The position numbers were made by a program, and so were the translations under genes. From Candidatus Latescibacterota bacterium (GTDB taxonomy: Bacteria > Latescibacterota > UBA2968 > UBA8231): a stretch of DNA of 64,000 nucleotides. Below the pieces are notes generated by a model, which had not been told where the DNA came from, did no database searches, and worked only from the letters and a program-made list of their open reading frames with translations. This document shows, in pieces, positions 1 to 64,000 of this stretch; positions within the stretch are counted from its first letter, which is position 1, and each line of letters begins with the position of its first letter. The stretch is taken from assembly GCA_965248355.1 (NCBI GenBank), contig OZ252098.1, positions 448,001 to 512,000 of the forward strand. Reading direction: 5' to 3'.

Positions 1-1
1 C

Positions 2-763
2 CATGACGACGAGACCATCCGACTGTGGGACGTCGACACCGGAGAGCTCCGGTCCGTCCTGGAGGGAAACGGAGGCTCGGTCGACGCGGTGGCTTTCTCA
101 CCGGATGGACGGACCCTCGCCAGTGGCGGCTGGGATGGCCTTCTCCGGTTGTGGGACGTCGGGACCGGAGAGCTTCGTGCCGTCCTGGAGGGACATGGTG
201 ACCGGGGGCACGGGACCATTGATGCCGTGGCCTTTTCGCCCGATGGCGCCCTCCTGGCCAGCACCGGCGGGGACCACGCCATCAGGTTGTGGGCGGCGGA
301 CAGTGGCCGACTCGAAGGACTCTTCATGTACAAGGCCATTGACCTGGCCTTCTCCCCGGACGGCACGACCCTGGCGACCGGCAACGACGACGGCACCATC
401 CTGCTGTGGGACGTGTCGCCGCACCTCGCCGCCGGATCGACCTCGGCCGGGCTCTCCCCGGCGCTGCCGCACAGGACAGATCTGCTGGCCAACTACCCCA
501 ATCCCTTCAACCCGGAGACCTGGATCCCATACCAGCTTCACGCGCCGGCGCGAGTGCGTCTGACGATCCGCGATGTGCGTGGGGCCCTGGTGCGGGAGAT
601 CGATCTGGGCTACCGGCCCGCGGGGTGGTACAGTACTCGGGAGCGCGCCGTCCGCTGGGACGGCCGCGGCCAGCGGGGTGAGACCCTGGCCAGCGGGGTC
701 TACTTCGCCCGGCTGCAGGCGGGCCCGGCGGCCGGCGTGCGCAAGATGCTCCTCCTCAAGTGA
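2..763 (+). CDS. WD40-repeat protein with C-terminal FlgD-Ig/T9SS-like sorting domain (5'-truncated by window edge)
   Basis: The frame is open from position 2 (HDDETIRLWDVDTGELRSVLEG...). It has repeated VAFSPDG...LWD units and the tail NYPNPFNPETWIPYQL...WDGRGQRGE.LASGVYFARL...RKMLLLK, with TGA at 761-763. Confidence 0.9.
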   Translation, partial: HDDETIRLWDVDTGELRSVLEGNGGSVDAVAFSPDGRTLASGGWDGLLRLWDVGTGELRAVLEGHGDRGHGTIDAVAFSPDGALLASTGGDHAIRLWAADSGRLEGLFMYKAIDLAFSPDGTTLATGNDDGTILLWDVSPHLAAGSTSAGLSPALPHRTDLLANYPNPFNPETWIPYQLHAPARVRLTIRDVRGALVREIDLGYRPAGWYSTRERAVRWDGRGQRGETLASGVYFARLQAGPAAGVRKMLLLK

Positions 764-847
764 GGCGGCAGCGGAGTGTCAGCGTCCGCCGCGCCGGGGT
801 TCTGAGCCCACCAGGGAAGTCCGATCAGTTCCGAGAGAGGGGCCGAC

Positions 848-3169
848 ATGCGTCGACACGGAACGCCGAGACCGCTGTTGACTCTTGCCCTCGCCGGGCT
901 CTGTCTCCTCCTGGCCCAGGACGGCCTCGCCGGGGAGGTGCCCCCGCTGCCCGAAGGCAGCATCGCCCGCCTGGGCCGGGGGGAGATCCAGGTCATGGCT
1001 CTCTCGACCGATGGCACGAGGCTGGCCCTGGGCAGCAAGTACGGCGTCTGGCTCCGGGACGGGCACACCGGCGCCGACCTCGCCCGGCTGCAGGGGACCT
1101 CGGAAGGGGTAGGATTGCTCGCTCTCTCCCCGGACGGGTCCACCCTGGCCGGCGGGAGCGTGGGCGGCTGGGTCCGGCTGTGGGACCTGAACAGCGGACG
1201 CTACGAGGACAGCCTGGAAAGGCACAAGGGGATGGTGGTCGCCCTGGCCTTCTCTCCGGACGGCTCACTCCTGGCGACGGCTGGCGGCAAGGACAGGCGG
1301 GTCCGGCTGTGGTCCGTGGAGACCGGCCGGACCGAGGCGATCCTCGCGGGGCATCGGTGGGACGTCCTCTCCGTGGCCTTCTCTCCGGACGGGAAGACGC
1401 TGGCGAGCGGCAGCGCCGACGGCACGATCCGGCTGTGGTCCGTCGACGAAGGTCTTCACACCGACACCCTCGAAGGTCTTGGGACCTGGGTCCATGCCGT
1501 GGCCTTCTCTCCGGACGGCTCGATGCTTGCCGGCGGCGGGCGCAACGGCGAGGTCGGGCTGTGGGATGTGGCTGCCGGCCGGCATCAGGTCCTGCCGCAT
1601 CTCCACAAGGGCATGGTCTATTTCCTGGCCTTCTCGCCGGACGGGGGCACGTTGGCCAGCGGCGACGACGACACCGAGGTCCGGTTGTGGGACGTGGCAA
1701 GCGCCCAGCCTGGGGCTGTCTTAAACGATGGCAACTGGCGCAGACTTCCAGGTCTCCGCGACCCCGGTTTCATCCTCTTCATGACCTTCCCGCCCGAAGG
1801 CGGGGCCGTGGTCACCTACGGTTCCCGCTATGCGGTGCGGCGGTGGGAGGTGGGAAGCGGCAAGCTCGAGTCGACCTTGCACCTCGAGAGCGACCACATG
1901 AAATACGTGGGGTCGCTGGCCTTTTCCCCCGATGGGAAGAGCCTGGCCAGTACCGGCCGGGACTATACCGTTCGTCTGTGGGACGTGGAGGGCCGCCGCC
2001 TCCGGACCGTTCTCCACGGCCATGGGCGGAATGTCTATGCGGTGGCCTTCTCTCCGGACGGCTCCCTCCTGGCCAGTGGGGAACACCGCCTTGGTGTCCG
2101 GTTGTGGGACGTTGGCAGCGGCCGGCACCTGGAGGCCACCCTTGGAGGCGGCGCGTCGGCAGTCGCTGAAGTGGCCTTCTCGCCGGACGGCGCAAGCCTG
2201 GCCAACACCTCAGGGGGGCGTCAGATCTTTCTGTGGTCGGTGGCCGATGCCCGGTTGAAGAAGATCCTGGACGTCCAGCCGGCCAGCGCGACCAGCGTGG
2301 CCTTCTCACCGGATGGACGGACTCTCGCCAGTGGCGGCCGGCGGGTGGTCCGGCTGTGGGACGCCGACACCGGAGACCTCCGGGCCAACCTGGAAGGGGG
2401 CTCATCTCGTTCGTCGTGGCGGGGCAGGACGCCCGTGGCCTTCTCTCCAGACGGACGGATCCTCGCCGGTGGCGGCAGTCTGCTCCGGCTGTGGGATACG
2501 GATACTGGGGAGCTTCGGGGTTATCTGGAAGGAGCGGACTATCGTTCCGTGGCCTTCTCTCCCGACGGACGGATCCTCGCCGGCAGTGCCGGCAGCCTGG
2601 TCCGGCTGTGGGACACGGATACCTGGGAGCTTCGGTCCGTCCTTGAAGGACAGCGAGACGAGACTCCGGTCCTGTCGGTGGCCTTCTCTCCCGGCGGCGA
2701 GCTGTTGGCGAGCGGCTCGGACGGCACCATCCTGCTGTGGGACATGTCGCCGCATCTCGCCGCCGGACCGACGTCGGTCGGCCTCTCCCCGGCATTGCCG
2801 GACCGGACGGCCCTGCTGCCCAGCTATCCCAATCCCTTCAACCAGGAGACCTGGATCCCCTACCAGCTCCACGCGCCGGCGCGGGTGCGCCTGACGATCC
2901 ACGATGTGCGGGGGGCCCTGGTGCGGGAGAGCGATCTGGGCCACCGGCCGGCGGGCCGGTACCGCGCGATTGGGCGAGCCGCCTTGGGACGGCCGCGGCC
3001 AGCGGGGCGAGCCTCTGGCCAGCGGGGTGTACTTCGCCCGGCTGCAGGCCGGTCCGGTCGCCCAGGTCCGGAAGATGCTTCTCCTCAAGTAGGTGGTCGG
3101 ATCCAATACGGGATGCGCCCAGCGCCTGCATCGATGAGGGACACCCCGGCCGTGGAAACCCTCGCATGA
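848..3169 (+). CDS. Secreted WD40-repeat protein; FlgD-like tail disrupted by a frameshift near 2984 (paralog-type end at 3092)
   Basis: Signal peptide, LPEGSIARLGRG motif and many AFSPDG/LWD repeats. The tail WDGRGQRGEPLASGVYF...RKMLLLK lies in another frame (ORF 2904..3092). Against the paralogs (gcc gct cga tgg gac) this copy reads gcc gcc t tgg gac, 2 nt short. Confidence 0.85.
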   Translation: MRRHGTPRPLLTLALAGLCLLLAQDGLAGEVPPLPEGSIARLGRGEIQVMALSTDGTRLALGSKYGVWLRDGHTGADLARLQGTSEGVGLLALSPDGSTLAGGSVGGWVRLWDLNSGRYEDSLERHKGMVVALAFSPDGSLLATAGGKDRRVRLWSVETGRTEAILAGHRWDVLSVAFSPDGKTLASGSADGTIRLWSVDEGLHTDTLEGLGTWVHAVAFSPDGSMLAGGGRNGEVGLWDVAAGRHQVLPHLHKGMVYFLAFSPDGGTLASGDDDTEVRLWDVASAQPGAVLNDGNWRRLPGLRDPGFILFMTFPPEGGAVVTYGSRYAVRRWEVGSGKLESTLHLESDHMKYVGSLAFSPDGKSLASTGRDYTVRLWDVEGRRLRTVLHGHGRNVYAVAFSPDGSLLASGEHRLGVRLWDVGSGRHLEATLGGGASAVAEVAFSPDGASLANTSGGRQIFLWSVADARLKKILDVQPASATSVAFSPDGRTLASGGRRVVRLWDADTGDLRANLEGGSSRSSWRGRTPVAFSPDGRILAGGGSLLRLWDTDTGELRGYLEGADYRSVAFSPDGRILAGSAGSLVRLWDTDTWELRSVLEGQRDETPVLSVAFSPGGELLASGSDGTILLWDMSPHLAAGPTSVGLSPALPDRTALLPSYPNPFNQETWIPYQLHAPARVRLTIHDVRGALVRESDLGHRPAGRYRAIGRAALGRPRPAGRASGQRGVLRPAAGRSGRPGPEDASPQVGGRIQYGMRPAPASMRDTPAVETLA

Positions 3170-5375
3170 GACGGTGGCCCATGTTCGCCACTGCTCTCGT
3201 CGGGCTCAGTCTCCTGCTGGCGCGGGACAGCCTCGCCAGCGAAGTGGTGCCGCTGCCCGAAGGCAGCATCGCCCGCCTTGGCAGGGGAGAGGTATGGGGC
3301 ACGGCAGCACTCTCGGCCGACGGCACACGGCTGGCCGTGCGCAGCAGGTACGGCCTCTGGCTCAGGGACGGGCACACGGGCGAAGAAATCGCCCGGCTGG
3401 GAGGTGCCACGGACGGTCTCCGCAGGAGCCTGGCCTTTTCCCGAACGGGTCCATCCTGGCAGGCGGCGGCGAGGACGGTCTGGTCCGGTTGTGGGACCTG
3501 ACGACCGGCAGCTACAGGGACACTCCCGAGAGGCACAGGGGGAAGGTCCTCGCCATGGCTTTCTCGGCGGACGGGGCCACCCTGGCCACCACCGGCGGCG
3601 AGGACAAGCGCATCCGGCTGTGGGACGTGGAGACCGCCCGACACGAGGCAACCCTCGCGGGGCACTTGTGGGATGTGGTCTCCGTGGCCTTCTCGCCGGA
3701 CGGAGCGACCCTGGCCAGCGGCAGCGGCGACGGCACGGTCAGGCTGTGGTCGGTCGCCAATGGTCTCCACACCGCCACGCTGGAAGGGCATGGAGACTGG
3801 GTCTATTCGGTGGCCTTCTCGCCGGATGGCTCGCTCCTGGCCAGCGGCGCCCGGGACGGCGAGGTCCGGGTGTGGGATGTGGCCACCGGCCGGCACAAGG
3901 TCACCTTGCCGCACCGGAGCCTGGTCTACTACCTGGCGTTCTCGCCGGACGGGGCGACCCTGGCCGGCGGCGGCGGCAGCGAGGTGCGGTTGTGGGACGT
4001 GGCCAGCGGCCAGCTCGGGGCCTCGCTGCCGATGGGAGGCTTCGGGATCCTTTCCGTGACCTTCTCACCAGAAGGCAGGATCGTCGTCAGCGGGGGTCAT
4101 GGCCATACGGTGCGCCGGTGGGACCTCGCCAGCGGACGGCTCGAGTCCGCCTTGCACTTGGCGGGGGAGCACATGGGGAGCGTGCGGTCGGTAGCCTTCT
4201 CGCCGGACGGGAAGAGCCTGGCCAGTACGGGCGATGACAATGCGGTCCGTCTGTGGGACGTGGACCGCCGCCGCCTCAGGGCCTTCCTCCCAGGGCATCA
4301 GCGGCGGGTCACCTCGGTGGCCTTTTCCCCGGACGGCTCCCTCCTGGCCAGCGGCAGCCAAGACCTCACGGTCCGCTTGTGGGACCCCGTCAGCGGCCGG
4401 CACACGGCCACCCTTCGGGGCCCCGCGGGGCGAGTCCACTCGGTGGCCTTCTCCCCTGACGGCGCCACCCTGGCCAACGGCGACTGGCACGGTCAGGTCC
4501 TCCTGTGGTCGGTGCCGGACCGCCGGTTGAAGGCCGTTCTCGATGCCTATCCGGAGGCGGTCTGGTCGGTAGCCTTCGCGCCAGATGGACGAACCCTCGC
4601 CAGCGGCCATGACGACGACACCATCCGGCTGTGGGACCCCGACACCGGAGAGCTGCGGTCCGTCCTGGAGGGGGGAACCAGAGGCCGGGTCAGGTCAGTG
4701 GCCTTCTCACCGGATGGACGGACCCTCGCCAGTGGCGGACGGGGTGGCAGCTCGGATGATCTGGTCCGGCTGTGGGACGCGGAAACCGGAGAGCTCCGGA
4801 CAACCCTCGAAGGAGGCGCCTCGCGATCCGTGGCCTTCTCTCCCGACGGACGGATCTTCACCGGTGGCGCCAGCCCGATCCCTCTGTGGGACGGCCACAC
4901 CTGGGAGCTCCGGTCCATCCTCGAAGGCCAGGGAGACGGGAGTGTGGTCATTTCGGTGGCCTTCTCTCCCGACGGCGCGACCCTGGCCAGCGGCAACTCC
5001 GACGGCACCATCCTGCTGTGGGACCTGTCGCCGCACCTCGCCGGACCGACGTCGGTCGGGCTCTCCCAAGCGCTGCCGGATCGGACCGCCCTGCTGCCCA
5101 GCTACCCCAATCCCTTCAACCAGGAGACCTGGATCCCCTTCCAGCTCGACGCGCCAGCGCTTGTGCGCCTGACGATCCACGATGTCCGGGGGGCCCTGGT
5201 GCGAGAGATCGATCGGGGCCACCGGCCCGCGGGGTGGTACCGCACCAGCGGGCGCGCCGCTCGATGGGACGGCCGCGGCCAACGGGGCGAGCCTCTGGCC
5301 AGCGGGGTGTACTTCGCCCGGCTGCAGGCCGGGGGGACGATCGTTCAGATGCGGAAGATGCTTCTGCTCAAGTGA
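3166..5375 (+). pseudogene. Secreted WD40-repeat protein with FlgD-like tail, split by a 1-nt deletion at ~3440 (true pseudogene or sequencing error)
   Basis: ATG 3166 gives MRRWPMFATALVGLSLLLARDSLASEVVPLPEGSIARLGRG. At ttttcccgaac one C is missing from the expected AFSPNG (ttt tcc ccg aac). The remainder continues in ORF 3174..5375 to RKMLLLK. Confidence 0.8.
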
Positions 5376-5449
5376 GGCGGCAGTCGAACTTCAGGGACCC
5401 GGTCAGAGTCAGATCGCACCATCGTGGGCCCGAGAAAGGGAGATGCAGG

Positions 5450-6355
5450 ATGAGGACGATCCGCTTGTTGCCGACGGTGATTCCGGTGCTCTGGATGGTG
5501 GGCCTTCGGTGTGCGGCGTCCGGGGCCGCCGAGGCCGAATCGCCGGAAGCGGAGGTGGTTCCGGAAGGGGGCGAGATCGACAGCCGCGCGGTGGCGGCGG
5601 GCGCCCGGGTGATGGTGGTCCATGGGCGCGGAGAGCGGCATCCGGTCTCGGGGGAGTGGGCCCGGCTGGATACGTCGGCGGGTTACGTGCAGGCGATCCA
5701 TGCGGAGACGCTTGTTCTGGCGCGGGAAGGGGATCTGCGGCAGCAGCGGATCTCCCTGGACCGCATTCAGAGGGTGGTCATGGAGGGGCCGCCTGCATGG
5801 GAGGCGTCGATCGACAGTATGGGGGCAGCCAGGAAAGCGGAAGTAGAGTCCGTGGAGAGGCCACCGCAGGGGCGCTTCCTGTTCCCCCTGGAGCGGATGG
5901 TGGATGACCGGCACGCTCGGATTTCCGGAAAGCTGGCAGCGGGTACCCTTGGGGGAGTGGTGGGGGGCCTCGCAGGCGTGGTTGCTGGAGTGGCTTGGGG
6001 TTCAACAGAAGACTGTGCCCAGGGAGACACCTTCTGTGGACTGGCGAAAGTCGTGTATGCGCTTCTACTGGGGACGCCGGGCTATATCGTCGGCGCCGCC
6101 GTCGGCGTGAGCCGGTTGGACCCGCACGACCGGTTCATTTCCGCCATGGCGGGTAGTGCTGCGGGACTCATCCCCGGCATTTACCTGACGCGTGCGGAAG
6201 GCATACTCTGGCCGACCTTGTTTGCTGCCCCCATCGTCACGGCAACGATGATGTCCGAGTGGTCCCGCGATCCCCCCGAGGACGCCGGTATATCCCTTCG
6301 TCTGTCGCCAACTCCCGGAAGGGGAATTTCAGCGGTCGCCGCGCTGCGGTTCTGA
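5450..6355 (+). CDS. Hypothetical exported/membrane protein with Gly-rich hydrophobic C-terminal segments
   Basis: ATG 5450 follows a purine-rich RBS-like stretch. Signal-like N-terminus MRTIRLLPTVIPVLWMVG, GxxxG-rich helices, ends AVAALRF. Confidence 0.6.
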   Translation: MRTIRLLPTVIPVLWMVGLRCAASGAAEAESPEAEVVPEGGEIDSRAVAAGARVMVVHGRGERHPVSGEWARLDTSAGYVQAIHAETLVLAREGDLRQQRISLDRIQRVVMEGPPAWEASIDSMGAARKAEVESVERPPQGRFLFPLERMVDDRHARISGKLAAGTLGGVVGGLAGVVAGVAWGSTEDCAQGDTFCGLAKVVYALLLGTPGYIVGAAVGVSRLDPHDRFISAMAGSAAGLIPGIYLTRAEGILWPTLFAAPIVTATMMSEWSRDPPEDAGISLRLSPTPGRGISAVAALRF

Positions 6356-6498
6356 ACCGCCGCTCGGCTCCCCGGTGCCGCCGTCAGGAGGCCGCCATCT
6401 GCGACACGATCTCCTCCTCAGGCGGGGCGCCGAGGTCGGTTCTGGCGATGCGGGCGGGTGGGCCCGGCCGGACGCGTCGGTGGGCTACGTGCAGCCGC

Positions 6499-7563
6499 CT
6501 ATCCCTCCGGCTGCATGTCCTCGCCGCGCAGCAGGAAGGCGCGGATGTCGTAGCGGCCCGGCCGCTCTACCGGCAGATCCCCCGCCTCGATCATGGCCTC
6601 CAGCGGCGAGGCCATCGTCCGCAATGGCAGCGCGGTCACCTCGTGCAGCCGCGCCGACTCGTACGTGGCCATGATGATCTCCACGGCCGCCCGGCCGTTC
6701 TCCGCCTGGCCGCGATGCTCGACCTTGCCTTCGATCCACTCCACGATCTCGCGCTGCTGCCCGACGCTGGGGTCCTCGCCCTCGCCGGGACGCTCCTCCC
6801 AAGTGCCGGTCCGGCTGTTGAGCAGCCGCACCTTGCGCTCGTCGAGTTCGATGATGCCCTCCGAGCCGTAGAAGACCCCGCCCTGGTAGTTCGGACCGGC
6901 CAGCTCCTGCAGGACCTGGCCGATGGCCCCGTTGTCGAATTGCACGACGCACAGACTGCGATCCTCGATGGGGATGTCGCGCTCAAAGCGGTCGGTCTTG
7001 CGCTCGATATTGCCCATGACCCACACCGCCTGCGGATCGCCCATCACATAGCGCATCATGTCCAACAGGTGCGAGCAATCGTTGAGCAAACCCTGGCCAC
7101 CGCGCGCGTTGACCTGCCGCACCTCCCCGATGGCTCCCTCCGCCACCAGCTCCCTGGCCAGAGTCCACGCCGGATTGAAGCGGCGCTGATGGGCAATGGC
7201 CAGCTTGCCGTCGTTGCGCCGGGCGGCGATGAGCATGTCGTCGCACTCGCCCAGACTGGTCGCCATGGGTTTCTCGCACAGCACGGCTTTGGGTTTGCGC
7301 GCACAAGCGGCAATCGTCATCGGCGCGTGCAGCTTGTGCCAGGTGCAGATCGAGACGATGTCGAGCGTCTCGTCGTCGACCATTTGGCGGAAATCCTCGT
7401 AGCGTTGGGCGATCCCGTGCCTCTCGCCGAACTCCTCCCGCGCCTCAGCCACCGGATCGGCCAGCGCCACCACCTCGGCCTGGTCCACCCCGTTCCAGCC
7501 GTGCATGTGGTAGTGGGCGATGCTGCCACAGCCGACAATGCCCACTCCGTACGTCTCTGCCAT
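6499..7563 (-). CDS. Gfo/Idh/MocA family oxidoreductase
   Basis: MAETYGVGIVGCGSIA Rossmann motif, CEKPM motif, HQRRF, DxxSHLLD. Confidence 0.9.
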   Translation of the reverse strand: MAETYGVGIVGCGSIAHYHMHGWNGVDQAEVVALADPVAEAREEFGERHGIAQRYEDFRQMVDDETLDIVSICTWHKLHAPMTIAACARKPKAVLCEKPMATSLGECDDMLIAARRNDGKLAIAHQRRFNPAWTLARELVAEGAIGEVRQVNARGGQGLLNDCSHLLDMMRYVMGDPQAVWVMGNIERKTDRFERDIPIEDRSLCVVQFDNGAIGQVLQELAGPNYQGGVFYGSEGIIELDERKVRLLNSRTGTWEERPGEGEDPSVGQQREIVEWIEGKVEHRGQAENGRAAVEIIMATYESARLHEVTALPLRTMASPLEAMIEAGDLPVERPGRYDIRAFLLRGEDMQPEG

Positions 7564-7601
7564 GTCGTCTGCCCGCTTTGGTCCCGGCCGTCCCTTTCCC
7601 G

Positions 7602-8390
7602 TCACGGCACACCCGGAGAAGCCGCCAGCAGCCCGCCGTCGACCTGGAGGGACACCCCCGTGATGCAACCCGCCGCCGGCGAGCAGAGGAAGGCCGCGGC
7701 CCGGCCGATGTCCTCCGGCGTGCCGGGCCGGCGCAGGGGCACGGCGTCGAACAGCTCCTCGCGGATGCTGCCGCGCTCCGGCGGCGTCGTGCCGATGACG
7801 TGGTCCGTGTCCATGTACCCCGGCATGATGGCGTTGCAGCGGATGCCGTGTACGCCGAGGTCGACGGCCATGCTCATGGTGAGGCGCAGGATGCCCGCCT
7901 TCGCCGTGCCGTAGGCGGTGTCCTCCTTCCAGGCGCGCTTCGCGTGCACGGAGGAGGTGCTCACGATGCAGCCTCCGTCCCCCTGCTTCACCATGGCCCG
8001 CGCCGCCTGCTGGCTGCACAGGAAGAACCCCTTCAGGCCGATGTCGAGGTTGGCGTCCCAGTTCTCCTCGGACAGCTCCAGGAAGGACTGGCCGGTGCCG
8101 CCGAAGGGGTTGTTCGCCAGGATGTCGATGCGGCCGAAGCGTTCCAGGAAGGCGGCGAACATGTTCTCCACCTGCCCCTTGTGGGAGATGTCGGCGGCGA
8201 AGAACTCGGCCTGCCGGCCGCGGGCCCCGATGAGGCGCAGGGTCTCCTCCCCGTCGGCATCGCGCTCCAGGTCGTTGACGCCCACGTCGCAGCCCGCCTC
8301 GGCCAGGGCCAGGCAGATCCCCCGGCCGATGCGGCGCTTGCCGCCGGTCACCAGGGCCTTCTTCCCATCAAGCGAATGTGGATCGGGCAT
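7602..8390 (-). CDS. SDR family NAD(P)-dependent oxidoreductase
   Basis: ALVTGGKRRIG, YGTAK (YxxxK), IRCNAIMPG, ITGVSLQVDGG. Confidence 0.92.
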   Translation of the reverse strand: MPDPHSLDGKKALVTGGKRRIGRGICLALAEAGCDVGVNDLERDADGEETLRLIGARGRQAEFFAADISHKGQVENMFAAFLERFGRIDILANNPFGGTGQSFLELSEENWDANLDIGLKGFFLCSQQAARAMVKQGDGGCIVSTSSVHAKRAWKEDTAYGTAKAGILRLTMSMAVDLGVHGIRCNAIMPGYMDTDHVIGTTPPERGSIREELFDAVPLRRPGTPEDIGRAAAFLCSPAAGCITGVSLQVDGGLLAASPGVP

Positions 8391-8533
8391 TGCATGCTCC
8401 CTCGTTGTTGTGGAATGTCGAGCCGCGGCGAGGCGCGGGGCCGGAAGAAAGGGGCCCCGCCGTTCCTGCTCAAACCACCTGCCCGGGCTGAACCGGTTGA
8501 CCCACCGGCGGCCTGTCCTTTATTCGCACCCCC

Positions 8534-8836
8534 ATGCCCCGCGTTCACGACATGGGCGGACAGCCGAGCCGCGAGCCCATCGACCGGTCCGAGCACGAGC
8601 TGGCGGACTGGGAGCGCCTCACCAACGCCCTGGTCGGGGTGCTGCGCCACCGCGGTCTCATCAACGTGGACGAACTGCGCCGCGGCATCGAGGCCCTGCC
8701 GCCCGATGAGTACCAGGCCTCCGGCTACTACGAACGCTGGTCGGCCTCCCTCGAAATCCTTCTGGTGGAGAAGGGCCTCCTCACGCCCGCCGAGATCGAC
8801 GCCCGGGCTGCCGAGGTGAAGGCCCGATGGGGATAG
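8534..8836 (+). CDS. Nitrile hydratase beta N-terminal-like subunit (thiocyanate hydrolase ScnB-like)
   Basis: MPRVHDMGG start, WE...DELRRGIE...Y...YYERW...LLVEKG. These are the hallmarks of the helical half of NHase beta. Confidence 0.85.
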   Translation: MPRVHDMGGQPSREPIDRSEHELADWERLTNALVGVLRHRGLINVDELRRGIEALPPDEYQASGYYERWSASLEILLVEKGLLTPAEIDARAAEVKARWG

Positions 8837-9147
8837 TCTTCTCCGCCGGGCCGGGCCGGTTCCGCGCCGGCGAACCCGTCATCGTCCGTACCGACGTGGT
8901 GGACCACCACCATCGCACGCCCTCCTTCATCAAGGGAAAGCGCGGGAGGGTCCGCGCCGTGAGCGGCCCCTTTCTCAATCCGGAGTCACGGGCCCACGGC
9001 GGCACCGGAGAGCCCCGGCGCCTGCTCTACCACGTCGAGTTCCGGCAGGCCGAGGTCTGGGCGGAGCGCTGGCGGGAGGGCCGGGGAGATCTCCTGCTGA
9101 TGGATCTATACGAGCAGTGGCTGGAGAGGGCCGAGGCAGGCCCGTGA
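8827..9147 (+). CDS. Nitrile hydratase beta C-terminal SH3-like subunit (thiocyanate hydrolase ScnA-like)
   Basis: RFRAGEPV...HHRTPSFIKGKRG...PESRAHG...LYHVEF...W...DLYEQWLE. Confidence 0.85.
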   Translation: MGIVFSAGPGRFRAGEPVIVRTDVVDHHHRTPSFIKGKRGRVRAVSGPFLNPESRAHGGTGEPRRLLYHVEFRQAEVWAERWREGRGDLLLMDLYEQWLERAEAGP

Positions 9148-9186
9148 CCGCCCCGCCCCCACTCAACGCTTAGCCAAGGAGGCGCC

Positions 9187-9807
9187 ATGAGCCCCGGCCA
9201 TCACGAGCCCCACCAGGGAGTCCGGCCCGACGAGGACCTGAGCCCCAGGGCCCGGCGTGCCCTGGCCATCCACGAGCTGCTCGTGGAGAAGGGCGTGATC
9301 GCGGCCGGAGAGGTGGAGGCGCAGGCCCAGCGCATCGAATCCCGCTCCCTCTCCGGCGGGGCCCGGGTCGTGGCCCGGGCCTGGAGCGATGGGGGGTTCA
9401 AGTCGCGCCTGCTCGGCGACGCCCGGTCGGCCGTGGGCGAGCTCGGCCTGAGCCTCACCCACGACGCCGAGCTGGCCGTCGTGGAGAACACGGCCAGCGT
9501 CCATCACCTCGTCGTCTGCACCCTTTGCTCCTGCTACCCCACCGCTCTGCTGGGTCCTCCCCCCGACTGGTACAAGAGCGCCGCCTACAGGCGCCGCGCC
9601 GTGGCGGAGCCCCGCGCAGTGATGCGGGAGTTCGGGCTCGACCTCGACGAGGGCGTGCAGCTGCGCGTCATCGACAGCACCGCCGATCTTCGCTACCTCG
9701 TGCTCCCGCGCCGTCCCGAGGGCACGGACCGCCTGTCCGAGGAGGAACTGGCGGCGCTCGTGACCCGGGACAGCATGGTCGGTGTATGCGGACCTGCGGC
9801 GCCGTGA
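9187..9807 (+). CDS. Co-type nitrile hydratase alpha / thiocyanate hydrolase gamma (ScnC-like) subunit
   Basis: Metal-binding motif VVCTLCSCYP, GARVVARAW, PPDWYKS..YR, RYLVLP.RP. RBS AAGGAGG upstream. Confidence 0.93.
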   Translation: MSPGHHEPHQGVRPDEDLSPRARRALAIHELLVEKGVIAAGEVEAQAQRIESRSLSGGARVVARAWSDGGFKSRLLGDARSAVGELGLSLTHDAELAVVENTASVHHLVVCTLCSCYPTALLGPPPDWYKSAAYRRRAVAEPRAVMREFGLDLDEGVQLRVIDSTADLRYLVLPRRPEGTDRLSEEELAALVTRDSMVGVCGPAAP

Positions 9808-9841
9808 TGGGCTCAGGCCTCGGAAAGGAGACGACCCACTC

Positions 9842-11353
9842 ATGACCCGACGGCTCTTCATCGACGACGGCGACCTCGACCGGATCGACAACCTCGCCCG
9901 CGTCCTGCACCAGCCGCGCAAGTTCCACGGCAACGCCGTGGTTCAACCGGACCGGCGTTGGGACAACTGCGCCATCCAGATCCGCACCACCCCCGCCTGG
10001 GACCCGGAGGCGCAGCGGTTCCACATGATCTACCTGGCCGCCGCCGAGGCCGGCGACGTCGAGTCCCCGGAGGGCGGCCAGAGCTTCGCCTGCTACGCCG
10101 TCTCCGAGGACGGCGTCAACTGGGAGAAGCCGGACCTGGGGCTGTTCGACTACACCGGCCGCGACTGGGCCGGCCGGCCCCTGGGGACCGCCAACAACAT
10201 CCTGCCCACGGCGAAGGGCATGCTCCAGGGACCGATCCACGACGGTGCCGACCCGGACCCGGCGCGGCGGTTCAAGGGCATGCGCAACGACGGCGGCCGC
10301 CTGCAGGCCGCCGTATCCGCCGACTGCCTCCGCTGGGGCGACCTCGAGGGCGCGGCCGTGCCCAGCTTCGACGAGGCCAACCTCACCCACGACGCCGGCC
10401 GCGGCCTGTTCATCGCCACCCCCAAGCAGCGCGGTCCGTACGGGCGCTCCTTCGGCCTGTCCACGAGCCGGGACTTCGGCACCTGGACCGACCCGGAGCT
10501 GATCTTCCACGCCGACCAGCAGGACCAGGAGAACGGCTTCGAGCGCGTGCGCCGGTTCCTCGACGATCCCGCCTACCTGAGGCCGGTCTACAACCGCCCC
10601 GAGGAGTGGCGCACCGACGTCTACAACCTCCCCCTCTTCCCGTACGAGGGGCTCTACCTGGCGCTGCCCGTCATGCACCACTGGATCGGCAAGCACCCGC
10701 CGGGATACGAGAACGTGGACAGCCGCAAGACGGTGGAGCTGGCCTGCAGCCGCGACCTGCGGCAGTGGGAGCGGGTCGCCGGGCGCGCTCCCTTCATGGA
10801 GCTGTCGCCGGTGGGGGACGGGTCGGCGTACGACACGGGACAGCTGGTGGTGACCAACGGCCCCGTGCGGCGCAACGACGAGTTGTGGTTCTACTACACG
10901 GGCCTGCGCTACCGCAGCCAGAGTTTCCACGACATGGCGCACCGCGGATCCCTCGACACCTCGGCCGTCTGTCTGGCGAGGCTGCGCATGGACGGCTTCG
11001 TCGGCCTGAGGGGCGGCGTCGAGTGGGGCTCGGTCACTTCGGCGCCCCTGCAGGTCGACGGACCCGCCCTGCACGTCAACGCCGACGCCTGGCGCGGCCG
11101 GGTGCAGGCGGAACTGCTCGACCCCGGCACCGGCCAGGCCATCGAGGGCTTCGCGCGGCAGGACATCCGCCCGCTGATGGCGGACCGCACCGACGAGCTC
11201 CTGTCGTGGCAGGGCGGCCCCTCTCTGACGGCGCTGCGGGGCCGCACCCTGCAAGTCCGCTTCCACCTGTGGCAGGCGGAACTCTTCTCCTTCTGGTTCG
11301 GGGACCTCTCGGCGGCGTCCGAGGGGAATGAACAGAGCAATCGGGTGGTCTAA
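9842..11353 (+). CDS. Hypothetical protein, glycoside hydrolase (GH32/43-like) five-bladed beta-propeller fold
   Basis: RRLFIDD start, CYAVSEDGVNWEKPDLG, LSTSRDFGTW, ELACSRDLRQW, ELWFYYTG, LRMDGFV. RBS AAGGAG. Confidence 0.65.
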   Translation: MTRRLFIDDGDLDRIDNLARVLHQPRKFHGNAVVQPDRRWDNCAIQIRTTPAWDPEAQRFHMIYLAAAEAGDVESPEGGQSFACYAVSEDGVNWEKPDLGLFDYTGRDWAGRPLGTANNILPTAKGMLQGPIHDGADPDPARRFKGMRNDGGRLQAAVSADCLRWGDLEGAAVPSFDEANLTHDAGRGLFIATPKQRGPYGRSFGLSTSRDFGTWTDPELIFHADQQDQENGFERVRRFLDDPAYLRPVYNRPEEWRTDVYNLPLFPYEGLYLALPVMHHWIGKHPPGYENVDSRKTVELACSRDLRQWERVAGRAPFMELSPVGDGSAYDTGQLVVTNGPVRRNDELWFYYTGLRYRSQSFHDMAHRGSLDTSAVCLARLRMDGFVGLRGGVEWGSVTSAPLQVDGPALHVNADAWRGRVQAELLDPGTGQAIEGFARQDIRPLMADRTDELLSWQGGPSLTALRGRTLQVRFHLWQAELFSFWFGDLSAASEGNEQSNRVV

Positions 11354-11402
11354 TCGGCGGTAGAAGAGAAGCCAACCAACCACCCAACGCGGAGAACGCA
11401 GC

Positions 11403-12011
11403 ATGAAGAAGAGATGGATCGTTTCGGCCGGCGTCGCCCTGACCCTCGGCGCGGTGGCCGCCGTGGCCATGGCCGAGCGCGGGGAAGAGATGCGGGAGCA
11501 CAGGCAGCCCATGCCGTGGATCCTGGGTCGTCTGGACCTGACCGATGAGCAGAAGGAGCAACTGCAGGAGCTGCGCGGGAAGCACCAGAAGGCCCGGCGC
11601 GAGCACCGCGAGACCATGGCCGCCATGGGCAAGGAGCAGCGTGAAGCCGTGATGGGCCTCCTCACCGAGGAGCAGCAGGAAACCCTCGGGGAGATGCGCG
11701 GCCGGTTCTTCGACCGGCGCGGCGGCATGGGCAGAGATCGGTGCGACATGCGGCGCGGCGGCAGGGGCTGGGGTCGGGATGACATGCGGCGTGGCGGCAT
11801 GGGCCAGTTCTCGAGGCTGGACCTGACCGACGAGCAGAAGGAACGGCTCGAGGACCTGCGCACGGAGCACCGCACGGAGATGCGCGAAACCCGCAACAAT
11901 CACCGCAGGGCCCTGGAGAGCGTCCTGACCGACGAGCAGCGCCAGGAGCTCGAAGCGATGAAGGACGAGGCGTTCTACGGCGGCGGCCGCCGCTGGCGCG
12001 GCAAGCGGTAG
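11403..12011 (+). CDS. Spy/CpxP-like periplasmic chaperone
   Basis: Signal peptide and four LTxEQ motifs (LDLTDEQK twice, LLTEEQQ, VLTDEQR). Confidence 0.8.
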   Translation: MKKRWIVSAGVALTLGAVAAVAMAERGEEMREHRQPMPWILGRLDLTDEQKEQLQELRGKHQKARREHRETMAAMGKEQREAVMGLLTEEQQETLGEMRGRFFDRRGGMGRDRCDMRRGGRGWGRDDMRRGGMGQFSRLDLTDEQKERLEDLRTEHRTEMRETRNNHRRALESVLTDEQRQELEAMKDEAFYGGGRRWRGKR

Positions 12012-12018
12012 GCGCCGG

Positions 12019-12882
12019 CTACCCCTTCCCCGCCCGACCCATCACCCCCCGGTGCGGCTCCCGCCCGCCGGCGCCGCGGGCGAACTGCGGAAAGAGCTCG
12101 TCGTGGATCTCCACGGGCTGGCGCAGGTGGTCCATGCGCCGCTCGTCGGCGGTGTCGAGCATCGTGGGGAAGAACATGCCGGCGCCCGTGTCCAGGCCGT
12201 ACCCCCCCGGCGAGTGTACGGAGATGTACTTGCGGGCCAGCTCCTGCTCCTCCGGCTTGGCGGCGCGGCGGATGCAGTTCATGGTGAACATGCGCCGCTG
12301 CCGGCCGCCGCCGAAGGAGGCGTGGTAGAGGTCGTGGTTGAAGATCGCCACGTCGCCCGGGCTCGACTCCAGGGCCACGCTGCCCGGGAACTCGCTCGGC
12401 GGCACCCCGAAGAGGGCCTCTGAGTCGCGCGGATTGACGCCCTCGGCGCGCAGGTAGTGATCGGGGAGGTGGCTGCCGGGGATGACCCGCAGGCAGCCGC
12501 TGTCGGCGCTCACCTCGTCCAGGTAGAAGGCGGTCTTGGTCGCCCACAGGCGGCCCCAGTTCCCGTCCGGATGCCAGTGGGTGTCGCCCACGTAGTAGTT
12601 GCCGTCACCTCCGCAGTAGCTGAAGTCGTCGCCGATCACGCCGCCGATCAGCCCGAGCAGGCCCGGATGGTCGAGGAGGGCGCACATCTGCGGCGCGTGC
12701 TCGATGGGGCCGCCGAACATGGTGCGCTTCGTGCCGTCGTGGTCGCCGCCGCCGCCCCAGTTGCGGATCGACCACTCGAAGCCCTCCGTGACCCGCTCGA
12801 CCTCCTCGGGGCTCAACAGTTGGCGGACTACCAGGTAGCCGAAGGCGTGGAAGAACCGTGTTTGCTGCTCGGTCAGTTGCAT
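12019..12882 (-). CDS. Phytanoyl-CoA dioxygenase (PhyH) family Fe/2OG oxygenase
   Basis: FFHAFGYLVVRQLL, WHPD (HxD), GCLRVIPGSH, PGDVAIFNHDLYH. Confidence 0.9.
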   Translation of the reverse strand: MQLTEQQTRFFHAFGYLVVRQLLSPEEVERVTEGFEWSIRNWGGGGDHDGTKRTMFGGPIEHAPQMCALLDHPGLLGLIGGVIGDDFSYCGGDGNYYVGDTHWHPDGNWGRLWATKTAFYLDEVSADSGCLRVIPGSHLPDHYLRAEGVNPRDSEALFGVPPSEFPGSVALESSPGDVAIFNHDLYHASFGGGRQRRMFTMNCIRRAAKPEEQELARKYISVHSPGGYGLDTGAGMFFPTMLDTADERRMDHLRQPVEIHDELFPQFARGAGGREPHRGVMGRAGKG

Positions 12883-12958
12883 GTCGGCACTCCGGAAAAG
12901 CAGGTGAGGGTGGGGGTCTGGGATGAGCTCCGGCCGGCCCGGCCGGGAAGCAGCGTCG

Positions 12959-14578
12959 TCAGCCGGCGCTGCAGGGGCAGCCGGCTTGCTGCGCCTGCGA
13001 GGCCGATGGCCGGCGGAGGGCCGGCAGCAGGGGCCAGCCGAATCCCTCGACGACGCGCCGCAGGGCCGGATCGCCCGCGGAAAGGGCGGGAAGATACTCG
13101 CCCAGCCGCCGGCGCCGCCACCAGCCCGCTTCGCCGGCCGGGGCGAACTCGTACTCGTAGAGATCGGCGCGGATGCGGCGCGGGGCCCGACCGTCGAAGG
13201 GGTCCTCGGCGAGCAGGGAGAGGGCCCCCGGATCGGCGTGGAGCAGCTTGTACACGAGGTGGACCAGCCACGGCTGGGTCCGGTAGTCGGCCATGGCGGC
13301 GAACCAGATCTGCCAGTCGAGGCGGTAGTGGTAGGGCGAGACCACGCAGGGCCGGCGGGAGGGGTTGCCGGGCTTGCAGGGGAAGGAGTACTCGCGCCAG
13401 TCGGCCCCAGCGGCCCCGGGCTCGTCGAGGGTGCCCAGCAGGACCACCTCGCGCCGCACCTTCCCCACGTGTCCGAAGGCGCCGTAGGTGTTGACCAGGC
13501 GCAGCCGGTCGTAGGAGGTGTTCATGACCTGGCGGGAGGACAGCATGTTGGCCGCGGGCGCCGCGCTGAGCAGGATCACCACCCCAGCCAGCGCGCCCAC
13601 GGCCAGCCGGCGTCCCCGGCCCGGCGCCCGGGCCGCCTCCCTCTCCCTGTCCAGCAACGCCTTCAGGCTCCGGGGCGCGAGTCGCCGGAGCCAGGCGTCG
13701 TCGAAGCACGGCAGGCACAGGGCGATGGTCAGGTAGTTGAGCCAGGACAGGTTGCCGCTGGCGATGAGCACCACTTGGAAGGCGACGATCAGCAGGCCGG
13801 CGAGGCGGCGCAGCCGCACCGTCCCAAAGAGGAGCAGGGGAGCCGCCACCTCCACGAGGTGGTTGAAGACCACCCCGGCGCGGTGCACGAGCCCGGGCAG
13901 CAGGTGCAGGTACGGGCTCAGGGGGTTGGGGATCGGCTGGGTCTCGTAGTGGTGGAGCAGGCAGGTCAGGTCGCTCCAGCACGGGTCGCCGCGAAGCTTG
14001 ATCAGCCCGGCGCCGAAGACCACGCGGAAGAGCAGCCAGCGCAGCAGCCATAGCACGGCGCGGTCCGGGGGGACGGCGTGGCGCCAGCCGCCGCGGCCGA
14101 AGGGGCACAGGAAGACGGCCAGGAAGCCGGTCTCGAGGGTGAGGATCTCCCAGCCGTACCCGTAGAACAACTGACCGGCGTTGACGAAGGAGGAGTACAG
14201 GACCCACAGGAGCAGCAGGTGAGGTCCGGAGGCGTAGCCGGCCAGCAGCAGCAGGGACCCGGCAAAGCCGAGCCAGGCGAGGCCGGCGAGGAAGCCGTCG
14301 GCCGTGCTGATCCACAGCAGCGACGGCACCTCCAGCCAGGGCGCCGCGGCGGAGGCCGCGGCCCTTTCGAGGTAGAGGCGCGCCGGCAGCAGGCCGCCGT
14401 CTCCGATCAGCGGACCGGCCTGCCGCGCCGACACCAGGAAGGCGATGGCGTAGACCAGCCCGAGGAGGCGCAGGAAGAGCCAGCGCGTCAGCCGGTACTC
14501 GGTGCCGGGCGGATCGAGGGCGCTTCCGAGGCGCCGGACGGCGGCGCTCAGCCGGCGGGCCCATCCATGACGGTCCAT
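12959..14578 (-). CDS. Lipase maturation factor (LMF) family membrane protein
   Basis: [67 protein letters not shown]. The start at 14578 is estimated. Confidence 0.88.
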
Positions 14579-14645
14579 ATGGCGGGGGGCACGGGTCGGG
14601 CTACCTTGACGCGGCCAACGATAACCCCCGCGCACCGCCCATCCA

Positions 14646-15645
14646 ATGGCGGAGGGAGCCCCCGTCATCCCCACCGGCGCCCTGGACCGCCGAGGCACGT
14701 GGCGCACCTTCGGCCTGGCCGACGGCCTCGCCGGCGTGCGCGCCGAGCACATCGCCGAGGACGGCCGGGGCGACCTGTGGTTCGCCACCCTCAGCGGCGT
14801 CTGCTGGTACGACGGCCGCAGGTTCCACCATCCCGGCGGCGAGGGCACGGCCAACCGGCCGGTGCAGTTCCTCTTCGAGGACGGCCAGTCCCGCCTCTGG
14901 TGCGCCGGCACCGGGACCCTGGGGTACTTCCACGACGACGAGTACCACGACCTCGTGCCGAGGTACGTGGAGCGCTACGGACAGCCTCCGTCGCCGCGCT
15001 GGACCAACCAGTGCTGGGGGATCGCCCAGGACGGGCGGGGCGACCTCTGGTTCGCCTTCGATCACCTGGTCCGCTACGACGGGCGCAGCTTCAACCGCTA
15101 CGCAGAGGCGGAGGGCCTGCCGCCGGACGCCAGCTGCTACGCCATCGGGCAGGACCCCGCCGGATGCCTGTGGATCGGTCGCGCCGGGGACCGGGAGCGG
15201 ATCTGGAGGTTCGCCGACGGCTCCTTCGAGCCGGTGGCCGTGGACCTGCCGGGCAGCCTGCGCAAGATCCAGTGCGACCGCGACGGCCGCATGTGGCTGT
15301 GCACCTCCGGCGGCGCCCTCTACCAGACCGAGGCCGGCTTCGATCGCGTCACCACCGGCGACGGGTTGCCCTACCCCGTGGTCAACGCCGTCTTCCAGGA
15401 CCCCGACCGGCAGCACTGGTTCGCCACCTGGGGCGGCGGCGTCGCCCAGGGCCGGGCAGCTGCTGGTGGGCCAAGGAGAACGGGACCACGGCCCGCAGGG
15501 AGGAGCTCTTCGCCAGCGCCCTGCAGATCGTGCGCCGCCAGGGGCAGCGGTTCGTCACCGTCTTCCGGGAGGAGGACAAGGAGGACCCCTTCAACCACAT
15601 CGGCGCCCTGGTGGCGGCCCGCAACGGCGAGCTGTGGTACGCCCG
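14646..15645 (+). pseudogene. Truncated and frameshifted two-component-regulator-propeller (ligand-binding sensor) protein
   Basis: [50 protein letters not shown] repeats. The frame breaks at ~15450; a further propeller-like fragment ([10 protein letters not shown]...NGELWY) lies in another frame. No signalling domain follows. Confidence 0.7.
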
Positions 15646-15981
15646 GCCTACGGCGACGACCTGCGCCTGGCGCGCCTGCACCCGGAGGACCTCGAGACGA
15701 TCCGCACCATCGCCGCCCGCGGCGTGCCCGTGGTCGCCGTCCTGGTCTCGGGACGGCCCCTGTGCATCGGCCCCGAGCTGGAGGCGTGCGCCGCCTTCGT
15801 CGCCGCCTGGCTGCCGGGCTCCGAGGGCCAGGGGGTGGCTGACGTGCTCTTCGGCGATCACGACTTCCGGGGCCGGCTGTCCTTCTCCTGGCCGCGTGAT
15901 CCGGGGCAGAACCCGAACCGGGGCGATTCTCCCTTCGATCCGCTGTTCCCGTACGGCTTCGGCCTGTCCTATACTGGGTAG
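15646..15981 (+). pseudogene. C-terminal fragment of a GH3 beta-glucosidase
   Basis: [12 protein letters not shown]...[28 protein letters not shown]...[11 protein letters not shown] is the GH3 C-terminal domain. The catalytic N-terminal barrel and a start codon are absent. Confidence 0.8.
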
Positions 15982-16057
15982 GGCCTCGCCCGCTGCGCGA
16001 CGTCAAACGGGCAGGATCGGCAACCACTACATCTGCAGGCAAGAGGAGGTACGGAGG

Positions 16058-16723
16058 ATGCCCGAGCCCAGGGTGCTGATGGTCTACGGCGGCTGGGATG
16101 GACACCAGCCGAAGCAGTGCGTCGACATCTTCGCGCCGCTGCTGCAGGAGGCGGGCTGGGAGGTGATCCTGTCCGACACCATGGACAGCTACCTCGACGC
16201 GGAGCTGATGGGCTCCCTCGGCCTGGTGGTGCCCTGCTGGACCATGGGCACCATCGAGGGCGAGCAGGAGCGGGGGCTGATGCAGGCGGTGGAGGGCGGC
16301 GTCGGCCTCGGGGGCTGGCACGGCGGCCTGTGCGACGCCTTCCGCGGCAACTGCAGCTACCAGATGATGACGGGCGGGCAGTTCGTGGGCCATCCGGACG
16401 GCGTCAAGGACTACACCGTCGACATCGCCGCCCCCGGCGATCCCATCGTGCAGGGGATGGACGACTTCCGCATGCACTCGGAGCAGTACTACATGCACGT
16501 CGATCCCGGCAACGAGGTGCTGGCCACGACGACCTTCGACGCCCGCAGCGCGCCGTGGGTCAACGGCACGGTGATGCCCGTGGTCTGGAAACGGGTCTGG
16601 GCGGAGGGCAGGGTGTTCTTCTCGTCCCTGGGCCACGTGGCCGCCGACTTCGCGGTGCCCGAGGCCAGGGAGATCCAGCGCCGCGGCCTGCTGTGGGCCG
16701 CACGGACGGAGGAGGAAACATGA
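16058..16723 (+). CDS. ThuA domain (class I glutamine amidotransferase-like) protein
   Basis: [58 protein letters not shown]. Confidence 0.88.
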
Positions 16724-17193
16724 ATCAACGACGCGTGAAAAGTCCCGCTCTGGTGGTGGCGGTCCTCGTGGCCGGCGGCCTGTGGTCCGGCGGCCCCTGG
16801 ACCGGCGGCGCCGAGGCCCGCGGCTTCCGGGGGGCCATGGTCCCCAACGCCGAAGCCGTGGGCGCCGGCTGCAACCTCTGCCACGTCTCCGGCGGCGGCA
16901 CGCCCCGCAACGAGTTCGGGCTGGACGTGGAGGCCCTGGTCACGGCCAACGGCCGCGAGGTCTTCTGGAGCCCGGAGCTGGCCGCCCTCGACTCCGATGG
17001 CGACGGCTCCACCAACGGCGAGGAGCTGGGCGATCCCGAAGGGACCTGGACGGCCGGCGATCCGGCCCCCGGCGAGGTCGACCAGGTCACCCATCCCGGC
17101 GACGCGGAGAGCCGGCCCCCCGAAGCCGTGGCCACCGCCGTCAGCAGATCGGCCTGGGCGCGGATCAAGGCCCTGGTCGGAGCCGCCCCCTGA
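16720..17193 (+). CDS. Small secreted protein with CxxCH heme motif, temptin-like DSDGDG module and TAV..S.W..IK tail
   Basis: ATGA overlap with the ThuA gene, signal peptide ending [28 protein letters not shown]-terminal [15 protein letters not shown]. Confidence 0.75.
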
Positions 17194-17235
17194 CGAGGAG
17201 CAGGCCCCGAACCTGACGGATCCGGGTCCGTCCCT

Positions 17236-17943
17236 TCACAGGCCCAGGGGGAGCTGGCCGTGGTCCTCCGGCGGCGGCGGCTCCACCTCCTCGATCAGGG
17301 CGGGGTCGTCTTCATCCGGCCGGTTCACCCGCGGTGAGACGGGATGGGCCACGAGGTCCCCGAGGGGGTAGGGCCGCAGCAGGCGCGACAAGGTCTCCGG
17401 GTCGTCGAGCTCCCGGTCCAGCCAGACCTCGCAGGCCTCTGGCGTAAGGATCGCCGGCATGCGGTCGTGGACGGTGGCGGCCACCTCGTCGGGCTCGGTG
17501 GTGAGGATGGCGCAGGTGCGCAGCACGGCGTCGTCGGACCTCTTCCAGCGCTCGTAGAGGCCGGCCATCGCGAAGGGCTCGCCGCCCCGCCGCCGCAGGA
17601 GCATGGGGAGGCGCTGACGGCCCCGGCGCTTCCATTCGAACCAGCCGCTGGCCGGGATCAGGCAGCGCCCCCGGGCGAAGGCGCTGCGGAAGGCCGGCCG
17701 GGTGGCCGCCGACTCGGCGCGGGCGTTGATCATGCGGTGGCCCACGGCCGGGTCCCGGGCCCAGGAGGGCACCAGGCCCCACTGCAGCTCGGCCAGCACG
17801 CGGCTCTCGCGCTGGATCACCGCCGCCACCGGCTGGGAGGGGGCGATGTTGTAGCGCGGTTGCAGCTCCAGCAGGGTCTGCTCCACGGCGAAGCGTTCCG
17901 CCACTTCCTCGGTGGCGTGATGGAGGATGAAGCGCCCGCACAT
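17236..17943 (-). CDS. SOS response-associated peptidase (SRAP, YedK/HMCES family)
   Basis: MCGRF N-terminus, PRYNIAPSQ, WGLVPSW, INARAE, HDRMPAIL. Confidence 0.95.
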   Translation of the reverse strand: MCGRFILHHATEEVAERFAVEQTLLELQPRYNIAPSQPVAAVIQRESRVLAELQWGLVPSWARDPAVGHRMINARAESAATRPAFRSAFARGRCLIPASGWFEWKRRGRQRLPMLLRRRGGEPFAMAGLYERWKRSDDAVLRTCAILTTEPDEVAATVHDRMPAILTPEACEVWLDRELDDPETLSRLLRPYPLGDLVAHPVSPRVNRPDEDDPALIEEVEPPPPEDHGQLPLGL

Positions 17944-18054
17944 GCCGGTACGTTAACGGCCGGGCGGAAGCGGAGCCAGGAACCCCCGCCCCTGCGATCC
18001 GGTTGGGGCCCCTCGAGCGGTTGCCTACTCTCTCCGCACCCCGCAGGAGCTTCC

Positions 18055-18747
18055 ATGGATCGCGAGCCCGCCCAGCTGGTGGAGCACCTCGGCCGGCACG
18101 TCACCCCCCGCCGCCTGCGCCGCATGCGGGCGGTCCTGGCCGAGCGCACGCGCTGGATCACCGTGGTTCTCGAGGAGGTCTACCAGCCCCACAACGCCAG
18201 CGCCGTGCTGCGCTCGTGCGAGTGCTTCGGCGCCCAGGAGGTCCACGTCGTGGAGGAGCGCAACGAGTTCCGGGCCAGCCGCGACGTGGCCCTGGGCGCG
18301 GCCCGGTGGCTCGACGTGGTCCGCTGGAAGGCCGGCGAAGCCCCGGCCATCGAGCGCTGTTGCGACGATCTCGCCGCCCGGGGGTACCGGCTGGTGGCGG
18401 CCACCCCCGCGGACGACGCGGCGTCCGTGGACGACTTCGACCCCTGCCGGGGGCCGATGGCGGTGCTCTTCGGCACCGAGATGGAGGGGCTCACCCCGGA
18501 AGCTCTCGGGCGCTGCCGGGAGAGGATCCGCATTCCCATGGTGGGGTTCACGGAGAGCCTCAACATCTCCGTGAGCGCCGCCCTCGTGCTGCGGGAGCTG
18601 ACCCGCCGCCTGCGCCAGGGGGCCGTCGACTGGCGCCTGGGGGAAGCGGAGCGGGAAGAGCTGCTCCTCCGGTGGCTGCGCGGCAGCATCAACGGGAGCG
18701 AGGAGATCGTGGAGCGCTTTCGACAACAACAGGGGAGGACGCAATGA
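18055..18747 (+). CDS. trmH: TrmH/SpoU family RNA 2'-O-methyltransferase
   Basis: PHNASAVLRSCECFG, FGTEMEGL, IPMVGFTESLNISVSAA. RBS AGGAG. Confidence 0.88.
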   Translation: MDREPAQLVEHLGRHVTPRRLRRMRAVLAERTRWITVVLEEVYQPHNASAVLRSCECFGAQEVHVVEERNEFRASRDVALGAARWLDVVRWKAGEAPAIERCCDDLAARGYRLVAATPADDAASVDDFDPCRGPMAVLFGTEMEGLTPEALGRCRERIRIPMVGFTESLNISVSAALVLRELTRRLRQGAVDWRLGEAEREELLLRWLRGSINGSEEIVERFRQQQGRTQ

Positions 18748-18835
18748 AGAGCGCAGGCCTGAGGCGCCGGCCGCCCACGGACCCCCTGCCCCCCGTGGGG
18801 AGGGCCGCCGGGCGGTCGCTTCGCGGGGGCTCGAC

Positions 18836-20032
18836 GTGAGCGGCGCCCTGACGCGGGAGCAGCAGGCCGCCGTCGCCGCCGCCGTGGACGAGGAGGCCCT
18901 GGCCGCCGACACCCTGGCCTTCATCGAGGTGGTCAGCGAGACCGGACAGGAGGGGGAGGGAAGCCGCTTTCTCGAGGGGCTCCTGCGCCGCCAGGGGTTC
19001 CACGTGGAGGTCGACGACTTCCTCGGCGGCCGGCCCAACGTGTACGCGCGCCTGGAGGGGACCGGCGGCGGCCGGACCCTGGCCTTCAACGGCCACACCG
19101 ACACGATCCCCGTGGGGGACTGCCACGGCCCGGGACGCGACGGCGACTGGATCCTCGGCCGCGGCGCCGAGGACATGAAGGGGGGCCTCGTGGCCATGGT
19201 CCACGGCGCCGCGGCCCTGCGCCGCGCCGGGGTGCGGCTGGCCGGCGACCTGTGGCTCACCGGCGTGGTCGGCCACGAGACCCCGGTGGGCCGCAAGGAG
19301 GGACCTCGGAGGCTGATCGAGCACTTCCGCTCCGGCCGCCTGCCGGCGGAGGCCGTGATCATCGTCGAGGGGCCCTTTGCCGTGTGGGCGGCCAGCCTCG
19401 GCTCGGCCATGTTCACGATCCGGGCCTTCGCCGACCGCGAGCCGATCCATACGATCAAGGTGGCCTGGCGGGCCAACCCGGTGCGCTGGCTCGGCGCGTT
19501 GCTGTCGGAGCTGGACCGCCTCGAGGCGGAGTACGAGGCCGGCCCTCACCACCCCCTGTGCGGCCGCCGGCAGCTCAACGTCGGCCTGGTGCGCGCCGGC
19601 GACTGGTTCAACCGGCTCCCCGTGGAGTGGCAGGTGACGGGCACCTTCCGGTGGATGCCGGGCACGACGCGGGCCGACGCCGAGGCCGAGCTGGCGGCGG
19701 TCTGCGAGAACCTGGCCGCCGCCTCGGGTCTGCGCTTCGAGGTGGAGCTGGCCAACGACCGGGAGCCCTTCGAGACGCCGGCCGGGCACCCCGTGGTGGA
19801 GGCCCTGCGCGGCGCCGGCGAGAGCGTCACCGGCGAACGCCCGGAGATCGTCGGCATGGGCCTGGTGGGCGACGCCAATCTCTACGCCAACGACGGCGGC
19901 GTGCCCACCGTGTACTTCGGACCGGCCCACGAGACAGCGCACTCCGACGGAGAGCGCGTCTCCGTGGCCCGGCTGGGGCGCTGCGCCCGGGTCTACGCCC
20001 TGGCGGCGCCCGGCTTCTGCGGTCTCTCCTGA
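18836..20032 (+). CDS. M20 family metallopeptidase/deacylase (ArgE/DapE-like)
   Basis: FNGHTDT, GRGAEDMKGG, GHE, FGP...AHSDGE. GTG start. Confidence 0.88.
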   Translation: MSGALTREQQAAVAAAVDEEALAADTLAFIEVVSETGQEGEGSRFLEGLLRRQGFHVEVDDFLGGRPNVYARLEGTGGGRTLAFNGHTDTIPVGDCHGPGRDGDWILGRGAEDMKGGLVAMVHGAAALRRAGVRLAGDLWLTGVVGHETPVGRKEGPRRLIEHFRSGRLPAEAVIIVEGPFAVWAASLGSAMFTIRAFADREPIHTIKVAWRANPVRWLGALLSELDRLEAEYEAGPHHPLCGRRQLNVGLVRAGDWFNRLPVEWQVTGTFRWMPGTTRADAEAELAAVCENLAAASGLRFEVELANDREPFETPAGHPVVEALRGAGESVTGERPEIVGMGLVGDANLYANDGGVPTVYFGPAHETAHSDGERVSVARLGRCARVYALAAPGFCGLS

Positions 20033-20033
20033 C

Positions 20034-20764
20034 ATGCCGACGCTGCTGCGCGGCGGCTCCCTGATCCTGCCGGACCGCGTCGTCGAGGAGGGCGCCCTGC
20101 TCGTCGACGCCGCCGGGGCCGACTTCATGGACGGCACGGACCAGGCCTTCCGCACCACTCCAACGCCACCCTGCCGGAGGTGGAGAGGGCCTGCCTGGAC
20201 TGGGGCGTGGGCCACGTGGACCACCTGTTCTGCGCCATGTCGGACAAGACCAAGCTGCGCCGGGAGTCGCCCTGGCCGATGCGCGCCGGCCTGCTCGAGG
20301 CCACCCTGCTCCTCGACGAGCTGTCCACCGAGGTGATCGCCGACGGCGTCCACCTCGACGCCGGGCTGCTGCGTCTGGCCTGCAAATTGAAGGGGCCGGA
20401 CCGGCTGGCCCTGGTGACCGACTGCAACCGGGCTCTCGACCAGCCGGACGGGGAGTACCGCTTCGGTCCCGCCGCCGGCGGCGAGCCCTTCCTGCGCCGC
20501 GGCGGCGTCTGCGTGCCGCCGGACGGCGGCGGACCGGCCTCCTCCTGCCAGGGCATGGACCACATGATGCGCACCTTCCGCGAGCTGACCGGCGCGCCCC
20601 TGCCCGAGGTGGTGCGCATGGCTTCCCTGACGCCGGCGCGGATCCTGGGGATCGACGCCCGCGTCGGCAGCCTGGAGGCGGGCAAGATCGCCGACCTGCT
20701 GGTCCTCGACGAGGGGCTCCGGGTGGAGCGCGTCTTCCTCCAGGGGCGCGAGATCCACGACTAG
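20034..20764 (+). pseudogene. nagA: N-acetylglucosamine-6-phosphate deacetylase remnant with two internal deletions
   Basis: N-terminus LRGGSLILPDRV, then directly GADFMDGT (the PGFID.H.HG block is missing), then an out-of-frame jump to HSNAT...HLFCAM, IADGVH, LVTD, ASLTPARILG, GSLEAGKIADL (the HLEGP block is missing). Confidence 0.82.
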
Positions 20765-20977
20765 CGATCCCGCCCCGCGGATCCACCCGGCCCCCGGCGG
20801 CTCCCGCCGGGCCGGTGGCGCATCCGGCCATCCCACGGCCGGCTGCGGCGGCTCTTTCCCTTCCTGACCCCGAGTGACGCCCGGCTGCGGCCGGGAGGCA
20901 CGGCGGTTGCTGTCAAGGATCCTCGACCGCTCGCGCCGGGGAGCCGCCCCGGCGTCCACCCACACCGGGAGGGAGCC

Positions 20978-21169
20978 GTGAATCGGGGATTCGACCAAGC
21001 GACGATCGAGCGCGTGGCCCGCATGTACAAGAGCAACCAGGAAGCCTGTGCCGCCCTCGGCATCACCCTGCGCAGCTTCGGCCGCCTGTGCCGCAAGTAC
21101 GGCGTGGACACCCCCTGGGTGAAGAAGCGGCGGGAGCGCGTCGCCGTGCAGGCGGCCGCCCCGTCCTGA
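20978..21169 (+). CDS. Stand-alone Fis/NtrC-type helix-turn-helix protein (63 aa)
   Basis: GTG start after GGAGGGAG. IERVARMYKSNQEACAALGITLRSFGRLCRKYG aligns by eye with the HTH of the NtrC-like gene at 26275-27660. Confidence 0.7.
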   Translation: MNRGFDQATIERVARMYKSNQEACAALGITLRSFGRLCRKYGVDTPWVKKRRERVAVQAAAPS

Positions 21170-21286
21170 GGCAGCGTGTCGGGGAGTGTGCCGGAGGCGT
21201 GACCCAGGTGTCCGGTAGCGGACACAGCTGTACGGAAACAGGTCACCGCCGGACCCACTTCAGGAGGTGACAGGGAGGAAACGGGT

Positions 21287-21302
21287 TGGCACGGCGATTG
21301 CA
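21287..21302 (+). promoter_or_regulatory. Sigma-54 (-24/-12) promoter upstream of a small ORF
   Basis: TGGCACGGCGATTGCA matches TGGCAC-N5-TTGCW. Confidence 0.8.
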
Positions 21303-21350
21303 GTGGAGAGGGCGTCGACTCATTCACCCTTTCCCGACGAGGAGGACGAC

Positions 21351-21440
21351 ATGCAGACCTTTCGAATGGTGAGAGAGATCGCCGTCCCCGTGGCCATCGT
21401 CCTGTGCTGCATCACGCCCTTCCTCATGCCGGCTGGCTGA
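21351..21440 (+). CDS. 29-aa hydrophobic small protein (below the ORF-track cutoff)
   Basis: GAGGAGG RBS 5 nt before the ATG. MQTFRMVREIAVPVAIVLCCITPFLMPAG*. Sigma-54 promoter upstream, hairpin downstream. Confidence 0.6.
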   Translation: MQTFRMVREIAVPVAIVLCCITPFLMPAG

Positions 21441-21473
21441 GACCGGGCGCGACGTCCGCAGGACCCCTCCCGA

Positions 21474-21504
21474 GAGGCCCGCGCCCCCATGGGCTGCGGG
21501 CCTC
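21474..21504 (+). terminator. GC-rich hairpin after the small ORF
   Basis: GAGGCCCGC-GCCC-ccat-GGGC-t-GCGGGCCTC. No clear U tract. Confidence 0.45.
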
Positions 21505-21668
21505 CGGCGTTCTCACCATCCCCCGGCGACCATCGCGCCGTGGCGGCGACCGCCGCCGGAGTGGCGGATCCCGCCGATTCGGCCACCTTCTCAAGAGCTT
21601 TCAGTTGTCTTTCTGAAACCATTGCCTGGCAGCGTCTTACAAGGAAATATCCTTTGTCTCCATCGACG

Positions 21669-21684
21669 TGGCACCAGGATTGCA
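21669..21684 (+). promoter_or_regulatory. Sigma-54 promoter of the pspA operon
   Basis: TGGCACCAGGATTGCA, ending 41 nt before the pspA ATG. pspA is classically sigma-54 dependent. Confidence 0.85.
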
Positions 21685-21725
21685 GAGGCCCGCTCACACC
21701 CATCCGAAGAGAATCGGAGGCAGAG

Positions 21726-22469
21726 ATGGTCAGATCGACGTTTTCCCGGATCTCGGATATCGTCAGGTCCAACGTCCACGACCTGCTCGATCACCTGGAG
21801 GATCCGGAGAGGATGGTGCGCCAGATGGTGCGCGACATGGAGATCGAGGTGGACCGCGTCGTCGGCGCCACCGGCACCGCCGTGGCCGGCCAGCGCCGGC
21901 TGGAGAAGGAGCAGGAGGAGCACCGGGACCGCAGCCGCCGGCTGGAGAGCCGCGCCCGCCAGGCCCTGGAATCCGGCGACGAGGAGCTGGCCCGCCAGGT
22001 GCTGGCCCGCAAGGTGCTCAGCGACGAGGCGGCCGAGGACATGGAGCCGGCCCTCGAGGAGGGACGCCGGACGGCCTCCCAGCTTCGGGGGCAGCTGGTC
22101 ACCCTGCGCCACGAGCTGGAGGAGACCCGCAACCGCCAGGCCGCCCTGATCGCCCGGATCCGGGCCAGCCGGCAGGTGGGCTTCCCGCGCGACGATCTCG
22201 CCGGCGACCCGGCGGCCGATCCCGCCGCCGAGTTGGATCGCCTCGGGCAGCGCCTCGAGCACAACCGCAACGAGTTCGACCGCCTGCGCCGGCGCCTCGA
22301 GCTGGCCCACGTGGCCGGGGAGGCCTCGGCCGAGGCGCGCCGCACCCTGCTCGGAGAGGACGGCATGCTCGGGCGCCGCTTCGAGGAACTCGAGATGCGC
22401 CGGCGCATCGATGAAGAGTTGGCCGCTTTGCGCCAGAAAGACCCGCAGTCCGGGGAGAGCGCCCGATGA
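21726..22469 (+). CDS. pspA: PspA/IM30 family protein
   Basis: FSRISDIVRSNVHDLLDHLEDPERMVRQMVRDME, long coiled coil, C-terminal IDEELAALR. Confidence 0.88.
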   Translation: MVRSTFSRISDIVRSNVHDLLDHLEDPERMVRQMVRDMEIEVDRVVGATGTAVAGQRRLEKEQEEHRDRSRRLESRARQALESGDEELARQVLARKVLSDEAAEDMEPALEEGRRTASQLRGQLVTLRHELEETRNRQAALIARIRASRQVGFPRDDLAGDPAADPAAELDRLGQRLEHNRNEFDRLRRRLELAHVAGEASAEARRTLLGEDGMLGRRFEELEMRRRIDEELAALRQKDPQSGESAR

Positions 22470-22834
22470 CCGGCCCGGACCGTTCCCCCCGGTCGCGCCT
22501 GGCCGCGGCCCTGCTCTGCTTCTTCCTCGGCTGGCTCGGAGCCCACCGTTTCTACGTGGGCAAGATCGGCACCGGCCTGCTGATGGTGCTCACCGTGGGC
22601 GGCTTCGGCATCTGGTCGCTGATCGATCTGATTCTCATTATATGTGGGGCCTTCAGCGACGCCGCCGGCCTGCGCCTGTCGTCGTGGATGCCCGCCGAGG
22701 CCGCCGTCCCACCTCGAGCCGAGGAGCTGCGGGGACGCATGGACCGCATCGACCGGCAGTTGACGGATCTTCAGGGCGTCATGATAGATATGGCGGACAA
22801 GCTGGACCGGCGCCGCTACGGACACCTGGTATAA
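22466..22834 (+). CDS. TM2 domain membrane protein with C-terminal coiled coil
   Basis: SRLAAALLCFFLGWLGAHRFYVGKIGTG...WSLIDLILI. ATGA overlap with pspA. Confidence 0.9.
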   Translation: MTGPDRSPRSRLAAALLCFFLGWLGAHRFYVGKIGTGLLMVLTVGGFGIWSLIDLILIICGAFSDAAGLRLSSWMPAEAAVPPRAEELRGRMDRIDRQLTDLQGVMIDMADKLDRRRYGHLV

Positions 22835-22850
22835 CCGCCCGGAGAGAGCC

Positions 22851-24221
22851 ATGTCTCGACCCTGCCTTCCCCTGCGTCTCGCCGCCCTCCTGGCGGGGTT
22901 GAGCGCCGCGGGCCCGCCCCTCTCCGTGCGGGCGGTGGACCTGCCCGACTACCTGGCCCTGGCCCTGCCCATCTCCGGCATCACCGTCGACGGCGACCTG
23001 TCCGACTGGCCCCGGGAGATGCCGGCCCTGCCGATCCGCAACGAGTTCGGCGCCTACGGCCCCACCGACACCGAGGGGACGGACCTGGACACCAGCGACG
23101 ACCTCAGCCCCTCCTTCCGGGTCGGGTACGATCCCGAGGAGCAGCTGCTCTACGTGGCCGTGGAGGTGCGCGACGATGTCCTCTACGCGAACCTGGCCGG
23201 CGGCAACGTGTCCCGGACCGATGCCTGCGAGATCTACGTCTCCGGGATCGTGTCGTCGGACCACACTCCGATCCAGTACGCCCTCGTGCCGGGGACGAGC
23301 ACCTATCCCACCTTCGACCGGAGAGGGGTCCACCACAACCTCCGGGCCGACAGGAGATCCCGCGGGGCCTGGGAGCGCCGGGACGACGTCGTCACTACCT
23401 ACGAGTGGGGCGTGCAGGTGCGGTCCGGCTTGCCGGCCCATCCGCGGACCGATCCGCGGCGCGGTTTTACGGCGATGAACCCGGCCCCCGGCCGGGCGAT
23501 CCGCCTCGAGGGCGGCGAGATCATCGGTTTCGACGTGGTCGTCGTCGACGGCGACGGGCCGCCCCCGGAGTTCCGTGCTCCGTCCCGCCTGACCCGCCTG
23601 CTGAGCGAGGCAACCGCCTCCTGGGTGCCCTGGGGCCCCCCGCGGTCCGTCAAGATGTATGATGACGACCGGGTGGGGCGTCTCGTGCTGGCGCCGGAGA
23701 ACTGGTCGGCGGGGTTCGACGCCGAGGCCATGGAGGAGTACCTGGAGACCTGGCTGAGAGATCATCCGGATGTCTGGATCGCGGTGATCGAGAGAGCCGT
23801 GTCCGGGCAGCCCCGACCGCATTCTCACCCTCTGGCGCGGAGGCTGGACCAGGCGGCCGGAGCCATCGGCAGGGCCGAGGCGCGGGTGCTGGAAATCGAG
23901 CCGCCGGGTCCGGCCGGGGGGGACTACACGACACCGTGGCAAGGGAGTCCTCATCCCGACCTGGTTCGTCGGGGGGACGACAACGACCGGCTCATGCTGA
24001 TCGGGGGCTGCCTGCTGGGGCTGGCCGTCGGCCTGGCCGCGGTCTACGTGGCCCGCCGCCGGCCCGGGGCGGACTCGGCAGTCCTCGGGGATCGCCTCTC
24101 GGCCCTGGAGTCGCGCATGACGGACACCCAGGACGTGATGATCGCCCTTAGCGAGAAGCTGGACCGCATGGACGCCCGGGACCGCAAGGGGGCCGAGGCC
24201 CCCTGGGAGAACGACTCGTGA
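22851..24221 (+). CDS. Membrane-anchored CBM9/DOMON-like sugar-binding protein with cytoplasmic coiled-coil tail
   Basis: Signal peptide, ITVDGDLSDWP, LYVAVEVRDD, IGFDVVVVDGD, a late TM helix (LMLIGGCLLGLAVGLAAVYV), then RMTDTQDVMIALSEKLDR. Confidence 0.7.
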   Translation: MSRPCLPLRLAALLAGLSAAGPPLSVRAVDLPDYLALALPISGITVDGDLSDWPREMPALPIRNEFGAYGPTDTEGTDLDTSDDLSPSFRVGYDPEEQLLYVAVEVRDDVLYANLAGGNVSRTDACEIYVSGIVSSDHTPIQYALVPGTSTYPTFDRRGVHHNLRADRRSRGAWERRDDVVTTYEWGVQVRSGLPAHPRTDPRRGFTAMNPAPGRAIRLEGGEIIGFDVVVVDGDGPPPEFRAPSRLTRLLSEATASWVPWGPPRSVKMYDDDRVGRLVLAPENWSAGFDAEAMEEYLETWLRDHPDVWIAVIERAVSGQPRPHSHPLARRLDQAAGAIGRAEARVLEIEPPGPAGGDYTTPWQGSPHPDLVRRGDDNDRLMLIGGCLLGLAVGLAAVYVARRRPGADSAVLGDRLSALESRMTDTQDVMIALSEKLDRMDARDRKGAEAPWENDS

Positions 24222-24916
24222 GCGCGGTCCAGGGGGCCCCTGCGCTCGAAGGCTTGGTTCCCGAGGCTGGATCCGGCCGCGCGCGCGTCTCGGATTCTCC
24301 TGCCCCGCGCAGGAGCGCGGGCCCCTTGCTCGCGGTGACCCGCCTGCCCGGGTTCGTCCTGCGCCTCGGCCTGGGCCTGGCGGCCACCCTCGTGGTCAGC
24401 GTGCGCGCGCAGCTGGCCATCCTGGAGCGCTACCCCGAGGCCGACTGGATGGCGCTGGCCGGCGGGCTGCTGGCCGGCGGGCTGGTGCTGTTCGTCGCCG
24501 TGGCCGTGGCCTTCGGCCTGCGCTCGCCGCGGCGGGCCCTGCTGCTGCTGACGGCTCTTCCAGCCCTGCTGCTGACCGCCGGGTGCCTGTCGGTGACCCA
24601 CTTCCCCGAGGCCGGGTTCCGGACCGGGGAGCTGCGCGGCGAGTGGGAGCGTCTGCACCCGACCCTGCGCCTGTCCCTGTGGATCGCCCGCCTGGGAGGC
24701 GACCTGGTGCTCACCGACGTGGCCGCCCGCCCGGCGCAGGACGGCTCCACGCCATGGAGGGGGTACGTCCGCTCCGTGGACCTGCGCGCCCGGGACGCCG
24801 GCGACCTGCGCGACTGGGCGCGTCAGGGTCTGTTCCTGGCCCTCGGCCTGAAGGCCGCGCCCCACGCCGGCGCCGCCGGCCACCTCCACGTCTCCCTGCC
24901 GCCCCGTCCCCGGTAG
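24218..24916 (+). CDS. Hypothetical membrane protein (about 3 TM helices, C-terminal VDLR...HLHVSL)
   Basis: GTGA overlap with the previous gene, three hydrophobic segments, C-terminal GHLHVSLP. Confidence 0.6.
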   Translation: MSAVQGAPALEGLVPEAGSGRARVSDSPAPRRSAGPLLAVTRLPGFVLRLGLGLAATLVVSVRAQLAILERYPEADWMALAGGLLAGGLVLFVAVAVAFGLRSPRRALLLLTALPALLLTAGCLSVTHFPEAGFRTGELRGEWERLHPTLRLSLWIARLGGDLVLTDVAARPAQDGSTPWRGYVRSVDLRARDAGDLRDWARQGLFLALGLKAAPHAGAAGHLHVSLPPRPR

Positions 24917-24927
24917 CCCGCCGGGCT

Positions 24928-26274
24928 TCAGAACCTCAGCGAGAACACGGTCCGCACCTCGGGTTCGGACCTGGCCGAGATCGTGCCCCGGTGGAGGCGC
25001 ATGATCTGCCGGCACAGGCTCAGGCCGATCCCCGAGCCGTCCTGCTTGGTGGTGAAGAAGGGAATGAAGAGCTTGTCCAGGGCCTCCTCGACGATGCCGG
25101 GGCCGTTGTCGGCGACCTCGATGACGACCCGGTCGCGGTCCATGGAGGCGGTCAGGTCGACGCGCGCCCCGGGGCGGCCCCCGGCGGCGTCGCAGGCGTT
25201 GCGCAGCAGGTTGATGAGCACCTGCTCCACCTGCCCGGGGTCGGCGGTCAGCTCGAGGGAGGGCGGGTCGACGGCGTGGGCGAGCGCCACCCCGGCCTGT
25301 TGGAACTGGTGCTCCATGAGCTGGGTCACCCGCTCGAAGAGGCCGCTCACCGGGGAGATCTGGAAGTCGGGGGCCGGGACCCGCGTCAGGTCGCGGTAGG
25401 CGTCGACGAAGTGCAGCAGGCCTTGCGACCGGCGGTGGATGGTGTGCACGGCGGTGCGCACGTCGGCCACGTCCTCGCCGGCGAGGGCCTCCCGCTGCAG
25501 CAGGCCTTCGGCGGTCGCGGACAGGGAGGCGATGGGCGTGATGGAGTTCATGATCTCGTGGGTCAGCACCCGGATCAGCCGTGCCAGGCCGCCATCTCCT
25601 GCTCCTCCAGCTCGCTGTGGATGTCGTGGAGGGAGACGAGGCGGTACTCCTGGTCGCCCAGGCGGAAGAGGGTGGCATGGCAGGCGAGCTGGCGGGTCTC
25701 GTCCCCATCCTCGAGGGGCACCAGGGCTTTCCTGCGCGGGCCCAAAGTCATCAGGGTCCGCACCAGGCCGGGGCCGCGGTGCTCGAGGTCGGAGAGGTGG
25801 CCGAGACGGTTGACGCGGAGCAGCCGTTTGGCCGCGGTGTTGATCAGCGACACCTCTCCGGCGCGATCGAAGGCGACGAGGCCGACGCCGATGTGCTGCA
25901 CCACCATCTCCAGATAGAGGGCCTGCTCCTCCTTCTCGGCGCGGGCGGCGCGGAAGGCGTCGAGGACCTCGTTGAAGGACCTCTTCAGCTCGTCGAAGGA
26001 GGATCCGAGGCCGCCGGTGACGAAGGTCTGGGAGAAGTCGGAGTAGCGGACGGCCTGGAAGAAGCGCGCCAGGTCGCGGTTCGTCCGGTCCACGAAGCGG
26101 ACCAGGGACCACAGCTGCCAGGCCAGGAAGAGTCCCAGGACGAGGGGCATGGCCGGATAGGCCGGGTCGCGCAGCGCATGCGGGAACAGCCACAGGCAGA
26201 GCCCCAGGAGGAGCACGCGGAGCAGGACCTGCACCCGGAAGTTCCCGAGCACGCGCTTCCGGCTCCAGGGACGG

Positions 26275-26285
<11 letters not shown>
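24928..26285 (-). pseudogene. NtrY/NtrB-like sensor histidine kinase with a 1-nt frameshift at ~25583
   Basis: The N-terminal half (2 TM, PAS-like, IHSELEEQEMAAW) and the C-terminal half (RLIRVLTHEIMNSITPI, QVLINLLRNA, DNGPG, FFTTK, GSGIGL) are in different frames. The junction reads tgg ca cgg ctg atc. Confidence 0.82.
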
Positions 26286-27660
<1,375 letters not shown>

Positions 27661-27778
27661 GGGAGCCTCCGGGTGTACGCCATCGGACACCGTCTGTATC
27701 GCCGGCGTGCACCCCCGGTTCTCGGCCGGTCTTGGCGAAAGATGCTCATCTTGTTGTGTTCCAGTAGCTTGGGGTAAT

Positions 27779-27794
27779 TGGCATGCATCTTGCG
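27779..27794 (+). promoter_or_regulatory. Sigma-54 promoter of the efflux operon
   Basis: TGGCATGCATCTTGCG in the AT-richer gap, divergent from the NtrC-family activator. Confidence 0.7.
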
Positions 27795-27940
27795 TTTACC
27801 ATCGCGGAGCCTTTGCACAGGAGGGACTTGCAAACATCATGCCCGCAACGATCCGGATTCCCCATGTCTCACCTCTGGTGGACGTGACCCGCCCTGGCGG
27901 CGCCGAGAGCCCCCCGGGCTCCACCGGCAGCGGCGCGGCG

Positions 27941-29203
27941 ATGGACAGGAAGATACGAAGGAGGAGGTGGCCGCCGAGGCGAATCGCCGGGGTGGCCGCG
28001 GCGGCCCTCTTCGCCGCCTTCGCGGCCTGGGGGTTCCTCAAGGACAGCGGCGTTCGCAAGCTCAACGTCGACCGCGACCGGGTGACCATCTCCGAGGTCG
28101 TCCACGGCCCCTTCCAGGAGTACACCCCGGTGCGCGGCACCGTGCTGCCCATCCGCACCGTCTACCTCGACGCCCTGCAGAGCGGCCAGGTGCAGCGCGT
28201 CTTCGTCGAGGAGGGGACCCACGTGGAGGAGGGCGATCCGCTGCTGCGCCTGGCCAATCCCGAACTCGAGCTGCACGTGCTGCAGCAGGAGTCGGAGCTG
28301 CAGCGGAGGATCGAGGAGCTTCGCAGCGGCCGCCTGACCATGGAGCAGAACCTGCTCAGCTCCCGGCAGCGCCTCATGGAGATCGAGTACAAGGCCCAGA
28401 TCGACCGCCGCAACTTCGAGCGCTACGCCTCCCTGTCGCAGGAGGACCTGGCGGCGATCATGCCCCTCCAGGACTACGAGAAGCTGCGCGACAACTACCA
28501 GTTCAACACGCGCAAGCTCGACCTCACCCGGGAGACCCACCGGCAGGACTCGCTGCTGGCCGTGGACCGGGTGGTGCAGGCCCGGTCGGCGGTGGAGCGC
28601 ATGGAGCGCAACCTGGAGATCATCCGGCGCCGCCTCGACGACCTCACGGTGCGCGCCCCGGTCTCGGGGCAGCTGACCGCCCTCGACGCCGAGACCGGCG
28701 AGAGCAAGGGGTCGGGCACGCGCCTCGGCCAGATCGACATCCTCGACGGCTTCAAGGTGAGGGCCGCCATCGACGAGCACTACATCGCCCGCGTCGACCG
28801 CGGCCAGCGCGGCCGGTTCGACCACGACGGCAGGCCCTTGGGGCTCGTGATCCGCAAGGTCTATCCGGAGGTGCAGGAGGGCCGCTTCGAGGTCGACCTG
28901 ATCTTCGAAGACGAGGCCCCGGCCGGCATCCGCCGCGGCCAGACCCTGCACATCCGCCTCGAGCTGGGGGACCTCGACCAGGCCACCCAGGTGGCCCGGG
29001 GCGGGTTCTACCAGGCCACGGGCGGACACTGGGCCTATGTGCTGGAGCCGTCGGGGGACCGGGCCATGAAGCGGGTGATCCGGCTGGGCCGGCAGAACCC
29101 GAAGGTCTACGAGGTGCTGGAGGGGCTCCGCCCGGGGGAGAGGGTGATCACCTCCGGGTACGAGGGCTTCGGCGAGGACATGGACGTGCTCGTGCTCAAG
29201 TGA
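27941..29203 (+). CDS. Efflux transporter periplasmic adaptor subunit (HlyD/MacA-like)
   Basis: MDRKI start, TM helix, G.V.RVFVEEG..VEEGDPLLRL, VRAPVSGQL, EVLEGLRPGERVITS. Confidence 0.88.
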   Translation: MDRKIRRRRWPPRRIAGVAAAALFAAFAAWGFLKDSGVRKLNVDRDRVTISEVVHGPFQEYTPVRGTVLPIRTVYLDALQSGQVQRVFVEEGTHVEEGDPLLRLANPELELHVLQQESELQRRIEELRSGRLTMEQNLLSSRQRLMEIEYKAQIDRRNFERYASLSQEDLAAIMPLQDYEKLRDNYQFNTRKLDLTRETHRQDSLLAVDRVVQARSAVERMERNLEIIRRRLDDLTVRAPVSGQLTALDAETGESKGSGTRLGQIDILDGFKVRAAIDEHYIARVDRGQRGRFDHDGRPLGLVIRKVYPEVQEGRFEVDLIFEDEAPAGIRRGQTLHIRLELGDLDQATQVARGGFYQATGGHWAYVLEPSGDRAMKRVIRLGRQNPKVYEVLEGLRPGERVITSGYEGFGEDMDVLVLK

Positions 29204-29237
29204 GCGATTGACGAACACCAACAAGGGAGGAGACCCG

Positions 29238-29972
29238 ATGACGGAGGAAAAGGGCAACGGCAACGGCAACGGCAGGGAGTCCCTGATCCGGACCCTGGGG
29301 CTGCGCAAGCTCTTCACCACGGAGGAGGTGGAGACGACGGCCCTGGAGAACGTCAACCTCGAGATCCACGAGGGCGAGTTCGTGGCCATCATGGGGCCCT
29401 CGGGATGCGGCAAGTCGACGCTGCTGAACCTGCTCGGCCTGCTCGACAACCCGACGGAGGGGGAGTACTGGCTGTGCGGGGAGGAGGTGGCCGGCTACTC
29501 CGAGCGCCACCGGGCGAACCTGCGCAAGGGGACGATCGGCTTCGTCTTCCAGAGCTTCAACCTCATCGACGAGCTCACGGTCCACGAGAACGTGGAGCTG
29601 CCCCTGCTCTACCTGGGCCTGCCCGCCCCGCAGCGGCGGGAGCGCGTCCGGGAGGCGCTGGATCACATGCAGATCACCCACCGGGAGAAGCACTTCCCGC
29701 AGCAGCTGTCCGGCGGCCAGCAGCAGCGCGTGGCCGTGGCCCGGGCGGTGGTCGCCCAGCCCCGGCTGATCCTGGCCGACGAGCCCACGGGCAACCTGGA
29801 CTCCCGCCACGGCGACGAGGTGATGGCCATGCTGACGGAGCTGAACGAGTCCGATACGACCATCGTCATGGTCACCCACTCGCCGGCGTACGCCGACTAC
29901 GCCCACCGGATCGTCCACCTCTTCGACGGCCGCGTGGTGACGGAGAACATCATCCAGGAACGGGGGATCTGA
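29238..29972 (+). CDS. ABC transporter ATP-binding protein (MacB/LolD-like)
   Basis: GPSGCGKST, LSGGQQQRVAVARA, ILADEPTGNLDS, MVTH. RBS GGGAGGAG. Confidence 0.95.
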   Translation: MTEEKGNGNGNGRESLIRTLGLRKLFTTEEVETTALENVNLEIHEGEFVAIMGPSGCGKSTLLNLLGLLDNPTEGEYWLCGEEVAGYSERHRANLRKGTIGFVFQSFNLIDELTVHENVELPLLYLGLPAPQRRERVREALDHMQITHREKHFPQQLSGGQQQRVAVARAVVAQPRLILADEPTGNLDSRHGDEVMAMLTELNESDTTIVMVTHSPAYADYAHRIVHLFDGRVVTENIIQERGI

Positions 29973-30001
29973 CGCGGCGCCCGGCCGCCGCGACGACGGC
30001 T

Positions 30002-31402
30002 CTAGAGCGAGTTGAGGAAGGCGATCAGCGCCTGGCGGTCGGCGGCGCTCATCCGCCTGACCGCCTCCCTCGACTTCTCCCCTTCGCCGCCGTGGAACAT
30101 GACCGCCTCCATCAGGGTGGCGGCGCGGCCGTCGTGGAGGTAGGCGGGCACGCCGCTCACCGTCGCCGTCAGGCCGATGCCCCACAGGGGCGGAGTCCGC
30201 CACTCCCGACCGTCGGCCTCGTAGTCGGGACGGTGGTCGGCCAGCCCGTCCCCCATGTCGTGCAACAGCAGGTCGGTGTAGGGATGGATGACCTGGTTCG
30301 ACAGGTCGCCGACCTCGTGGGGGCCCGTGCGCAGGGTGGCCACGTGGCAGGAGGCGCAGCCGGCGCCGGCGAACAACTCCTCGCCGCGCAGGGCCAGGGG
30401 GTCGTCGATGCCGCGCCGCGCGGGAACGGCGAGGGTGGCCATGTAGAAGACCACGTCGTCGAGGATCTCCCGGGGCAGCTCGGGGTCGTCGTCGAGGCCA
30501 TCGGCCTGGGGCTGGCCGGCGGTGGACTCGCGCGGGAAGTAGGGGGTGGTGATGCCCATGTCCTCGCTGTAGGCGGCCGCCGCCTGCTGCAGCAGGGTGG
30601 GGTTGTTGGCCTTCCACCCGAAGCGTCCCAGGACGCGGCGCCCCGTGGCGACGTCGAAGACGTGGTTGGGCCGCCCCGAGACACCGTCTCCGTCGGCGTC
30701 GCCCGGGTCGGCCAGGGCCAGGATCTCCGCCTCGTTCACCGCCTCGAGGAGGCCGCGTCCGAACACCGGGGGCGCCATGCGCGCCGAGGTGAGCACCCCC
30801 GCGGGCCACTCCGTGTAGGGGTCGACGATGTCGTACGCCGGATGGCGGAGCGTGTAGGTCCCGCCGTCGGCGAAGCGGCCCTCCTCCTCGAAGTAGCTCA
30901 CCTCCACGCGCGCCTCGGGGACCACCCCGAAGATCGCCCGGTCCCCGATCTGCACGCCGAATCCCGGCACCGGCGCCGGCGCGCCGGGATGCTCCGAGCC
31001 GACACCGGGGAGGCTGACGCGCATCAGGGAGGAACCTAGAAAGGGCGCGGTCGCCCCGAATCCGGAGCGCCCGCGCCCGTCGCGGCCGTGGCAGCCGGCG
31101 CAGGAGGTCTGGTTGAAGACCGGGCCGAGACCGCTGTTGACCTCGGCCGGGGCGCTGACGAAAACGGCCTCGAAGGCGGCGTCCCCCGAGAGGAAGCGCG
31201 CCATCTCCCCGGCATCGAGGCCGGGCACCGGGTTCTCGAAGGCGGTGCTGGCCGCGTCGAAGACGGTGGCCGCTCCACCCGACAGAGCCCGGTCGGCAGC
31301 CGGACCCGGATCGGGCCCGGAGGGGCCGCCGCCGCCGCAGCCGCCGAGGCCAAGGAGGACCCCGGCGTACCAGAGGCGGCTCGGGGCCGCCCGTCGACCC
31401 AG
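30002..31402 (-). CDS. Di-heme oxidoreductase (DHOR-type) lipoprotein, probable CTG start
   Basis: Two CxxCH motifs (CAGCH, CASCH), GRFGWKA, EWRTPPLWGIG, YLHDGRA. The frame stays open upstream of 31228 through the lipobox LLGLGGC to a CTG at 31402 preceded by GGGAGG. Confidence 0.85.
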   Translation of the reverse strand: MGRRAAPSRLWYAGVLLGLGGCGGGGPSGPDPGPAADRALSGGAATVFDAASTAFENPVPGLDAGEMARFLSGDAAFEAVFVSAPAEVNSGLGPVFNQTSCAGCHGRDGRGRSGFGATAPFLGSSLMRVSLPGVGSEHPGAPAPVPGFGVQIGDRAIFGVVPEARVEVSYFEEEGRFADGGTYTLRHPAYDIVDPYTEWPAGVLTSARMAPPVFGRGLLEAVNEAEILALADPGDADGDGVSGRPNHVFDVATGRRVLGRFGWKANNPTLLQQAAAAYSEDMGITTPYFPRESTAGQPQADGLDDDPELPREILDDVVFYMATLAVPARRGIDDPLALRGEELFAGAGCASCHVATLRTGPHEVGDLSNQVIHPYTDLLLHDMGDGLADHRPDYEADGREWRTPPLWGIGLTATVSGVPAYLHDGRAATLMEAVMFHGGEGEKSREAVRRMSAADRQALIAFLNSL

Positions 31403-31414
31403 ATCGGCCTCCCT

Positions 31415-32485
31415 CTATTGAGCCAGCACCAGGGGCAGGACTTCCTCCTCGAAAGTCCGCTGCACCTGTGCGATGGCCCGCTGCGCCTTCTCGATCTGCG
31501 CCGCGTCGCTGGCGATGGCGTCGCGGAAGGGATTGCTGATCCGGCCGATCTCGTCGATGGAGGCCCGGATCTCGCCCTTCAGTCGGCGGTCGAGGGCGTC
31601 GTTCCGCAGGGCGACGAACCCGTCGAGTCCGGGGCCCTCGCGGCCCCCGTAGTCCCCGGTATGGGCGTTCCACACGCTGCGCATGTTGTTCTGGAAGTCG
31701 TCCAGGGAGTTGAAGCTGAACTGGGACTCCACGAGCCGGGGGTCCTGCTCGCTGAAGGGGTCGGCGATCTTGCCGTTGGCCACCTCGTCGCAGATCCCGA
31801 TCATGCCGTTGACGATCTCCTGGACCGCGGACCGCTGGGAGGGGTAGACGTCGCTGCCGCCGCCGGCCTGGAGGACCTTGGCCACGAAGTTCCCGCCCGA
31901 GGGGATCCAGCTGGCGTGCAGGTCCTTTGCCGTCTGCGCCAGGAGGAGGGAGCTGGCCACGAGGTAGTCGAACTGGCGCCCGGTGAAGTCCGCGACGGTT
32001 TTGCTGCCGCCCTCGTCGAAGAGCAGGTACTCGATCGTGTGGAAGCCCTTCAGGGTCCCGTCCAGGCCGTTCACGTACTCGGTCCCGAGGTCGTTGCCGC
32101 TGGCCATGACGCCCTCGAGGTCGGTGCGGTTGACGGGCCAGCTGTCCAGGGCCGGATCGTAGCCGTTGAAGTCGACGGGGCCGAAGAGGAAGCCCTCGCT
32201 CGCCTCCCAGGGGACGCGGGCGGCGACCCAGGCCTCGCGGGCGGCGCTCAGCGTGGCGTCGCCGGGATTCTCCCGCAGGGCGGCCACGGCGTCGGCCAGG
32301 GCCCCGGCCGCGGCATCCAGGTCCCGGTAGGTGGGGATGACGACGTTGTTGCCGAAATTCTCCAGGATCGGCCCGAAGTCATAGGCCTCGCTCCCGGGGC
32401 CGGCGACGTCGTCGTCGTCGCCGCAGGCCGCCAGCCCGAGGAGAAAGGCCGTGAGAAGGGGGAGGTGGATCAAGCGACGTCCCAT
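31415..32485 (-). CDS. Imelysin-like (IrpA-type) iron-uptake lipoprotein
   Basis: Lipobox LAAC, AW..AR..WE..E, LDSWP, KGFHTIEYLLF (HxxE), EVANGKI, ES.FS.NS..DF.NN. Confidence 0.9.
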   Translation of the reverse strand: MGRRLIHLPLLTAFLLGLAACGDDDDVAGPGSEAYDFGPILENFGNNVVIPTYRDLDAAAGALADAVAALRENPGDATLSAAREAWVAARVPWEASEGFLFGPVDFNGYDPALDSWPVNRTDLEGVMASGNDLGTEYVNGLDGTLKGFHTIEYLLFDEGGSKTVADFTGRQFDYLVASSLLLAQTAKDLHASWIPSGGNFVAKVLQAGGGSDVYPSQRSAVQEIVNGMIGICDEVANGKIADPFSEQDPRLVESQFSFNSLDDFQNNMRSVWNAHTGDYGGREGPGLDGFVALRNDALDRRLKGEIRASIDEIGRISNPFRDAIASDAAQIEKAQRAIAQVQRTFEEEVLPLVLAQ

Positions 32486-32515
32486 GAGATGCTCTCCGGT
32501 TTGGGGTGTCGTCCG

Positions 32516-33766
32516 TCAGAACTGGAATCCGAGGGCCAGGCCCAGGGTGTTCTCGTCGTTGAAGCGCGCCGCCCCGAGCCGGCGCATGGCGTAGTCGGCC
32601 TTGAGGACCAGCTTGCGGGCCATGGCGTAGTTGACGCCTACCGTGTGCACCCGCCGGTCGAACCGGGGGTTGTCGAAGAACCCCTCCGGCACCTCGGCCA
32701 TGGTGTCGTAGTCGTCCAGGCGGACGAAGAGGTCGAGCCGCTCTCCGGGCCGTTCGGCCAGCCACGGCAGGATGTCGTACCCCGCCTCGAGGTAGAGGGC
32801 GCTGGCGGCGCTGGCCACGGGGCTGCGCGGCACGTCCAGATTGTTGGAGAGGGTGCGGTTGCGGGCGCTCACCGCGGCGGCGTTGCGCAGGTGGCCCCGC
32901 AGGAACAGCCCGCGGGCCCGCAGGCGGTCCCGGTCGAGGTGGGCGTGGACGTCGGCGATGGTGACCTGCGCCTCGGTTCCCTCCATGTCCGGCTTGGGGC
33001 GGTTGCCGGCGCTGTCGCCGCGGTAGAGGGAGACGCCCACCAGGGCGCCCCGGACGGGCTCGAAGTCCACTCGGCCCGCCAGCGCGAGACGGTCCGCCCG
33101 GACCTGCTCGAAACGCAGCTGGTGCCCCCCGGCGACCCACCTCTGGGAGCTGAACCCGGTGGCGTCGAGGCCGTTGATCACCTGCAGGCGCCAGCGCCAC
33201 CGCCGGACCCGGCCCGAAGCCTCGATGCCGGTCTCGTGCCAGAGGGCGGGGATCACCGCCGCCTCCGACTCCGGGCGCACGGTGCCGTAGTAGTCGAGGG
33301 GACGGTAGAGCTCGGAGAGCAGGCCCACGGCGACGTAGAAGTGACCGGCGCTGAGGTCGAGGTGCTCGCCGAAGGAGCGCTTCACGTACAGCTCTTCCAC
33401 GATCACCTCGCCGCCTTTCTCCACCTCCTGCTCGAACTCGCCGAACTCTTCGTACTCCAGCTCGAGAGCGCCTCCGGTCCCGCCGTGCTCGAACTCCACC
33501 TCGGCTTCCAGCTCGACCTGGGGCAGCAGTTCCGCCTCCAGCTTCAGGGCCAGCCGCGTGACGTCCATGAGGGCGCGGTCGTCGGGAGCCGAGCCCCCGG
33601 GCCGGCTCTTCTGGTCGGGGCCGTAGTCGAAGCGCCAGTAGTTGATCTCGCCGTAGCCGCTGAGCCGGAGGGGAGTCTCGCCGGAGGCGGATCCGCAGAC
33701 CGGCAGGAGGCAGAGGAGAGCGGAGGCGGTGAACCCGGTTAGTGGTGCTATCCATCTGAAGTGCAT
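32516..33766 (-). CDS. Outer-membrane porin of the imelysin/DHOR iron-uptake cluster
   Basis: Signal peptide, SGYGEI, EVEFEHGG...EKGGEV.VEE, WHETG, C-terminal LGFQF beta-signal. Start at 33766 or 33775. Confidence 0.8.
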   Translation of the reverse strand: MHFRWIAPLTGFTASALLCLLPVCGSASGETPLRLSGYGEINYWRFDYGPDQKSRPGGSAPDDRALMDVTRLALKLEAELLPQVELEAEVEFEHGGTGGALELEYEEFGEFEQEVEKGGEVIVEELYVKRSFGEHLDLSAGHFYVAVGLLSELYRPLDYYGTVRPESEAAVIPALWHETGIEASGRVRRWRWRLQVINGLDATGFSSQRWVAGGHQLRFEQVRADRLALAGRVDFEPVRGALVGVSLYRGDSAGNRPKPDMEGTEAQVTIADVHAHLDRDRLRARGLFLRGHLRNAAAVSARNRTLSNNLDVPRSPVASAASALYLEAGYDILPWLAERPGERLDLFVRLDDYDTMAEVPEGFFDNPRFDRRVHTVGVNYAMARKLVLKADYAMRRLGAARFNDENTLGLALGFQF

Positions 33767-33845
33767 GCAAAACATATGATTCCAAAGCCAACCGAAGGAA
33801 TGGCTATCCCTTCAAAAGTTTGGCATACCCAACATCAGGATAGCA

Positions 33846-33873
33846 AACTTAACGCAATGGATGGGAGTGTCAA
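33846..33873 (-). promoter_or_regulatory. Sigma-70-type promoter for the porin-imelysin-DHOR operon
   Basis: Minus strand TTGACA-16 nt-TAAGTT inside an AT-rich island. Confidence 0.55.
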
Positions 33874-34046
33874 GCGTTCTTGCGCCCGTGCGTGGCGTCG
33901 GATGGTGGCCGCGGCACTGGCGCCCCCGGACTCGAGTGTCGACTTTTCCGCGCTGTCCGGGCCCGTGGGGCCCGGGCCCGCCACAGCCGCGGCTGACCCC
34001 GGCGGAGGCGGCATTCGGCGACCACCAGCGACAACAGGGAAGAGAG

Positions 34047-35036
34047 ATGACGGAGCGGGAGGAGCACACCGCCGCCGAGCGCTGGATCTCGTACCGGGAG
34101 GAGATCAAGGTCCTGGACGCGACGATCCGCGACGGCGGGCTGATGAACGACCACAAGTTCGACGACGACGTGGTACGGGGCGTGTACCAGGGCTGCGTGG
34201 CGGCCGGCATCGACTATATGGAGATCGGTTACATCAACTCACGCAAGCAGTTCCCGGTCAATGAGTTCGGCCCCTGGAAGCACTGCCTCGAGGAGGACGT
34301 GCGGCGCATTGTCGGCGGCAACGAGACGGGGCTCAAGCTGTCGGCCATGGCCGACGCCGAGAAGAGCGACTACGAGGAGGACGTGCTGCCCAGGGAGCAG
34401 AGCGTCCTCGACATGATCCGGGTGGCCACCTACATCCACCAGATCCCCCTGGCCCTGCGCATGATCCAGGACGCCCACGACAAGGGCTACGAGACGACGG
34501 TGAACCTCATGGCCGTCTCCACCGTGCAGGAGCGCGAGCTCGACGAGGCGATCGAACTCTTCGCGGCCTCCCCCGTGGGCGTGATCTACGTGGTGGACAG
34601 CTTCGGGTTCCTGTACTCCGAGCAGGTGGAGGCGCTGGTGGACAAGTTCCTGGCCGTGACCCGGGGCACCGGCAAGGAGGTGGGCATCCACTGCCACAAC
34701 AACCGCCAGCTGGCCTTCGCCAACACCATCCAGGCCATCGTCAGGGGCGCCAATTACCTGGACGCCAGCGTCGCCGGTCTCGGGAGGGGCGCGGGCAACT
34801 GCCAGCTGGAGCTGCTCCTCAGCTTCCTGCACAACCCGAAGTATCACCTGCGCCCGGTCCTGGAATGCATCCAGAACCACATCGAGCCGCTGCGCCAGGA
34901 GCTGATGTGGGGCTACGACTATCCGTACATGGTCACGGGGATCCTCAACGAGCACCCGCGCTCGGGGATGGCCTTCAACGCCGAGAACCGCGGCGACATC
35001 GTCGACTTCTACGACGAGATGGTTTCGCAGGAGTAG
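34047..35036 (+). CDS. DRE-TIM metallolyase (HMGL-like, 4-hydroxy-2-oxovalerate aldolase-like)
   Basis: LDATIRDGG, YVVDSFG, GIHCHNN.QLAFAN, GLGRGAGN. Confidence 0.88.
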   Translation: MTEREEHTAAERWISYREEIKVLDATIRDGGLMNDHKFDDDVVRGVYQGCVAAGIDYMEIGYINSRKQFPVNEFGPWKHCLEEDVRRIVGGNETGLKLSAMADAEKSDYEEDVLPREQSVLDMIRVATYIHQIPLALRMIQDAHDKGYETTVNLMAVSTVQERELDEAIELFAASPVGVIYVVDSFGFLYSEQVEALVDKFLAVTRGTGKEVGIHCHNNRQLAFANTIQAIVRGANYLDASVAGLGRGAGNCQLELLLSFLHNPKYHLRPVLECIQNHIEPLRQELMWGYDYPYMVTGILNEHPRSGMAFNAENRGDIVDFYDEMVSQE

Positions 35037-35051
35037 AGAGGAGCCAGCCAC

Positions 35052-36485
35052 TTGCCGCAGCCCAACGTCCTGCTCATCTGTGTCGACCACTGGCCCGGCC
35101 CGCTGCTGGGCGCCGCGGGCCACGCGGGCGTCCTCACGCCGACCCTCGACCAGCTGGCCGCCAACGGCACCCTCTTCACCCAGGCCTACACGGCCACGCC
35201 GACCTGCATCCCGGCCCGGCGGGCCCTGATGACGGGGACCACGGCCCGGACTCACGGGGACCGCGTCTTCGACGAGCACCGGCCCATGGACCCGGACCTG
35301 CCCACCCTGCCGCAGGTGTTCCGCGACAACGGCTACCAGGCCTACGCCGTGGGCAAGCTGCACGTCTATCCGCAACGGGACCGCATCGGCTTCGACGAGG
35401 TCATCCTGTGTGAGGAGGGGCGCCACCACCTGGGCGGCGACGACGACGACTACGAGCGCTTCCTGCGCCACGAGGGGTACCCGGGACAGGAACTCACCCA
35501 CGCCATGGGCAACAACGTCTACACCACCCGGCCCTGGCACCTGCCCGAGCCCTGCCACCCGACGAACTGGACGGTGCGGGAGATGAGCCGCGGCATCCAG
35601 CGCCGCGATCCCACGCGCCCGGCCTTCTGGTACTGCTCCTTCATCACCCCCCATCCGCCGGTGGTTCCGCCCCAGCCGTACTACGACCTCTACGAGCGTC
35701 TGGGCGTCGAGGACCCCGTCGTGGCGGAGTGGGCGGCGGAGCCGGACCGGCTGCCCTGCGCCCTGCGCCTGCACCGGGAGAAGGTGCCGTCCATGAGCGA
35801 GGCGGAGATCCGCCTGGCGAGGCAGGCCTTCTACGGGCAGTGCACCTACATCGACCACCAGCTCCGGCTGCTCATCGGCTGCCTGCGCGAGGAGGGGATC
35901 CTCGACGACACGATCGTCATGTTCACCTCCGACCACGGGGACATGCTCGGCCACCACGGCCTGTGGGCGAAGCCGCCCATGTTCGAGTGGTCGGCGAAGA
36001 TCCCCATGATCCTCATGCCGGCGGCGGGCGGCGAGGACAGCGGCCACCATCGGCGGGACGATCGGCTTTCCGAGCTCCGGGACGTGATGCCCACCCTCCT
36101 CGACCTGTGCGGCCTGCCCGTCCCCGAGACGGTGGAGGGCCTGTCCCTGGTCTCCGACCGGCGCCGGGAGCATCTCTACTGCGAGCACTTCGAGGACGAG
36201 AAGTCGATGCGCATGGTCCGTGCGGGCTCCCACAAGCTGATCTGGTACCCCGTGGGCAACCGGCTCCAGCTGTTCGACGTCGACCGCGATCCGATGGAGA
36301 TGCGCGACCTGGCCGGCGACCCCGCCCACGCCGGGGTGCGCGAGGACCTCACCCGGCGGCTGCTGGGCGAGCTCTACGGCTCGGACGAGCGCTGGGTCCG
36401 CGACGGCCGCCTCGCCGGCGAACCCGACCGGGAGGTGCCGCCCCGGGTGAACCGGGGCATGTCCGGCCAGCGCGGCTGGCGATAG
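35052..36485 (+). CDS. Cys-type sulfatase
   Basis: PNVLLICVD, TPTLDQLA, CIPARRALMTG (CxPxR), GKLH, FTSDHGDMLG. TTG start after an RBS. Confidence 0.92.
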   Translation: MPQPNVLLICVDHWPGPLLGAAGHAGVLTPTLDQLAANGTLFTQAYTATPTCIPARRALMTGTTARTHGDRVFDEHRPMDPDLPTLPQVFRDNGYQAYAVGKLHVYPQRDRIGFDEVILCEEGRHHLGGDDDDYERFLRHEGYPGQELTHAMGNNVYTTRPWHLPEPCHPTNWTVREMSRGIQRRDPTRPAFWYCSFITPHPPVVPPQPYYDLYERLGVEDPVVAEWAAEPDRLPCALRLHREKVPSMSEAEIRLARQAFYGQCTYIDHQLRLLIGCLREEGILDDTIVMFTSDHGDMLGHHGLWAKPPMFEWSAKIPMILMPAAGGEDSGHHRRDDRLSELRDVMPTLLDLCGLPVPETVEGLSLVSDRRREHLYCEHFEDEKSMRMVRAGSHKLIWYPVGNRLQLFDVDRDPMEMRDLAGDPAHAGVREDLTRRLLGELYGSDERWVRDGRLAGEPDREVPPRVNRGMSGQRGWR

Positions 36486-36486
36486 C

Positions 36487-37974
36487 GTGTCCCGCTCCGC
36501 CGCGGCCGCCCGTCTCGCCGTCGCGCTGGCCGCCCTGCTCGCGGCGCCTCTGGGCGCCGGGGAGCGAGCCCTGGAGCTGGGTCCCTGCGCCGATGACGTC
36601 AACGTGGCCGGCGCCGAGTGCGGCCGCCTCGAGGTCTTCGAGGACCGGGAGGCCGGCCGGGGACGCAGGATCGAGCTCAAGGTGGTCGTGCTGCCGGCCC
36701 TCGGCCGGGGCCCGGCGCCGGATCCCCTGTTCCTCCTCGCCGGCGGTCCGGGGATGCCGGCCAGCGTCCTGGCGGGCCTGGCGGAGTCGGCCCTGCGCCG
36801 GGTGCGGGACCGCCGGGAGATCGTCCTCGTCGACCAGCGCGGCACCGGCGACCTGAGCCCGCTGCGCTGCGACGACATCGACGCCGACTCCACCTACTTC
36901 AGCTTCGACCCGAACCTCCCGGTGGAGTTGCTGCGCGGCTGCCTGGAGCGCTTCGAGGCCGACCCGCGGCAGTACACGACGCCGGCGGCCATGGACGATC
37001 TCGACGACGTGCGCCGGGCCCTGGGCTACGAGCGGATCAACCTGTGGGGAGGGTCCTACGGGAGCCGCGCGGCCCTGGTCTACCTGCGCCGCCACCCGGA
37101 GCGCGTGCGCGCCGTCGTCCTCGACGGCGTGGCCCCGCCGGGGATGCGCATGCCCGTCCACATCGGGGAGGACGCCCGGCGCTCGGTGGAGCTCATGCTC
37201 GCCGACTGCGAGGCGGATCCGGACTGCGCCGCCGCCTTCCCCGAGGTGCGGAGCAGATTCCAGCAGCTGCTGCACCGGCTGGAGGAGGCCCCGGAGACGG
37301 TCGAGGTGCCCCATCCCCGGACCGGCGGGGTCGTCGAGCTCGAGCTGCGGCGCCGGCATGTCCTGTTCCTGTTGCGCTCGGCCCTGTACGACGCGGAGAC
37401 CTCGCGTCTGCTGCCCCTGGTCATCGAGCGCGCCCACGGCGGCGACTACGGGCCCCTGCTGGCCCTCTCCGATCCCTTCGTGGAAGGCGTGAGCGAGATG
37501 AACGTGCCCCTCCTGTTCTCGGTCCTGTGCGCCGAGGATCTGGCCTGGGTGACCGAGGAGGACCGAAGCCGGATGGCCGCCGAGCCCTTCCTGGGCTCGG
37601 CGGTCCTCGACCTGTGGGGCCCGGTGTGCGACTTCTGGCCCAAGGGGAGCCTGCCGCCGGGCTATCACGACCCCGTGGTCTCCGACAAGCCGGTGCTGGT
37701 CCTCTCCGGAGAGCTCGACCCGGTGACCCCGCCGCGCTGGGGCGAGTCGGTGGCCGGGCATCTGTCGAACTCCCTCCACGTGGTCGTGCCGGGGGCCGCT
37801 CACGGCGCCTCGATCTACGGCTGCGTGCCCAGGCTGATCGCCGGGTTCCTCGAGGACGCCGGCTTCGAGGGCCTCGACGCCGCCTGTGTCGAGGATCTTC
37901 GCCGGCCCATGTACTTCCGCTCCTTCACCGGTCCGCGGGTCGGGGCGGCGGCCGCCAGGGGAGGCGCGCCCTGA
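36487..37974 (+). CDS. Secreted alpha/beta hydrolase (TAP-like peptidase S33)
   Basis: Signal peptide, LAGGPG, VDQRGTG, GGSYG nucleophile, LDPVTPP, GAAHG. Confidence 0.9.
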   Translation: MSRSAAAARLAVALAALLAAPLGAGERALELGPCADDVNVAGAECGRLEVFEDREAGRGRRIELKVVVLPALGRGPAPDPLFLLAGGPGMPASVLAGLAESALRRVRDRREIVLVDQRGTGDLSPLRCDDIDADSTYFSFDPNLPVELLRGCLERFEADPRQYTTPAAMDDLDDVRRALGYERINLWGGSYGSRAALVYLRRHPERVRAVVLDGVAPPGMRMPVHIGEDARRSVELMLADCEADPDCAAAFPEVRSRFQQLLHRLEEAPETVEVPHPRTGGVVELELRRRHVLFLLRSALYDAETSRLLPLVIERAHGGDYGPLLALSDPFVEGVSEMNVPLLFSVLCAEDLAWVTEEDRSRMAAEPFLGSAVLDLWGPVCDFWPKGSLPPGYHDPVVSDKPVLVLSGELDPVTPPRWGESVAGHLSNSLHVVVPGAAHGASIYGCVPRLIAGFLEDAGFEGLDAACVEDLRRPMYFRSFTGPRVGAAAARGGAP

Positions 37975-38702
37975 TCTCCGTCGAGGGACTGGCCAAGCGC
38001 TTCGGCGGGCTGACCGCGGTGGACGGCGTCTCCTTCGAGGCGCGGGACGGCGAGGTGACCGGGCTCCTGGGGCCGAACGGCGCCGGCAAGACCACGACCC
38101 TGCGCATGCTCTACGGCCTGATGAGGCCCGACGCCGGGCGCATCGCCGTGGACGGCCTCGACGCGGCCGCCGATCCCCGCGGCGTCCGGGCGCGCATGGG
38201 GATCCTGCCCGACGCCAACGGCCTCTATCAGCGGCTCACCGCGCGCGAGCACCTGCGCTACATCGGACAGCTTCAGGGCCTGGGCGGCGCTGCTCTCGAA
38301 GATCGCATCGACGAGCTCGTGGAGCTGCTCGACATGGGCGGCATCGCCGGCCGGAAGGCCCACGGATTCTCCCATGGAGAGCGGGCCAAGGTCTGTCTCG
38401 GACGCGCCCTGATCCACGATCCGCGCACGGTGCTGATGGACGAGCCCACGAACGGGCTCGACGTGGGCAGCACGCGGGCGGTGCGCGGCCTGATCCGCGG
38501 CATGCGGGACGAGGGCCGCTGCGTGCTGTTCTCCAGCCACATCATGCAGGAAGTGGCGGCCCTCTGCGACCGCATCGTGATCCTGGCCGAGGGCCGCGTG
38601 GCCGCGGAGGGGACGCCGGACGAGCTGCGGGCCCGGACCGGCCACGACAGCCTGGAGGACGCCTTCGTCGCCCTGAGCGGTCTCGACGAGGTCGAGAGAT
38701 GA
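37971..38702 (+). CDS. ABC transporter ATP-binding protein (NatA-like), probable CTG start
   Basis: GGAGG-6 nt-CTG ATC TCC GTC (xISVEGLAKRF) overlaps the upstream TGA. GPNGAGKTT, FSHGE, MDEPTNGLD, SSH. Confidence 0.9.
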   Translation: MISVEGLAKRFGGLTAVDGVSFEARDGEVTGLLGPNGAGKTTTLRMLYGLMRPDAGRIAVDGLDAAADPRGVRARMGILPDANGLYQRLTAREHLRYIGQLQGLGGAALEDRIDELVELLDMGGIAGRKAHGFSHGERAKVCLGRALIHDPRTVLMDEPTNGLDVGSTRAVRGLIRGMRDEGRCVLFSSHIMQEVAALCDRIVILAEGRVAAEGTPDELRARTGHDSLEDAFVALSGLDEVER

Positions 38703-39865
38703 GACTGCTGCGCGCGGTCCTGCGCAAGGAGCTGGTCGACGGGATCCGCGACCGGCGCTCCCTGGTCGCCGCCCTCGTCTTCCCCATGACCGTTCCCTTC
38801 CTCCTGCCCCTCGTCTTCCACACGATGATGGAGCGCAACCGCGAGGCCCTGGAGATCGAGATCCCCGTGGTCGGCGCCGAGCGCGCGCCCGACCTGGTCG
38901 ACTGGTTCGGGCGCCGGGGATACGCCGTGGTCGACGGGCCGCAAGATCCGCAGCAGGCGGTGAGGGAGAAGGACCTCGACTTCGTGGTCGTCGTGCCCGA
39001 AGGCTTCGCGGACGACTTCGCCCAGGGGCGCAGCGCCGCCGTCGAGCTCGTCCACGACGGCTCCCGCAAGGAGTCCGCCCAGGCCGTGGGCCGGGTGCGC
39101 GGCCTGGTGCGCGGTTACAGCCGGCTGGTGGGCAACCTGCGCCTCATTGCGAGGGGCATCAGCCCTCAGCTGGGGAACGCCGTGACCATCGACGACGTGG
39201 ACGTGGCCAGCGCCCGCCAGCGGGCGGCGAGCTGGTTCACCTTCATCCCCATGCTCGTCATTCTCGCCGCCTTCATGGGCGGCATGAACGTGGCCATCGA
39301 CGCCACCGCCGGAGAGCGCGAGCGCCAGTCCCTGGAGTCGCTGCTCGTCAACCCGGTGCCGCGCCGCACGCTGGTCCTGGGCAAGTGGCTGGCGGCGGCC
39401 GTCTTCTCCGGCGCCGGGATCGGCCTGACCCTGGCGAGCCTGCTCGTGGCGCTGAGCCGGGTGCCCCTGGAGCAGTTCGGCGTCGAGCTGCACATCGGAG
39501 GCCGAGAGGCCGCCTGGCTTCTGGTGGCGACGCTGCCCCTGGCGCTGTTTGCCTGCGGCCTGCAGATGACCCTGTCCACCTTCGCCCGCTCCTACAAGGA
39601 AGCCCAGACCTTCATGTCGCTGCTCATGCTGCTCCCCATCGTCCCCCATTTCATCGCCTCCCTGTGGAGCCTCGGCGACGCCTGGTGGATGCTGGCCGTT
39701 CCGGCCCTGGGCCAGTACGTGCTGCTCACCGACGTGCTCGGCGGCGAGGCGATCCAGGCGGAGGCCTGCCTGGCCGTGGTCCTGTCGTCGGCCCTGCTCG
39801 GCCTGGTCTGCGTGGAGATCACGGCGCGGCTCTTCGAGAAGGAGCGCATCGTCTTCGGGCGCTGA
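38699..39865 (+). CDS. ABC-2 type permease (NatB-like)
   Basis: RKELVDGIRDRRS, DATAGERERQSLESLLVNP, LGKWL, ARSYKEAQ. ATGA overlap. Confidence 0.9.
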   Translation: MRLLRAVLRKELVDGIRDRRSLVAALVFPMTVPFLLPLVFHTMMERNREALEIEIPVVGAERAPDLVDWFGRRGYAVVDGPQDPQQAVREKDLDFVVVVPEGFADDFAQGRSAAVELVHDGSRKESAQAVGRVRGLVRGYSRLVGNLRLIARGISPQLGNAVTIDDVDVASARQRAASWFTFIPMLVILAAFMGGMNVAIDATAGERERQSLESLLVNPVPRRTLVLGKWLAAAVFSGAGIGLTLASLLVALSRVPLEQFGVELHIGGREAAWLLVATLPLALFACGLQMTLSTFARSYKEAQTFMSLLMLLPIVPHFIASLWSLGDAWWMLAVPALGQYVLLTDVLGGEAIQAEACLAVVLSSALLGLVCVEITARLFEKERIVFGR

Positions 39866-39878
39866 AGCCGCGCGTCCA

Positions 39879-40724
39879 GTGCGTCGATCGATGCCGGGGG
39901 TCCGGACCGTCATGTTCAGCCTGCTCGCGGCCCTCGGCCTGTACGGCGGCTATCTCGCCCTGCTCTACGCCGTGCAGTCCTCCCTCCTGTACCCGGGCCG
40001 CCACCTGCGGGGACGTCCGGGGCCCCAGCCCTTTCACCACGGCCGAGAGGTCGTGTGGCTCGAGACCAGCTTCGGCCGCGTCGAGGCGTGGTACCTGCCG
40101 CCGACCCTTGGGACCGCCCCGGGCGGACAGGCCCCGGCGGTGATCCTGGCCCACGGCAACAACGAGCTGATCGACACCATGCCCGAAGGGTTCCTGGCCT
40201 TCCGCGAGCGCGGCTTCGGCCTGTTCCTGGTGGAGTACCCGGGATACGGGTCCTCCGACGGGTCGCCGTCGGTGGAGAGCGTGACCGAGACCTTCACCGC
40301 GGCCTGGGACTCCCTGGTCTCCCGGCCCGACGTGGACGGCCGGCGCGTCCTCGCCCTGGGCCGCTCCCTCGGCGGCGCCGCGGTCTGCGCCCTGTCCGCC
40401 CGGAGGCCCCTGGCGGCCCTCGTCCTCGTGGCCGCCTTCGCCGACCTGCCGTCCATGGCGCGCCGCTACCTGGCGCCGGCCTTCCTCGTGCGCGACCGCT
40501 ACGACAACGCCGGGGCCCTGCGCTCCTTCCCCGGCCCCGTGCTGGTCGTGCACGGCACGCGGGACGGCCTCATCTCCCACGCCCACGGCGAGCGCCTGGC
40601 GCAGGCGGCGCCCCGGGGACGTCTGATCAGCTACGACGCCGACCACAACGACTGCCCACCCGACTTCGAGCGCTTCTGGCGCGACGTGGACGGGTTCCTG
40701 GAGCAGGCCGGTCTCAGGCCCTGA
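39879..40724 (+). CDS. Membrane-anchored alpha/beta hydrolase
   Basis: N-terminal TM, AHGNNE, EYPGYG.S.G.PS, GRSLGG, VHGTRD, HND. The start is uncertain (39879-39912). Confidence 0.85.
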   Translation: MRRSMPGVRTVMFSLLAALGLYGGYLALLYAVQSSLLYPGRHLRGRPGPQPFHHGREVVWLETSFGRVEAWYLPPTLGTAPGGQAPAVILAHGNNELIDTMPEGFLAFRERGFGLFLVEYPGYGSSDGSPSVESVTETFTAAWDSLVSRPDVDGRRVLALGRSLGGAAVCALSARRPLAALVLVAAFADLPSMARRYLAPAFLVRDRYDNAGALRSFPGPVLVVHGTRDGLISHAHGERLAQAAPRGRLISYDADHNDCPPDFERFWRDVDGFLEQAGLRP

Positions 40725-41664
40725 GGGCGACCCTCCGCCGCAGGTAGAGGAGCAGGGCGAAGTCGTACGCGGCGTGCGCCGCCGCCGGCACCAGCAGGTT
40801 GCCGGACCACAGGTACAGGCCGCCGAGGTAGAGGCCGAAGAGGGTGGCGAGAACGGCGTAGTCGCGGCTCACGAAGTGGGCGGCGCCGAAGAGCGCGCCG
40901 GCGGCCAGCCAGCCGGCTCCGGCGCCGGCGGCGGAGCCCAGGGCGGACTGCAGAACGCCGCGAAAGAGGGCCTCCTCGCCGAGGCCGGCCAGGGCCGAGA
41001 GCAGGGCCAGGCGGGCCGGGGAGCCGGCGAGCAGCGGCTTCAGGACGTCCTCGACGGTCTCGGCCAGCCGCCGCGCCCGGGGGACCTCCCTGTGGACGGC
41101 GACGATCACTACCAGGGCCAGGGGCAGGGCCGCCGCCAACCCCCACGCGGCGTCCTCCACGGAGAGACGCAGGCCCCGCAGCGGCGGCGCCCCGAGCAGC
41201 GGACCGACCCCGAGGGCCAGCAGCAGGACAGCCCCCTGCAGGCCGGCGGCGGCGAGGAACATCCCCCCCGGAGAGACCGTACCGGCCTCCGGGGCCGGTG
41301 TCCGCGCTCCGCGGCGGCGCCGGACGGCCCCGTACACGACCGCGTTGAACAGCAGCAGGGCCATGGCCAGCAGCAGCTGATCGGGTCGCGTCAGCGAGCC
41401 GGGATAGAGAATGGGGATCAGGTAGTGCTCGACGAAGCCGCCGGCGTAGGCCGTCTGCCCCGCGGCCAGGCGCAGGTGCCGCTCCAGTGGCGTCAGAGGG
41501 CAGACCCAGCCGGCCGCCTCCACGGCCACCGCCCAGGCCAGGGCGGGCACGTGGAGCCAGGCGATCCGGGGCCGCTTCATCGCCGCCAGCCCGCCGAGGA
41601 GGGCGAAGAGGATGAAGCCCGAATGGAGCAGGACGACCAGGTCGGCCAGCAGCCGGTAGAGCAT
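40714..41664 (-). CDS. DUF2784-like domain fused to a CPBP (CAAX/Abi) intramembrane metalloprotease
   Basis: N-half MLYRLLADLVVLLH...WLHVPA..W...CPLTPLE..LR..AG...GFVEHY. C-half GEEALFRG, FGAAH, AHAAYD. Confidence 0.8.
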   Translation of the reverse strand: MLYRLLADLVVLLHSGFILFALLGGLAAMKRPRIAWLHVPALAWAVAVEAAGWVCPLTPLERHLRLAAGQTAYAGGFVEHYLIPILYPGSLTRPDQLLLAMALLLFNAVVYGAVRRRRGARTPAPEAGTVSPGGMFLAAAGLQGAVLLLALGVGPLLGAPPLRGLRLSVEDAAWGLAAALPLALVVIVAVHREVPRARRLAETVEDVLKPLLAGSPARLALLSALAGLGEEALFRGVLQSALGSAAGAGAGWLAAGALFGAAHFVSRDYAVLATLFGLYLGGLYLWSGNLLVPAAAHAAYDFALLLYLRRRVALRA

Positions 41665-41880
41665 GGCGGCAAGGGTGGGCGCCCCGGCGCCGCCCCGCAA
41701 GGCCGCGGGCGCCTCTGCGTCTGGCTCAGCCCGAGGCCGGCTCCCTACCTTGTTCCGGGAACCTGATCCGGAGCGCGTCCATGCCCGGCATCCCGCTGAC
41801 GGACTGACTCGTCATCGTCTCTACTGGATCTTCCAGCCGCCGGAACCGTCCTCACCCCCATCCCATCCGAGATCTCACCC

Positions 41881-43029
41881 ATGTCGCAAGACCCGAAGTA
41901 CCGCGTCGCCCTCATCGGCGGCGGCAGGGCCGGGCCCTCGAGGGCCCGCGCCTTCGATGCCCATCCCCTGTGCGCCGTGGTGGCCGTGGCCGACACCGAC
42001 CCGGAGAACCTGGAGTTGACGTCGCGGCGGTTCGGGGCCGCCCCCTACGCCACCTGGGACGAGATGTTCGCCAGGGAGCAGCTCGACATCGTCCTGCCCA
42101 TCCTGCCGGTGCGTCCCAACGCCGACGCCGTGGTGGCCGCCGCCGAGGCCGGCGTCAAGGCGATCTTCTGCGAGAAGCCGCTCACCGCCTCCCTGGCCGA
42201 CGCGGACCGCATGGTGGAGGCCTGCGCCAGCCGCGGAATCCCCCTCGGGGCGGGGGTGATGGTCTCCTCCCATCCCGACTACCGGAGGGCCTACGGCCTG
42301 GCCTCCGGCGGCACGATCGGCCCCGTCAACCGCATCAACCTCTACGGCAGCAACAACCAGGGCGGCTGCCACGGCCTCAACCTGACCCGCAAGTTCGCCG
42401 GCAAGGCGGCGGTGGAGCAGGTCGTGGGCCGCGTCTCCGAAGACCCGCACAGCGACCATGAGCACGCCTACGACGAGGCCCGCACCGGGTTCGGCGACCT
42501 GGGCGGCTGGGTGCGCTTCGCCAACGGGGTCGAGGCCTTCCTCGGCGTGGGCGGGGTCATGAGCGGCATCGAGGTCATCGGAACCCGGGGCCTGATCCTG
42601 AACCGGAACAACACGGGACTCGGCCTGCAGCTGCGCCTGGCTCCGGAGAGGCTGGAGCGGATCGGGCTCGTCGACATGGAGACGGTGGAGGCCGGTTTCG
42701 AGACGAAGTCCTTCACGGACCGGGGATACGACGAGGCGGGCTGGGTGGATCCCGGCGACGTCATGCGCGCCATCGTCGACGACTTCATCCGCGTCCTCGA
42801 GGGGGGAGGGGAGTTGGAGATCACCACGGGGGACGACCTGCGTCACGCCCTCGAGATAGCCATCGCCCTGCGCGAGTCCCACCGGCGCGGCCAGGTGCCC
42901 GTCACCCTGCCCCTCGAGGACCGGTCCCTGACGATGTACCCGCAACGGACGCGCTGGCACTACAAGAAGACGATCCTGGGCCGGGAAGCCTACATGGCCC
43001 AGCTGGCTCAGCAGAAACGGGAGGGGTGA
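41881..43029 (+). CDS. Gfo/Idh/MocA family oxidoreductase
   Basis: YRVALIGGGRAG, IFCEKPL, ALEIAIALRESH. Confidence 0.88.
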   Translation: MSQDPKYRVALIGGGRAGPSRARAFDAHPLCAVVAVADTDPENLELTSRRFGAAPYATWDEMFAREQLDIVLPILPVRPNADAVVAAAEAGVKAIFCEKPLTASLADADRMVEACASRGIPLGAGVMVSSHPDYRRAYGLASGGTIGPVNRINLYGSNNQGGCHGLNLTRKFAGKAAVEQVVGRVSEDPHSDHEHAYDEARTGFGDLGGWVRFANGVEAFLGVGGVMSGIEVIGTRGLILNRNNTGLGLQLRLAPERLERIGLVDMETVEAGFETKSFTDRGYDEAGWVDPGDVMRAIVDDFIRVLEGGGELEITTGDDLRHALEIAIALRESHRRGQVPVTLPLEDRSLTMYPQRTRWHYKKTILGREAYMAQLAQQKREG

Positions 43030-43039
43030 GGAGGCCGGA

Positions 43040-43078
43040 TCCCGAGTACCGGGAGGCGCCGCTCCCGCGGTCTCGGGA
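43040..43078. terminator. Hairpin between convergent genes
   Basis: TCCCGAG-t-ACC-GGGAG...CTCCC-gc-GGT-CTCGGGA lies between the stops at 43029 and 43088. Confidence 0.5.
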
Positions 43079-43087
43079 GGTCTCGGT

Positions 43088-45025
43088 TCATTCCAGGAGT
43101 CGGACGCCGCGGATCTTGAGCGCCGCGTAGCGGTGCGTTCGCGGCGAGCGTCCCGCGAGCAGGACGAACCTGCTGTCGGCGAGCAGCCCCGTGTAGAAGT
43201 ACCCCGCCCTGCGCAGGGAGGCCGGCAGAGGGGCCTCCACCCGGAAGTCGCCGGTTCCCTCGACCGGGAAGACCTCTCCGGGCGCGTCGTTGAACTCCAC
43301 CTGGATCGACGTGGGCGCCGCCGGAGCCCGCGGATCGACGGCGACCTCGAACCGGACGCGCCGCTTGGCGCCGTCGTTGTACAGGAGGAAGGTGGAGCGG
43401 CGGTCGAACCAGAGACCGGTGCCGTCCGCCCGGGAGGGGTCTTGGCTGCAGCCCCGGATGATCTGTCCGAGTGCGGCCTGCCCGGGCCTGGTGAAGTCCA
43501 GGTCGGCGGAAAACCGGTCGAGGTCCTCCTCGTCCCCGAAGGGGCCGAACCGGCTCACCGTCGCTCCGGCCATGGGGAAGTACTGCGCGGGGAGCCTGTG
43601 ATTCCGCGGTCTCCGGGGGGTGACGTACCCCAGCGAGCGAAGCTCCCTGAGCTTCTCCGCGGTCCGGTCGGCCTCGGACCGCTGCCGGGCGTTGAAGATG
43701 TCCAGATTCCTGTTGTAGTGCTGTCTCAGTTCCCCGTAGAGCCTGGCAGCCACGTCGGCTTCGGTCTCGAACAGGTTCCGGGTCTCCCCGGGATCTCGGT
43801 CCAGGTCGTAGAGCTCCTTGGAGTCCCGCAGCCTGTCGAGGATCAGCTTCCACCTCCCGTCCTGCAGTGTCTGGATCAGCGTGCTCACAGGCCGGTTGGC
43901 GAAGAAGGTGCCCTCCGAGTAGATGGCCCGGGCGTCCTCCGGGCCTGCGGGGAGCTCGGCCCTGGAGAAGGGCCACAGAGACCGGCCCTGGACCTGTTCC
44001 GGCGCCGGAATCCCCGCTTGCGCCAGAAGGGTGGGGAGCACGTCGATGAGGCTCACGGGCCTGGAGATCCTGCGGCCGCTCCCGTCCTCGCGGGGGTCGA
44101 AGATGACGAGGGGGACGTGCAGGCCCGCATCGTAGCCGGAGTTGGCGTGTCCGAAGAACCCATGCTCCAGCAGTTGCTCGCCATGGTCGGACGTGACCAC
44201 GACCACGGTGGTGCGGTCCAGTCCGTTCTCGGCCAGGGCCTTCAGGATCGCCCCCACCGCCTCGTCCCAGTAGGCGATGGAGGAGTCGTACAGGTCCGAA
44301 TAATCCTCGAAGTAGCGGGCGACTTCGCCCTGGTGTCCCGGTTCGTCCCGCCAGTTCTGCACCGCGGACCACCAGGCCCGCATCACCATGGTCTCCAGGA
44401 GCAGGGAGTCCTGCATGTCGAAGGCGAAGGTGGCCGGATCGGCCAACCTGTGGAAATCGGCAGGGGGAATTCGGTGCGGGTCGTGGACGTCGAGGAAGTG
44501 CACGTACGCCAGGAAGGGGTGGTCCCCAGCCGCGGATTGCCTGCCGATGAATTCCCTGGCAGCCTCGGCCAGTTCGAAGGCCGAAGCCCTGTTCTTCTCG
44601 AAGTGCTCGTAGAATCCCTGATCCATCCGGTACTTCCGGCCCGCGAGCCCGTTGGCGATGAAGGCCGCCGTCGTGTACCCGGCGTCGCCGAAGATCTCGG
44701 CCATGGTCAGGTTGGCGTCCTCCAGCACATAGTCCGAGTTCACGTACCCGTGGGCGAGGGGGTATTGGCCGGTGAACAGGGAGGCGGTGGAGGCCTGGGT
44801 GTAGTCGGAAGGGGCGTAGCAGCGCGTGAAGAGGGTTCCCCTTGCGGCCAGGCGGTCGACGACCGAGCTGGTGGCCCTTCCATATCCGTAGCACCCGAGC
44901 CGGTCCGCCCTCAGTGTGTCCATGAGGAGGACCAGGATGTTCGGCCTCGGGGCCTGCGGCGCGGTGCAGGCGGTCAGGACGGCCAGGCCGGAAGCAGCGG
45001 CGACGAGGAGTCTAGGGAGGATCAA
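43088..45025 (-). CDS. Sulfatase-like (alkaline phosphatase superfamily) lipoprotein with Thr at the nucleophile position
   Basis: Lipobox LTAC, PNILVLLMDTLRAD, SDYTQASTASLFTG in place of CxPxR, DVHDPH, TSDHGE, LRSLGYV. TTG start. Confidence 0.82.
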   Translation of the reverse strand: MILPRLLVAAASGLAVLTACTAPQAPRPNILVLLMDTLRADRLGCYGYGRATSSVVDRLAARGTLFTRCYAPSDYTQASTASLFTGQYPLAHGYVNSDYVLEDANLTMAEIFGDAGYTTAAFIANGLAGRKYRMDQGFYEHFEKNRASAFELAEAAREFIGRQSAAGDHPFLAYVHFLDVHDPHRIPPADFHRLADPATFAFDMQDSLLLETMVMRAWWSAVQNWRDEPGHQGEVARYFEDYSDLYDSSIAYWDEAVGAILKALAENGLDRTTVVVVTSDHGEQLLEHGFFGHANSGYDAGLHVPLVIFDPREDGSGRRISRPVSLIDVLPTLLAQAGIPAPEQVQGRSLWPFSRAELPAGPEDARAIYSEGTFFANRPVSTLIQTLQDGRWKLILDRLRDSKELYDLDRDPGETRNLFETEADVAARLYGELRQHYNRNLDIFNARQRSEADRTAEKLRELRSLGYVTPRRPRNHRLPAQYFPMAGATVSRFGPFGDEEDLDRFSADLDFTRPGQAALGQIIRGCSQDPSRADGTGLWFDRRSTFLLYNDGAKRRVRFEVAVDPRAPAAPTSIQVEFNDAPGEVFPVEGTGDFRVEAPLPASLRRAGYFYTGLLADSRFVLLAGRSPRTHRYAALKIRGVRLLE

Positions 45026-45296
45026 GGGGTCAGGGCGGAACTGCCAGGGACGAGGGGTCCTGCCGCGCCGGCCAGGGGGTTTCGCGTGCCTTTGGGTTGC
45101 CGCTTGAGGACGTGTCGAGCCACGGGGTTCACCCGTTCTGCCGGACGTAGCATCAACCGGGTATCTTAATCAAGGTGTGTCCCGAGGTCATCCGTTTCCG
45201 CGGACCGGCGTCATGGACCTGGGCTGAGGCAGGGCCATGGGGAGGAGCGGGGCAACGGCGTAGGTTCCCCGTTTTGGAGAAGGAGGTCACGAGAGC

Positions 45297-46856
45297 ATGG
45301 TCCGCCTGCCATGGGCCTGCATGTTGTTGATGGGGGCGGCGATCTGCGCTTGCGACTCCAGTCCGGCCAGCCGGCAGGAGCGTCTGCGGGCTCGCTATTC
45401 GCTGGCAGCCGCCCGTGCCGTGTCGATTCCGACGCTGCAGGCGGCGGTAGCCCGGGGACGGGCGACGGCGCACGAGCGCTGCGACCTGGCCGCGGCCCTG
45501 GCCGCCGGGGGGCGGTTGCGGTCCGCCCTGGATGTGCTGGAGGAGGCCCGCGAGCTCCATCCGGCGAGCGTGAGGGTTCTCTACAACCTCGGCCATCTGC
45601 AACGCCGGCTCGGCCGCCTGAACGAGGCCGTGGAAACCCTCACGGGGGCCGTGCGACTGGAGCCGGAATACGCGGATCTCCGTCTCAGCCTCTGTGGGGC
45701 GTACGCCCACCGGGCTCCAGCCGCCGCCGCCGGGTCGCCGGAGAGGGTGGTCCAGGCCGACCTGGACAGTGCCATCGCTCACTGCGGAGCGGCCGTCGGC
45801 CTTCTGCCCCGGGACCCGTTCTACCGTCACAACCTGGGGCGGGCCCTGTACCTGGCCGCCAGGTATGAAGAGGCGGCCGAGGCCTTCGGGGAGGCCCTGC
45901 GTCTCGACACCACCCGGCTGGACACCCGCCTGTACCTGGGGAAGTCACTGGTCGTCACCGGCCGGTTCGAACCGGCCAGTGAACACCTGAGCGGGGCCGT
46001 GGCGGGGGCGCCGAAGGACGCCGAGGGACACTACTTCAGGGGCCGGGCTTTCGAGGGGCTCGGTCGGGTTTCCGAGGCCGTTCGGGCTTACGAACGGGCG
46101 GTCGCCCTGAGGCCGGAATACGCCGACGCCCTCTACAGCCTCGGCCGCGTCCTCTACCGGGGAGGGCGGAAGGAGGAAGGGGACGGGGTGCTGGCCCGCT
46201 TCGAGGCCCTGGAGGCCCGGGGCGAGGCCGGACTGGCCGCTGCCCGGGCCGCGGTTCAGAGACAACCCCGGGACCTTCTCTCGCGCCGGGCCCTGGCAGC
46301 GCGGCTGATCGCTGGCGGGATGTTGTCGGAAGCTCGGGAACAGTTGATCGTAGCACGCGCCGTGGAGCCGGAGCACGCGGGAGTGCTGTTCGATCTCGGT
46401 CTGGTGCTTGCCCGCCAGCAGGACTGGCCGGGTTCGATCCGCGCCTTGCTCGAGGCGGTCCGGATCGAACCCGATTCGGCGGCCTACGGCGTGCGCCTGG
46501 CTCAGGCCTACGCCGGCGCCGGGATGACGGCGGAGGCCGCCCACACCCTGAGCCGAATCCTGGAGGCGCATCCATCGAACGACAAGGCCCGGCTGGAGAT
46601 GGCCCGAATCGAGGAGAGCCGGGGCCGCCTCGGGGAGGCGGAGAGCCTGCTGAAGGGCCTGTTGCGCGCTCCGATGGGAGAAGTCGATCTGGACGAGGTC
46701 CGGTTCCTCCTCGCCGTGATCCTCCTGCGCCGCGAGCGTCCGGCCGAGGCCAGGCCGCTCCTCGAAGAGATCGTGGCCAGCGATCCGGCCTTTCCCCGGG
46801 CGGCCGGGCTGCTGCGCGCCATCGAGCAGCGCCAGGAGGAGGGGACTGGACCCTGA
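45297..46856 (+). CDS. Tetratricopeptide repeat lipoprotein
   Basis: RBS AAGGAGG, lipobox-like ICAC, many YNLG/HNLG/YFRG/YSLG...A..L.P TPR units. Confidence 0.85.
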   Translation: MVRLPWACMLLMGAAICACDSSPASRQERLRARYSLAAARAVSIPTLQAAVARGRATAHERCDLAAALAAGGRLRSALDVLEEARELHPASVRVLYNLGHLQRRLGRLNEAVETLTGAVRLEPEYADLRLSLCGAYAHRAPAAAAGSPERVVQADLDSAIAHCGAAVGLLPRDPFYRHNLGRALYLAARYEEAAEAFGEALRLDTTRLDTRLYLGKSLVVTGRFEPASEHLSGAVAGAPKDAEGHYFRGRAFEGLGRVSEAVRAYERAVALRPEYADALYSLGRVLYRGGRKEEGDGVLARFEALEARGEAGLAAARAAVQRQPRDLLSRRALAARLIAGGMLSEAREQLIVARAVEPEHAGVLFDLGLVLARQQDWPGSIRALLEAVRIEPDSAAYGVRLAQAYAGAGMTAEAAHTLSRILEAHPSNDKARLEMARIEESRGRLGEAESLLKGLLRAPMGEVDLDEVRFLLAVILLRRERPAEARPLLEEIVASDPAFPRAAGLLRAIEQRQEEGTGP

Positions 46857-46959
46857 ATGCGGGGGTGCCGGTTGCGAGGGGCGTGGGTCGGCCTTCTTCC
46901 GCGCAGCGGAAAGGGTGAAGGGTTTCCGCTGTTTTCGAATCTTCTCCTGCGGACTTATC

Positions 46960-47014
46960 TATAATCCAGTCACCACGATATCCAGTCACACGTGGGTTCC
47001 CAGATACACGTGGG
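46960..47014 (+). repeat. TATAAT box followed by three imperfect tandem CCAG..ACACGTGGG units
   Basis: TATAAT at 46960-46965, ATCCAGTCAC at 46964 and 46980, ACACGTGGG at 46988 and 47006. Confidence 0.5.
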
Positions 47015-47048
47015 ACCTCACAAGCAGACAGAACAGGAGTGAGCACTC

Positions 47049-47672
47049 TTGGTGAGGTCTTCGGAACGACAGCCACCCCCAGGACGCCCTGCGCGCGCCG
47101 CCCGGGGCGGGGGCTTCGCAAGGACCGGTCCCGCATCCTCCGGGCGGGCGGCGGCCAGGGTTGTCGCCGGAGTCCTGGTCTCGGCGATGGCGGCCCTCCC
47201 CGGCTGCGGGGAACCCGAACGTCCGCTGCTGCATCCCACCGATCTTCTCGGACGCACTCCGGAGGCGCTCATGGACCGCCTGGGGGCCGCACAGATGCAC
47301 ATCGAGGAGACGCCGACGCGGATCGGCTTCCTGCGCTGGAACGACCTCGGCGGCATCCGGGTCCTCATCGCCTACAGTGACTCGACCAGCACCTACGTCA
47401 CCTACCGGTTTCCCGAGGAGGGGCCCTTCGAAGAGGAACAGGCCTTTCGCACCCTTGGACTGAGCCGGCCTTCCACGGCGGGCCGGCCCATGAAGGGGAG
47501 CCCGGCGCGGGTCTGGGATCCGGCCGGCGACCTCCCCCGTATTTCGGTCAACCCCTTTACGAGGCTGATCTCGGTGGGCCCTTTGCCGGACTGGGCCAAA
47601 CAGGGCATCCGCCACATGGAAGCCTCGGGGCCTCTGGACCTGTTGCGTCGTGAGTCCACGGAAGAGCCCTGA
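47049..47672 (+). CDS. Hypothetical lipoprotein
   Basis: Hydrophobic stretch ending in the lipobox LPGC. The start codon is uncertain. Confidence 0.55.
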   Translation: MVRSSERQPPPGRPARAARGGGFARTGPASSGRAAARVVAGVLVSAMAALPGCGEPERPLLHPTDLLGRTPEALMDRLGAAQMHIEETPTRIGFLRWNDLGGIRVLIAYSDSTSTYVTYRFPEEGPFEEEQAFRTLGLSRPSTAGRPMKGSPARVWDPAGDLPRISVNPFTRLISVGPLPDWAKQGIRHMEASGPLDLLRRESTEEP

Positions 47673-47681
47673 AAAAAACCC

Positions 47682-47711
47682 TTGACTTGCCGCTCATTCC
47701 TAGACCATAAT
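47682..47711 (+). promoter_or_regulatory. Sigma-70-type promoter with A-tract upstream
   Basis: AAAAAAA-ccc-TTGACT-18 nt-CATAAT, about 235 nt before the ATG at 47946. Confidence 0.65.
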
Positions 47712-47945
47712 ACGGCAAATTCCCGCTGGACCTCTGCCGGCCCGAGAGGGTTTCCCGCGAGGATCCAGGCCGGGGGCAAGGGCGCAGTTGGTCCCATGGA
47801 GAGACAGGCCACAGAGCGGCCCATTTCAGTGACCGGAAATCCGGAGGCCGGCTGGATCCCCAGACGGCCGGCCTTCAAGGTCACACCTCCCCCCTTGCAG
47901 CTGCCCTTCGAGCATCACATCCCATCTACTCAGGAGGAAGTTTCC

Positions 47946-49841
47946 ATGCGAGTCTCTCGGTTGCTCACCGCGGTGGGCCTGAGCGCCCTTCTCGCCGGTT
48001 CCGCCTTCGCCCAGACCACGAGATACGGGGACCCGGACTTCACTGTGGAGAGGGACTGGCGCAGCGGCATGCCCATCGTGCTGACCGCCAGCACCCAGGA
48101 CATGGGGTACGAGTTCGACGGCAATCCCCTGCAGATCCCCTTCACCATCGCCGGCACGCGGGCTACCGTCTACCTGGCGGTCTACACCAGCGGCGCCAAC
48201 CCGCAGTACGGCGGGGACCCCTTCGGAGTGGGCGGCATCGGCGGAGCCGCCCTGAGGACAGCGGGCATCGACACCCTGGTGTCCCTGTCCGCGGGGGAGT
48301 CCTTCAGCGCCGGATCCCACACCATCGCCTGGGACGGCAACGACTTCAACGGCAATGCCGTGGCCGCCGGCGACTACGACTTCTTCCTCATCGCCATCGA
48401 CGACGTCTCCAAGCCGACCTGGACCGGCCGCGGCTCCTATGTGTGGAGCAGCCGGGCCTACGACTTCCGCTTCGACCCACCCGTGGTGTGGAACACCAAC
48501 GGGCAGGGTTCCAATCCGGAGGACGGCACCAGCTACGAGCAGCGGCTCGAGCGGGGCCCCATGGGCGTCGATCTGATCGCCAACGGCGACGTGCCCACGG
48601 ACTTCCTGATGCCGTGGATGGTACCGCGGCTGAAGGAGCTCAACGCCGAGATGAACCCCGACCAGTGGGACCTGTCCTTCGTCGAGATCGACCCTCAGGA
48701 TCCGAACGTGGCGTACGTGGGCAACTACGGATGCTGCGCCGGCATGCCGGGCGGCTTCTGGAAGGTCAACATCGACCTCGACAACGTCTCCACGTCGCCG
48801 GAGGAGAGCTTTGCTGATCGCGGTCACATCGTCTGGGAGCAGCGCGTCGCCGACGCGGCGCTGATGGCCGAGCACACCAAGGAGTGGCTCAGCGACGACG
48901 GTCTGATCTACATGACCCACATGGACCGCGAGGAGCCCTTCACGCCCCAGATCGTGATGTTCGACCGGGCCACGGGCGACATCGCCAACGTCATGGACAT
49001 GACGGACCTGTACGTGCAGAACCGTCCGGACACCGACACGCCCGACGCCCCGTACGTGCCGGGGCCCTTCGGCATCGACGTGGACGACACGGGGATCTAC
49101 ACCAGCGCCTACTGGATGCAGGCGCCGCGGGCGTTCCCAACGAAGTACACCCAGGATGGCGACATCATCTGGCAGAACCAGAACGGCGACGGGTTCATCG
49201 ACCGCTACACGGGCGAAGAGGCCGAGGCCCTCGGTATCGTGGTCGTCGACCAGATGGTCAACACCGACATCAGCGTCACGCGCCACGGCATCTCGGTGGC
49301 CGGCGGCTACAACGACCCGGCCTGGGGCTACATCTTCGGTCCCGATGGTTCCGGTCTGCTGCGCTTGGATCTGCCTCACATGGGTCCCGATCTCGGTGGC
49401 GAGGTGGTCATCATCGACCGCGGCGGCGAGTACGACGGGTTGTATATCCCGGTTTGCTGCAACCGCGCCGTGCAGTGGCCCTTCGACATCGTCAAGGCCA
49501 GCATCTCCGAGGGCGTGACGATGGTGACCGAGGTCGACGCGGCCCTGCCCACGGCCTTTGAGGTGAGCGATGCGGCGCCCAATCCGTTCAACCCCGAGAC
49601 CAGCTTCCGGGTGTCGATTCCCGAGACTGGAAAGGACCTTCACGTCCACATCGCGGTATACAACACAGCCGGGCAGCAGGTGGCGGTACTGGCTGACGAG
49701 CCGATGCGTCCGGGAGTCTACCAGACCACCTGGGATGGCCGGGACATGAACGGTCGCAAGGTGTCGAGCGGGGTGTATCTCTACACCGTCCGCGCCGGAG
49801 CCGATTTTGTCGAGTCGAAACGGATGACCCTACTGAAGTAG
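47946..49841 (+). CDS. Secreted acidic protein with N- and C-terminal FlgD-Ig-like domains (T9SS type-A-like tail)
   Basis: RBS AGGAGG, signal peptide ending AFA-Q, GSHTIAWDGND.NG..V.AGDY, tail APNPFNPET...WDGRDMNG..VSSGVYLY...KRMTLLK. Confidence 0.85.
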   Translation: MRVSRLLTAVGLSALLAGSAFAQTTRYGDPDFTVERDWRSGMPIVLTASTQDMGYEFDGNPLQIPFTIAGTRATVYLAVYTSGANPQYGGDPFGVGGIGGAALRTAGIDTLVSLSAGESFSAGSHTIAWDGNDFNGNAVAAGDYDFFLIAIDDVSKPTWTGRGSYVWSSRAYDFRFDPPVVWNTNGQGSNPEDGTSYEQRLERGPMGVDLIANGDVPTDFLMPWMVPRLKELNAEMNPDQWDLSFVEIDPQDPNVAYVGNYGCCAGMPGGFWKVNIDLDNVSTSPEESFADRGHIVWEQRVADAALMAEHTKEWLSDDGLIYMTHMDREEPFTPQIVMFDRATGDIANVMDMTDLYVQNRPDTDTPDAPYVPGPFGIDVDDTGIYTSAYWMQAPRAFPTKYTQDGDIIWQNQNGDGFIDRYTGEEAEALGIVVVDQMVNTDISVTRHGISVAGGYNDPAWGYIFGPDGSGLLRLDLPHMGPDLGGEVVIIDRGGEYDGLYIPVCCNRAVQWPFDIVKASISEGVTMVTEVDAALPTAFEVSDAAPNPFNPETSFRVSIPETGKDLHVHIAVYNTAGQQVAVLADEPMRPGVYQTTWDGRDMNGRKVSSGVYLYTVRAGADFVESKRMTLLK

Positions 49842-49872
49842 CCCTGGTCCACAGGTGGTCCAGAGAAGAAAG

Positions 49873-49918
49873 GTCAGGTAGGTCCCACAGATGCGGTCTG
49901 GACCTACCTGACTTTTTT
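49873..49918 (+). terminator. Rho-independent terminator
   Basis: 13-bp perfect stem GTCAGGTAGGTCC/GGACCTACCTGAC followed by TTTTTT. Confidence 0.9.
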
Positions 49919-49998
49919 GCTTCCCCGGGCAACTCCGGGGGGCCAGGTGCGGGAGGACGATCCCGCTGCTTCGCAGATCATCAAAGGGGGAGGGGGAC

Positions 49999-52095
49999 GT
50001 GACCCCGAGCAGGACTATCGCCAGGATGCTCCGTGCATTGCCGGTGATGGCCGTGGCCTGTGGCAGCGCGGTCACCGCCGACGATCATCTCGTCGATCTG
50101 GACCGGTGGCGAACTGCGATTCACTACCGGAACACCTTCGCCGCCGCAGGGGCCCGCCCCGGCACGCTGTACGTCGCCGCCGTGGACAGTTTCCAGGTCT
50201 GGTTCAATGGGGCGCCGGTGGGCGAGGACGCCGCAGCCCGCCGCGCCGCCGCGATCCCGGTCGAGCTGGTCAACGGCGGTAACCACATCGCCGTCAGGGT
50301 TGTGAACCACGGCCTTGGAGAGGGACACGGCATGGTGGCTCTCGTCGCCGCAGATACGCTGGTGGGCGTACATACCACGACGGACCGCAGCATCCAAAGC
50401 TGGTACTGGAGCGCGGCGCCCCAGGATGGCCCCGACTGGACCACCGAAGAAGCGGAGGATCTCGAGTGGAGCCTGGTCCAGAATGGCACCTTCGACCTGG
50501 CAGGTGTGGAGGGCCTGCCCGCCGGGGCAAGGGCCGCCGTGGCCGGCTTCCCTGGCGGGATCGACGCCGGCCATCCCGAAGGAGGCCTGCGGCTGAAGCA
50601 GATCGACGGCCAGAACCTGGCCGTCGGCACGCCGGCCAACCGCATCGAGGTCGTCGATGGCGATCTGAACACCTCCTGGGATCCCCCGGTCAACGCCCTG
50701 AACTTCACCGCCAGCCTGGACCTGCAGGTGAGGCGCAACATCCACACCCTGCGCGCCCTGACGCGGCCTGGCCGCAGCGCACAGGACTTGGAGGCCAACT
50801 CCCTCCGCGGCTATTCGGTGCACATCAGCGACGATCAGATCCGCTGGTCGGAGGTCGGCGTGCTGCGGGGCATCACCGAGTTCGCCAGCACCGAGGTGAC
50901 GTTCCTGCCCACCTGGACCCGTTACATCCGCCTGGTCATCATGGAGATCAATGCCATCACCCAGCCCCGGGTGGCGGAAGTAGAGGTCTACGGATCCGGT
51001 CACACTGACCGCGGAGCCTTCGTCTCCGAGCCACTGGACTTCGGACTGACCGACACGGCCAGGAACTTCGGCCGCCTGTGGTGGCAGGCCGACGTGCCGG
51101 AACGCACCCAACTGTCGGTGCAATTCCGGAGCGGTCATACGCAGGAGGATTTCAGCGACGCGGAGGCGGGCTGGAGCCGGGCCTTCAGCGGCCACGGAGA
51201 CACCCTCTGGTTTCCCTCGGCGGAGCCGGCCCGCCTGCTGCAGTATCGTGTCAGCATGTCGACGCGCGACGACACCCGGACGCCCCTCTTTCGCCAGCTT
51301 GTCATCGAGAGTTCCCAGGATCTGGCCGTCACCGAGGCGCGGGCACACGTCAGTCCGAAGACGGCGCGTATCGGCGCAGATACGACGTTTCAGTATACCC
51401 TGGACCTGAGCTTTGGCGAAGGGGCCCAGGGCGTGGAGCGTCTGGCCATCGAGGTCCCGAGCCAGGCCGAGTTACTGACGGTTTCCGGCCTGGGCCCTCG
51501 ATCCGTGAGTACCTGGTCATCGACGCAGCGCAGCCTGCAACTGGAATTCGACGAGCCCTTGCGGGAGGATACCCAACTGGTCATCTCCTTCCGCACCAAG
51601 ACCTTCGCCACGGCCCACAGCTTCCGCTCCGCCCTGTTCTCACCGGGCTCGGAGAACCCCCTCAACCTGCAAGAGAACACGAGTGTCGACGAGGAGACGG
51701 GGGAGGCCCTCTCCTGGCACTTGCTGGCCATCCTGGCTCCCCAGGAGGTCCTGTCCCGCGTGCGGCCCAATCCCCCGGCCTTCTCCCCGAATGGCGACGG
51801 GATCAACGACTTCACGGTGATCGAGATGGTGCTGTCCAAGGTCGACATCCCCGCGCCGGTAAAGGTCGAGATCCATGACCTCTCGGGCCGCCGCGTAGCG
51901 AGTCTGGGCGAGGCGGGGCTGACGGCAGGCACCTACTTCTCGGATGCCTTCACCGGCCCCGGGAGTCCGGGGTACTGGGACGGACGCGACGGAGCGGGCG
52001 CGCTGGTGCCCCCGGGCCTGTATCTCTACCGCGTGGAGGTGCAGCTCGACACGGGTGACGAAGTCTCGGTGGGAACCGTGGCCGTCGCCTACTGA
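49999..52095 (+). CDS. Secreted protein with discoidin/F5-8-like domain and FlgD-Ig / gliding-motility-CTD-like tail
   Basis: Signal peptide, VVDGDLNTSW...LDL...Y.V.ISDD..RW...RYIRL...VAEVEVYG, tail PNPPAFSPNGDGINDF...WDGRD..G.LVPPGLYLY. Confidence 0.8.
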   Translation: MTPSRTIARMLRALPVMAVACGSAVTADDHLVDLDRWRTAIHYRNTFAAAGARPGTLYVAAVDSFQVWFNGAPVGEDAAARRAAAIPVELVNGGNHIAVRVVNHGLGEGHGMVALVAADTLVGVHTTTDRSIQSWYWSAAPQDGPDWTTEEAEDLEWSLVQNGTFDLAGVEGLPAGARAAVAGFPGGIDAGHPEGGLRLKQIDGQNLAVGTPANRIEVVDGDLNTSWDPPVNALNFTASLDLQVRRNIHTLRALTRPGRSAQDLEANSLRGYSVHISDDQIRWSEVGVLRGITEFASTEVTFLPTWTRYIRLVIMEINAITQPRVAEVEVYGSGHTDRGAFVSEPLDFGLTDTARNFGRLWWQADVPERTQLSVQFRSGHTQEDFSDAEAGWSRAFSGHGDTLWFPSAEPARLLQYRVSMSTRDDTRTPLFRQLVIESSQDLAVTEARAHVSPKTARIGADTTFQYTLDLSFGEGAQGVERLAIEVPSQAELLTVSGLGPRSVSTWSSTQRSLQLEFDEPLREDTQLVISFRTKTFATAHSFRSALFSPGSENPLNLQENTSVDEETGEALSWHLLAILAPQEVLSRVRPNPPAFSPNGDGINDFTVIEMVLSKVDIPAPVKVEIHDLSGRRVASLGEAGLTAGTYFSDAFTGPGSPGYWDGRDGAGALVPPGLYLYRVEVQLDTGDEVSVGTVAVAY

Positions 52096-52110
52096 TCGCC
52101 GGCGATTGGG

Positions 52111-54825
52111 ATGATCGGCATGACTCCCACGCCGGGCAGGGGGCGCTGCCGGCAGGCCGTGAGGGCCGGCCTGGGAGCCCTCATGGGGCTGCTGGCCGCA
52201 GCCGGCGATTCCGGGGGGCAGTCCCTCGACCGGGACATCGAGTGGGGATACCAGCAGTTCCTGACGCGCGAGTACCGGCCCTTCTGGGACGAGCGCTACG
52301 AGAATCTGTCCTTCCTCAGCTACCGGAACTTCCCCATTCGAGGGGAACAACCCAGGTACGATCCTTTCGGGCTGTACCTGCTGGACGGCAGCGAGATCCT
52401 GCGCATCGAGGAGTACCGGACCTTGGATCCGGGCAACAGTTCCCGGATCCCCACAGGCCCCAGTTTCGGACAGTTTCGGAACCTGGTGATCATGCGCGAC
52501 CACTACGGCAGCTGGTCGACGCGGCTGATGCTCGGACAGCGCCTGAAGGCACACCTGTCACCCCTGGCGCACGCCCGGGCCACCTTCGACGGCATCCGCT
52601 GGGACGCATCCTCTCATCGCAACATGATCTCCATCCTCACATCTCGCGTTTCCCACCGGCCCGCAACAGCTCCCCGGGCCACCCCTTTCGGAACCTACCT
52701 CTACGGGGGGCGATGGCAGAGCCAGCTGGGGGATATCGCCACCTTCGGGGCGACCTACGCCGACGTCCACCTGCGCGACACCTCGCAGAGAAAGGGGGAT
52801 TTTCGCGGTGTCTTTCCGAAGGATCTGAACCCGGCGGACTCCTACTTCGTGATCGTCAGTGACGACAGTCCCGAGGACGGTGTCGGGCCGCTGGTGTACG
52901 CCGTCGAGATGTGGTCTCAGGGGAGGCGGATGGAGGCCCAGGCCGAGGTGCGCTGGGTCCTGGGTGCGGCTCGCTCCGATGACGTGGCCCACATCCGCAG
53001 GAACGGGTCCTGGGCCGTCCTGTCCATGGAGGCCGACCGGTTGTTGAAGCCGGTACAGCCGGGAAGGGGACGTTTCTACAGCAGCGGCATCCCCGCTGTG
53101 GTCGATGGCCGGGGCACGGAGGTGGCCGGTACCGACCTGCTCGTAATTCGATTTGACGCGCCGCCCGAGACGGAGGATTTGCACTTCCGGGTGTTGGCTT
53201 CGGGTGACTACAACCTCGACCTGGGCGCCTCCTACGTGCTGGCGGGGGTGCCAGACCGATCCTGGTCCGACTGGCACAACGTGACCCGGGCCCCGGGCAA
53301 CGTGCGCGACGGATCCAACCTTGGCTGGGTGGATCTCTACTACGGCTTTCCCACGGGCCTGGCGAATCTCGGCGCCGATATCGAGATCGACCTGTGGGAT
53401 GTGGAGGTGAAAGGCGAGTACGTCCGCAACACCTCGAACTACCAGCTCCCGATATTCGGCGATCATTCCCGGCGGCGCACGGCGGCGTGGTACCTCAAGG
53501 GCGTGCGCCGCATGGGCGAAGGCTGGCGGCTGGGCGGCGAGATTCACCACATGCCGTCCGACTACGTCAACTCTCTGCCCATGTGGTCGCACAGCACCCG
53601 CAAGGTCCTGGCCTACCACATGGTAGAGGACAACGACGACCGCGACGAGTGGCCGGACGAGTACGAACACTGGGATCCCTTGCACCCCACCTACGTCACC
53701 AACAAGCGGAACAACGTCGACGTGGACGCGGCCCTGTCCGAGGTCAGCCGCGACTACGGCTTCGGGGGGGACTTCACCTACGGCGTGTACCCGGGTCTCG
53801 ACGCGGACCAGGACGGGGAGCCGGACACCAACGTCAACCGGAACGAGTTCGCCGACTACGTGGAGCCTTTCCTGATGTACTACGTGGAGCCGGACGAGTT
53901 CGTCTACGGAGATGACTTCAACAACAACGGCGTCGTGGACCCCCGCGAGAACGACAACCGCCCCGACTATCCCTATCCGCTCGATTCGGATGGCTACCAC
54001 GTCTTCGGCAGCTTCCTGGGCGGAGCGGGCCGGGTCCAGGCCCGCATCGGCCGTTACGAGTTGCACCAGGCGGCCGGCGACGGCCGTAACGAGGTCTCCT
54101 ATGCCGAGGCCCGTTACCGGTGGCGGAGTCCGCGCTCCGGCAGCCTCGATCTGCGTGGCCGCCTTCGACGGGTGAAGGACGACATCCCCGACCCCACTTA
54201 CATCACGATCGTGGAACCCCTGTCGGCGACCAACCGGGCCACGGCGATCCATCTCGACCGGTTGCTGACGCGGAACAGCCTGGTCAACACCGTCTACGCC
54301 GGGTCCGTGTACGATGGTGTAGCCGGCCTGACCGTGGTAAACGCCACCAAGCTGGACGTCAATCGCCGCCTGGATGACCGGCGAGGCATGGGAAAGACCA
54401 TCACGGACTGGACGTGGGTCAGCAAGGCGGACTACGCCTGGGGTTTCTCCGAGCACCTGACTTTCACTCCCATGGCCAAGCTGCTGGTGCAGCGCCTCGA
54501 CGGCCCCGGCGACCTGATCGCCGACCGGCACACGTGGGAGTGGTTTCCGATCCTGCGCCTCGACCTTTCCTTCAGCCAGTCCACGGGAATCCGCACCGGC
54601 GTGCAGGGGTTTCCCTTCAAGCACCTCTACCGCCACGCCGAATCCAGGTCCTCCAACTTCGACGCCCGCCACTACGTGGTCACCTTCCACACCCGGCGGA
54701 GTTACACCGGCTACAACGCCAGCATCAATGTCGGCTTGCGCCGCAGCCGTGAGGAACTGACAAACCTGCAGGCCGGGAGCGTGCGGGACTTCACCCAGTT
54801 CTTCGTCCAGGCGCGGATCCTCTGA
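52111..54825 (+). CDS. Large predicted outer-membrane protein, paralog 1 of 3 (unknown family)
   Basis: Signal peptide, alternating aromatic beta-strand pattern, acidic DNDD/DxDxDG/NNNG module, shares motifs with the next two genes. Confidence 0.75.
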   Translation: MIGMTPTPGRGRCRQAVRAGLGALMGLLAAAGDSGGQSLDRDIEWGYQQFLTREYRPFWDERYENLSFLSYRNFPIRGEQPRYDPFGLYLLDGSEILRIEEYRTLDPGNSSRIPTGPSFGQFRNLVIMRDHYGSWSTRLMLGQRLKAHLSPLAHARATFDGIRWDASSHRNMISILTSRVSHRPATAPRATPFGTYLYGGRWQSQLGDIATFGATYADVHLRDTSQRKGDFRGVFPKDLNPADSYFVIVSDDSPEDGVGPLVYAVEMWSQGRRMEAQAEVRWVLGAARSDDVAHIRRNGSWAVLSMEADRLLKPVQPGRGRFYSSGIPAVVDGRGTEVAGTDLLVIRFDAPPETEDLHFRVLASGDYNLDLGASYVLAGVPDRSWSDWHNVTRAPGNVRDGSNLGWVDLYYGFPTGLANLGADIEIDLWDVEVKGEYVRNTSNYQLPIFGDHSRRRTAAWYLKGVRRMGEGWRLGGEIHHMPSDYVNSLPMWSHSTRKVLAYHMVEDNDDRDEWPDEYEHWDPLHPTYVTNKRNNVDVDAALSEVSRDYGFGGDFTYGVYPGLDADQDGEPDTNVNRNEFADYVEPFLMYYVEPDEFVYGDDFNNNGVVDPRENDNRPDYPYPLDSDGYHVFGSFLGGAGRVQARIGRYELHQAAGDGRNEVSYAEARYRWRSPRSGSLDLRGRLRRVKDDIPDPTYITIVEPLSATNRATAIHLDRLLTRNSLVNTVYAGSVYDGVAGLTVVNATKLDVNRRLDDRRGMGKTITDWTWVSKADYAWGFSEHLTFTPMAKLLVQRLDGPGDLIADRHTWEWFPILRLDLSFSQSTGIRTGVQGFPFKHLYRHAESRSSNFDARHYVVTFHTRRSYTGYNASINVGLRRSREELTNLQAGSVRDFTQFFVQARIL

Positions 54826-57554
54826 TGGCCATCGGTCGGACAAAGCGCGCGGCCTCCCTCGTCCTGCTGCTGACGCTGGCGGCGGATCCGCCTTCCCCGG
54901 CGACGGCCCAGATGCTGTGGGACAACGAGGAGTGGCGCTACGTCAACTACGCTCGACAGGGATACCGGCCCTATACCGGCGGCGTCTGGTCCGAGTTGCG
55001 CAAGCCCGCTTTCGACGAGCTCGGCAACTACCTGATGCAGGGGGTCCAGGTCTTTCGCACCGAGGAAGCGCGTGAGAACGATCCCCTGGCGGGCAGCCTG
55101 GTGGACGAGTCGGTGGAGTACCGCATCAATCTCAACCGCCTCGTCATCGGACACGACTCCTACGGGGACCGGTCGAGCCGGCTCATGGTGGGGGACTTCA
55201 TCCGCACGAAGTTCAGCGCCTTGACCCTCGACCTGGCCTCCCTGAACGGCGTGCGTTGGGATATCGACCTGAACCCCACCCAGGTCACCCTCGTGTCGTC
55301 GCGTATGGACTGGCCCATCTTTCCCTCGGGGAGGCTGCTGGCGCGGACCGACCGCGACAACGAGGCGCACCGGGAGCGTCGTTGGTCGACCTACCTGCTC
55401 GGCGGCCACGTGGGGCGCCGATTCGGCGCCTTGAACCTGGGCTTCAACTACGTGAACCTGCACCGCACCGACAGCCTGGTCGACTGGGGGGACAACAACA
55501 TCCGCGGCGTGCTCCCCTCGGCCGTCAACCGCCCGCCGGCCTGGATTGCCGTGCGGGTCAATGACGGATCCGACGAGGACGAGCAGGGGGCCCGGGTCCA
55601 TGAGATGCGGATCAAGAACCCCGAATTGGCCCACGTGGTGGCGGATGTGACCCTGCACGACACGGAGGTGATAGACCAGTCCTATCCGAATGGCGACCAG
55701 TTCTTTCCCCAGGGACGCCGTATCCCCCCGTACGTGCAGTTCCTGAAGGGAGAGTTCCCGCCCGCCCAGCGCCGCGCGGAAGGGTATCACCAGGCCGACG
55801 GGACGAAGTATCTCATCTTCTGGTTCCAGATCCCCCACGAGCTCCGGGACACGATCTCGGAGGTCGAATTCGAAGCCCTGGTATCCGACGACTACGACAT
55901 CGAGCTGTCGGAGGTCTTCCTCCCCATCAGCCGCGAGACCTCGAGCAACCCGTCCATCAGCGGCGAGCGGGCGACCTACTACTACTCCGTGGCTGGATCC
56001 AGGGGCAACGTCAGGGATCAGTCGAATCTGGAGTGGATCGAGTTCTCCTACGGCCGCCAGACAGGACGCACCACCGCCAGCGTGCGCATGGAGTACGAGC
56101 GTCCCGGCTTCGAGCTCACGGCGGAGCTGGCCGGCACGTGGGACTTCCGCCAGCATTCGTCCACTGCGGGCCGAAAGGCGTGGCAGGCGACCCGTGCCCA
56201 GGGCTGGTTCGCCAACTTCGAGAAGCACTTGGCGGGCCTGGTGGTCGGCGGCGAGCTGTTCCGCATGGACCCGCTGTACAGCACCCTGGTGTCGGCGGAG
56301 GACCCCGAGTACTCGAGCTACTCCGACGATCTCAACAGCCCCTTCGGGATCCCTCACTCCTTTCCCATCGACCGCAACAACACGGTCGATATGGATACCG
56401 TCGACGACAACGACGACAAGGACCTGGCTCCCGACTTCCACTTCCTTCCCCACTTGCAGGATGCCAGCGTGCTTCCGGGCCGGGATCTCGACCTCGACGG
56501 TCGAATCGACGACAACCAGAATGGCAACGGCATCCCCGACTACCTGGAGCCGTTCTTCCTCTATCACTCCGATCCCGCCGAGTTCGTATACGGCGACGAT
56601 CTCAACAACAACAACATCATCGACCACCGCGAAGACGACCGTGCGCCCGACTATCCGTACGACGTCGATCTGGAGGGCTACCACCTCTTCGTCGATCTCG
56701 ATCCGCTTCGTGACCTGCGCATGCGTCTTGGGCGCTTCCGCACCGAGGAGATCTGGGGCGGAGGCGGCAACGACGTGAACTATGCCCGGGTGGACTACGA
56801 GCGCACCTTCTTTCCCTTTGGCAAGGTGTTGCTCACGAATTACCTGAAGAAGGTGCGCGACGACATCGAGAACGATGCCCCCTTCCTGTCCGTGTTCGCA
56901 CCGAACCAGCTGCCGCTGCAGCCGGGGACCGGGGTCGGCTCCTTGCTGAACGTGCAGGTGGCGGACGAGTTGTGGATGCGCGACAGCCTGGTGAACACCA
57001 GCTACCTCGATGCCACCCTCTTCCGCTTCGCCAACCTCAATATCAACAACCGCCTCAAATACCAGTCGAACTGGCAGCGCGAGACCCCCTTCCAGCCCGC
57101 CAACCGGCTGGCGGAGTGGTCCTGGGTCCTGCGGGCGGAATACGCCTGGCGCCTGCGGGGCCTCACGGTCCGGCCGCGTCTGAAATACATGGTCTACCGG
57201 CGATCGGACCGGGAGGCGCGGCGCTACCCGGTGTCCGAGCGCTATTTCTATCCCATGCTCATGGCCAGCTACGCTCTCACGGACCAGACGACGATCTCCG
57301 GCGGCGCCCAGGGGATCCCCTTCCTGGAGGCCCGCTTCCGTGACCTCACCCATCCGGATACGGACTGGAACTCGCGGGACTACATCATCTCCCTCACCAA
57401 CCGCACCACCTACCAGGGCCAGCAGCTGAGCCTCAACATGGGCTGGCACCTGCAGGTGGTCGAGTTCCAGGAGAAGGCGCGGCGTGACGAGGGCGTGGAC
57501 CGCTCCTTGTTCTTCCTGCGCCTGATTCTCGGCGCCGAGCCTTTCAAGGGGTGA
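54825..57554 (+). CDS. Large predicted outer-membrane protein, paralog 2 of 3 (unknown family)
   Basis: TGATG coupling, signal peptide ending ATA-Q, same motif order as paralogs 1 and 3. Confidence 0.75.
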   Translation: MAIGRTKRAASLVLLLTLAADPPSPATAQMLWDNEEWRYVNYARQGYRPYTGGVWSELRKPAFDELGNYLMQGVQVFRTEEARENDPLAGSLVDESVEYRINLNRLVIGHDSYGDRSSRLMVGDFIRTKFSALTLDLASLNGVRWDIDLNPTQVTLVSSRMDWPIFPSGRLLARTDRDNEAHRERRWSTYLLGGHVGRRFGALNLGFNYVNLHRTDSLVDWGDNNIRGVLPSAVNRPPAWIAVRVNDGSDEDEQGARVHEMRIKNPELAHVVADVTLHDTEVIDQSYPNGDQFFPQGRRIPPYVQFLKGEFPPAQRRAEGYHQADGTKYLIFWFQIPHELRDTISEVEFEALVSDDYDIELSEVFLPISRETSSNPSISGERATYYYSVAGSRGNVRDQSNLEWIEFSYGRQTGRTTASVRMEYERPGFELTAELAGTWDFRQHSSTAGRKAWQATRAQGWFANFEKHLAGLVVGGELFRMDPLYSTLVSAEDPEYSSYSDDLNSPFGIPHSFPIDRNNTVDMDTVDDNDDKDLAPDFHFLPHLQDASVLPGRDLDLDGRIDDNQNGNGIPDYLEPFFLYHSDPAEFVYGDDLNNNNIIDHREDDRAPDYPYDVDLEGYHLFVDLDPLRDLRMRLGRFRTEEIWGGGGNDVNYARVDYERTFFPFGKVLLTNYLKKVRDDIENDAPFLSVFAPNQLPLQPGTGVGSLLNVQVADELWMRDSLVNTSYLDATLFRFANLNINNRLKYQSNWQRETPFQPANRLAEWSWVLRAEYAWRLRGLTVRPRLKYMVYRRSDREARRYPVSERYFYPMLMASYALTDQTTISGGAQGIPFLEARFRDLTHPDTDWNSRDYIISLTNRTTYQGQQLSLNMGWHLQVVEFQEKARRDEGVDRSLFFLRLILGAEPFKG

Positions 57555-60421
57555 GTCCGGTGAGGCGGTTCCACATTCTGGCCCTGCTCCTGGCAGCGAC
57601 GGCCGTCTGGGGGCAGCGGGACCAACCGGGGGGTGACACGCCCTGGCTGGACAAGGAGGAGGACCCGCCGGATCGACTGGGCGTCACCCGCGTGGTGCCC
57701 GGCGAGGAGTTCCTGTACCGGGCCTGGGCGGACTACGAGAACTACGGCATCCGCGACTTCCAGCTTCCAGAGACCTCCTGGCAGGCCCGCCGCAACCACT
57801 ACGGCCCCATGGGGAACTTCCTCCTCAACGGCTACGATTCCTACCGGTGGCTGGAAACGCGGGCCAACTCGAGCCGCGGCGACGCGCCCAACAGCACCTT
57901 GTCGAAGTCGAACATGGGCATCTTCCAGCAGAACCTGGTGGCCCGGGAATCGCACAAGGGCTGGGCGACGGCGCTGATCCTGGGCGAGGAGATGCGCACG
58001 AAGTTCACCCCTCTCACGCTGAGCCTGGCGGGCATCAACGGCGTGCGCCTCGACGCGCAGCGCCAGTTCCCGCAGTGGTCGACCCGGTTCACGGCCCTGG
58101 CCTCGCGCTGGAGCGCCCCCGTGTGGACGGGGAACGTTACGGGCGAGCAGCAGGACACGCGCCGTACCCTCTCCATGCTCATGGCCGCCCACTCCGACGT
58201 CCAGGTAGGCCGCCTCGTCACCGGCGGCACGGTGATCAACTATCACAACGCCGACGCATACCAGGAGTCCTTCAACCTCAAAGGCCAGCTCCAGTCCGGC
58301 CAGGTCAAGCCGAGCTTCGTCGTGGTCAAGTTCTCCGACGACTCGCCTTTCGACGAGGAGGGCGGCGCCGTGATCAATGACGTCTTCCTCGTCGTCGACG
58401 GCGTCGAGCGCCACGACCTGCAGCCGACCTACGTGCGCGTCAACTCCAGGAATCCCACGGCACTCGGGCGCTTCAACCGGCTCACGGGTCAGTTCAACCG
58501 CACCATTTACAACGACGGCGGGATCCGGTTCGCCGACTACTTCTATCGCCTCGACCAACTCTCCGGGCAGGAGGTGAGCAACGTCAACCTCGAGGAGTTG
58601 GAGCGCTTCATCCAGGTCGTGCCGCCCACGGCCCGCCTGGAGGCGAGCGGCGACTGGGTCATCCTGGCCTGGTTCGATCTCCGGGCCGAGCCGTCGGTGC
58701 GCTCCGTCGAGGTGCGGGCCCTGGTGGGAAACGACTACCGCATCGACGTGGTCGGGCTCTTCGACGACGATCCGCGGCAACGGACCTACGAGGGCCGCTG
58801 GTCGGCGGGAGGCATCGAGGGGCAGGCGAGGGCCAAGGGCAACGTGCAGGACCTGTCCAACCTCGGCTGGGTCAGCATCGACGCCGGAGCCTGGACGGGA
58901 CGCTACGTGCTCGGCTGGAACGGCTCCTGGGAAGGACGGGATGGCCGGATCCGCTGGGAGTACGCCCGCAGCCTCGACTACTTCCGGTATCCCGACGGAC
59001 CTCCGGGACACCGCCAGCCCAAGGAGATCACGGGTGTCCGGATCTGGAAAGGGGAGGTGAGCAGGCACACGGAGCACGCCTACTACGTGACCGCCGAGTG
59101 GGGGCGCGGTCTGTGGGAAGCCGGTGCCGAGGCGTTCTCGCTGCCCGACCGCTTCAACCGCCACCTGCCCACCACCTCCACCTTCGCCCTGGCCCGTACC
59201 GATGGCTTCGTGGAGGACAACGACGACAACGACAGCTGGCCCGACGCCGGCCCGGGAGACCGGCCCCGGCACTTCGGAGACAAGTCCTCCGACCCGGACG
59301 GGGTCTTTCCCGGCAAGGACGAGGACAACGACGGCATTCCCGACACCAACCGCAATCAGAACGACCTGCCCGACTACGAGGAAGCCTTCCTTCTGTTCTA
59401 CGTGGAACCCGACGAGTACGTCTACGGCCGCGACTGGAACCACAACGGCGTCGCGGATGAGCGCGAGGACGACCTCGAGCCCGACTTCCCGTACCAGCTC
59501 GGTCAGGCGGGCGCCCACGTGTACGGCCGCCTGAACCTGAGGAGCCGCTGGCTTCCCGGGGTGTTGACCCTCGGCCTCGGCCGTCTCGACGCCGAGGGCA
59601 TCGCCAACGGAGGACGAAACGAGAGCGACTACGGTCAGCTCATCTGGAGGGCCGGGGTCCCCGGCGTGGCACAGGTTCGCTTTGAGACCCTTCTCGAACG
59701 GGTCCACGACGACGTGGCGAATCCGTACTACCGCCTCGACGAGATCCTCGGCGAGCCCCTTGGCAGCGGCGGCTTCACCTTTGCCGGCGCCACGGCCTAC
59801 CACCGCGTCGTCGTGCGCGATCCCCTGGAGTGGCGCAACAGCACCGAGCGCCAGCACTACCTGCAGTGCGAGTTGCAGCCCCTGCCCGGGCTGAGGCTGT
59901 GGGGCAACCTGCGCCATTCCCTCAACGAGCAGAAGGGCGGCGTCCTCATCGAGGGCCGCGACCTGGGGCCGGACGAGATCAGCCTGTGGACCTCGGTCAT
60001 CAAGGCCGAGTACGTCTGGGAGCCGACCCGAAGCTGGCAGATTTTCGGCCAGGCCAAGGGCCTGCTCCTGCGCGAGGACCGGGTCAGTGTGGCCACGGAC
60101 CTGCAGGACCAGCGCACCTTCGTGCCCATCGTCAAGGGCCGCTATGCCCTGACGCCGCGCACCGACCTGTGGCTCGGGGTGCAGGGCCTGCCCGGGCTGC
60201 CCCTCGTGGTGAGGGACCGGGCGGACGGGTTCAACTCCCGCGAGGAACGGGTCTGGGTGGCGCAGCTGACGAACAAGTCTCCGTACCTCGGCTACGACAC
60301 CGCCATGACCCTCGGCGTCAAGAGCGTCGATCGCGACTACCAGGATCCGACGCGGGAGCTGGAGGACATGCAGGTCCTCTCGATCTTCCTGCGCATCCTG
60401 CTGGGCTACACCATCGACTGA
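57551..60421 (+). CDS. Large predicted outer-membrane protein, paralog 3 of 3 (unknown family)
   Basis: GTGA coupling, signal peptide ending VWG-Q, same motif order as paralogs 1 and 2. Confidence 0.75.
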   Translation: MSPVRRFHILALLLAATAVWGQRDQPGGDTPWLDKEEDPPDRLGVTRVVPGEEFLYRAWADYENYGIRDFQLPETSWQARRNHYGPMGNFLLNGYDSYRWLETRANSSRGDAPNSTLSKSNMGIFQQNLVARESHKGWATALILGEEMRTKFTPLTLSLAGINGVRLDAQRQFPQWSTRFTALASRWSAPVWTGNVTGEQQDTRRTLSMLMAAHSDVQVGRLVTGGTVINYHNADAYQESFNLKGQLQSGQVKPSFVVVKFSDDSPFDEEGGAVINDVFLVVDGVERHDLQPTYVRVNSRNPTALGRFNRLTGQFNRTIYNDGGIRFADYFYRLDQLSGQEVSNVNLEELERFIQVVPPTARLEASGDWVILAWFDLRAEPSVRSVEVRALVGNDYRIDVVGLFDDDPRQRTYEGRWSAGGIEGQARAKGNVQDLSNLGWVSIDAGAWTGRYVLGWNGSWEGRDGRIRWEYARSLDYFRYPDGPPGHRQPKEITGVRIWKGEVSRHTEHAYYVTAEWGRGLWEAGAEAFSLPDRFNRHLPTTSTFALARTDGFVEDNDDNDSWPDAGPGDRPRHFGDKSSDPDGVFPGKDEDNDGIPDTNRNQNDLPDYEEAFLLFYVEPDEYVYGRDWNHNGVADEREDDLEPDFPYQLGQAGAHVYGRLNLRSRWLPGVLTLGLGRLDAEGIANGGRNESDYGQLIWRAGVPGVAQVRFETLLERVHDDVANPYYRLDEILGEPLGSGGFTFAGATAYHRVVVRDPLEWRNSTERQHYLQCELQPLPGLRLWGNLRHSLNEQKGGVLIEGRDLGPDEISLWTSVIKAEYVWEPTRSWQIFGQAKGLLLREDRVSVATDLQDQRTFVPIVKGRYALTPRTDLWLGVQGLPGLPLVVRDRADGFNSREERVWVAQLTNKSPYLGYDTAMTLGVKSVDRDYQDPTRELEDMQVLSIFLRILLGYTID

Positions 60422-60429
60422 GAAGGATC

Positions 60430-63400
60430 ATGTTTGCCTGGATCACATTGGCTCTGATCGTCGCCTTCTACGGGGCCACTCGCAACGTGCCCACGGCCGA
60501 CGAGATCAAGGCCTCCTTCGACCACGGCCAGAAGTTCTACTCCTCCGGCGCCTATGATCAGGCCATCGGCGAGTACCGGTCGATCCTCAAGAGCGGCAGC
60601 TCGCTTTTGAGGATGGAGGGCGTCACCGTCTCGGTGGGCGACATCGAGGCGCCCCTCCAGGAGGTGGCGACCTACCAGATCGGCAACGCCCATCTCAAGA
60701 TGGCCGAGGAAGCCCTCGAGCGACGCTCCCGGGCCCGTGACCTGGAGACGCAGCAGGACCTGCAGGCCCGGGCCGGAGATCTCCTGGCCGAGGCCATCGA
60801 CTACTTCGAGATCACCGAGGAGCGGGCCACGGTGGACGTCCTGCGGGCCCTGGCCCGCAGCCAGATCATCACCTGCCACTACAAGCGCGGGGACTATGAA
60901 GGCACCATCGATGCGGCCCTGACCCTGATAGAACATTACCCCGCGAGCAAGTACGTGGTGCAGGCCATGTACGACATCGGCTGGGCGTACTTCGACATGG
61001 AGGAGTACGCCTCCAGCGCCGGCGCCTTCGAGAGGCTCGTGAAGCGCTTTCCCTCCGGGTACCGAGGAAACCGGGCGCTGTTCCAGATCGGCGAGTCGTA
61101 CTTCCGGCTGGAGCGCTACCGTGACGCCATCCCGCAGTTCCGGCGCCTTGTCGAGTCGCAGCGAATCGGCCAGATGTCGCAGCGCGAGTTGCTGGTCATG
61201 AAGCGCGAGAAGCTCGCCGGCCTGGTGGACGAGACGGCCCTGGAGCTGGCCGCCAAGGCGATGATCCGCCTCGGCGAGTGTTACGAGCGAATCGGCGATT
61301 ACCAGGAGGCGAGCCGGGCCTTCGAGACGGTGGCGACGCAGTTCCAGGAGGAGCAGCGGCTGGCCGAGGAAGCCTACCTCCGCCACGCGGATATGCACTA
61401 CAGCCGCGGGGACTTCGAAGCCTGTATCGCCGTATACCGGAAGGCCATCGAGAACGACCCCGACATGGGGGACAAGGCCCGACTGCAGCTGCTGATGGCG
61501 AACCGTTACTTCGAGACCGAGCACTATCCGGAGGCGGCCCTGGAGTACACCATCTACCGGGATACGTACGCCATGTGGGCGGCTGCCGCCGGCCTGCCCG
61601 TGGAAGGAGTGGGCCTGCAGATCGCGCGGGCCTGGTTCCGGCGGGCGGCCCTGGTGGAATCGGCCCGGCGCCTGGACCCGTACCGGCGCGCCGAGGCGGA
61701 ACTGAAGACCACCCTGCGCGCCTATCGGGGCTCGGCGTACGATGTGGAGTTGCGCTTCAATCTCGGCCTGGCCCTGGAGCGGCAGGAGGACGAGGCCAAG
61801 ATCACCGAGGCCCTCGCCCTCTACCTCGACCTCATCGAGGATCCCCAGTCCGGCGGCTACCGCCAGAGCGCGCGCTTCCAGGCCGCCCGGATCCTGCACG
61901 ACCGCCAGGATTTCGGGGCCGCCGCCGACCAGTACCGCCGGGTCATCCTGGAGATGGCGGACCGTGCCGAGGTGCAGATCGCCCGTTTCGAGCTCGCCAA
62001 TGTCCTGCGCGACGCCGGGCGGCTCGACGAGGCCGTCGCCGCATACCGCGAGGTCGATCCCGAAGCCGAGTTGTTCGCACGCTCACGCCTCGAGGCCGGG
62101 CAGTTCCTGCTCTCCGCCGGCCGCACCGGCGAGGCGATCCCCATCCTCGAGGAAGGCCTGGCGCCGCAAGGAGAGGCCGACCGGGAGACCCTGGCCCTGC
62201 TGCACTACCTGCTTGGCGCCGCCCATTCAGGCCTGGAGCAGCACGAGGCATCCGTGCCCTGGTTCTCCATGGCCATCGAAGGGGGCGTGGAGACCGTTCT
62301 GGAGCAGGCCGTCTACGGACGTGGACTGGCCAATTTCCGGATGGGCCGCTTACAGGAGGCGGCTGCAGACCTCGATCGCCCGTGGCAGCAGACGGAGTTC
62401 CTGAGCTCGGCTTCCAGACTCCTGGCGGCCTGCTACACGCAGCTCGATCGGACCGACGAGGCCCTGGAGGTATACCAGAGACTCGCTTTGGAGACGGAGA
62501 CGGTCCTGGAGGAGGCGGAGTTCCGTCTGGCACACGCCGAGATCCGCTATCGGCAGGGCGGCTACGAGGAGGTGGTCGAGGCTTGCCGCGCCATCGAAGC
62601 CCTGGACGTGACCGAGACGGAGTTGCCGAGGTCGCGGCCGTACTACGTGCTCGAGAAGTCCTACTACCTGAAGGCCGACGCCTCCCTGCGGCTGAATCGA
62701 TTGACCGACGCGGCCGGGGCGGCGGCCAAGGGCTGGCAGCGGTTTCCAGGCGGGTATTTCGCGGCCGATTTCCTCTTTCTGCGGGGCCTGGCCGACCTGC
62801 AACTCGATGCCAACGAATCCTCCGTGGCCTCCTTCACCCGGATGCTGCAGCGCTTTCCCGACCACGGCAATGCCCCGTACGCCCTCTACTACCGAGCCTA
62901 CGGATACTTCAACCAGACCATGTTCCGGGAGGCGGAAGCGGACTTCCACCGCCTGCTGCGCGAGCACCCGGAGATCGATGTCGCAGCCGACGCCGCCTTC
63001 CGCACGGCCGAGTGCGTGTACAACCTCGGCCGCTTCGCCGAGGCCGCAGGCGCCTACCAGGCCTTTCACGACCTCTTCCCGTCGACGCCGCTGGCCGAGG
63101 AAGCCCTTTACAACGTCGCCTGGTGTCATCTGAACAAGCGCGGCGAACTGGGACGGCACGAGGCCGAGGCACGGCGCAGCCTGGAAACCTACCTGGAGGC
63201 CTATCCAGGGGGACGTTGGGCGTCCACGGCGCGGTACACCCTGGCGGAGATTCGCTACAACGCCGGGGAGTACGACGCGGCCTACGGGATGTTCGTGGAC
63301 ATCGAGGAGGAGTTCCCCGGCACGGAAGCGGCACGCCGCGCCGCCGGGGCTCTCCCGGACCTCAGGGAAGCCGTGGCCTACAAGGCCTACGAAGCGGCCA

Positions 63401-63681
63401 TGGAGGAATTCAACTTGGCCGTGGAGAGCGAGAGCGACGACGACGTGCGGGCGGTGATCCCCCGGCTCGAGGTGATCTGGGAGGAGTATCCCGGAACCTC
63501 CAGTGGCATCGGCGCACGTGTGAACATGGCGGTTGCATACCAGAAGCTGAGGCGGTGGAGACAGGCGGTGGAAATCTTCGACGAGATCGTCGCCGCCTCC
63601 GAGGGCGGCGCTCCGGTGGAACCCAATGTGCTGGCCTTCTGCCAGCGCCGCAGCGGCACGATCAGGAGGAAGCACCTGTGA
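60430..63681 (+). CDS. 1083-aa tetratricopeptide repeat protein with N-terminal membrane anchor/signal
   Basis: RBS AAGGA, MFAWITLALIVAFYG, many BamD/CpoB-like TPR units (AMYDIGWAYF, ALFQIGESYF, ALYYRAYGYF, ALYNVAWC, ..YP.S/..FP.). Confidence 0.88.
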   Translation: MFAWITLALIVAFYGATRNVPTADEIKASFDHGQKFYSSGAYDQAIGEYRSILKSGSSLLRMEGVTVSVGDIEAPLQEVATYQIGNAHLKMAEEALERRSRARDLETQQDLQARAGDLLAEAIDYFEITEERATVDVLRALARSQIITCHYKRGDYEGTIDAALTLIEHYPASKYVVQAMYDIGWAYFDMEEYASSAGAFERLVKRFPSGYRGNRALFQIGESYFRLERYRDAIPQFRRLVESQRIGQMSQRELLVMKREKLAGLVDETALELAAKAMIRLGECYERIGDYQEASRAFETVATQFQEEQRLAEEAYLRHADMHYSRGDFEACIAVYRKAIENDPDMGDKARLQLLMANRYFETEHYPEAALEYTIYRDTYAMWAAAAGLPVEGVGLQIARAWFRRAALVESARRLDPYRRAEAELKTTLRAYRGSAYDVELRFNLGLALERQEDEAKITEALALYLDLIEDPQSGGYRQSARFQAARILHDRQDFGAAADQYRRVILEMADRAEVQIARFELANVLRDAGRLDEAVAAYREVDPEAELFARSRLEAGQFLLSAGRTGEAIPILEEGLAPQGEADRETLALLHYLLGAAHSGLEQHEASVPWFSMAIEGGVETVLEQAVYGRGLANFRMGRLQEAAADLDRPWQQTEFLSSASRLLAACYTQLDRTDEALEVYQRLALETETVLEEAEFRLAHAEIRYRQGGYEEVVEACRAIEALDVTETELPRSRPYYVLEKSYYLKADASLRLNRLTDAAGAAAKGWQRFPGGYFAADFLFLRGLADLQLDANESSVASFTRMLQRFPDHGNAPYALYYRAYGYFNQTMFREAEADFHRLLREHPEIDVAADAAFRTAECVYNLGRFAEAAGAYQAFHDLFPSTPLAEEALYNVAWCHLNKRGELGRHEAEARRSLETYLEAYPGGRWASTARYTLAEIRYNAGEYDAAYGMFVDIEEEFPGTEAARRAAGALPDLREAVAYKAYEAAMEEFNLAVESESDDDVRAVIPRLEVIWEEYPGTSSGIGARVNMAVAYQKLRRWRQAVEIFDEIVAASEGGAPVEPNVLAFCQRRSGTIRRKHL

Positions 63682-64000
63682 TGGACCGTCTATCGGTTCT
63701 TCGCTACGGACGCAGGCTCCTCTACCTGGGCCTGGTGGCGTCGGTGGCTCTCCACCTGGCGGTCGGTGCGGTCTGGCTCCTGCCGGAGGACGAGGAGGAG
63801 GAGCGGGTTGTGGCCCGTTTCGAATTCGAGGAACAGGACACGCCGCTCTTCGTGCCGGCGCCGCGGCTGGCGCGCGAGTTCGCCTTCCGCAAGCAACCGA
63901 TCCCCCAGGGCACGCCCATCGTGCGGTCCAGCGGCGACGAGACGTCGACCACCGTGGGCGGCGCCGTGGGCCGCGTGCGCATGTCACCCACCTCGGCCAC
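63681..64000 (+). CDS. TonB/TolA-like membrane-anchored protein (3'-truncated; absent from the ORF track)
   Basis: TGATG coupling to the TPR gene. MDRLSVLRYGRRLLYLGLVASVALHLAVGAVWLLPEDEEEE... has a TM helix with the SxxxH motif. No stop before the window edge. Confidence 0.6.
   Translation, partial: MDRLSVLRYGRRLLYLGLVASVALHLAVGAVWLLPEDEEEERVVARFEFEEQDTPLFVPAPRLAREFAFRKQPIPQGTPIVRSSGDETSTTVGGAVGRVRMSPTSA

What the first reader, a model, noticed from the sequence alone, without database searches (positions are those of the whole stretch)
47946..64000. Candidate undescribed envelope machine: FlgD-tailed secreted proteins, three paralogous giant OM proteins, TPR scaffold and TonB-like anchor
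Seen: seven co-oriented genes. The last five are joined by TGATG/GTGA overlaps or an 8-nt gap, and they follow the discoidin gene after 15 nt. Two genes encode secreted proteins with FlgD-Ig/T9SS-like C-terminal tails. Three encode ~900-950-aa signal-peptide proteins rich in amphipathic beta-strands. One encodes a 1083-aa TPR protein and one an SxxxH-helix protein. Established: an OM barrel, a periplasmic TPR protein and a TonB/ExbBD-type energiser are the general parts of energised OM transport, and C-terminal Ig-like tails route cargo to the Bacteroidota T9SS. I recognise no SusC/SusD, BamA, secretin, SprA or PorK-N motifs here. Inference: this is a lineage-specific, PMF-energised translocation, surface-assembly or uptake system built from a possible hetero-oligomer of paralogous barrels.
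Basis: partly seen in the sequence, partly recalled or inferred. Interest (0 to 1): 0.9.

Follow-up and report, generated by a model that had tools for sequence, protein, structure and literature searches.

The report
Motor-linked giant outer-membrane barrel cassette
This is one of five sister copies of a gene set, common in Latescibacterota and related phyla but not found in the papers I searched, that seems to build a proton-powered machine across the cell envelope around three giant outer-membrane pores; what it moves is still unknown.

Summary

**The operon.** Window 47946-64000 is the first 16 kb of an eight-gene operon:
- two secreted proteins with FlgD_ig/CHU_C (T9SS-type) tails;
- three paralogous ~900-950-aa proteins with no Pfam or NCBIfam match;
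- a 1083-aa TPR protein;
- a membrane-anchored SxxxH-helix protein whose head is DUF4159, not TonB_C;
- beyond the window, a lipoprotein that carries the real TonB-CTD-like (AgmX-type) domain.

**What the tools showed.**
- The one paralog modelled (g4) folds as a large outer-membrane beta-barrel (pLDDT 78). Its nearest solved fold is trimeric Deinococcus SlpA.
- The cassette is not lineage-specific. It occurs five times in this 5.5-Mb genome, with about 27 barrel genes in all.
- A one-barrel form lies in MAGs labelled Ignavibacteria, Bacteroidota, KSB1 and Kryptoniota.
- Six of the genome's seven MotA/ExbB genes lie in or near such loci. This cassette's ExbB-ExbD-ExbD set is 14 kb downstream on the other strand. 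Its ExbB is closest to the one beside the sister cassette.

**Reading.** It is a proton-motive-force-coupled envelope machine, most likely a gated importer. The direction and cargo are inferred, not shown.

Four literature searches found no description. This scan noted the same kind of machine earlier in three other genomes.

The parts
47682..47711 (+). promoter-like site (TTGACT-18 nt-CATAAT), 235 nt before g1
   Evidence: 10 of 12 consensus positions. One site was found against 0.2 expected from shuffles. This is a consensus match only, and the promoter type of this phylum is not known.
47946..49841 (+). g1: secreted 631-aa protein with a signal peptide, an FlgD-Ig-like stretch near residue 116-150, an unassigned core and a C-terminal FlgD_ig/CHU_C (T9SS-type) tail
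   Evidence: FlgD_ig 3.6e-15 at residues 566-617; CHU_C 27.6 bits (cut-off 27); Por_Secre_tail 21.8 bits (below the cut-off of 23). Paralogs stand at the same position in the four sister cassettes.
49999..52095 (+). g2: secreted 698-aa discoidin-domain protein with a CHU_C/FlgD_ig tail; the most constant neighbour of the barrel genes
   Evidence: F5_F8_type_C at residues 218-316 (1.3e-8); CHU_C at 594-685 (26.4 bits, cut-off 27); of 10 g2-like paralogs scanned, 6 show a discoidin domain and 9 show the tail; a g2-like gene lies directly before a barrel gene in 46 of 75 loci.
52111..54825 (+). g3 = P1, first of three paralogous giant outer-membrane barrel proteins (904 aa)
   Evidence: no family match; 29% identical to g4 (P2); sits in the P1 clade (support 100) with one gene from each of the five cassettes. 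The barrel fold is inferred from the g4 model.
54825..57554 (+). g4 = P2, second barrel paralog (909 aa), the one modelled
   Evidence: pLDDT 78.3, pTM 0.79, about two dozen long beta-strands; best Foldseek matches are SlpA 8ae1_A (6.5e-9), LptD, MtrB, ushers and SprA, all at TM 0.15-0.25; 7zgx_A at Z 14.1, rmsd 5.5, 341 aligned.
57551..60421 (+). g5 = P3, third barrel paralog (956 aa)
   Evidence: no family match; 27% identical to g4 (P2). P3 clade, support 100.
60430..63681 (+). g6: 1083-aa TPR protein with an N-terminal hydrophobic anchor or signal; presumed periplasmic scaffold
   Evidence: 20 TPR-type Pfam families. YbgF/CpoB-type repeats (TIGR02795, 153.7 bits, cut-off 90.1) and BamD-type repeats (TIGR03302, 130.3 bits, cut-off 81.4). 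Present in 37 of 75 loci.
63681..64000 (+). g7, first 106 of 398 codons: membrane helix with S-x3-H, then a linker; the DUF4159 head lies beyond the window (to window-equivalent 64877). g8 (432-aa lipoprotein: beta-sandwich plus TonB-CTD-like domain) follows at 64894-66192, outside the window
   Evidence: DUF4159 3e-31 at residues 200-379. PDB 4i66 at 4.4e-7. For g8: NF033768 49.3 bits (cut-off 40); lipobox Cys invariant in 28 sequences; TonB CTD chains at Z 6.4-7.4.

Best explanation
**What it is.** The eight genes are one of five old sister copies of a conserved envelope-spanning module found in Latescibacterota and related phyla.

**Shown**
- The modelled paralog (g4) is a large outer-membrane beta-barrel. 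Its sisters g3 and g5 are 27-29% identical to it and belong to the same new family, distantly like the Deinococcus SlpA barrel.
- Two surface or secreted proteins carry T9SS-type tails. One of them (g2, with a discoidin domain) is the constant neighbour of the barrel gene.
- There is a giant TPR protein.
- An inner-membrane-anchored protein has a TonB-like layout (SxxxH helix, linker) with a DUF4159 head.
- A lipoprotein combines a beta-sandwich with a TonB-CTD-like domain.
- MotA/ExbB-ExbD-ExbD motor genes travel with the cassettes.

**Inferred**
- The motor in the inner membrane uses the proton gradient to pull, through g7 and perhaps g8, on the barrels or their partners. The TPR protein is the periplasmic scaffold.
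- The three barrels, kept as a fixed trio in every cassette, work together, perhaps as a heterotrimer in the way SlpA is a homotrimer.

**Favoured direction (inference only).** Import. The discoidin protein, delivered by the T9SS and held at the barrel, captures a large ligand such as a glycan. The energised barrels let it in, much as Sus-like loci do with TonB-dependent transporters.

My odds are about 0.8 for 'PMF-coupled envelope machine with these parts' and about 0.4 for 'importer'.
For: **Barrel**
- model; only outer-membrane barrels match; SlpA is best.
- 5 of 39 family members touch Pfam SlpA_C weakly.

**Module conserved**
- five syntenic cassettes in the genome.
- 29 ORF hits, about 27 barrel genes.
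- P1, P2 and P3 clades, each with support 100. Each holds one gene per cassette plus orthologues from other MAGs.
- 75 loci from MAGs labelled with several phyla; 31 carry g2 + barrel + TPR + DUF4159 + g8, and 16 of those carry ExbB within the stretch fetched.

**Motor link**
- 7 MotA_ExbB loci. One sits beside the only PF03544 TonB_C gene. The other six lie in or within 14 kb of five cassettes and one reduced locus.
- ExbB-ExbD-ExbD lies inside cassettes 3 and 5.
- the ExbB 14 kb from this cassette is 55% identical over 253 aa to the one 7 kb from sister cassette 1. Both are 36-39% identical to the canonical ExbB.

**Transducer candidates**
- g7.
- g8.

**T9SS present**
- SprA at 605.8 bits summed.
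- PorV-like hits, all below the cut-off.

**Hints for import**
- Discoidin domains.
- A CUT1-type ABC importer (SBP_bac_1/8 plus two permeases) between g8 and the motor genes of cassette 1.
- A CBM9 protein, a DUF4838 protein and a sulfatase beside other copies.
- Many diverged copies in one genome.

**RNA libraries.** Contigs cover most of the operon.
Against: - No physical contact between any two parts is shown.
- In this cassette the motor genes are 14 kb away on the other strand, with seven unrelated-looking genes between them.
- g7 of cassettes 3-5, the ones with the motor genes inside or directly downstream, has no His in its helix. Only 18 of 53 g7 relatives have SxxxH.
- The TonB-CTD-like domain of g8 occurs in only 2 places in the genome, so it is not a core part. 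It also hangs on a lipoprotein, which is not how TonB works.
- There is no plug domain or recognised TonB box in the barrels.
- The carbohydrate-related neighbours are not conserved: the ABC importer and the CBM9 protein were found in 0 of 75 loci, and DUF4838 in 1 of 75.
- No glycoside hydrolase or regulator lies inside the cassette.
- The SlpA likeness is partial: TM 0.19-0.23, with 341 of 909 residues aligned.
- Only one of the three barrels was modelled.
Confidence: 0.6

Rival explanations
1. Surface-adhesin or motility machine. The motor moves or tensions the T9SS-delivered surface proteins (g1, g2) through the barrels. The parallels are Myxococcus Agl-Glt, which couples a TolQR-type motor through TonB-like GltG/GltJ and TPR proteins to outer-membrane barrels and an adhesin, and (recalled) SprB with its barrel SprF in Flavobacterium.
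For: - The g8 tail matches the AgmX/PglI 'myxo_SS_tail' domain above its cut-off, and GltG at 3.1e-7.
- The part list (one TolQ-like, two TolR-like, a giant TPR protein, a TonB-like protein, a lipoprotein) mirrors the Glt 'core complex' aglRQS + gltD, E, G, C. Luciano et al. also found that core in a Fibrobacter and in several copies per genome (PMC3169522, passages read).
- DUF4340 sits in cassette 3. By recall it accompanies gliding-associated ABC genes.
- g2 carries a CHU_C (type B-like) tail next to its own barrel.
Against: - The full-length GltG model scores 29.3 bits against a cut-off of 650.
- No NCBIfam Glt TPR model appeared for g6.
- The AgmX-type tail is in only 2 of the 5 cassettes.
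- Five full cassettes plus reduced loci, about 27 barrel genes in all, are many for a motility apparatus.
- Luciano et al. themselves argue that the core complex alone is unlikely to drive motility.
Confidence: 0.15
2. Envelope-stabilising tether. This would be a Tol-Pal-like system that ties the outer membrane to the inner layers, with SlpA-like barrels as abundant structural outer-membrane proteins.
For: - The motor proteins score best against TolQ and TolR models (147.9 and 83.2 bits).
- g6 is built of YbgF/CpoB-type repeats above that model's cut-off.
- The nearest solved fold, SlpA, is an outer-membrane protein of a cell-envelope complex (PDB titles).
- Williams-Jones et al. report that Bacteroidetes lack a recognisable Tol-Pal and expect other stabilising systems (PMC12204202, section 10).
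Against: - TolQ and TolR scores are below the cut-offs (221 and 127.3 bits).
- There is no SLH, OmpA-like or other wall-binding domain in g1-g8.
- A housekeeping tether would not be expected in five diverged copies with their own secreted discoidin proteins.
- Two families of the same class lack the barrel family altogether (0 of 30 and 0 of 19 genomes).
Confidence: 0.1
3. Export or surface-assembly route. The barrels are dedicated exit or anchoring pores for g1 and g2 or for a polymer, energised from the inner membrane.
For: - Large barrels such as LptD, ushers and SprA, all exporters, are among the Foldseek matches.
- A Polysacc_synt (flippase-type) gene follows cassette 5.
- The g2-barrel pairing is the most constant feature (46 of 75 loci).
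Against: - g1 and g2 already carry tails of the kind used by the T9SS, whose translocon SprA is present.
- The fold matches are generic (TM 0.15-0.25).
- The flippase neighbour is seen at one cassette only.
Confidence: 0.1
4. Not a functional unit: neighbouring envelope genes that merely share an operon.
For: - No interaction was demonstrated.
- Neighbours outside the core vary.
Against: - The same order is kept in five cassettes that are only 29-67% identical in protein and in MAGs labelled with several phyla.
- Junctions are overlapping or 8-16 nt.
- The motor paralogs duplicated in step with the cassettes.
Confidence: 0.03

Closest known systems
Ton system (ExbB-ExbD-TonB with TonB-dependent transporters)
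   Same: - A MotA/ExbB protein with ExbD proteins is encoded with the cassettes.
- g7 has an N-terminal helix with S-x3-H followed by a linker and a globular head.
- A TonB-CTD-like fold is present on g8.
- The partners are large outer-membrane barrels.
   Different: - The barrels have no Plug or TonB_dep_Rec match, although the genome's 21 Plug matches are found elsewhere.
- The head of g7 is DUF4159.
- The TonB-like domain sits on a lipoprotein.
- There are two ExbD genes per ExbB.
- A 1083-aa TPR protein and T9SS-tailed proteins are part of the set.
Myxococcus Agl-Glt 'core complex' (aglR, Q, S + gltD, E, G, C), and the Fibrobacter succinogenes cluster FSU_2396-2403 (OmpA, TPR, TPR, ExbB, ExbD, ExbD, TonB)
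   Same: - One TolQ-like plus two TolR-like genes, large TPR proteins, a TonB-like protein and a lipoprotein.
- Several copies per genome.
- Function unknown outside Myxococcales (PMC3169522, passages).
- The g8 tail belongs to the AgmX/PglI domain family.
- In F. succinogenes the cluster's proteins rise on cellulose, and the TPR and OmpA proteins were reported in a complex with cellulases (PMC6851124, passages).
   Different: - No full-length match to GltG (29.3 bits against a cut-off of 650).
- No giant barrel trio, DUF4159 protein or T9SS-tailed discoidin protein is described for those systems in the passages I read.
- I did not test whether F. succinogenes carries the barrel family.
vWA-headed periplasmic force transducers next to TPR-tolQ-tolR-tolR (Williams-Jones et al. 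2025, PMC12204202)
   Same: - A helix with the SHLS/His motif, a disordered linker and a non-TonB globular head.
- Encoded beside a TPR gene, one tolQ-like gene and two tolR-like genes.
- Function unknown (section 8, read).
   Different: - The head here is DUF4159 (no vWA match at E <= 0.01).
- The paper's main text does not contain the word DUF4159 (one search found it in one other paper only).
- No giant barrels or T9SS cargo are mentioned in the sections read.
Deinococcus radiodurans SlpA / S-layer deinoxanthin-binding complex barrel (PDB 8ae1, 7zgx, 8agd; Pfam PF21620 SlpA_C)
   Same: - Best structural match of the g4 (P2) model: Foldseek 6.5e-9; VIA Z 14.1, rmsd 5.5, 341 aligned.
- 5 of 39 family members hit SlpA_C (best 4.4e-5).
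- SlpA is trimeric by its PDB title, which makes a trio of paralogs suggestive.
   Different: - The window's own three proteins do not hit SlpA_C at E <= 0.01.
- TM-scores are 0.19-0.23.
- There is no SLH or coiled-coil N-terminal part.
- An Asp-rich conserved segment (D528...Y612) and an inserted domain near residues 240-400 have no counterpart that I checked.
T9SS pairs of a CTD-bearing surface protein with its own outer-membrane barrel (SprB-SprF/PorP, PorU-PorV, PorZ-PorQ; recalled, not read here)
   Same: - A protein with a CHU_C/FlgD_ig tail is encoded directly before a barrel gene in 46 of 75 loci.
- SprA is present in the genome.
   Different: - The barrels are about 900 aa, not about 300-400 aa.
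- No PorP/SprF match was found in the genome, but the control rang nowhere, so this says little.
Sus-like polysaccharide utilisation loci of Bacteroidota
   Same: - Many diverged copies per genome, each pairing a large outer-membrane barrel with surface ligand-binding proteins and depending on an ExbBD-type motor.
- Carbohydrate-related neighbours at some copies.
   Different: - No SusC (Plug/TonB_dep_Rec) or SusD match.
- No enzymes or regulators inside the cassette.
- Each cassette has its own motor genes.

Membership tests
TonB-dependent transporter (for g3, g4, g5) | N-terminal Plug domain (PF07715) | tested here: not met
   0 Pfam families at E <= 0.01 for all three; the model finds 21 matches elsewhere in the genome, none inside a cassette.
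TonB-dependent transporter (for g3, g4, g5) | 22-strand TonB_dep_Rec barrel (PF00593) | tested here: not met
   no match. TBDT chains appear only as generic barrel matches (TM 0.20-0.22).
TonB-dependent transporter (for g3, g4, g5) | TonB box that pairs with a TonB C-terminal domain | not tested
   The N-terminal residues 19-57 of g4 (P2) are conserved in part but modelled with pLDDT below 50. No binding test was run.
TonB (for g7) | N-terminal membrane helix with S-x3-H | tested here: met
   LVASVALHLAV. However, only 18 of 53 relatives keep SxxxH, and cassettes 3-5 have no His.
TonB (for g7) | C-terminal TonB_C domain (PF03544) | tested here: not met
   the only family is DUF4159 (3e-31, residues 200-379); nearest solved chain is 4i66, an uncharacterised protein.
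TonB (for g8) | TonB C-terminal domain fold | tested here: met
   NF033768 at 49.3 bits (cut-off 40) and tonB_Cterm at 7.3e-4. TonB CTD chains at Z 6.4-7.4, rmsd 2.3-2.8 over 78-90 residues. Pfam TonB_C itself is below its cut-off (17.5 bits against 24.6).
TonB (for g8) | Inner-membrane helix that docks on ExbB | tested here: not met
   a lipoprotein signal with a Cys that is invariant in 28 aligned sequences. There is no SxxxH helix.
Deinococcus SlpA barrel family (PF21620) | Sequence match to SlpA_C | tested here: not met
   no match for g3, g4 or g5. 5 of 39 aligned relatives match weakly (best 4.4e-5).
Deinococcus SlpA barrel family (PF21620) | Same barrel fold | tested here: inconclusive
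   It is the best match in both searches, but with TM 0.19-0.23 and 341 of 909 residues aligned. Porins and Omp85 proteins follow at Z 11-13.
Deinococcus SlpA barrel family (PF21620) | N-terminal SLH domain and coiled coil | tested here: not met
   no SLH match; no long helix after the signal peptide.
T9SS cargo (for g1, g2) | C-terminal sorting domain | tested here: met
   for g1, FlgD_ig 56.1 bits and CHU_C 27.6 bits (both cut-offs 27). For g2, CHU_C 26.4 bits, just below the cut-off. TIGR04183 is below its cut-off for g1 (21.8 bits against 23).
T9SS cargo (for g1, g2) | T9SS translocon in the same genome | tested here: met
   SprA model at 605.8 bits summed (cut-off 200) in a 2067-aa frame at C1:427238-431878. 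PorV-like hits are below the cut-off. The GldM and PorP models gave no hit, but their controls rang nowhere.
Agl-Glt core complex | TolQ-like plus two TolR-like motor genes in the cluster | tested here: met
   ExbB-ExbD-ExbD lies in cassette 5, and ExbB plus one confirmed ExbD in cassette 3. For this cassette the set is 14 kb away.
Agl-Glt core complex | GltG orthologue | tested here: not met
   the gliding_GltG model scores 29.3 bits against a cut-off of 650. Only the C-terminal tail domain matches.
Sus-like PUL | SusC/SusD pair | tested here: not met
   no SusC-type (Plug) or SusD family match in g1-g8.
vWA-headed force transducers (PMC12204202) | von Willebrand A head | tested here: not met
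   no vWA family at E <= 0.01 for g7. I did not test whether the DUF4159 and vWA folds are alike.

The most novel reading that the evidence does not exclude
A further class of machine driven by a 5:2 proton motor, beside Ton, Tol-Pal, Agl-Glt and the T9SS/gliding motor. In it, a heterotrimer of giant SlpA-like barrels is capped by a T9SS-delivered discoidin protein. It is opened from the inner membrane through a DUF4159-headed transducer on a TPR scaffold. Latescibacterota would have multiplied it into a family of substrate-specific polymer importers: their counterpart of the Bacteroidota Sus loci, built from unrelated parts.
Probability: 0.3. Interest if true: 0.9.

Novelty: new variant of a known kind. 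Interest (0 to 1): 0.75.

Why it matters
**If the reading holds**
- A sizeable group of poorly known phyla (MAGs labelled Latescibacterota, some labelled Gemmatimonadota, Ignavibacteria, KSB1 and Kryptoniota) uses an unstudied way of coupling the inner-membrane proton gradient to the outer membrane.
- That coupling involves a new family of giant barrels (923 cluster representatives) and a non-TonB transducer head.
- In this genome about 90 kb of DNA is spent on the five cassettes alone, and six of the seven MotA/ExbB motor loci lie in or near such loci. It is therefore probably central to how these sponge-associated bacteria feed or hold on to surfaces.

**What it gives to work with**
- A concrete role to test for DUF4159, DUF5683 and the AgmX-type tail.
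- A natural series (one barrel, three barrels) for studying how homo-oligomeric barrels become hetero-oligomers.

Tried and rejected
**Complex prediction.** g4/P2 (residues 29-909) with the g2 tail (588-698): 'no answer' (score 0.00). This is neither for nor against binding. Larger assemblies (three barrels, g8 with a barrel, the motor with g7) exceed the 1000-residue limit and were not run.

**Sequence search of solved structures**
- With the barrel profile: nothing (best E 0.27, a DegP-like protease).
- For g2 and g1: only weak FlgD or chitobiase-type rows.

**g8 beta-sandwich.** Only weak, generic matches: YcdA at Z 8.6, YjhA at Z 7.6, and no Foldseek hit at E <= 0.001. I draw no function from it.

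**Models with silent controls.** The GldM and PorP/SprF models gave no hit in the genome. Both controls rang in none of the 14 known genomes, so nothing follows.

**ABC importer as a conserved partner.** Rejected: it was found in 0 of 75 loci.

**g8 as an inner-membrane TonB.** My first guess. Rejected after the lipobox was found.

**The 307-aa and 125-aa extra genes of cassettes 5 and 3 as hidden TonB-like proteins.** Rejected. The first has a signal peptide and no SxxxH helix. The second is a small lipoprotein.

**Tree building.** The first run stopped unfinished and was repeated with FastTree.

**Depth in the RNA-library contigs.** Not used to rank genes, as the tool forbids. Bins without cover (for example 59428-60575 in some runs) say nothing.

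**Literature searches**
- 'DUF4159': 1 paper, the Pfam database paper, seen as a listing only.
- Latescibacterota + outer membrane + TonB: 5 papers hold the terms; the 4 listed are not on this by title or abstract.
- 'FlgD Ig-like' + 'type IX secretion': 0 papers.
- ExbB, ExbD, type IX secretion, tetratricopeptide, Ignavibacteria (at least 4 of 5 terms): 8 papers, none describing this cassette by title or abstract.

Full report
**1. What is there**

The window is G000:C1:448001-512000 of a single-contig 5.50-Mb genome. The genome is 95.7% complete with 4.18% contamination and has about 65-74% G+C.

The junctions are:
- g1 to g2: 157 nt
- g2 to g3: 15 nt
- g3/g4: TGATG overlap
- g4/g5: GTGA overlap
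- g5 to g6: 8 nt
- g6/g7: TGATG overlap

Reading on in the genome:
- g7 ends at window-equivalent 64877 and is 398 aa.
- An eighth gene, g8 (432 aa), follows after 16 nt and ends at 66192.
- Next comes a convergent ASPIC/UnbV-TPR gene. The operon therefore has eight genes.

A sigma-70-like site lies at 47682-47711. It is a consensus match only.

**2. The parts**

*g1 and g2*
- g1 (631 aa) has a signal peptide and a C-terminal FlgD_ig/CHU_C tail.
- g2 (698 aa) has a discoidin domain (F5_F8_type_C) and a CHU_C/FlgD_ig tail that scores just under the Pfam cut-off.
- The genome encodes the T9SS translocon SprA and PorV-like proteins below cut-off. The tails therefore have a plausible route to the surface.

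*g3, g4 and g5*
- They match no Pfam or NCBIfam family and no solved structure by sequence.
- They are 27-29% identical to each other.
- A model of g4 built on 39 relatives has pLDDT 78.3 and pTM 0.79. It is almost all beta, with about two dozen long strands, an inserted domain near residues 240-400 and a poorly ordered Asp-rich conserved segment near 525-615.
- Foldseek and the Foldseek-independent aligner return only outer-membrane barrels:
  - The best match is the Deinococcus SlpA complex: 8ae1_A at 6.5e-9, and 7zgx_A at Z 14.1, rmsd 5.5, 341 aligned.
  - LptD, MtrB, ushers, TonB-dependent transporters, SprA, porins and Omp85 proteins also match.
  - All Foldseek TM-scores are low, at 0.15-0.25.
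- Five of 39 family members touch Pfam SlpA_C weakly. The window's own do not.

*g6* is a 1083-aa TPR protein built of YbgF/CpoB- and BamD-type repeats.

*g7*
- It has an N-terminal helix with S-x3-H and a linker of about 150 residues.
- Its head is a DUF4159 domain (3e-31). The only solved relative is an uncharacterised protein, 4i66.

*g8*
- It is a lipoprotein: the lipobox Cys is invariant in 28 aligned relatives.
- It has a beta-sandwich with only weak, generic structural matches.
- Its C-terminal domain passes the NCBIfam AgmX/PglI tail model (49.3 bits, cut-off 40).
- That domain superposes on TonB C-terminal domains at Z 6.4-7.4, rmsd 2.3-2.8 over 78-90 residues.

**3. It is one of five cassettes**

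*The five cassettes*
- tblastn of the eight proteins against the genome finds the same gene order five times. The cassettes lie at C1 151-169 kb, 496-514 kb (this one), 550-573 kb, 1576-1592 kb and 1956-1974 kb.
- In cassette 3 (550-573 kb) the DUF4159 gene lies before the TPR gene, with the motor genes between them.
- Protein identities between them are 29-67%.
- There are also at least eight reduced loci. Most pair g2-like gene(s) with one or two barrel genes, and some also carry a g8-like lipoprotein, a TPR protein or a DUF4159 protein.

*Barrel gene count.* A profile search of all six-frame ORFs gives 29 hits, about 27 barrel genes.

*The tree*
- It is a FastTree of 46 rows. Four of the 29 ORF hits were left out as fragments, and only 11 of the 75 outside loci were sampled.
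- It puts g3-, g4- and g5-type genes in three clades, each with support 100.
- Each clade holds exactly one gene from every cassette plus orthologues from other MAGs. The g5 clade holds one further recent copy, at 147.5 kb.
- The nine single barrels of this genome form a separate clade.
- The triplication therefore came first. The cassette then multiplied, and each copy has since been kept in several genomes.

**4. The motor**

*Where the motor genes lie*
- The genome has seven MotA_ExbB loci.
- One lies beside the only Pfam TonB_C gene. That is the ordinary Ton system, which can serve the 21 Plug-domain matches found elsewhere.
- The other six lie:
  - inside cassette 3;
  - directly after cassettes 4 and 5;
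  - 7 kb after cassette 1;
  - 14 kb after this cassette, on the minus strand;
  - inside the reduced locus at 219-240 kb.
- Pfam confirms ExbB-ExbD-ExbD in cassette 5, and ExbB plus one ExbD in cassette 3, where a further ORF between them was not scanned. There are also DUF5683, DUF4340 and small extra genes.
- The set near this cassette is ExbB (264 aa) plus two ExbD proteins. They score best against TolQ/TolR models but below the cut-offs.

*ExbB identities follow the cassette tree*
- Cassettes 3-5: 66-71% identical to each other.
- The copies near sister cassettes 1 and 2: 55% identical over 253 aa.
- Any cassette-linked or reduced-locus copy against the canonical ExbB: 31-39%.

I take this as good evidence that the distant motor genes belong to this cassette. 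It is inference from co-duplication, not a demonstration.

**5. Beyond this genome**

*Family size and spread*
- The barrel family has 46 clusters in the word-indexed search, none of them named.
- It has 923 cluster representatives at E <= 0.001 in the exhaustive search.
- It is found in 94 of 151 sampled genomes of the phylum: 63 of 63 in the window's own family, and 0 of 30 and 0 of 19 in two other families of the class.

*Synteny in 75 fetched loci.* Record titles are mostly Candidatus Latescibacterota, plus MAGs labelled Gemmatimonadota, Ignavibacteria, Bacteroidota, KSB1, Kryptoniota and one Myxococcales. Counts are:

| Feature | Loci out of 75 |
|---|---|
| g2-like gene directly before a barrel gene | 46 |
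| All three barrel classes | 20 |
| TPR gene | 37 |
| DUF4159 gene | 38 |
| g8 | 40 |
| ExbB | 20 |
| Full core (g2, barrel, TPR, DUF4159, g8) | 31 (16 of them with ExbB in the stretch fetched) |
| Only barrel genes, with or without g1-like genes | 23 |

*The one-barrel form*
- In the MAGs labelled Ignavibacteria, Bacteroidota, KSB1 and Kryptoniota the system has one barrel.
- Its order is typically g2, barrel, TPR, DUF4159, g8, DUF4159, DUF5683. The ExbB and ExbD genes lie either before g2 or between the TPR and DUF4159 genes.
- There g8 ends in a DUF4159-like domain instead of the TonB-like one.
- So the lipoprotein's C-terminal head is exchangeable: TonB-like, DUF4159-like or none.

**6. 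How it most likely works**

*Shown*
- The part list.
- The barrel fold of the one paralog modelled.
- The conserved order.
- The genomic tie to ExbB/ExbD.

*Inferred*
- An inner-membrane 5:2-type motor acts through g7. g7 has a TonB-like layout and a DUF4159 head.
- g8 may also take part.
- The TPR protein serves as scaffold.
- The force acts on the barrels and the surface proteins held at them.

*Why I favour import*
- g2 carries a discoidin ligand-binding domain: 6 of 10 paralogs scanned show it, and 9 of 10 show the tail.
- The cassettes are many and diverged, as nutrient loci are.
- Cassette 1 has a CUT1-type ABC importer between g8 and its motor genes. Other copies sit beside a CBM9 protein, a DUF4838 protein and a sulfatase.

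*Why these hints are weak*
- The neighbours are not conserved.
- There are no enzymes or regulators inside the cassette.
- The barrels have no plug.
- Only 18 of 53 g7 relatives keep SxxxH, and the g7 of the very cassettes that hold the motor has no His.

*Rivals*
- A surface-adhesin or motility machine.
- A Tol-Pal-like tether.
- An export or anchoring route.

**7. Expression**
- Four RNA libraries from two studies of sponge metatranscriptomes hold contigs at 95% likeness or more. They cover 23-27 of 30 bins of window 46800-64000.
- Single contigs run across the g2/g3, g3/g4, g4/g5 and g6/g7 junctions.
- The tool warns that DNA can be present in such libraries, and that contigs show neither transcripts nor levels. 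This is presence in RNA libraries and no more.

**8. Comparison with what is known**

*Closest systems*
- The closest working analogies are the Ton system and the Agl-Glt core complex (aglRQS with gltD, E, G, C). That core is also known from a Fibrobacter and in multiple copies, and its function outside Myxococcales is unknown (PMC3169522, passages).
- In Fibrobacter succinogenes a cluster of OmpA, two TPR proteins, ExbB, two ExbD and a TonB-family protein rises on cellulose. Its TPR and OmpA proteins were reported in a complex with cellulases (PMC6851124, passages).
- Williams-Jones et al. describe force transducers with a SHLS-type helix and a vWA head next to TPR-tolQ-tolR-tolR, of unknown function (PMC12204202, abstract and sections 8 and 10). 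Here the head is DUF4159.

*Membership.* Membership fails for TonB-dependent transporters, TonB proper, GltG, SusC/D and Pfam SlpA_C, as set out in the membership table.

*Literature.* My four searches found no description of this cassette, the barrel family or a role for DUF4159. Supplements were closed, so tables in the papers above may hold more.

**9. Earlier notes of this scan**
- One search showed that the scan met the same kind of machine before in three other genomes (e1-4394996, e1-1358636, e1-984843).
- Those notes gave me the Williams-Jones paper and the reading of g7 as a transducer. I checked that reading here only as far as Pfam, the helix motif and synteny go.
- New in this window:
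  - the five-fold amplification;
  - the fixed trio of barrels;
  - the co-duplication of the motors;
  - the lipoprotein nature and exchangeable head of g8;
  - the SlpA likeness;
  - the RNA-library evidence.

**10. Verdict**
- The finding is a new variant of a known kind of system, a motor-coupled envelope machine, built largely from unannotated families.
- Interest: 0.75.

Noticed in passing
G000:C1:427238-431878 (about 16 kb before the window's first base): A 2067-aa open frame matches the T9SS translocon SprA model in three pieces (605.8 bits summed, cut-off 200). The GldM and PorP/SprF models found nothing, but their controls also rang nowhere.
   Followed up: partly
window 43088-45025 (- strand) and 45297-46856 (+ strand): A sulfatase gene (Sulfatase 5.5e-46) and a 519-aa TPR gene lie just upstream of the operon. 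The sulfatase is also found at 65-75% identity in three orthologous loci (L014, L016, L017).
   Followed up: partly
G000:C1:147502-150474 (- strand): An extra g5-type barrel gene stands divergently before cassette 1. It is a recent copy of that cassette's own g5-type gene (branch lengths 0.049 and 0.085).
   Followed up: no
L063 (MAG titled Gemmatimonadaceae) against G000 cassette 3; L024 (MAG titled Myxococcales): The three barrels of cassette 3 are nearly identical to those of L063 (branch lengths 0.03-0.07), although the closest records overall are titled Latescibacterota. L024 carries a complete cassette with its motor. The phylum labels of these MAGs may be unreliable, or the cassette may have been transferred.
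   Followed up: no
L003:9633-12005 and L003:11882-14146 (- strand; window-equivalent 72633-77146): Two adjacent paralogous genes of 790 and 754 aa with repeated Gly/Asp-rich motifs. The first has no Pfam match; the second was not scanned. They lie between this cassette and its motor genes, and their function is unknown.
   Followed up: no
G000:C1:173356-176588: A CUT1-type ABC importer (SBP_bac_1/8 plus two BPD_transp_1 permeases) sits between g8 and ExbB-ExbD-ExbD of cassette 1. It was not found in any of the 75 outside loci.
   Followed up: partly
window 47433-49872 against 49944-54296: In two RNA libraries of one study (X19, X20), the contig over g1 has word depth 136 and 156. The contig over g2-g3 has 18 and 13. 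The tool says contig depth must not be used to rank genes. With the 157-nt gap after g1, it may still be worth testing with raw reads whether g1 has its own, stronger transcript.
   Followed up: no
loci L054, L062, L065, L066, L077, L081, L087: In other Latescibacterota genomes, single or tandem g5-like barrel genes stand next to g1-like genes. g4-like single barrels stand next to g2-like genes. This hints that each tailed protein has its own barrel class. The class assignment of distant single barrels by best hit is uncertain.
   Followed up: no
window 47841 (27 nt) and 47602-47672: RNA-library contigs of X19 and X20 lack 27 nt at 47841 and differ by small indels upstream of g1. This is probably strain variation in the untranslated leader.
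   Followed up: no

Follow-up and report, generated by a model that had tools for sequence, protein, structure and literature searches.

Paralogous barrels of a Latescibacterota operon as candidate parts of an ExbB/ExbD-coupled import machine

We analysed 64,000 nt of DNA from Candidatus Latescibacterota bacterium (GCA_965248355.1, contig OZ252098.1, 448,001-512,000 of the forward strand; hereafter the window), in which three adjacent genes, A, B and C, encode collinear paralogs, very probably large outer-membrane barrels of an unnamed family. The reading that we prefer, tentatively and at slightly less than an even chance, is a gated import machine powered by protons, in which A and B would form a fixed core and C could be exchanged. 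Its parts differ in strength: the barrels are likely to belong to an ExbBD-coupled machine, the case for import as the function is evenly balanced, and the assembly of A, B and C into one oligomer is somewhat doubtful.

To our knowledge, TonB-dependent transporters (TBDTs) are the single well-known class of energised outer-membrane importers. If the import reading is true, a second, unrelated barrel family would be wired to ExbB/ExbD over several FCB phyla. In Latescibacterota the family has grown to 40-80 copies per genome and would represent a major unread part of feeding in uncultured, often sponge-associated bacteria. A third barrel that can be swapped beside a fixed pair would be uncommon among the designs of outer-membrane proteins; the matter also bears on the handling of T9SS type-B cargo beyond Bacteroidota, and the single-copy operon of Ignavibacteria offers a way to test the machine in a cultured relative.

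The operon and its three paralogs

The genes and features of the cluster are as follows.

47049..47672, + strand: small ORF of up to 207 aa that opens the cluster and may encode a lipoprotein
47946..49841, + strand: U2, secreted, with a FlgD-Ig / T9SS type-A-like C-terminal domain (PF13860, E 4e-15; TIGR04183, E 1e-4, below cut-off)
49999..52095, + strand: U1, secreted, with an F5/8 (galactose-binding-like) domain (PF00754, E 1e-8) and a T9SS type-B-like C-terminal domain (CHU_C, E 8e-6)
52111..54825, + strand: predicted barrel A, 904 aa, position-1 clade, fixed partner of B
53623..53976, + strand: acidic module of A (DNDD / DxDxDG / DxNxNG), residues 505-622, 32 D+E against 7 K+R
54825..57554, + strand: predicted barrel B, 909 aa, position-2 clade (AlphaFold2 model)
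55503..56057, + strand: Ig-like beta-sandwich insertion of B (predicted fold)
56400..56660, + strand: acidic module of B, predicted to lie inside the barrel
57551..60421, + strand: predicted barrel C, 956 aa, position-3 clade, the independently multiplied class
59210..59494, + strand: acidic module of C, residues 554-648
60427..63681, + strand: TPR protein, 1,084 aa, with an N-terminal hydrophobic segment, matches to many TPR families and six YbgF-like stretches
63681..64000, + strand: start of a membrane-anchored DUF4159 protein of 398 aa (PF13709, E 3e-31), which continues beyond the window

The stop and start codons of A/B and B/C overlap, and U1 ends 16 bases ahead of the start of A. Contigs from the RNA libraries of two sponge studies covered A, B and C and bridged U1-A, A-B and B-C, though such contigs are no proof of a single transcript; they were sparse at 44.5-47.1 kb, upstream of the cluster, and give neither level nor start. 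A scan for promoters and terminators gave a result at chance level. Profile searches of Pfam and NCBIfam matched no family to the first ORF (47049..47672); a gene resembling it by eye stands before the sister operon at G000 150535.

BLASTP aligned A with B at 27.6% identity over 934 aa (E 2e-77), B with C at 26.3% over 948 aa (E 2e-66), and A with C at 27-30% in two pieces (E 6e-52 and 1e-10). On these alignments the three are genuine collinear paralogs, 26-30% identical and similar far above chance. The original prediction had listed a collinear motif set, and every motif was recovered in A, B and C in the same order; the terminal F(F/L/V)..(R/L)IL proved exact in A and B but only loose in C (IFLRILLG). 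None of the proteins has a terminal Phe, as had been claimed, since they end in L, G and D. The C-terminal aromatic beta-signal is absent from all three, whereas an aromatic residue (F, Y or W) closes 9/10 single-copy relatives from other phyla, so the missing Phe is a derived state. The accessible text of PMC10629564 describes the classic C-terminal signal as wanting in several barrel types.

The motifs had also been called unrecognised, and rightly: at E<0.3 neither Pfam nor NCBIfam had a family that matched A, B or C. The two collections gave no PF07715 plug and no TBDT barrel family, and Pfam gave neither an SLH domain nor PF11751 (PorP/SprF, 14-stranded proteins of ~300 aa), a profile without a match in this genome and with matches in 4/5 others. 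A PDB sequence search returned no significant relative of the barrels (best E 0.54 and 0.035), and the ESM Atlas returned hypothetical clusters only; the nearest, DUF6029 at 0.89, is no more than a lead, and the insertion domain had no match. N-terminal hydrophobic leaders were read off the barrel sequences without a predictor. The literature searched, main texts without supplements and few subscription journals, gave no description of the barrel family or the operon, and DUF4159 was mentioned in a single Pfam paper.

Predicted fold and the acidic module

A barrel fold is very probable for A, B and C. AlphaFold2 modelled B (pLDDT 87.9, pTM 0.88) with 23 long antiparallel strands and short N-terminal strands, probably 24-26 in all, and the transmembrane barrel that the original prediction had supposed is borne out in this model. 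Covariation recovered 18/22 neighbouring-strand ladders. As to closure, covariation between first and last strand was at noise level, and about 20 strands track the curvature of LptD; mutual information and a weakly regularised covariation run were both dominated by noise.

The acidic module of B appears in the model to plug the lumen. In structural alignments it falls on the residues that form the plug in FhuA, BtuB and ButC, and it covaries with the barrel-strand residues K647, E744 and Q801. Across 157 homologs, 14 D/N/E positions are nearly invariant, and the module is the most conserved region in all three classes (61-66% vs 35-52% elsewhere). The acidic modules may bind Ca, and that of A, to which the plug role is carried over from B, is a predicted Ca-binding plug. 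Modelled alone, the insertion of B reached a pLDDT of 87.9 and had no clear structural match (best Z 5.1, rmsd 3.7 over 109 residues); strand alternation would place it on the extracellular side. In the C class this domain is longest and most variable in length (median 220 aa).

Like TBDTs, including SusC/SusD, the present system has an outer-membrane barrel with a predicted plug, homologs of ExbB/ExbD, a single-pass anchor in which SxxxH is often present, a domain resembling TonB-C, binding proteins at the surface and many barrels per motor. It differs in its predicted strand number (more than 22, against 22 in TBDTs), in a predicted plug formed by an internal acidic loop rather than an N-terminal domain, in the absence of PF07715 and PF00593, in its large TPR and DUF4159 partners and fixed A-B pair, and in binding proteins with T9SS-like tails instead of lipid anchors. 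LptD and the fimbrial ushers (26- and 24-stranded) are of similar size, and 349 residues overlay LptD at an rmsd of 5.3. Fimbrial ushers insert their plug mid-sequence. Neither group, however, gave a sequence family match, and plug and gene context differ. IsItABarrel 'Hypothetical type 1' is a 24-stranded class in the accessible text of PMC10629564 and bioRxiv 10.64898/2026.03.07.710327; the former gives Proteobacteria and Firmicutes as the source of all its types, a range different from that of the present family.

The top match in all three fold searches was SlpA of Deinococcus radiodurans, a 30-stranded homotrimer (Z 13.7-14.8, rmsd 5.4-8.4 over 350-426 residues). SlpA_C (PF21620) was not matched in A, B or C and gave weak, sub-threshold local matches in 6/14 B homologs and in a KSB1 homolog, the latter scoring best at 32.7 bits (cut-off 35). 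According to the accessible part of PMC9388160, metal-binding insertions lie within the lumen of SlpA, and the protein is proposed to be a scaffold, not a pore. The acidic, putatively metal-binding modules described here could likewise belong to a structural scaffold, in which trimeric, metal-stabilised, plugged barrels tether the outer membrane via the TPR protein and arrange a coat on the cell surface. We regard this as improbable, as FhuA scored within about 1 Z unit of SlpA, A, B and C lack the SLH domain, and the B model has fewer strands and no coiled-coil stalk or long helix. Moreover, a scaffold leaves unexplained both the linkage to ExbB/ExbD and the dozens of divergent C copies per genome. 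Foldseek found no close barrel (TM-score to the query <=0.26), and absence from such lists does not amount to a new fold.

Neighbouring genes and the candidate motor

Single-barrel operons of Ignavibacteria, KSB1 and Kryptonia combine a type-B-like cargo gene, a PorP-like barrel, the big barrel, a 1,050-aa TPR protein, ExbB, ExbD and a membrane-anchored DUF4159 protein, and in 4/6 of the non-Latescibacterota loci listed ExbB and ExbD lie downstream of barrel and TPR. This proton-driven motor in the operon of the relatives points to an unstudied way of nutrient import. In the genome of the window, ExbB is near 3/5 triplet operons, and every one of the 7 close paralogs of the large TPR is 6.5 kb or less from a barrel gene. 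The DUF4159 anchor carries SVALH, an SxxxH motif that we take to be of the TonB/TolA type, and the product of the next gene (395 aa) contains an AgmX/PglI (TonB-C-like) domain (NF033768, 49.6 bits, cut-off 40). Energising by ExbB/ExbD via a TonB-like protein is suggested by gene linkage. Against the import machine, this operon lacks its own ExbB/ExbD, and the ExbD-like genes closest to it are ~19 kb off on the other strand; the anchor His is missing in 13/31 DUF4159 partners, including those of the three ExbB-bearing sister operons; and the number three is not conserved, because singles and pairs exist in other branches of the barrel family.

The genome also has SprA above cut-off, intact at 2,061 aa, together with PorV-like genes, and SprA may export U1 and U2. 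The C-terminal domain of U1 bears the motif FTPNGDGxND and a terminal Tyr (consensus from 57 loci); CHU_C and TIGR04131 matches of such type-B-like cargo were near or below cut-off. U2 has five close paralogs, one ahead of each triplet operon. GldL, GldM and GldN were unmatched in this genome, and GldM was unmatched in five others as well; no control matched either, and nothing is concluded from these searches.

The barrels could instead form a surface display platform of a non-Bacteroidota T9SS, taking and anchoring SprA-exported type-B-like cargo via a PorP-like shuttle, with ExbBD powering hand-over or positioning and no import. Such a platform is unlikely in our judgement, although much of the neighbourhood would suit it. 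Of the 29 cargo genes of this type, 27 have a barrel-family gene at 10 kb or less, against 6.3% of the genome, and only 2 PorP-like genes of the single-copy-operon type face these 29 cargo genes in this genome. The order cargo, PorP/PorV-like barrel, big barrel is kept in 6/6 of the single-copy operons listed (PF11751 above cut-off in 2/4 scanned), and cargo genes number at least 146 and at least 150 in two genomes with many barrels of the non-triplet branch. There is precedent in the accessible text of PMC9143113, where type-B cargo of Bacteroidota is anchored by a cognate barrel. As in PorE-PorP-PG1035 and SprB-SprF, type-B-like genes here stand beside barrel and TPR genes, with U1 next door as putative cognate cargo. 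Unlike those systems, however, the barrels are ~900 aa and not 14-stranded 300-aa proteins, the cargo ends in Tyr, and ExbB/ExbD are linked. Anchoring needs no conserved plugged lumen, and genomes with 31-41 C barrels have just 2-6 cargo genes. SprA occurs in 146/151 phylum genomes and the barrel family in 94/151. A complex prediction for a single-copy barrel (L061) with the C-terminal domain of its neighbour (score 0.00, mark 0.32) was neutral on binding.

Since SprA is present in barrel-less families too, the barrel family is not a core T9SS part; this role and that of a split SprA are both ruled out, the SprA of this genome being intact.

ExbB with two ExbD, in the layout of AglR/Q/S, occurs in a sister operon and in relatives and is absent at this copy. 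Together with the TonB-C-like domain, the large TPR and three barrels with a core pair, it recalls the Myxococcus Agl-Glt system, for which the accessible text of PMC11761067 gives GltA and GltB as core pair and GltH as accessory. A traction or envelope-trafficking machine of that kind, with motor, TonB-like transducer, TPR scaffold, three outer-membrane barrels and a surface adhesin, matches the parts list in outline, and the downstream AgmX/PglI domain scored above cut-off. It is nevertheless very improbable. GltA, GltB and GltH are 209-275 aa (PMC3169522, accessible part), so the present barrels are three to four times larger, and no sequence link to them was found. No GltG with FHA domain was seen, the downstream gene scoring only 29.5 of 650 bits for GltG, and the only matches of TPR neighbours to Glt-family profiles were of a weak, generic kind. 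Substrate diversity would account better than a single motility machine for five divergent operons per genome and for dozens of copies of C.

Clades, copy numbers and possible assembly

Within this genome a quick tree resolved position-specific clades of 5+5+6 sequences (SH-aLRT 100/99/98), and a wider tree placed 24/24/37 of 157 sequences in the A/B/C clades, in line with the three clades that had been anticipated. These clades co-diverge over 22 operons (patristic r 0.94-0.95, which linkage alone predicts as well). Co-occurrence as a fixed set, also anticipated, did not hold up. Six single-contig genomes have A:B:C ratios of 1:1:41, 1:1:33, 1:1:31, 1:1:1, 5:5:8 and, in this genome, 5:5:6, and these C copy numbers (1-41) against a constant 1:1 of A and B rule out an obligate 1:1:1 trio.

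The three barrels could also be independent channels that share operon and motor and never co-assemble, each a monomer or homo-oligomer. A single gene is enough in Ignavibacteria, KSB1 and Kryptonia, each chain resembles a complete barrel with its own plug, and C copies stand by themselves in the genome. Yet A and B lie side by side at 1:1 in 9/9 cases in five genomes, in 5/5 in this genome and in 19/19 loci chosen with a B query, while the monomer model leaves the conserved N-terminal YxNY motif disordered, as if it required a partner; we consider independence quite improbable. The original prediction had offered complex subunits or channels, and both may hold, with A-B as a non-redundant core and C as a specificity unit in a putative physical complex.

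In the import machine that we prefer, A, B and C would be outer-membrane barrels, each shut from within by an acidic plug that Ca probably stabilises, and each bearing an outward-facing Ig-like domain. ExbB/ExbD would drive the membrane-anchored DUF4159 protein and the TonB-C-like protein, which would act on the barrels via a periplasm-spanning TPR scaffold, with A-B as fixed core and C as exchangeable specificity unit. Lectin-like U1 and U2, exported by the T9SS, would catch substrate at the cell surface. The imported material would most likely be large or scarce organic substrates, as with TonB/SusCD but through another barrel. More speculatively, and with rather low confidence, this may be a new class of energised outer-membrane transporter: a hetero-oligomer of giant barrels in which a constant A-B is coupled to TPR/DUF4159/ExbBD and any of dozens of C sets the substrate, with a Ca-bound internal plug in place of a TonB-box plug and T9SS-exported lectins as lids, descended from a homo-oligomeric ancestor that survives in Ignavibacteria, KSB1 and Kryptonia.

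A single Ton motor serves many TBDTs. In the three C-rich genomes, 31-41 C barrels stand against no more than 1-3 large TPRs and 2-6 genes for type-B-like cargo, which suggests that many barrels share few scaffolds. C-only loci (n=7) had no match to ExbB, ExbD, DUF4159 or type-B-like cargo within 10 kb; their neighbours are DUF6785/6784 membrane proteins and catabolic genes, the latter given without a genome background. Replacement of TBDTs by the barrel family is ruled out by 18 TonB-receptor plug matches in this genome and by matches in all 151 phylum genomes. DUF4159 has 1-2 copies in nearly all genomes of barrel-less families (one has 4) and 2-15 in the family of the window.

Three divergent paralogs predicted to form barrels

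The cluster contains three ORFs, A, B and C, each translationally coupled:

52111-54825, + strand, barrel A
54825-57554, + strand, barrel B
57551-60421, + strand, barrel C

The original prediction of tandem divergent paralogs was borne out by end-to-end alignment (26-30% identity, E down to 2e-77), and its collinear motif set is present in order in all three proteins, the last motif being only loose in C. A, B and C have no sequence relative in Pfam, NCBIfam or PDB. In the ESM Atlas, the closest clusters consist of hypothetical proteins, mostly labelled Latescibacterota or Gemmatimonadota, and the titles of related records are mostly Candidatus Latescibacterota. Family matches occurred in 94 of 151 sampled phylum genomes, including 63/63 in the window's family and 0 in four other families, and 429 clusters at 50% identity matched the family with E<1e-30. 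A profile built from A, B and C detected 28 family genes or gene pieces at 14 places in the window's 5.5-Mb single-contig genome (G000), five of these places being A-B-C triplet operons.

When 25 full-length paralogs were placed in a quick-search tree, each of the three operon positions formed a single clade (SH-aLRT 100, 99 and 98 for positions 1, 2 and 3). The triplication therefore came before the duplication of the operons and is old, as had been proposed. The expected three-clade structure of homologs was also recovered by FastTree from 157 sequences (24 from the window's genome and 133 from loci L049-L121, fragments <750 aa excluded), with 24, 24 and 37 sequences in the A, B and C clades, plus separate branches occurring singly or in pairs. 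Barrels of L072 and L112, titled Chitinophagaceae and Myxococcales, grouped with Ignavibacteria and Latescibacterota copies, and may be mislabelled records or transferred genes. At L010:4302-8343, a single-barrel family copy is interrupted by a Mutator-family transposase.

Predicted structure of B and its acidic module

The predicted transmembrane barrel was supported by an AlphaFold2 model of mature B, built with 82 sequences (pLDDT 87.9, pTM 0.88), in which 23 long antiparallel strands span residues 78-875, with four short N-terminal strands besides. The alternation of short and long turns in this model suggests a total of 24 or 26 strands. Of the 22 ladders between neighbouring strands, 18 were recovered by covariation across 313 near-full-length homologs, the nine best ladders all being neighbouring pairs, though these sequences overlap the AlphaFold2 input and the agreement is not independent data. 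The N-terminal YxNY motif is kept in every branch, yet is disordered in the monomer model. The best whole-protein structural match was SlpA, a weak one (Z 13.7-14.8, rmsd 5.4-8.4) with which FhuA ties; the SLH domain of SlpA was not found in the barrels, nor its coiled-coil stalk in the model of B, and an SlpA-like scaffold appears improbable.

Judged by strand alternation, two large insertions of B lie on the outer side, namely an Ig-like sandwich, for which no close structural match was found (Z at most 5.1), and the D/N/E-rich acidic module. The latter is the most conserved region in the A, B and C classes alike; when structures are aligned, it falls on plug residues of FhuA, BtuB and ButC, and covariation links it to residues 647, 744 and 801 of the barrel strands. 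We read it as a putative internal plug of the barrel. It may also bind Ca, judging from its DxDxDG-like motifs, which we take to be a sign of Ca binding.

The constant A-B pair and the variable C barrel

Among 19 related loci holding both A and B, selected with a B query, A adjoins B in every one, and C lies directly after B in 14, is lost at the contig end in one and is displaced in four. Class-specific N-terminal profiles were used to count copies in five further single-contig genomes (G156-G160), a non-random sample chosen for detached C copies or other branches. Class A (at least 237 bits vs at most 164 for others) and class B (at least 214 vs at most 155) separated cleanly; the C cut-off of 135 bits lies just above the scores reached by A and B (at most 134), and copies down to 139 bits fall inside the C clade. 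A:B:C was 1:1:41 in G156 (where some copies sit in short frames and may be disrupted), 1:1:33 in G157, 1:1:31 in G158, 1:1:1 in G159, 5:5:8 in G160 and 5:5:6 in the window's genome. An obligate trio is not seen: A and B, 1:1 in all six genomes, may form a non-redundant core, but C varies from 1 to 41 copies, and the other branches are single or paired. Barrels working as independent channels seem quite improbable.

In the C-rich genomes, large TPRs number 1-3 and genes for cargo with T9SS type-B-like C-terminal tails 2-6; in G159 and G160, where other branches abound, such genes number at least 146 and 150, respectively. Around a constant A-B core, then, it is either the C barrel or the cargo that a lineage diversifies. 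Uncorrected for genome background, the neighbours of detached C copies included amidohydrolases, PhyH dioxygenases, BNR proteins and DUF6785/6784 membrane proteins. The DUF6785/DUF6784-type inner-membrane family, named from L092 members, has 27 genes in G000 (e.g. 546299-548275), eight of them within 13 kb of barrel loci. A second, nearly identical C gene lies just upstream of a sister triplet on the opposite strand (L001:2500-5295; G000 147499-150294, minus); branch lengths between the duplicated C genes are 0.05, and L050 has the same layout.

Gene neighbourhood and candidate mechanism

At this locus, the genes for U2 (secreted, type-A-like tail) and then U1 (secreted, F5/8 domain and type-B-like tail) precede A, B and C. 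After the barrels come a 1,084-aa TPR protein, a DUF4159 protein whose membrane anchor bears SxxxH, and a protein whose AgmX/PglI domain is TonB-C-like. Part of the window was found in eight RNA-library runs from two studies, four runs being labelled sponge metagenome; in the four runs whose contigs were aligned, these cover A, B and C and bridge U1-A, A-B and B-C, and give no level, strand or single-transcript information. Ignavibacteria, KSB1, Kryptonia and Bacteroidota-labelled bins have one barrel per operon, with an aromatic last residue in 9/10 single-copy barrels. All six single-barrel loci examined run from cargo through a PorP/PorV-like gene to the barrel, and four continue with TPR, ExbB, ExbD, DUF4159 and lipoprotein genes, one of the other two ending at a contig edge.

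We tentatively favour an energised, gated import machine, its complex, transport and substrate being proposals. ExbB/ExbD would drive the anchored DUF4159 protein and the TonB-C-like protein, the TPR protein would span the periplasm, A-B would form the constant outer-membrane core, C and surface lectins would confer specificity, and the acidic plug would be the gate. Counted against a motor role are the absence of ExbB/ExbD from the window's copy, the presence of ExbB near 3/5 triplet operons and a missing anchor His in 13/31 DUF4159 anchors. An Agl-Glt-like traction machine is very unlikely. In outline, the proposed import machine would work similarly to Ton/SusCD, but the barrels tested negative as TonB-dependent transporters, and also as PorP members. 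We regard the system as a probable variant of ExbBD-powered envelope machines on an unnamed barrel family; that it is a new transporter class is doubtful. A literature search found no description of the barrel family or operon, and the comparisons draw on PMC9143113, PMC9388160, PMC3169522, PMC10994853, PMC10629564, PMC11761067 and bioRxiv 10.64898/2026.03.07.710327.

A platform displaying T9SS cargo is a less likely alternative, on which the cargo distribution bears: 27/29 type-B-like cargo genes have a gene of the family no more than 10 kb away, vs 6.3% of the genome. The tail profile was built from these same genes, but a second one, made independently from 57 loci, likewise gave 29. About 90 type-A-like tails occur in G000, where SprA (above cut-off) and PorV-like genes were found; SprA is present in 146/151 phylum genomes. 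GldL/M/N gave no match in G000 in a search lacking a working positive control. SprA and a PorU-like/PorV-like pair lie at 426938-433123 and 4989446-4994324 of this non-Bacteroidota genome. Two PorP/PorV-like genes of equal score and identical terminal sequence (G000 233334-234200 and 909331-910242), one preceding large TPR, ExbB and ExbD genes near a barrel pair, may serve all 29 type-B-like cargos.

A dedicated SurA/PPIC-type foldase (L004:10033-11694 and five other loci) goes with the non-triplet barrel branch; each of the six close paralogs has a barrel gene no more than 5 kb away, and none was seen beside triplets in G000. Secreted proteins, most of ~300 aa and some CBM9-like, end in AVE..SW(G/A).(V/I)K (L004:242-2304, about 20 other genes and window 16753-17193), which may be one more short signal for export; seven of these genes are close to non-triplet barrel loci. 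The cluster is immediately preceded by genes for a secreted sulfatase (minus) and a 519-aa TPR protein (window 43088-46856), and three small genes at 8534-9807 resemble, by eye, nitrile hydratase beta, beta-like and alpha.
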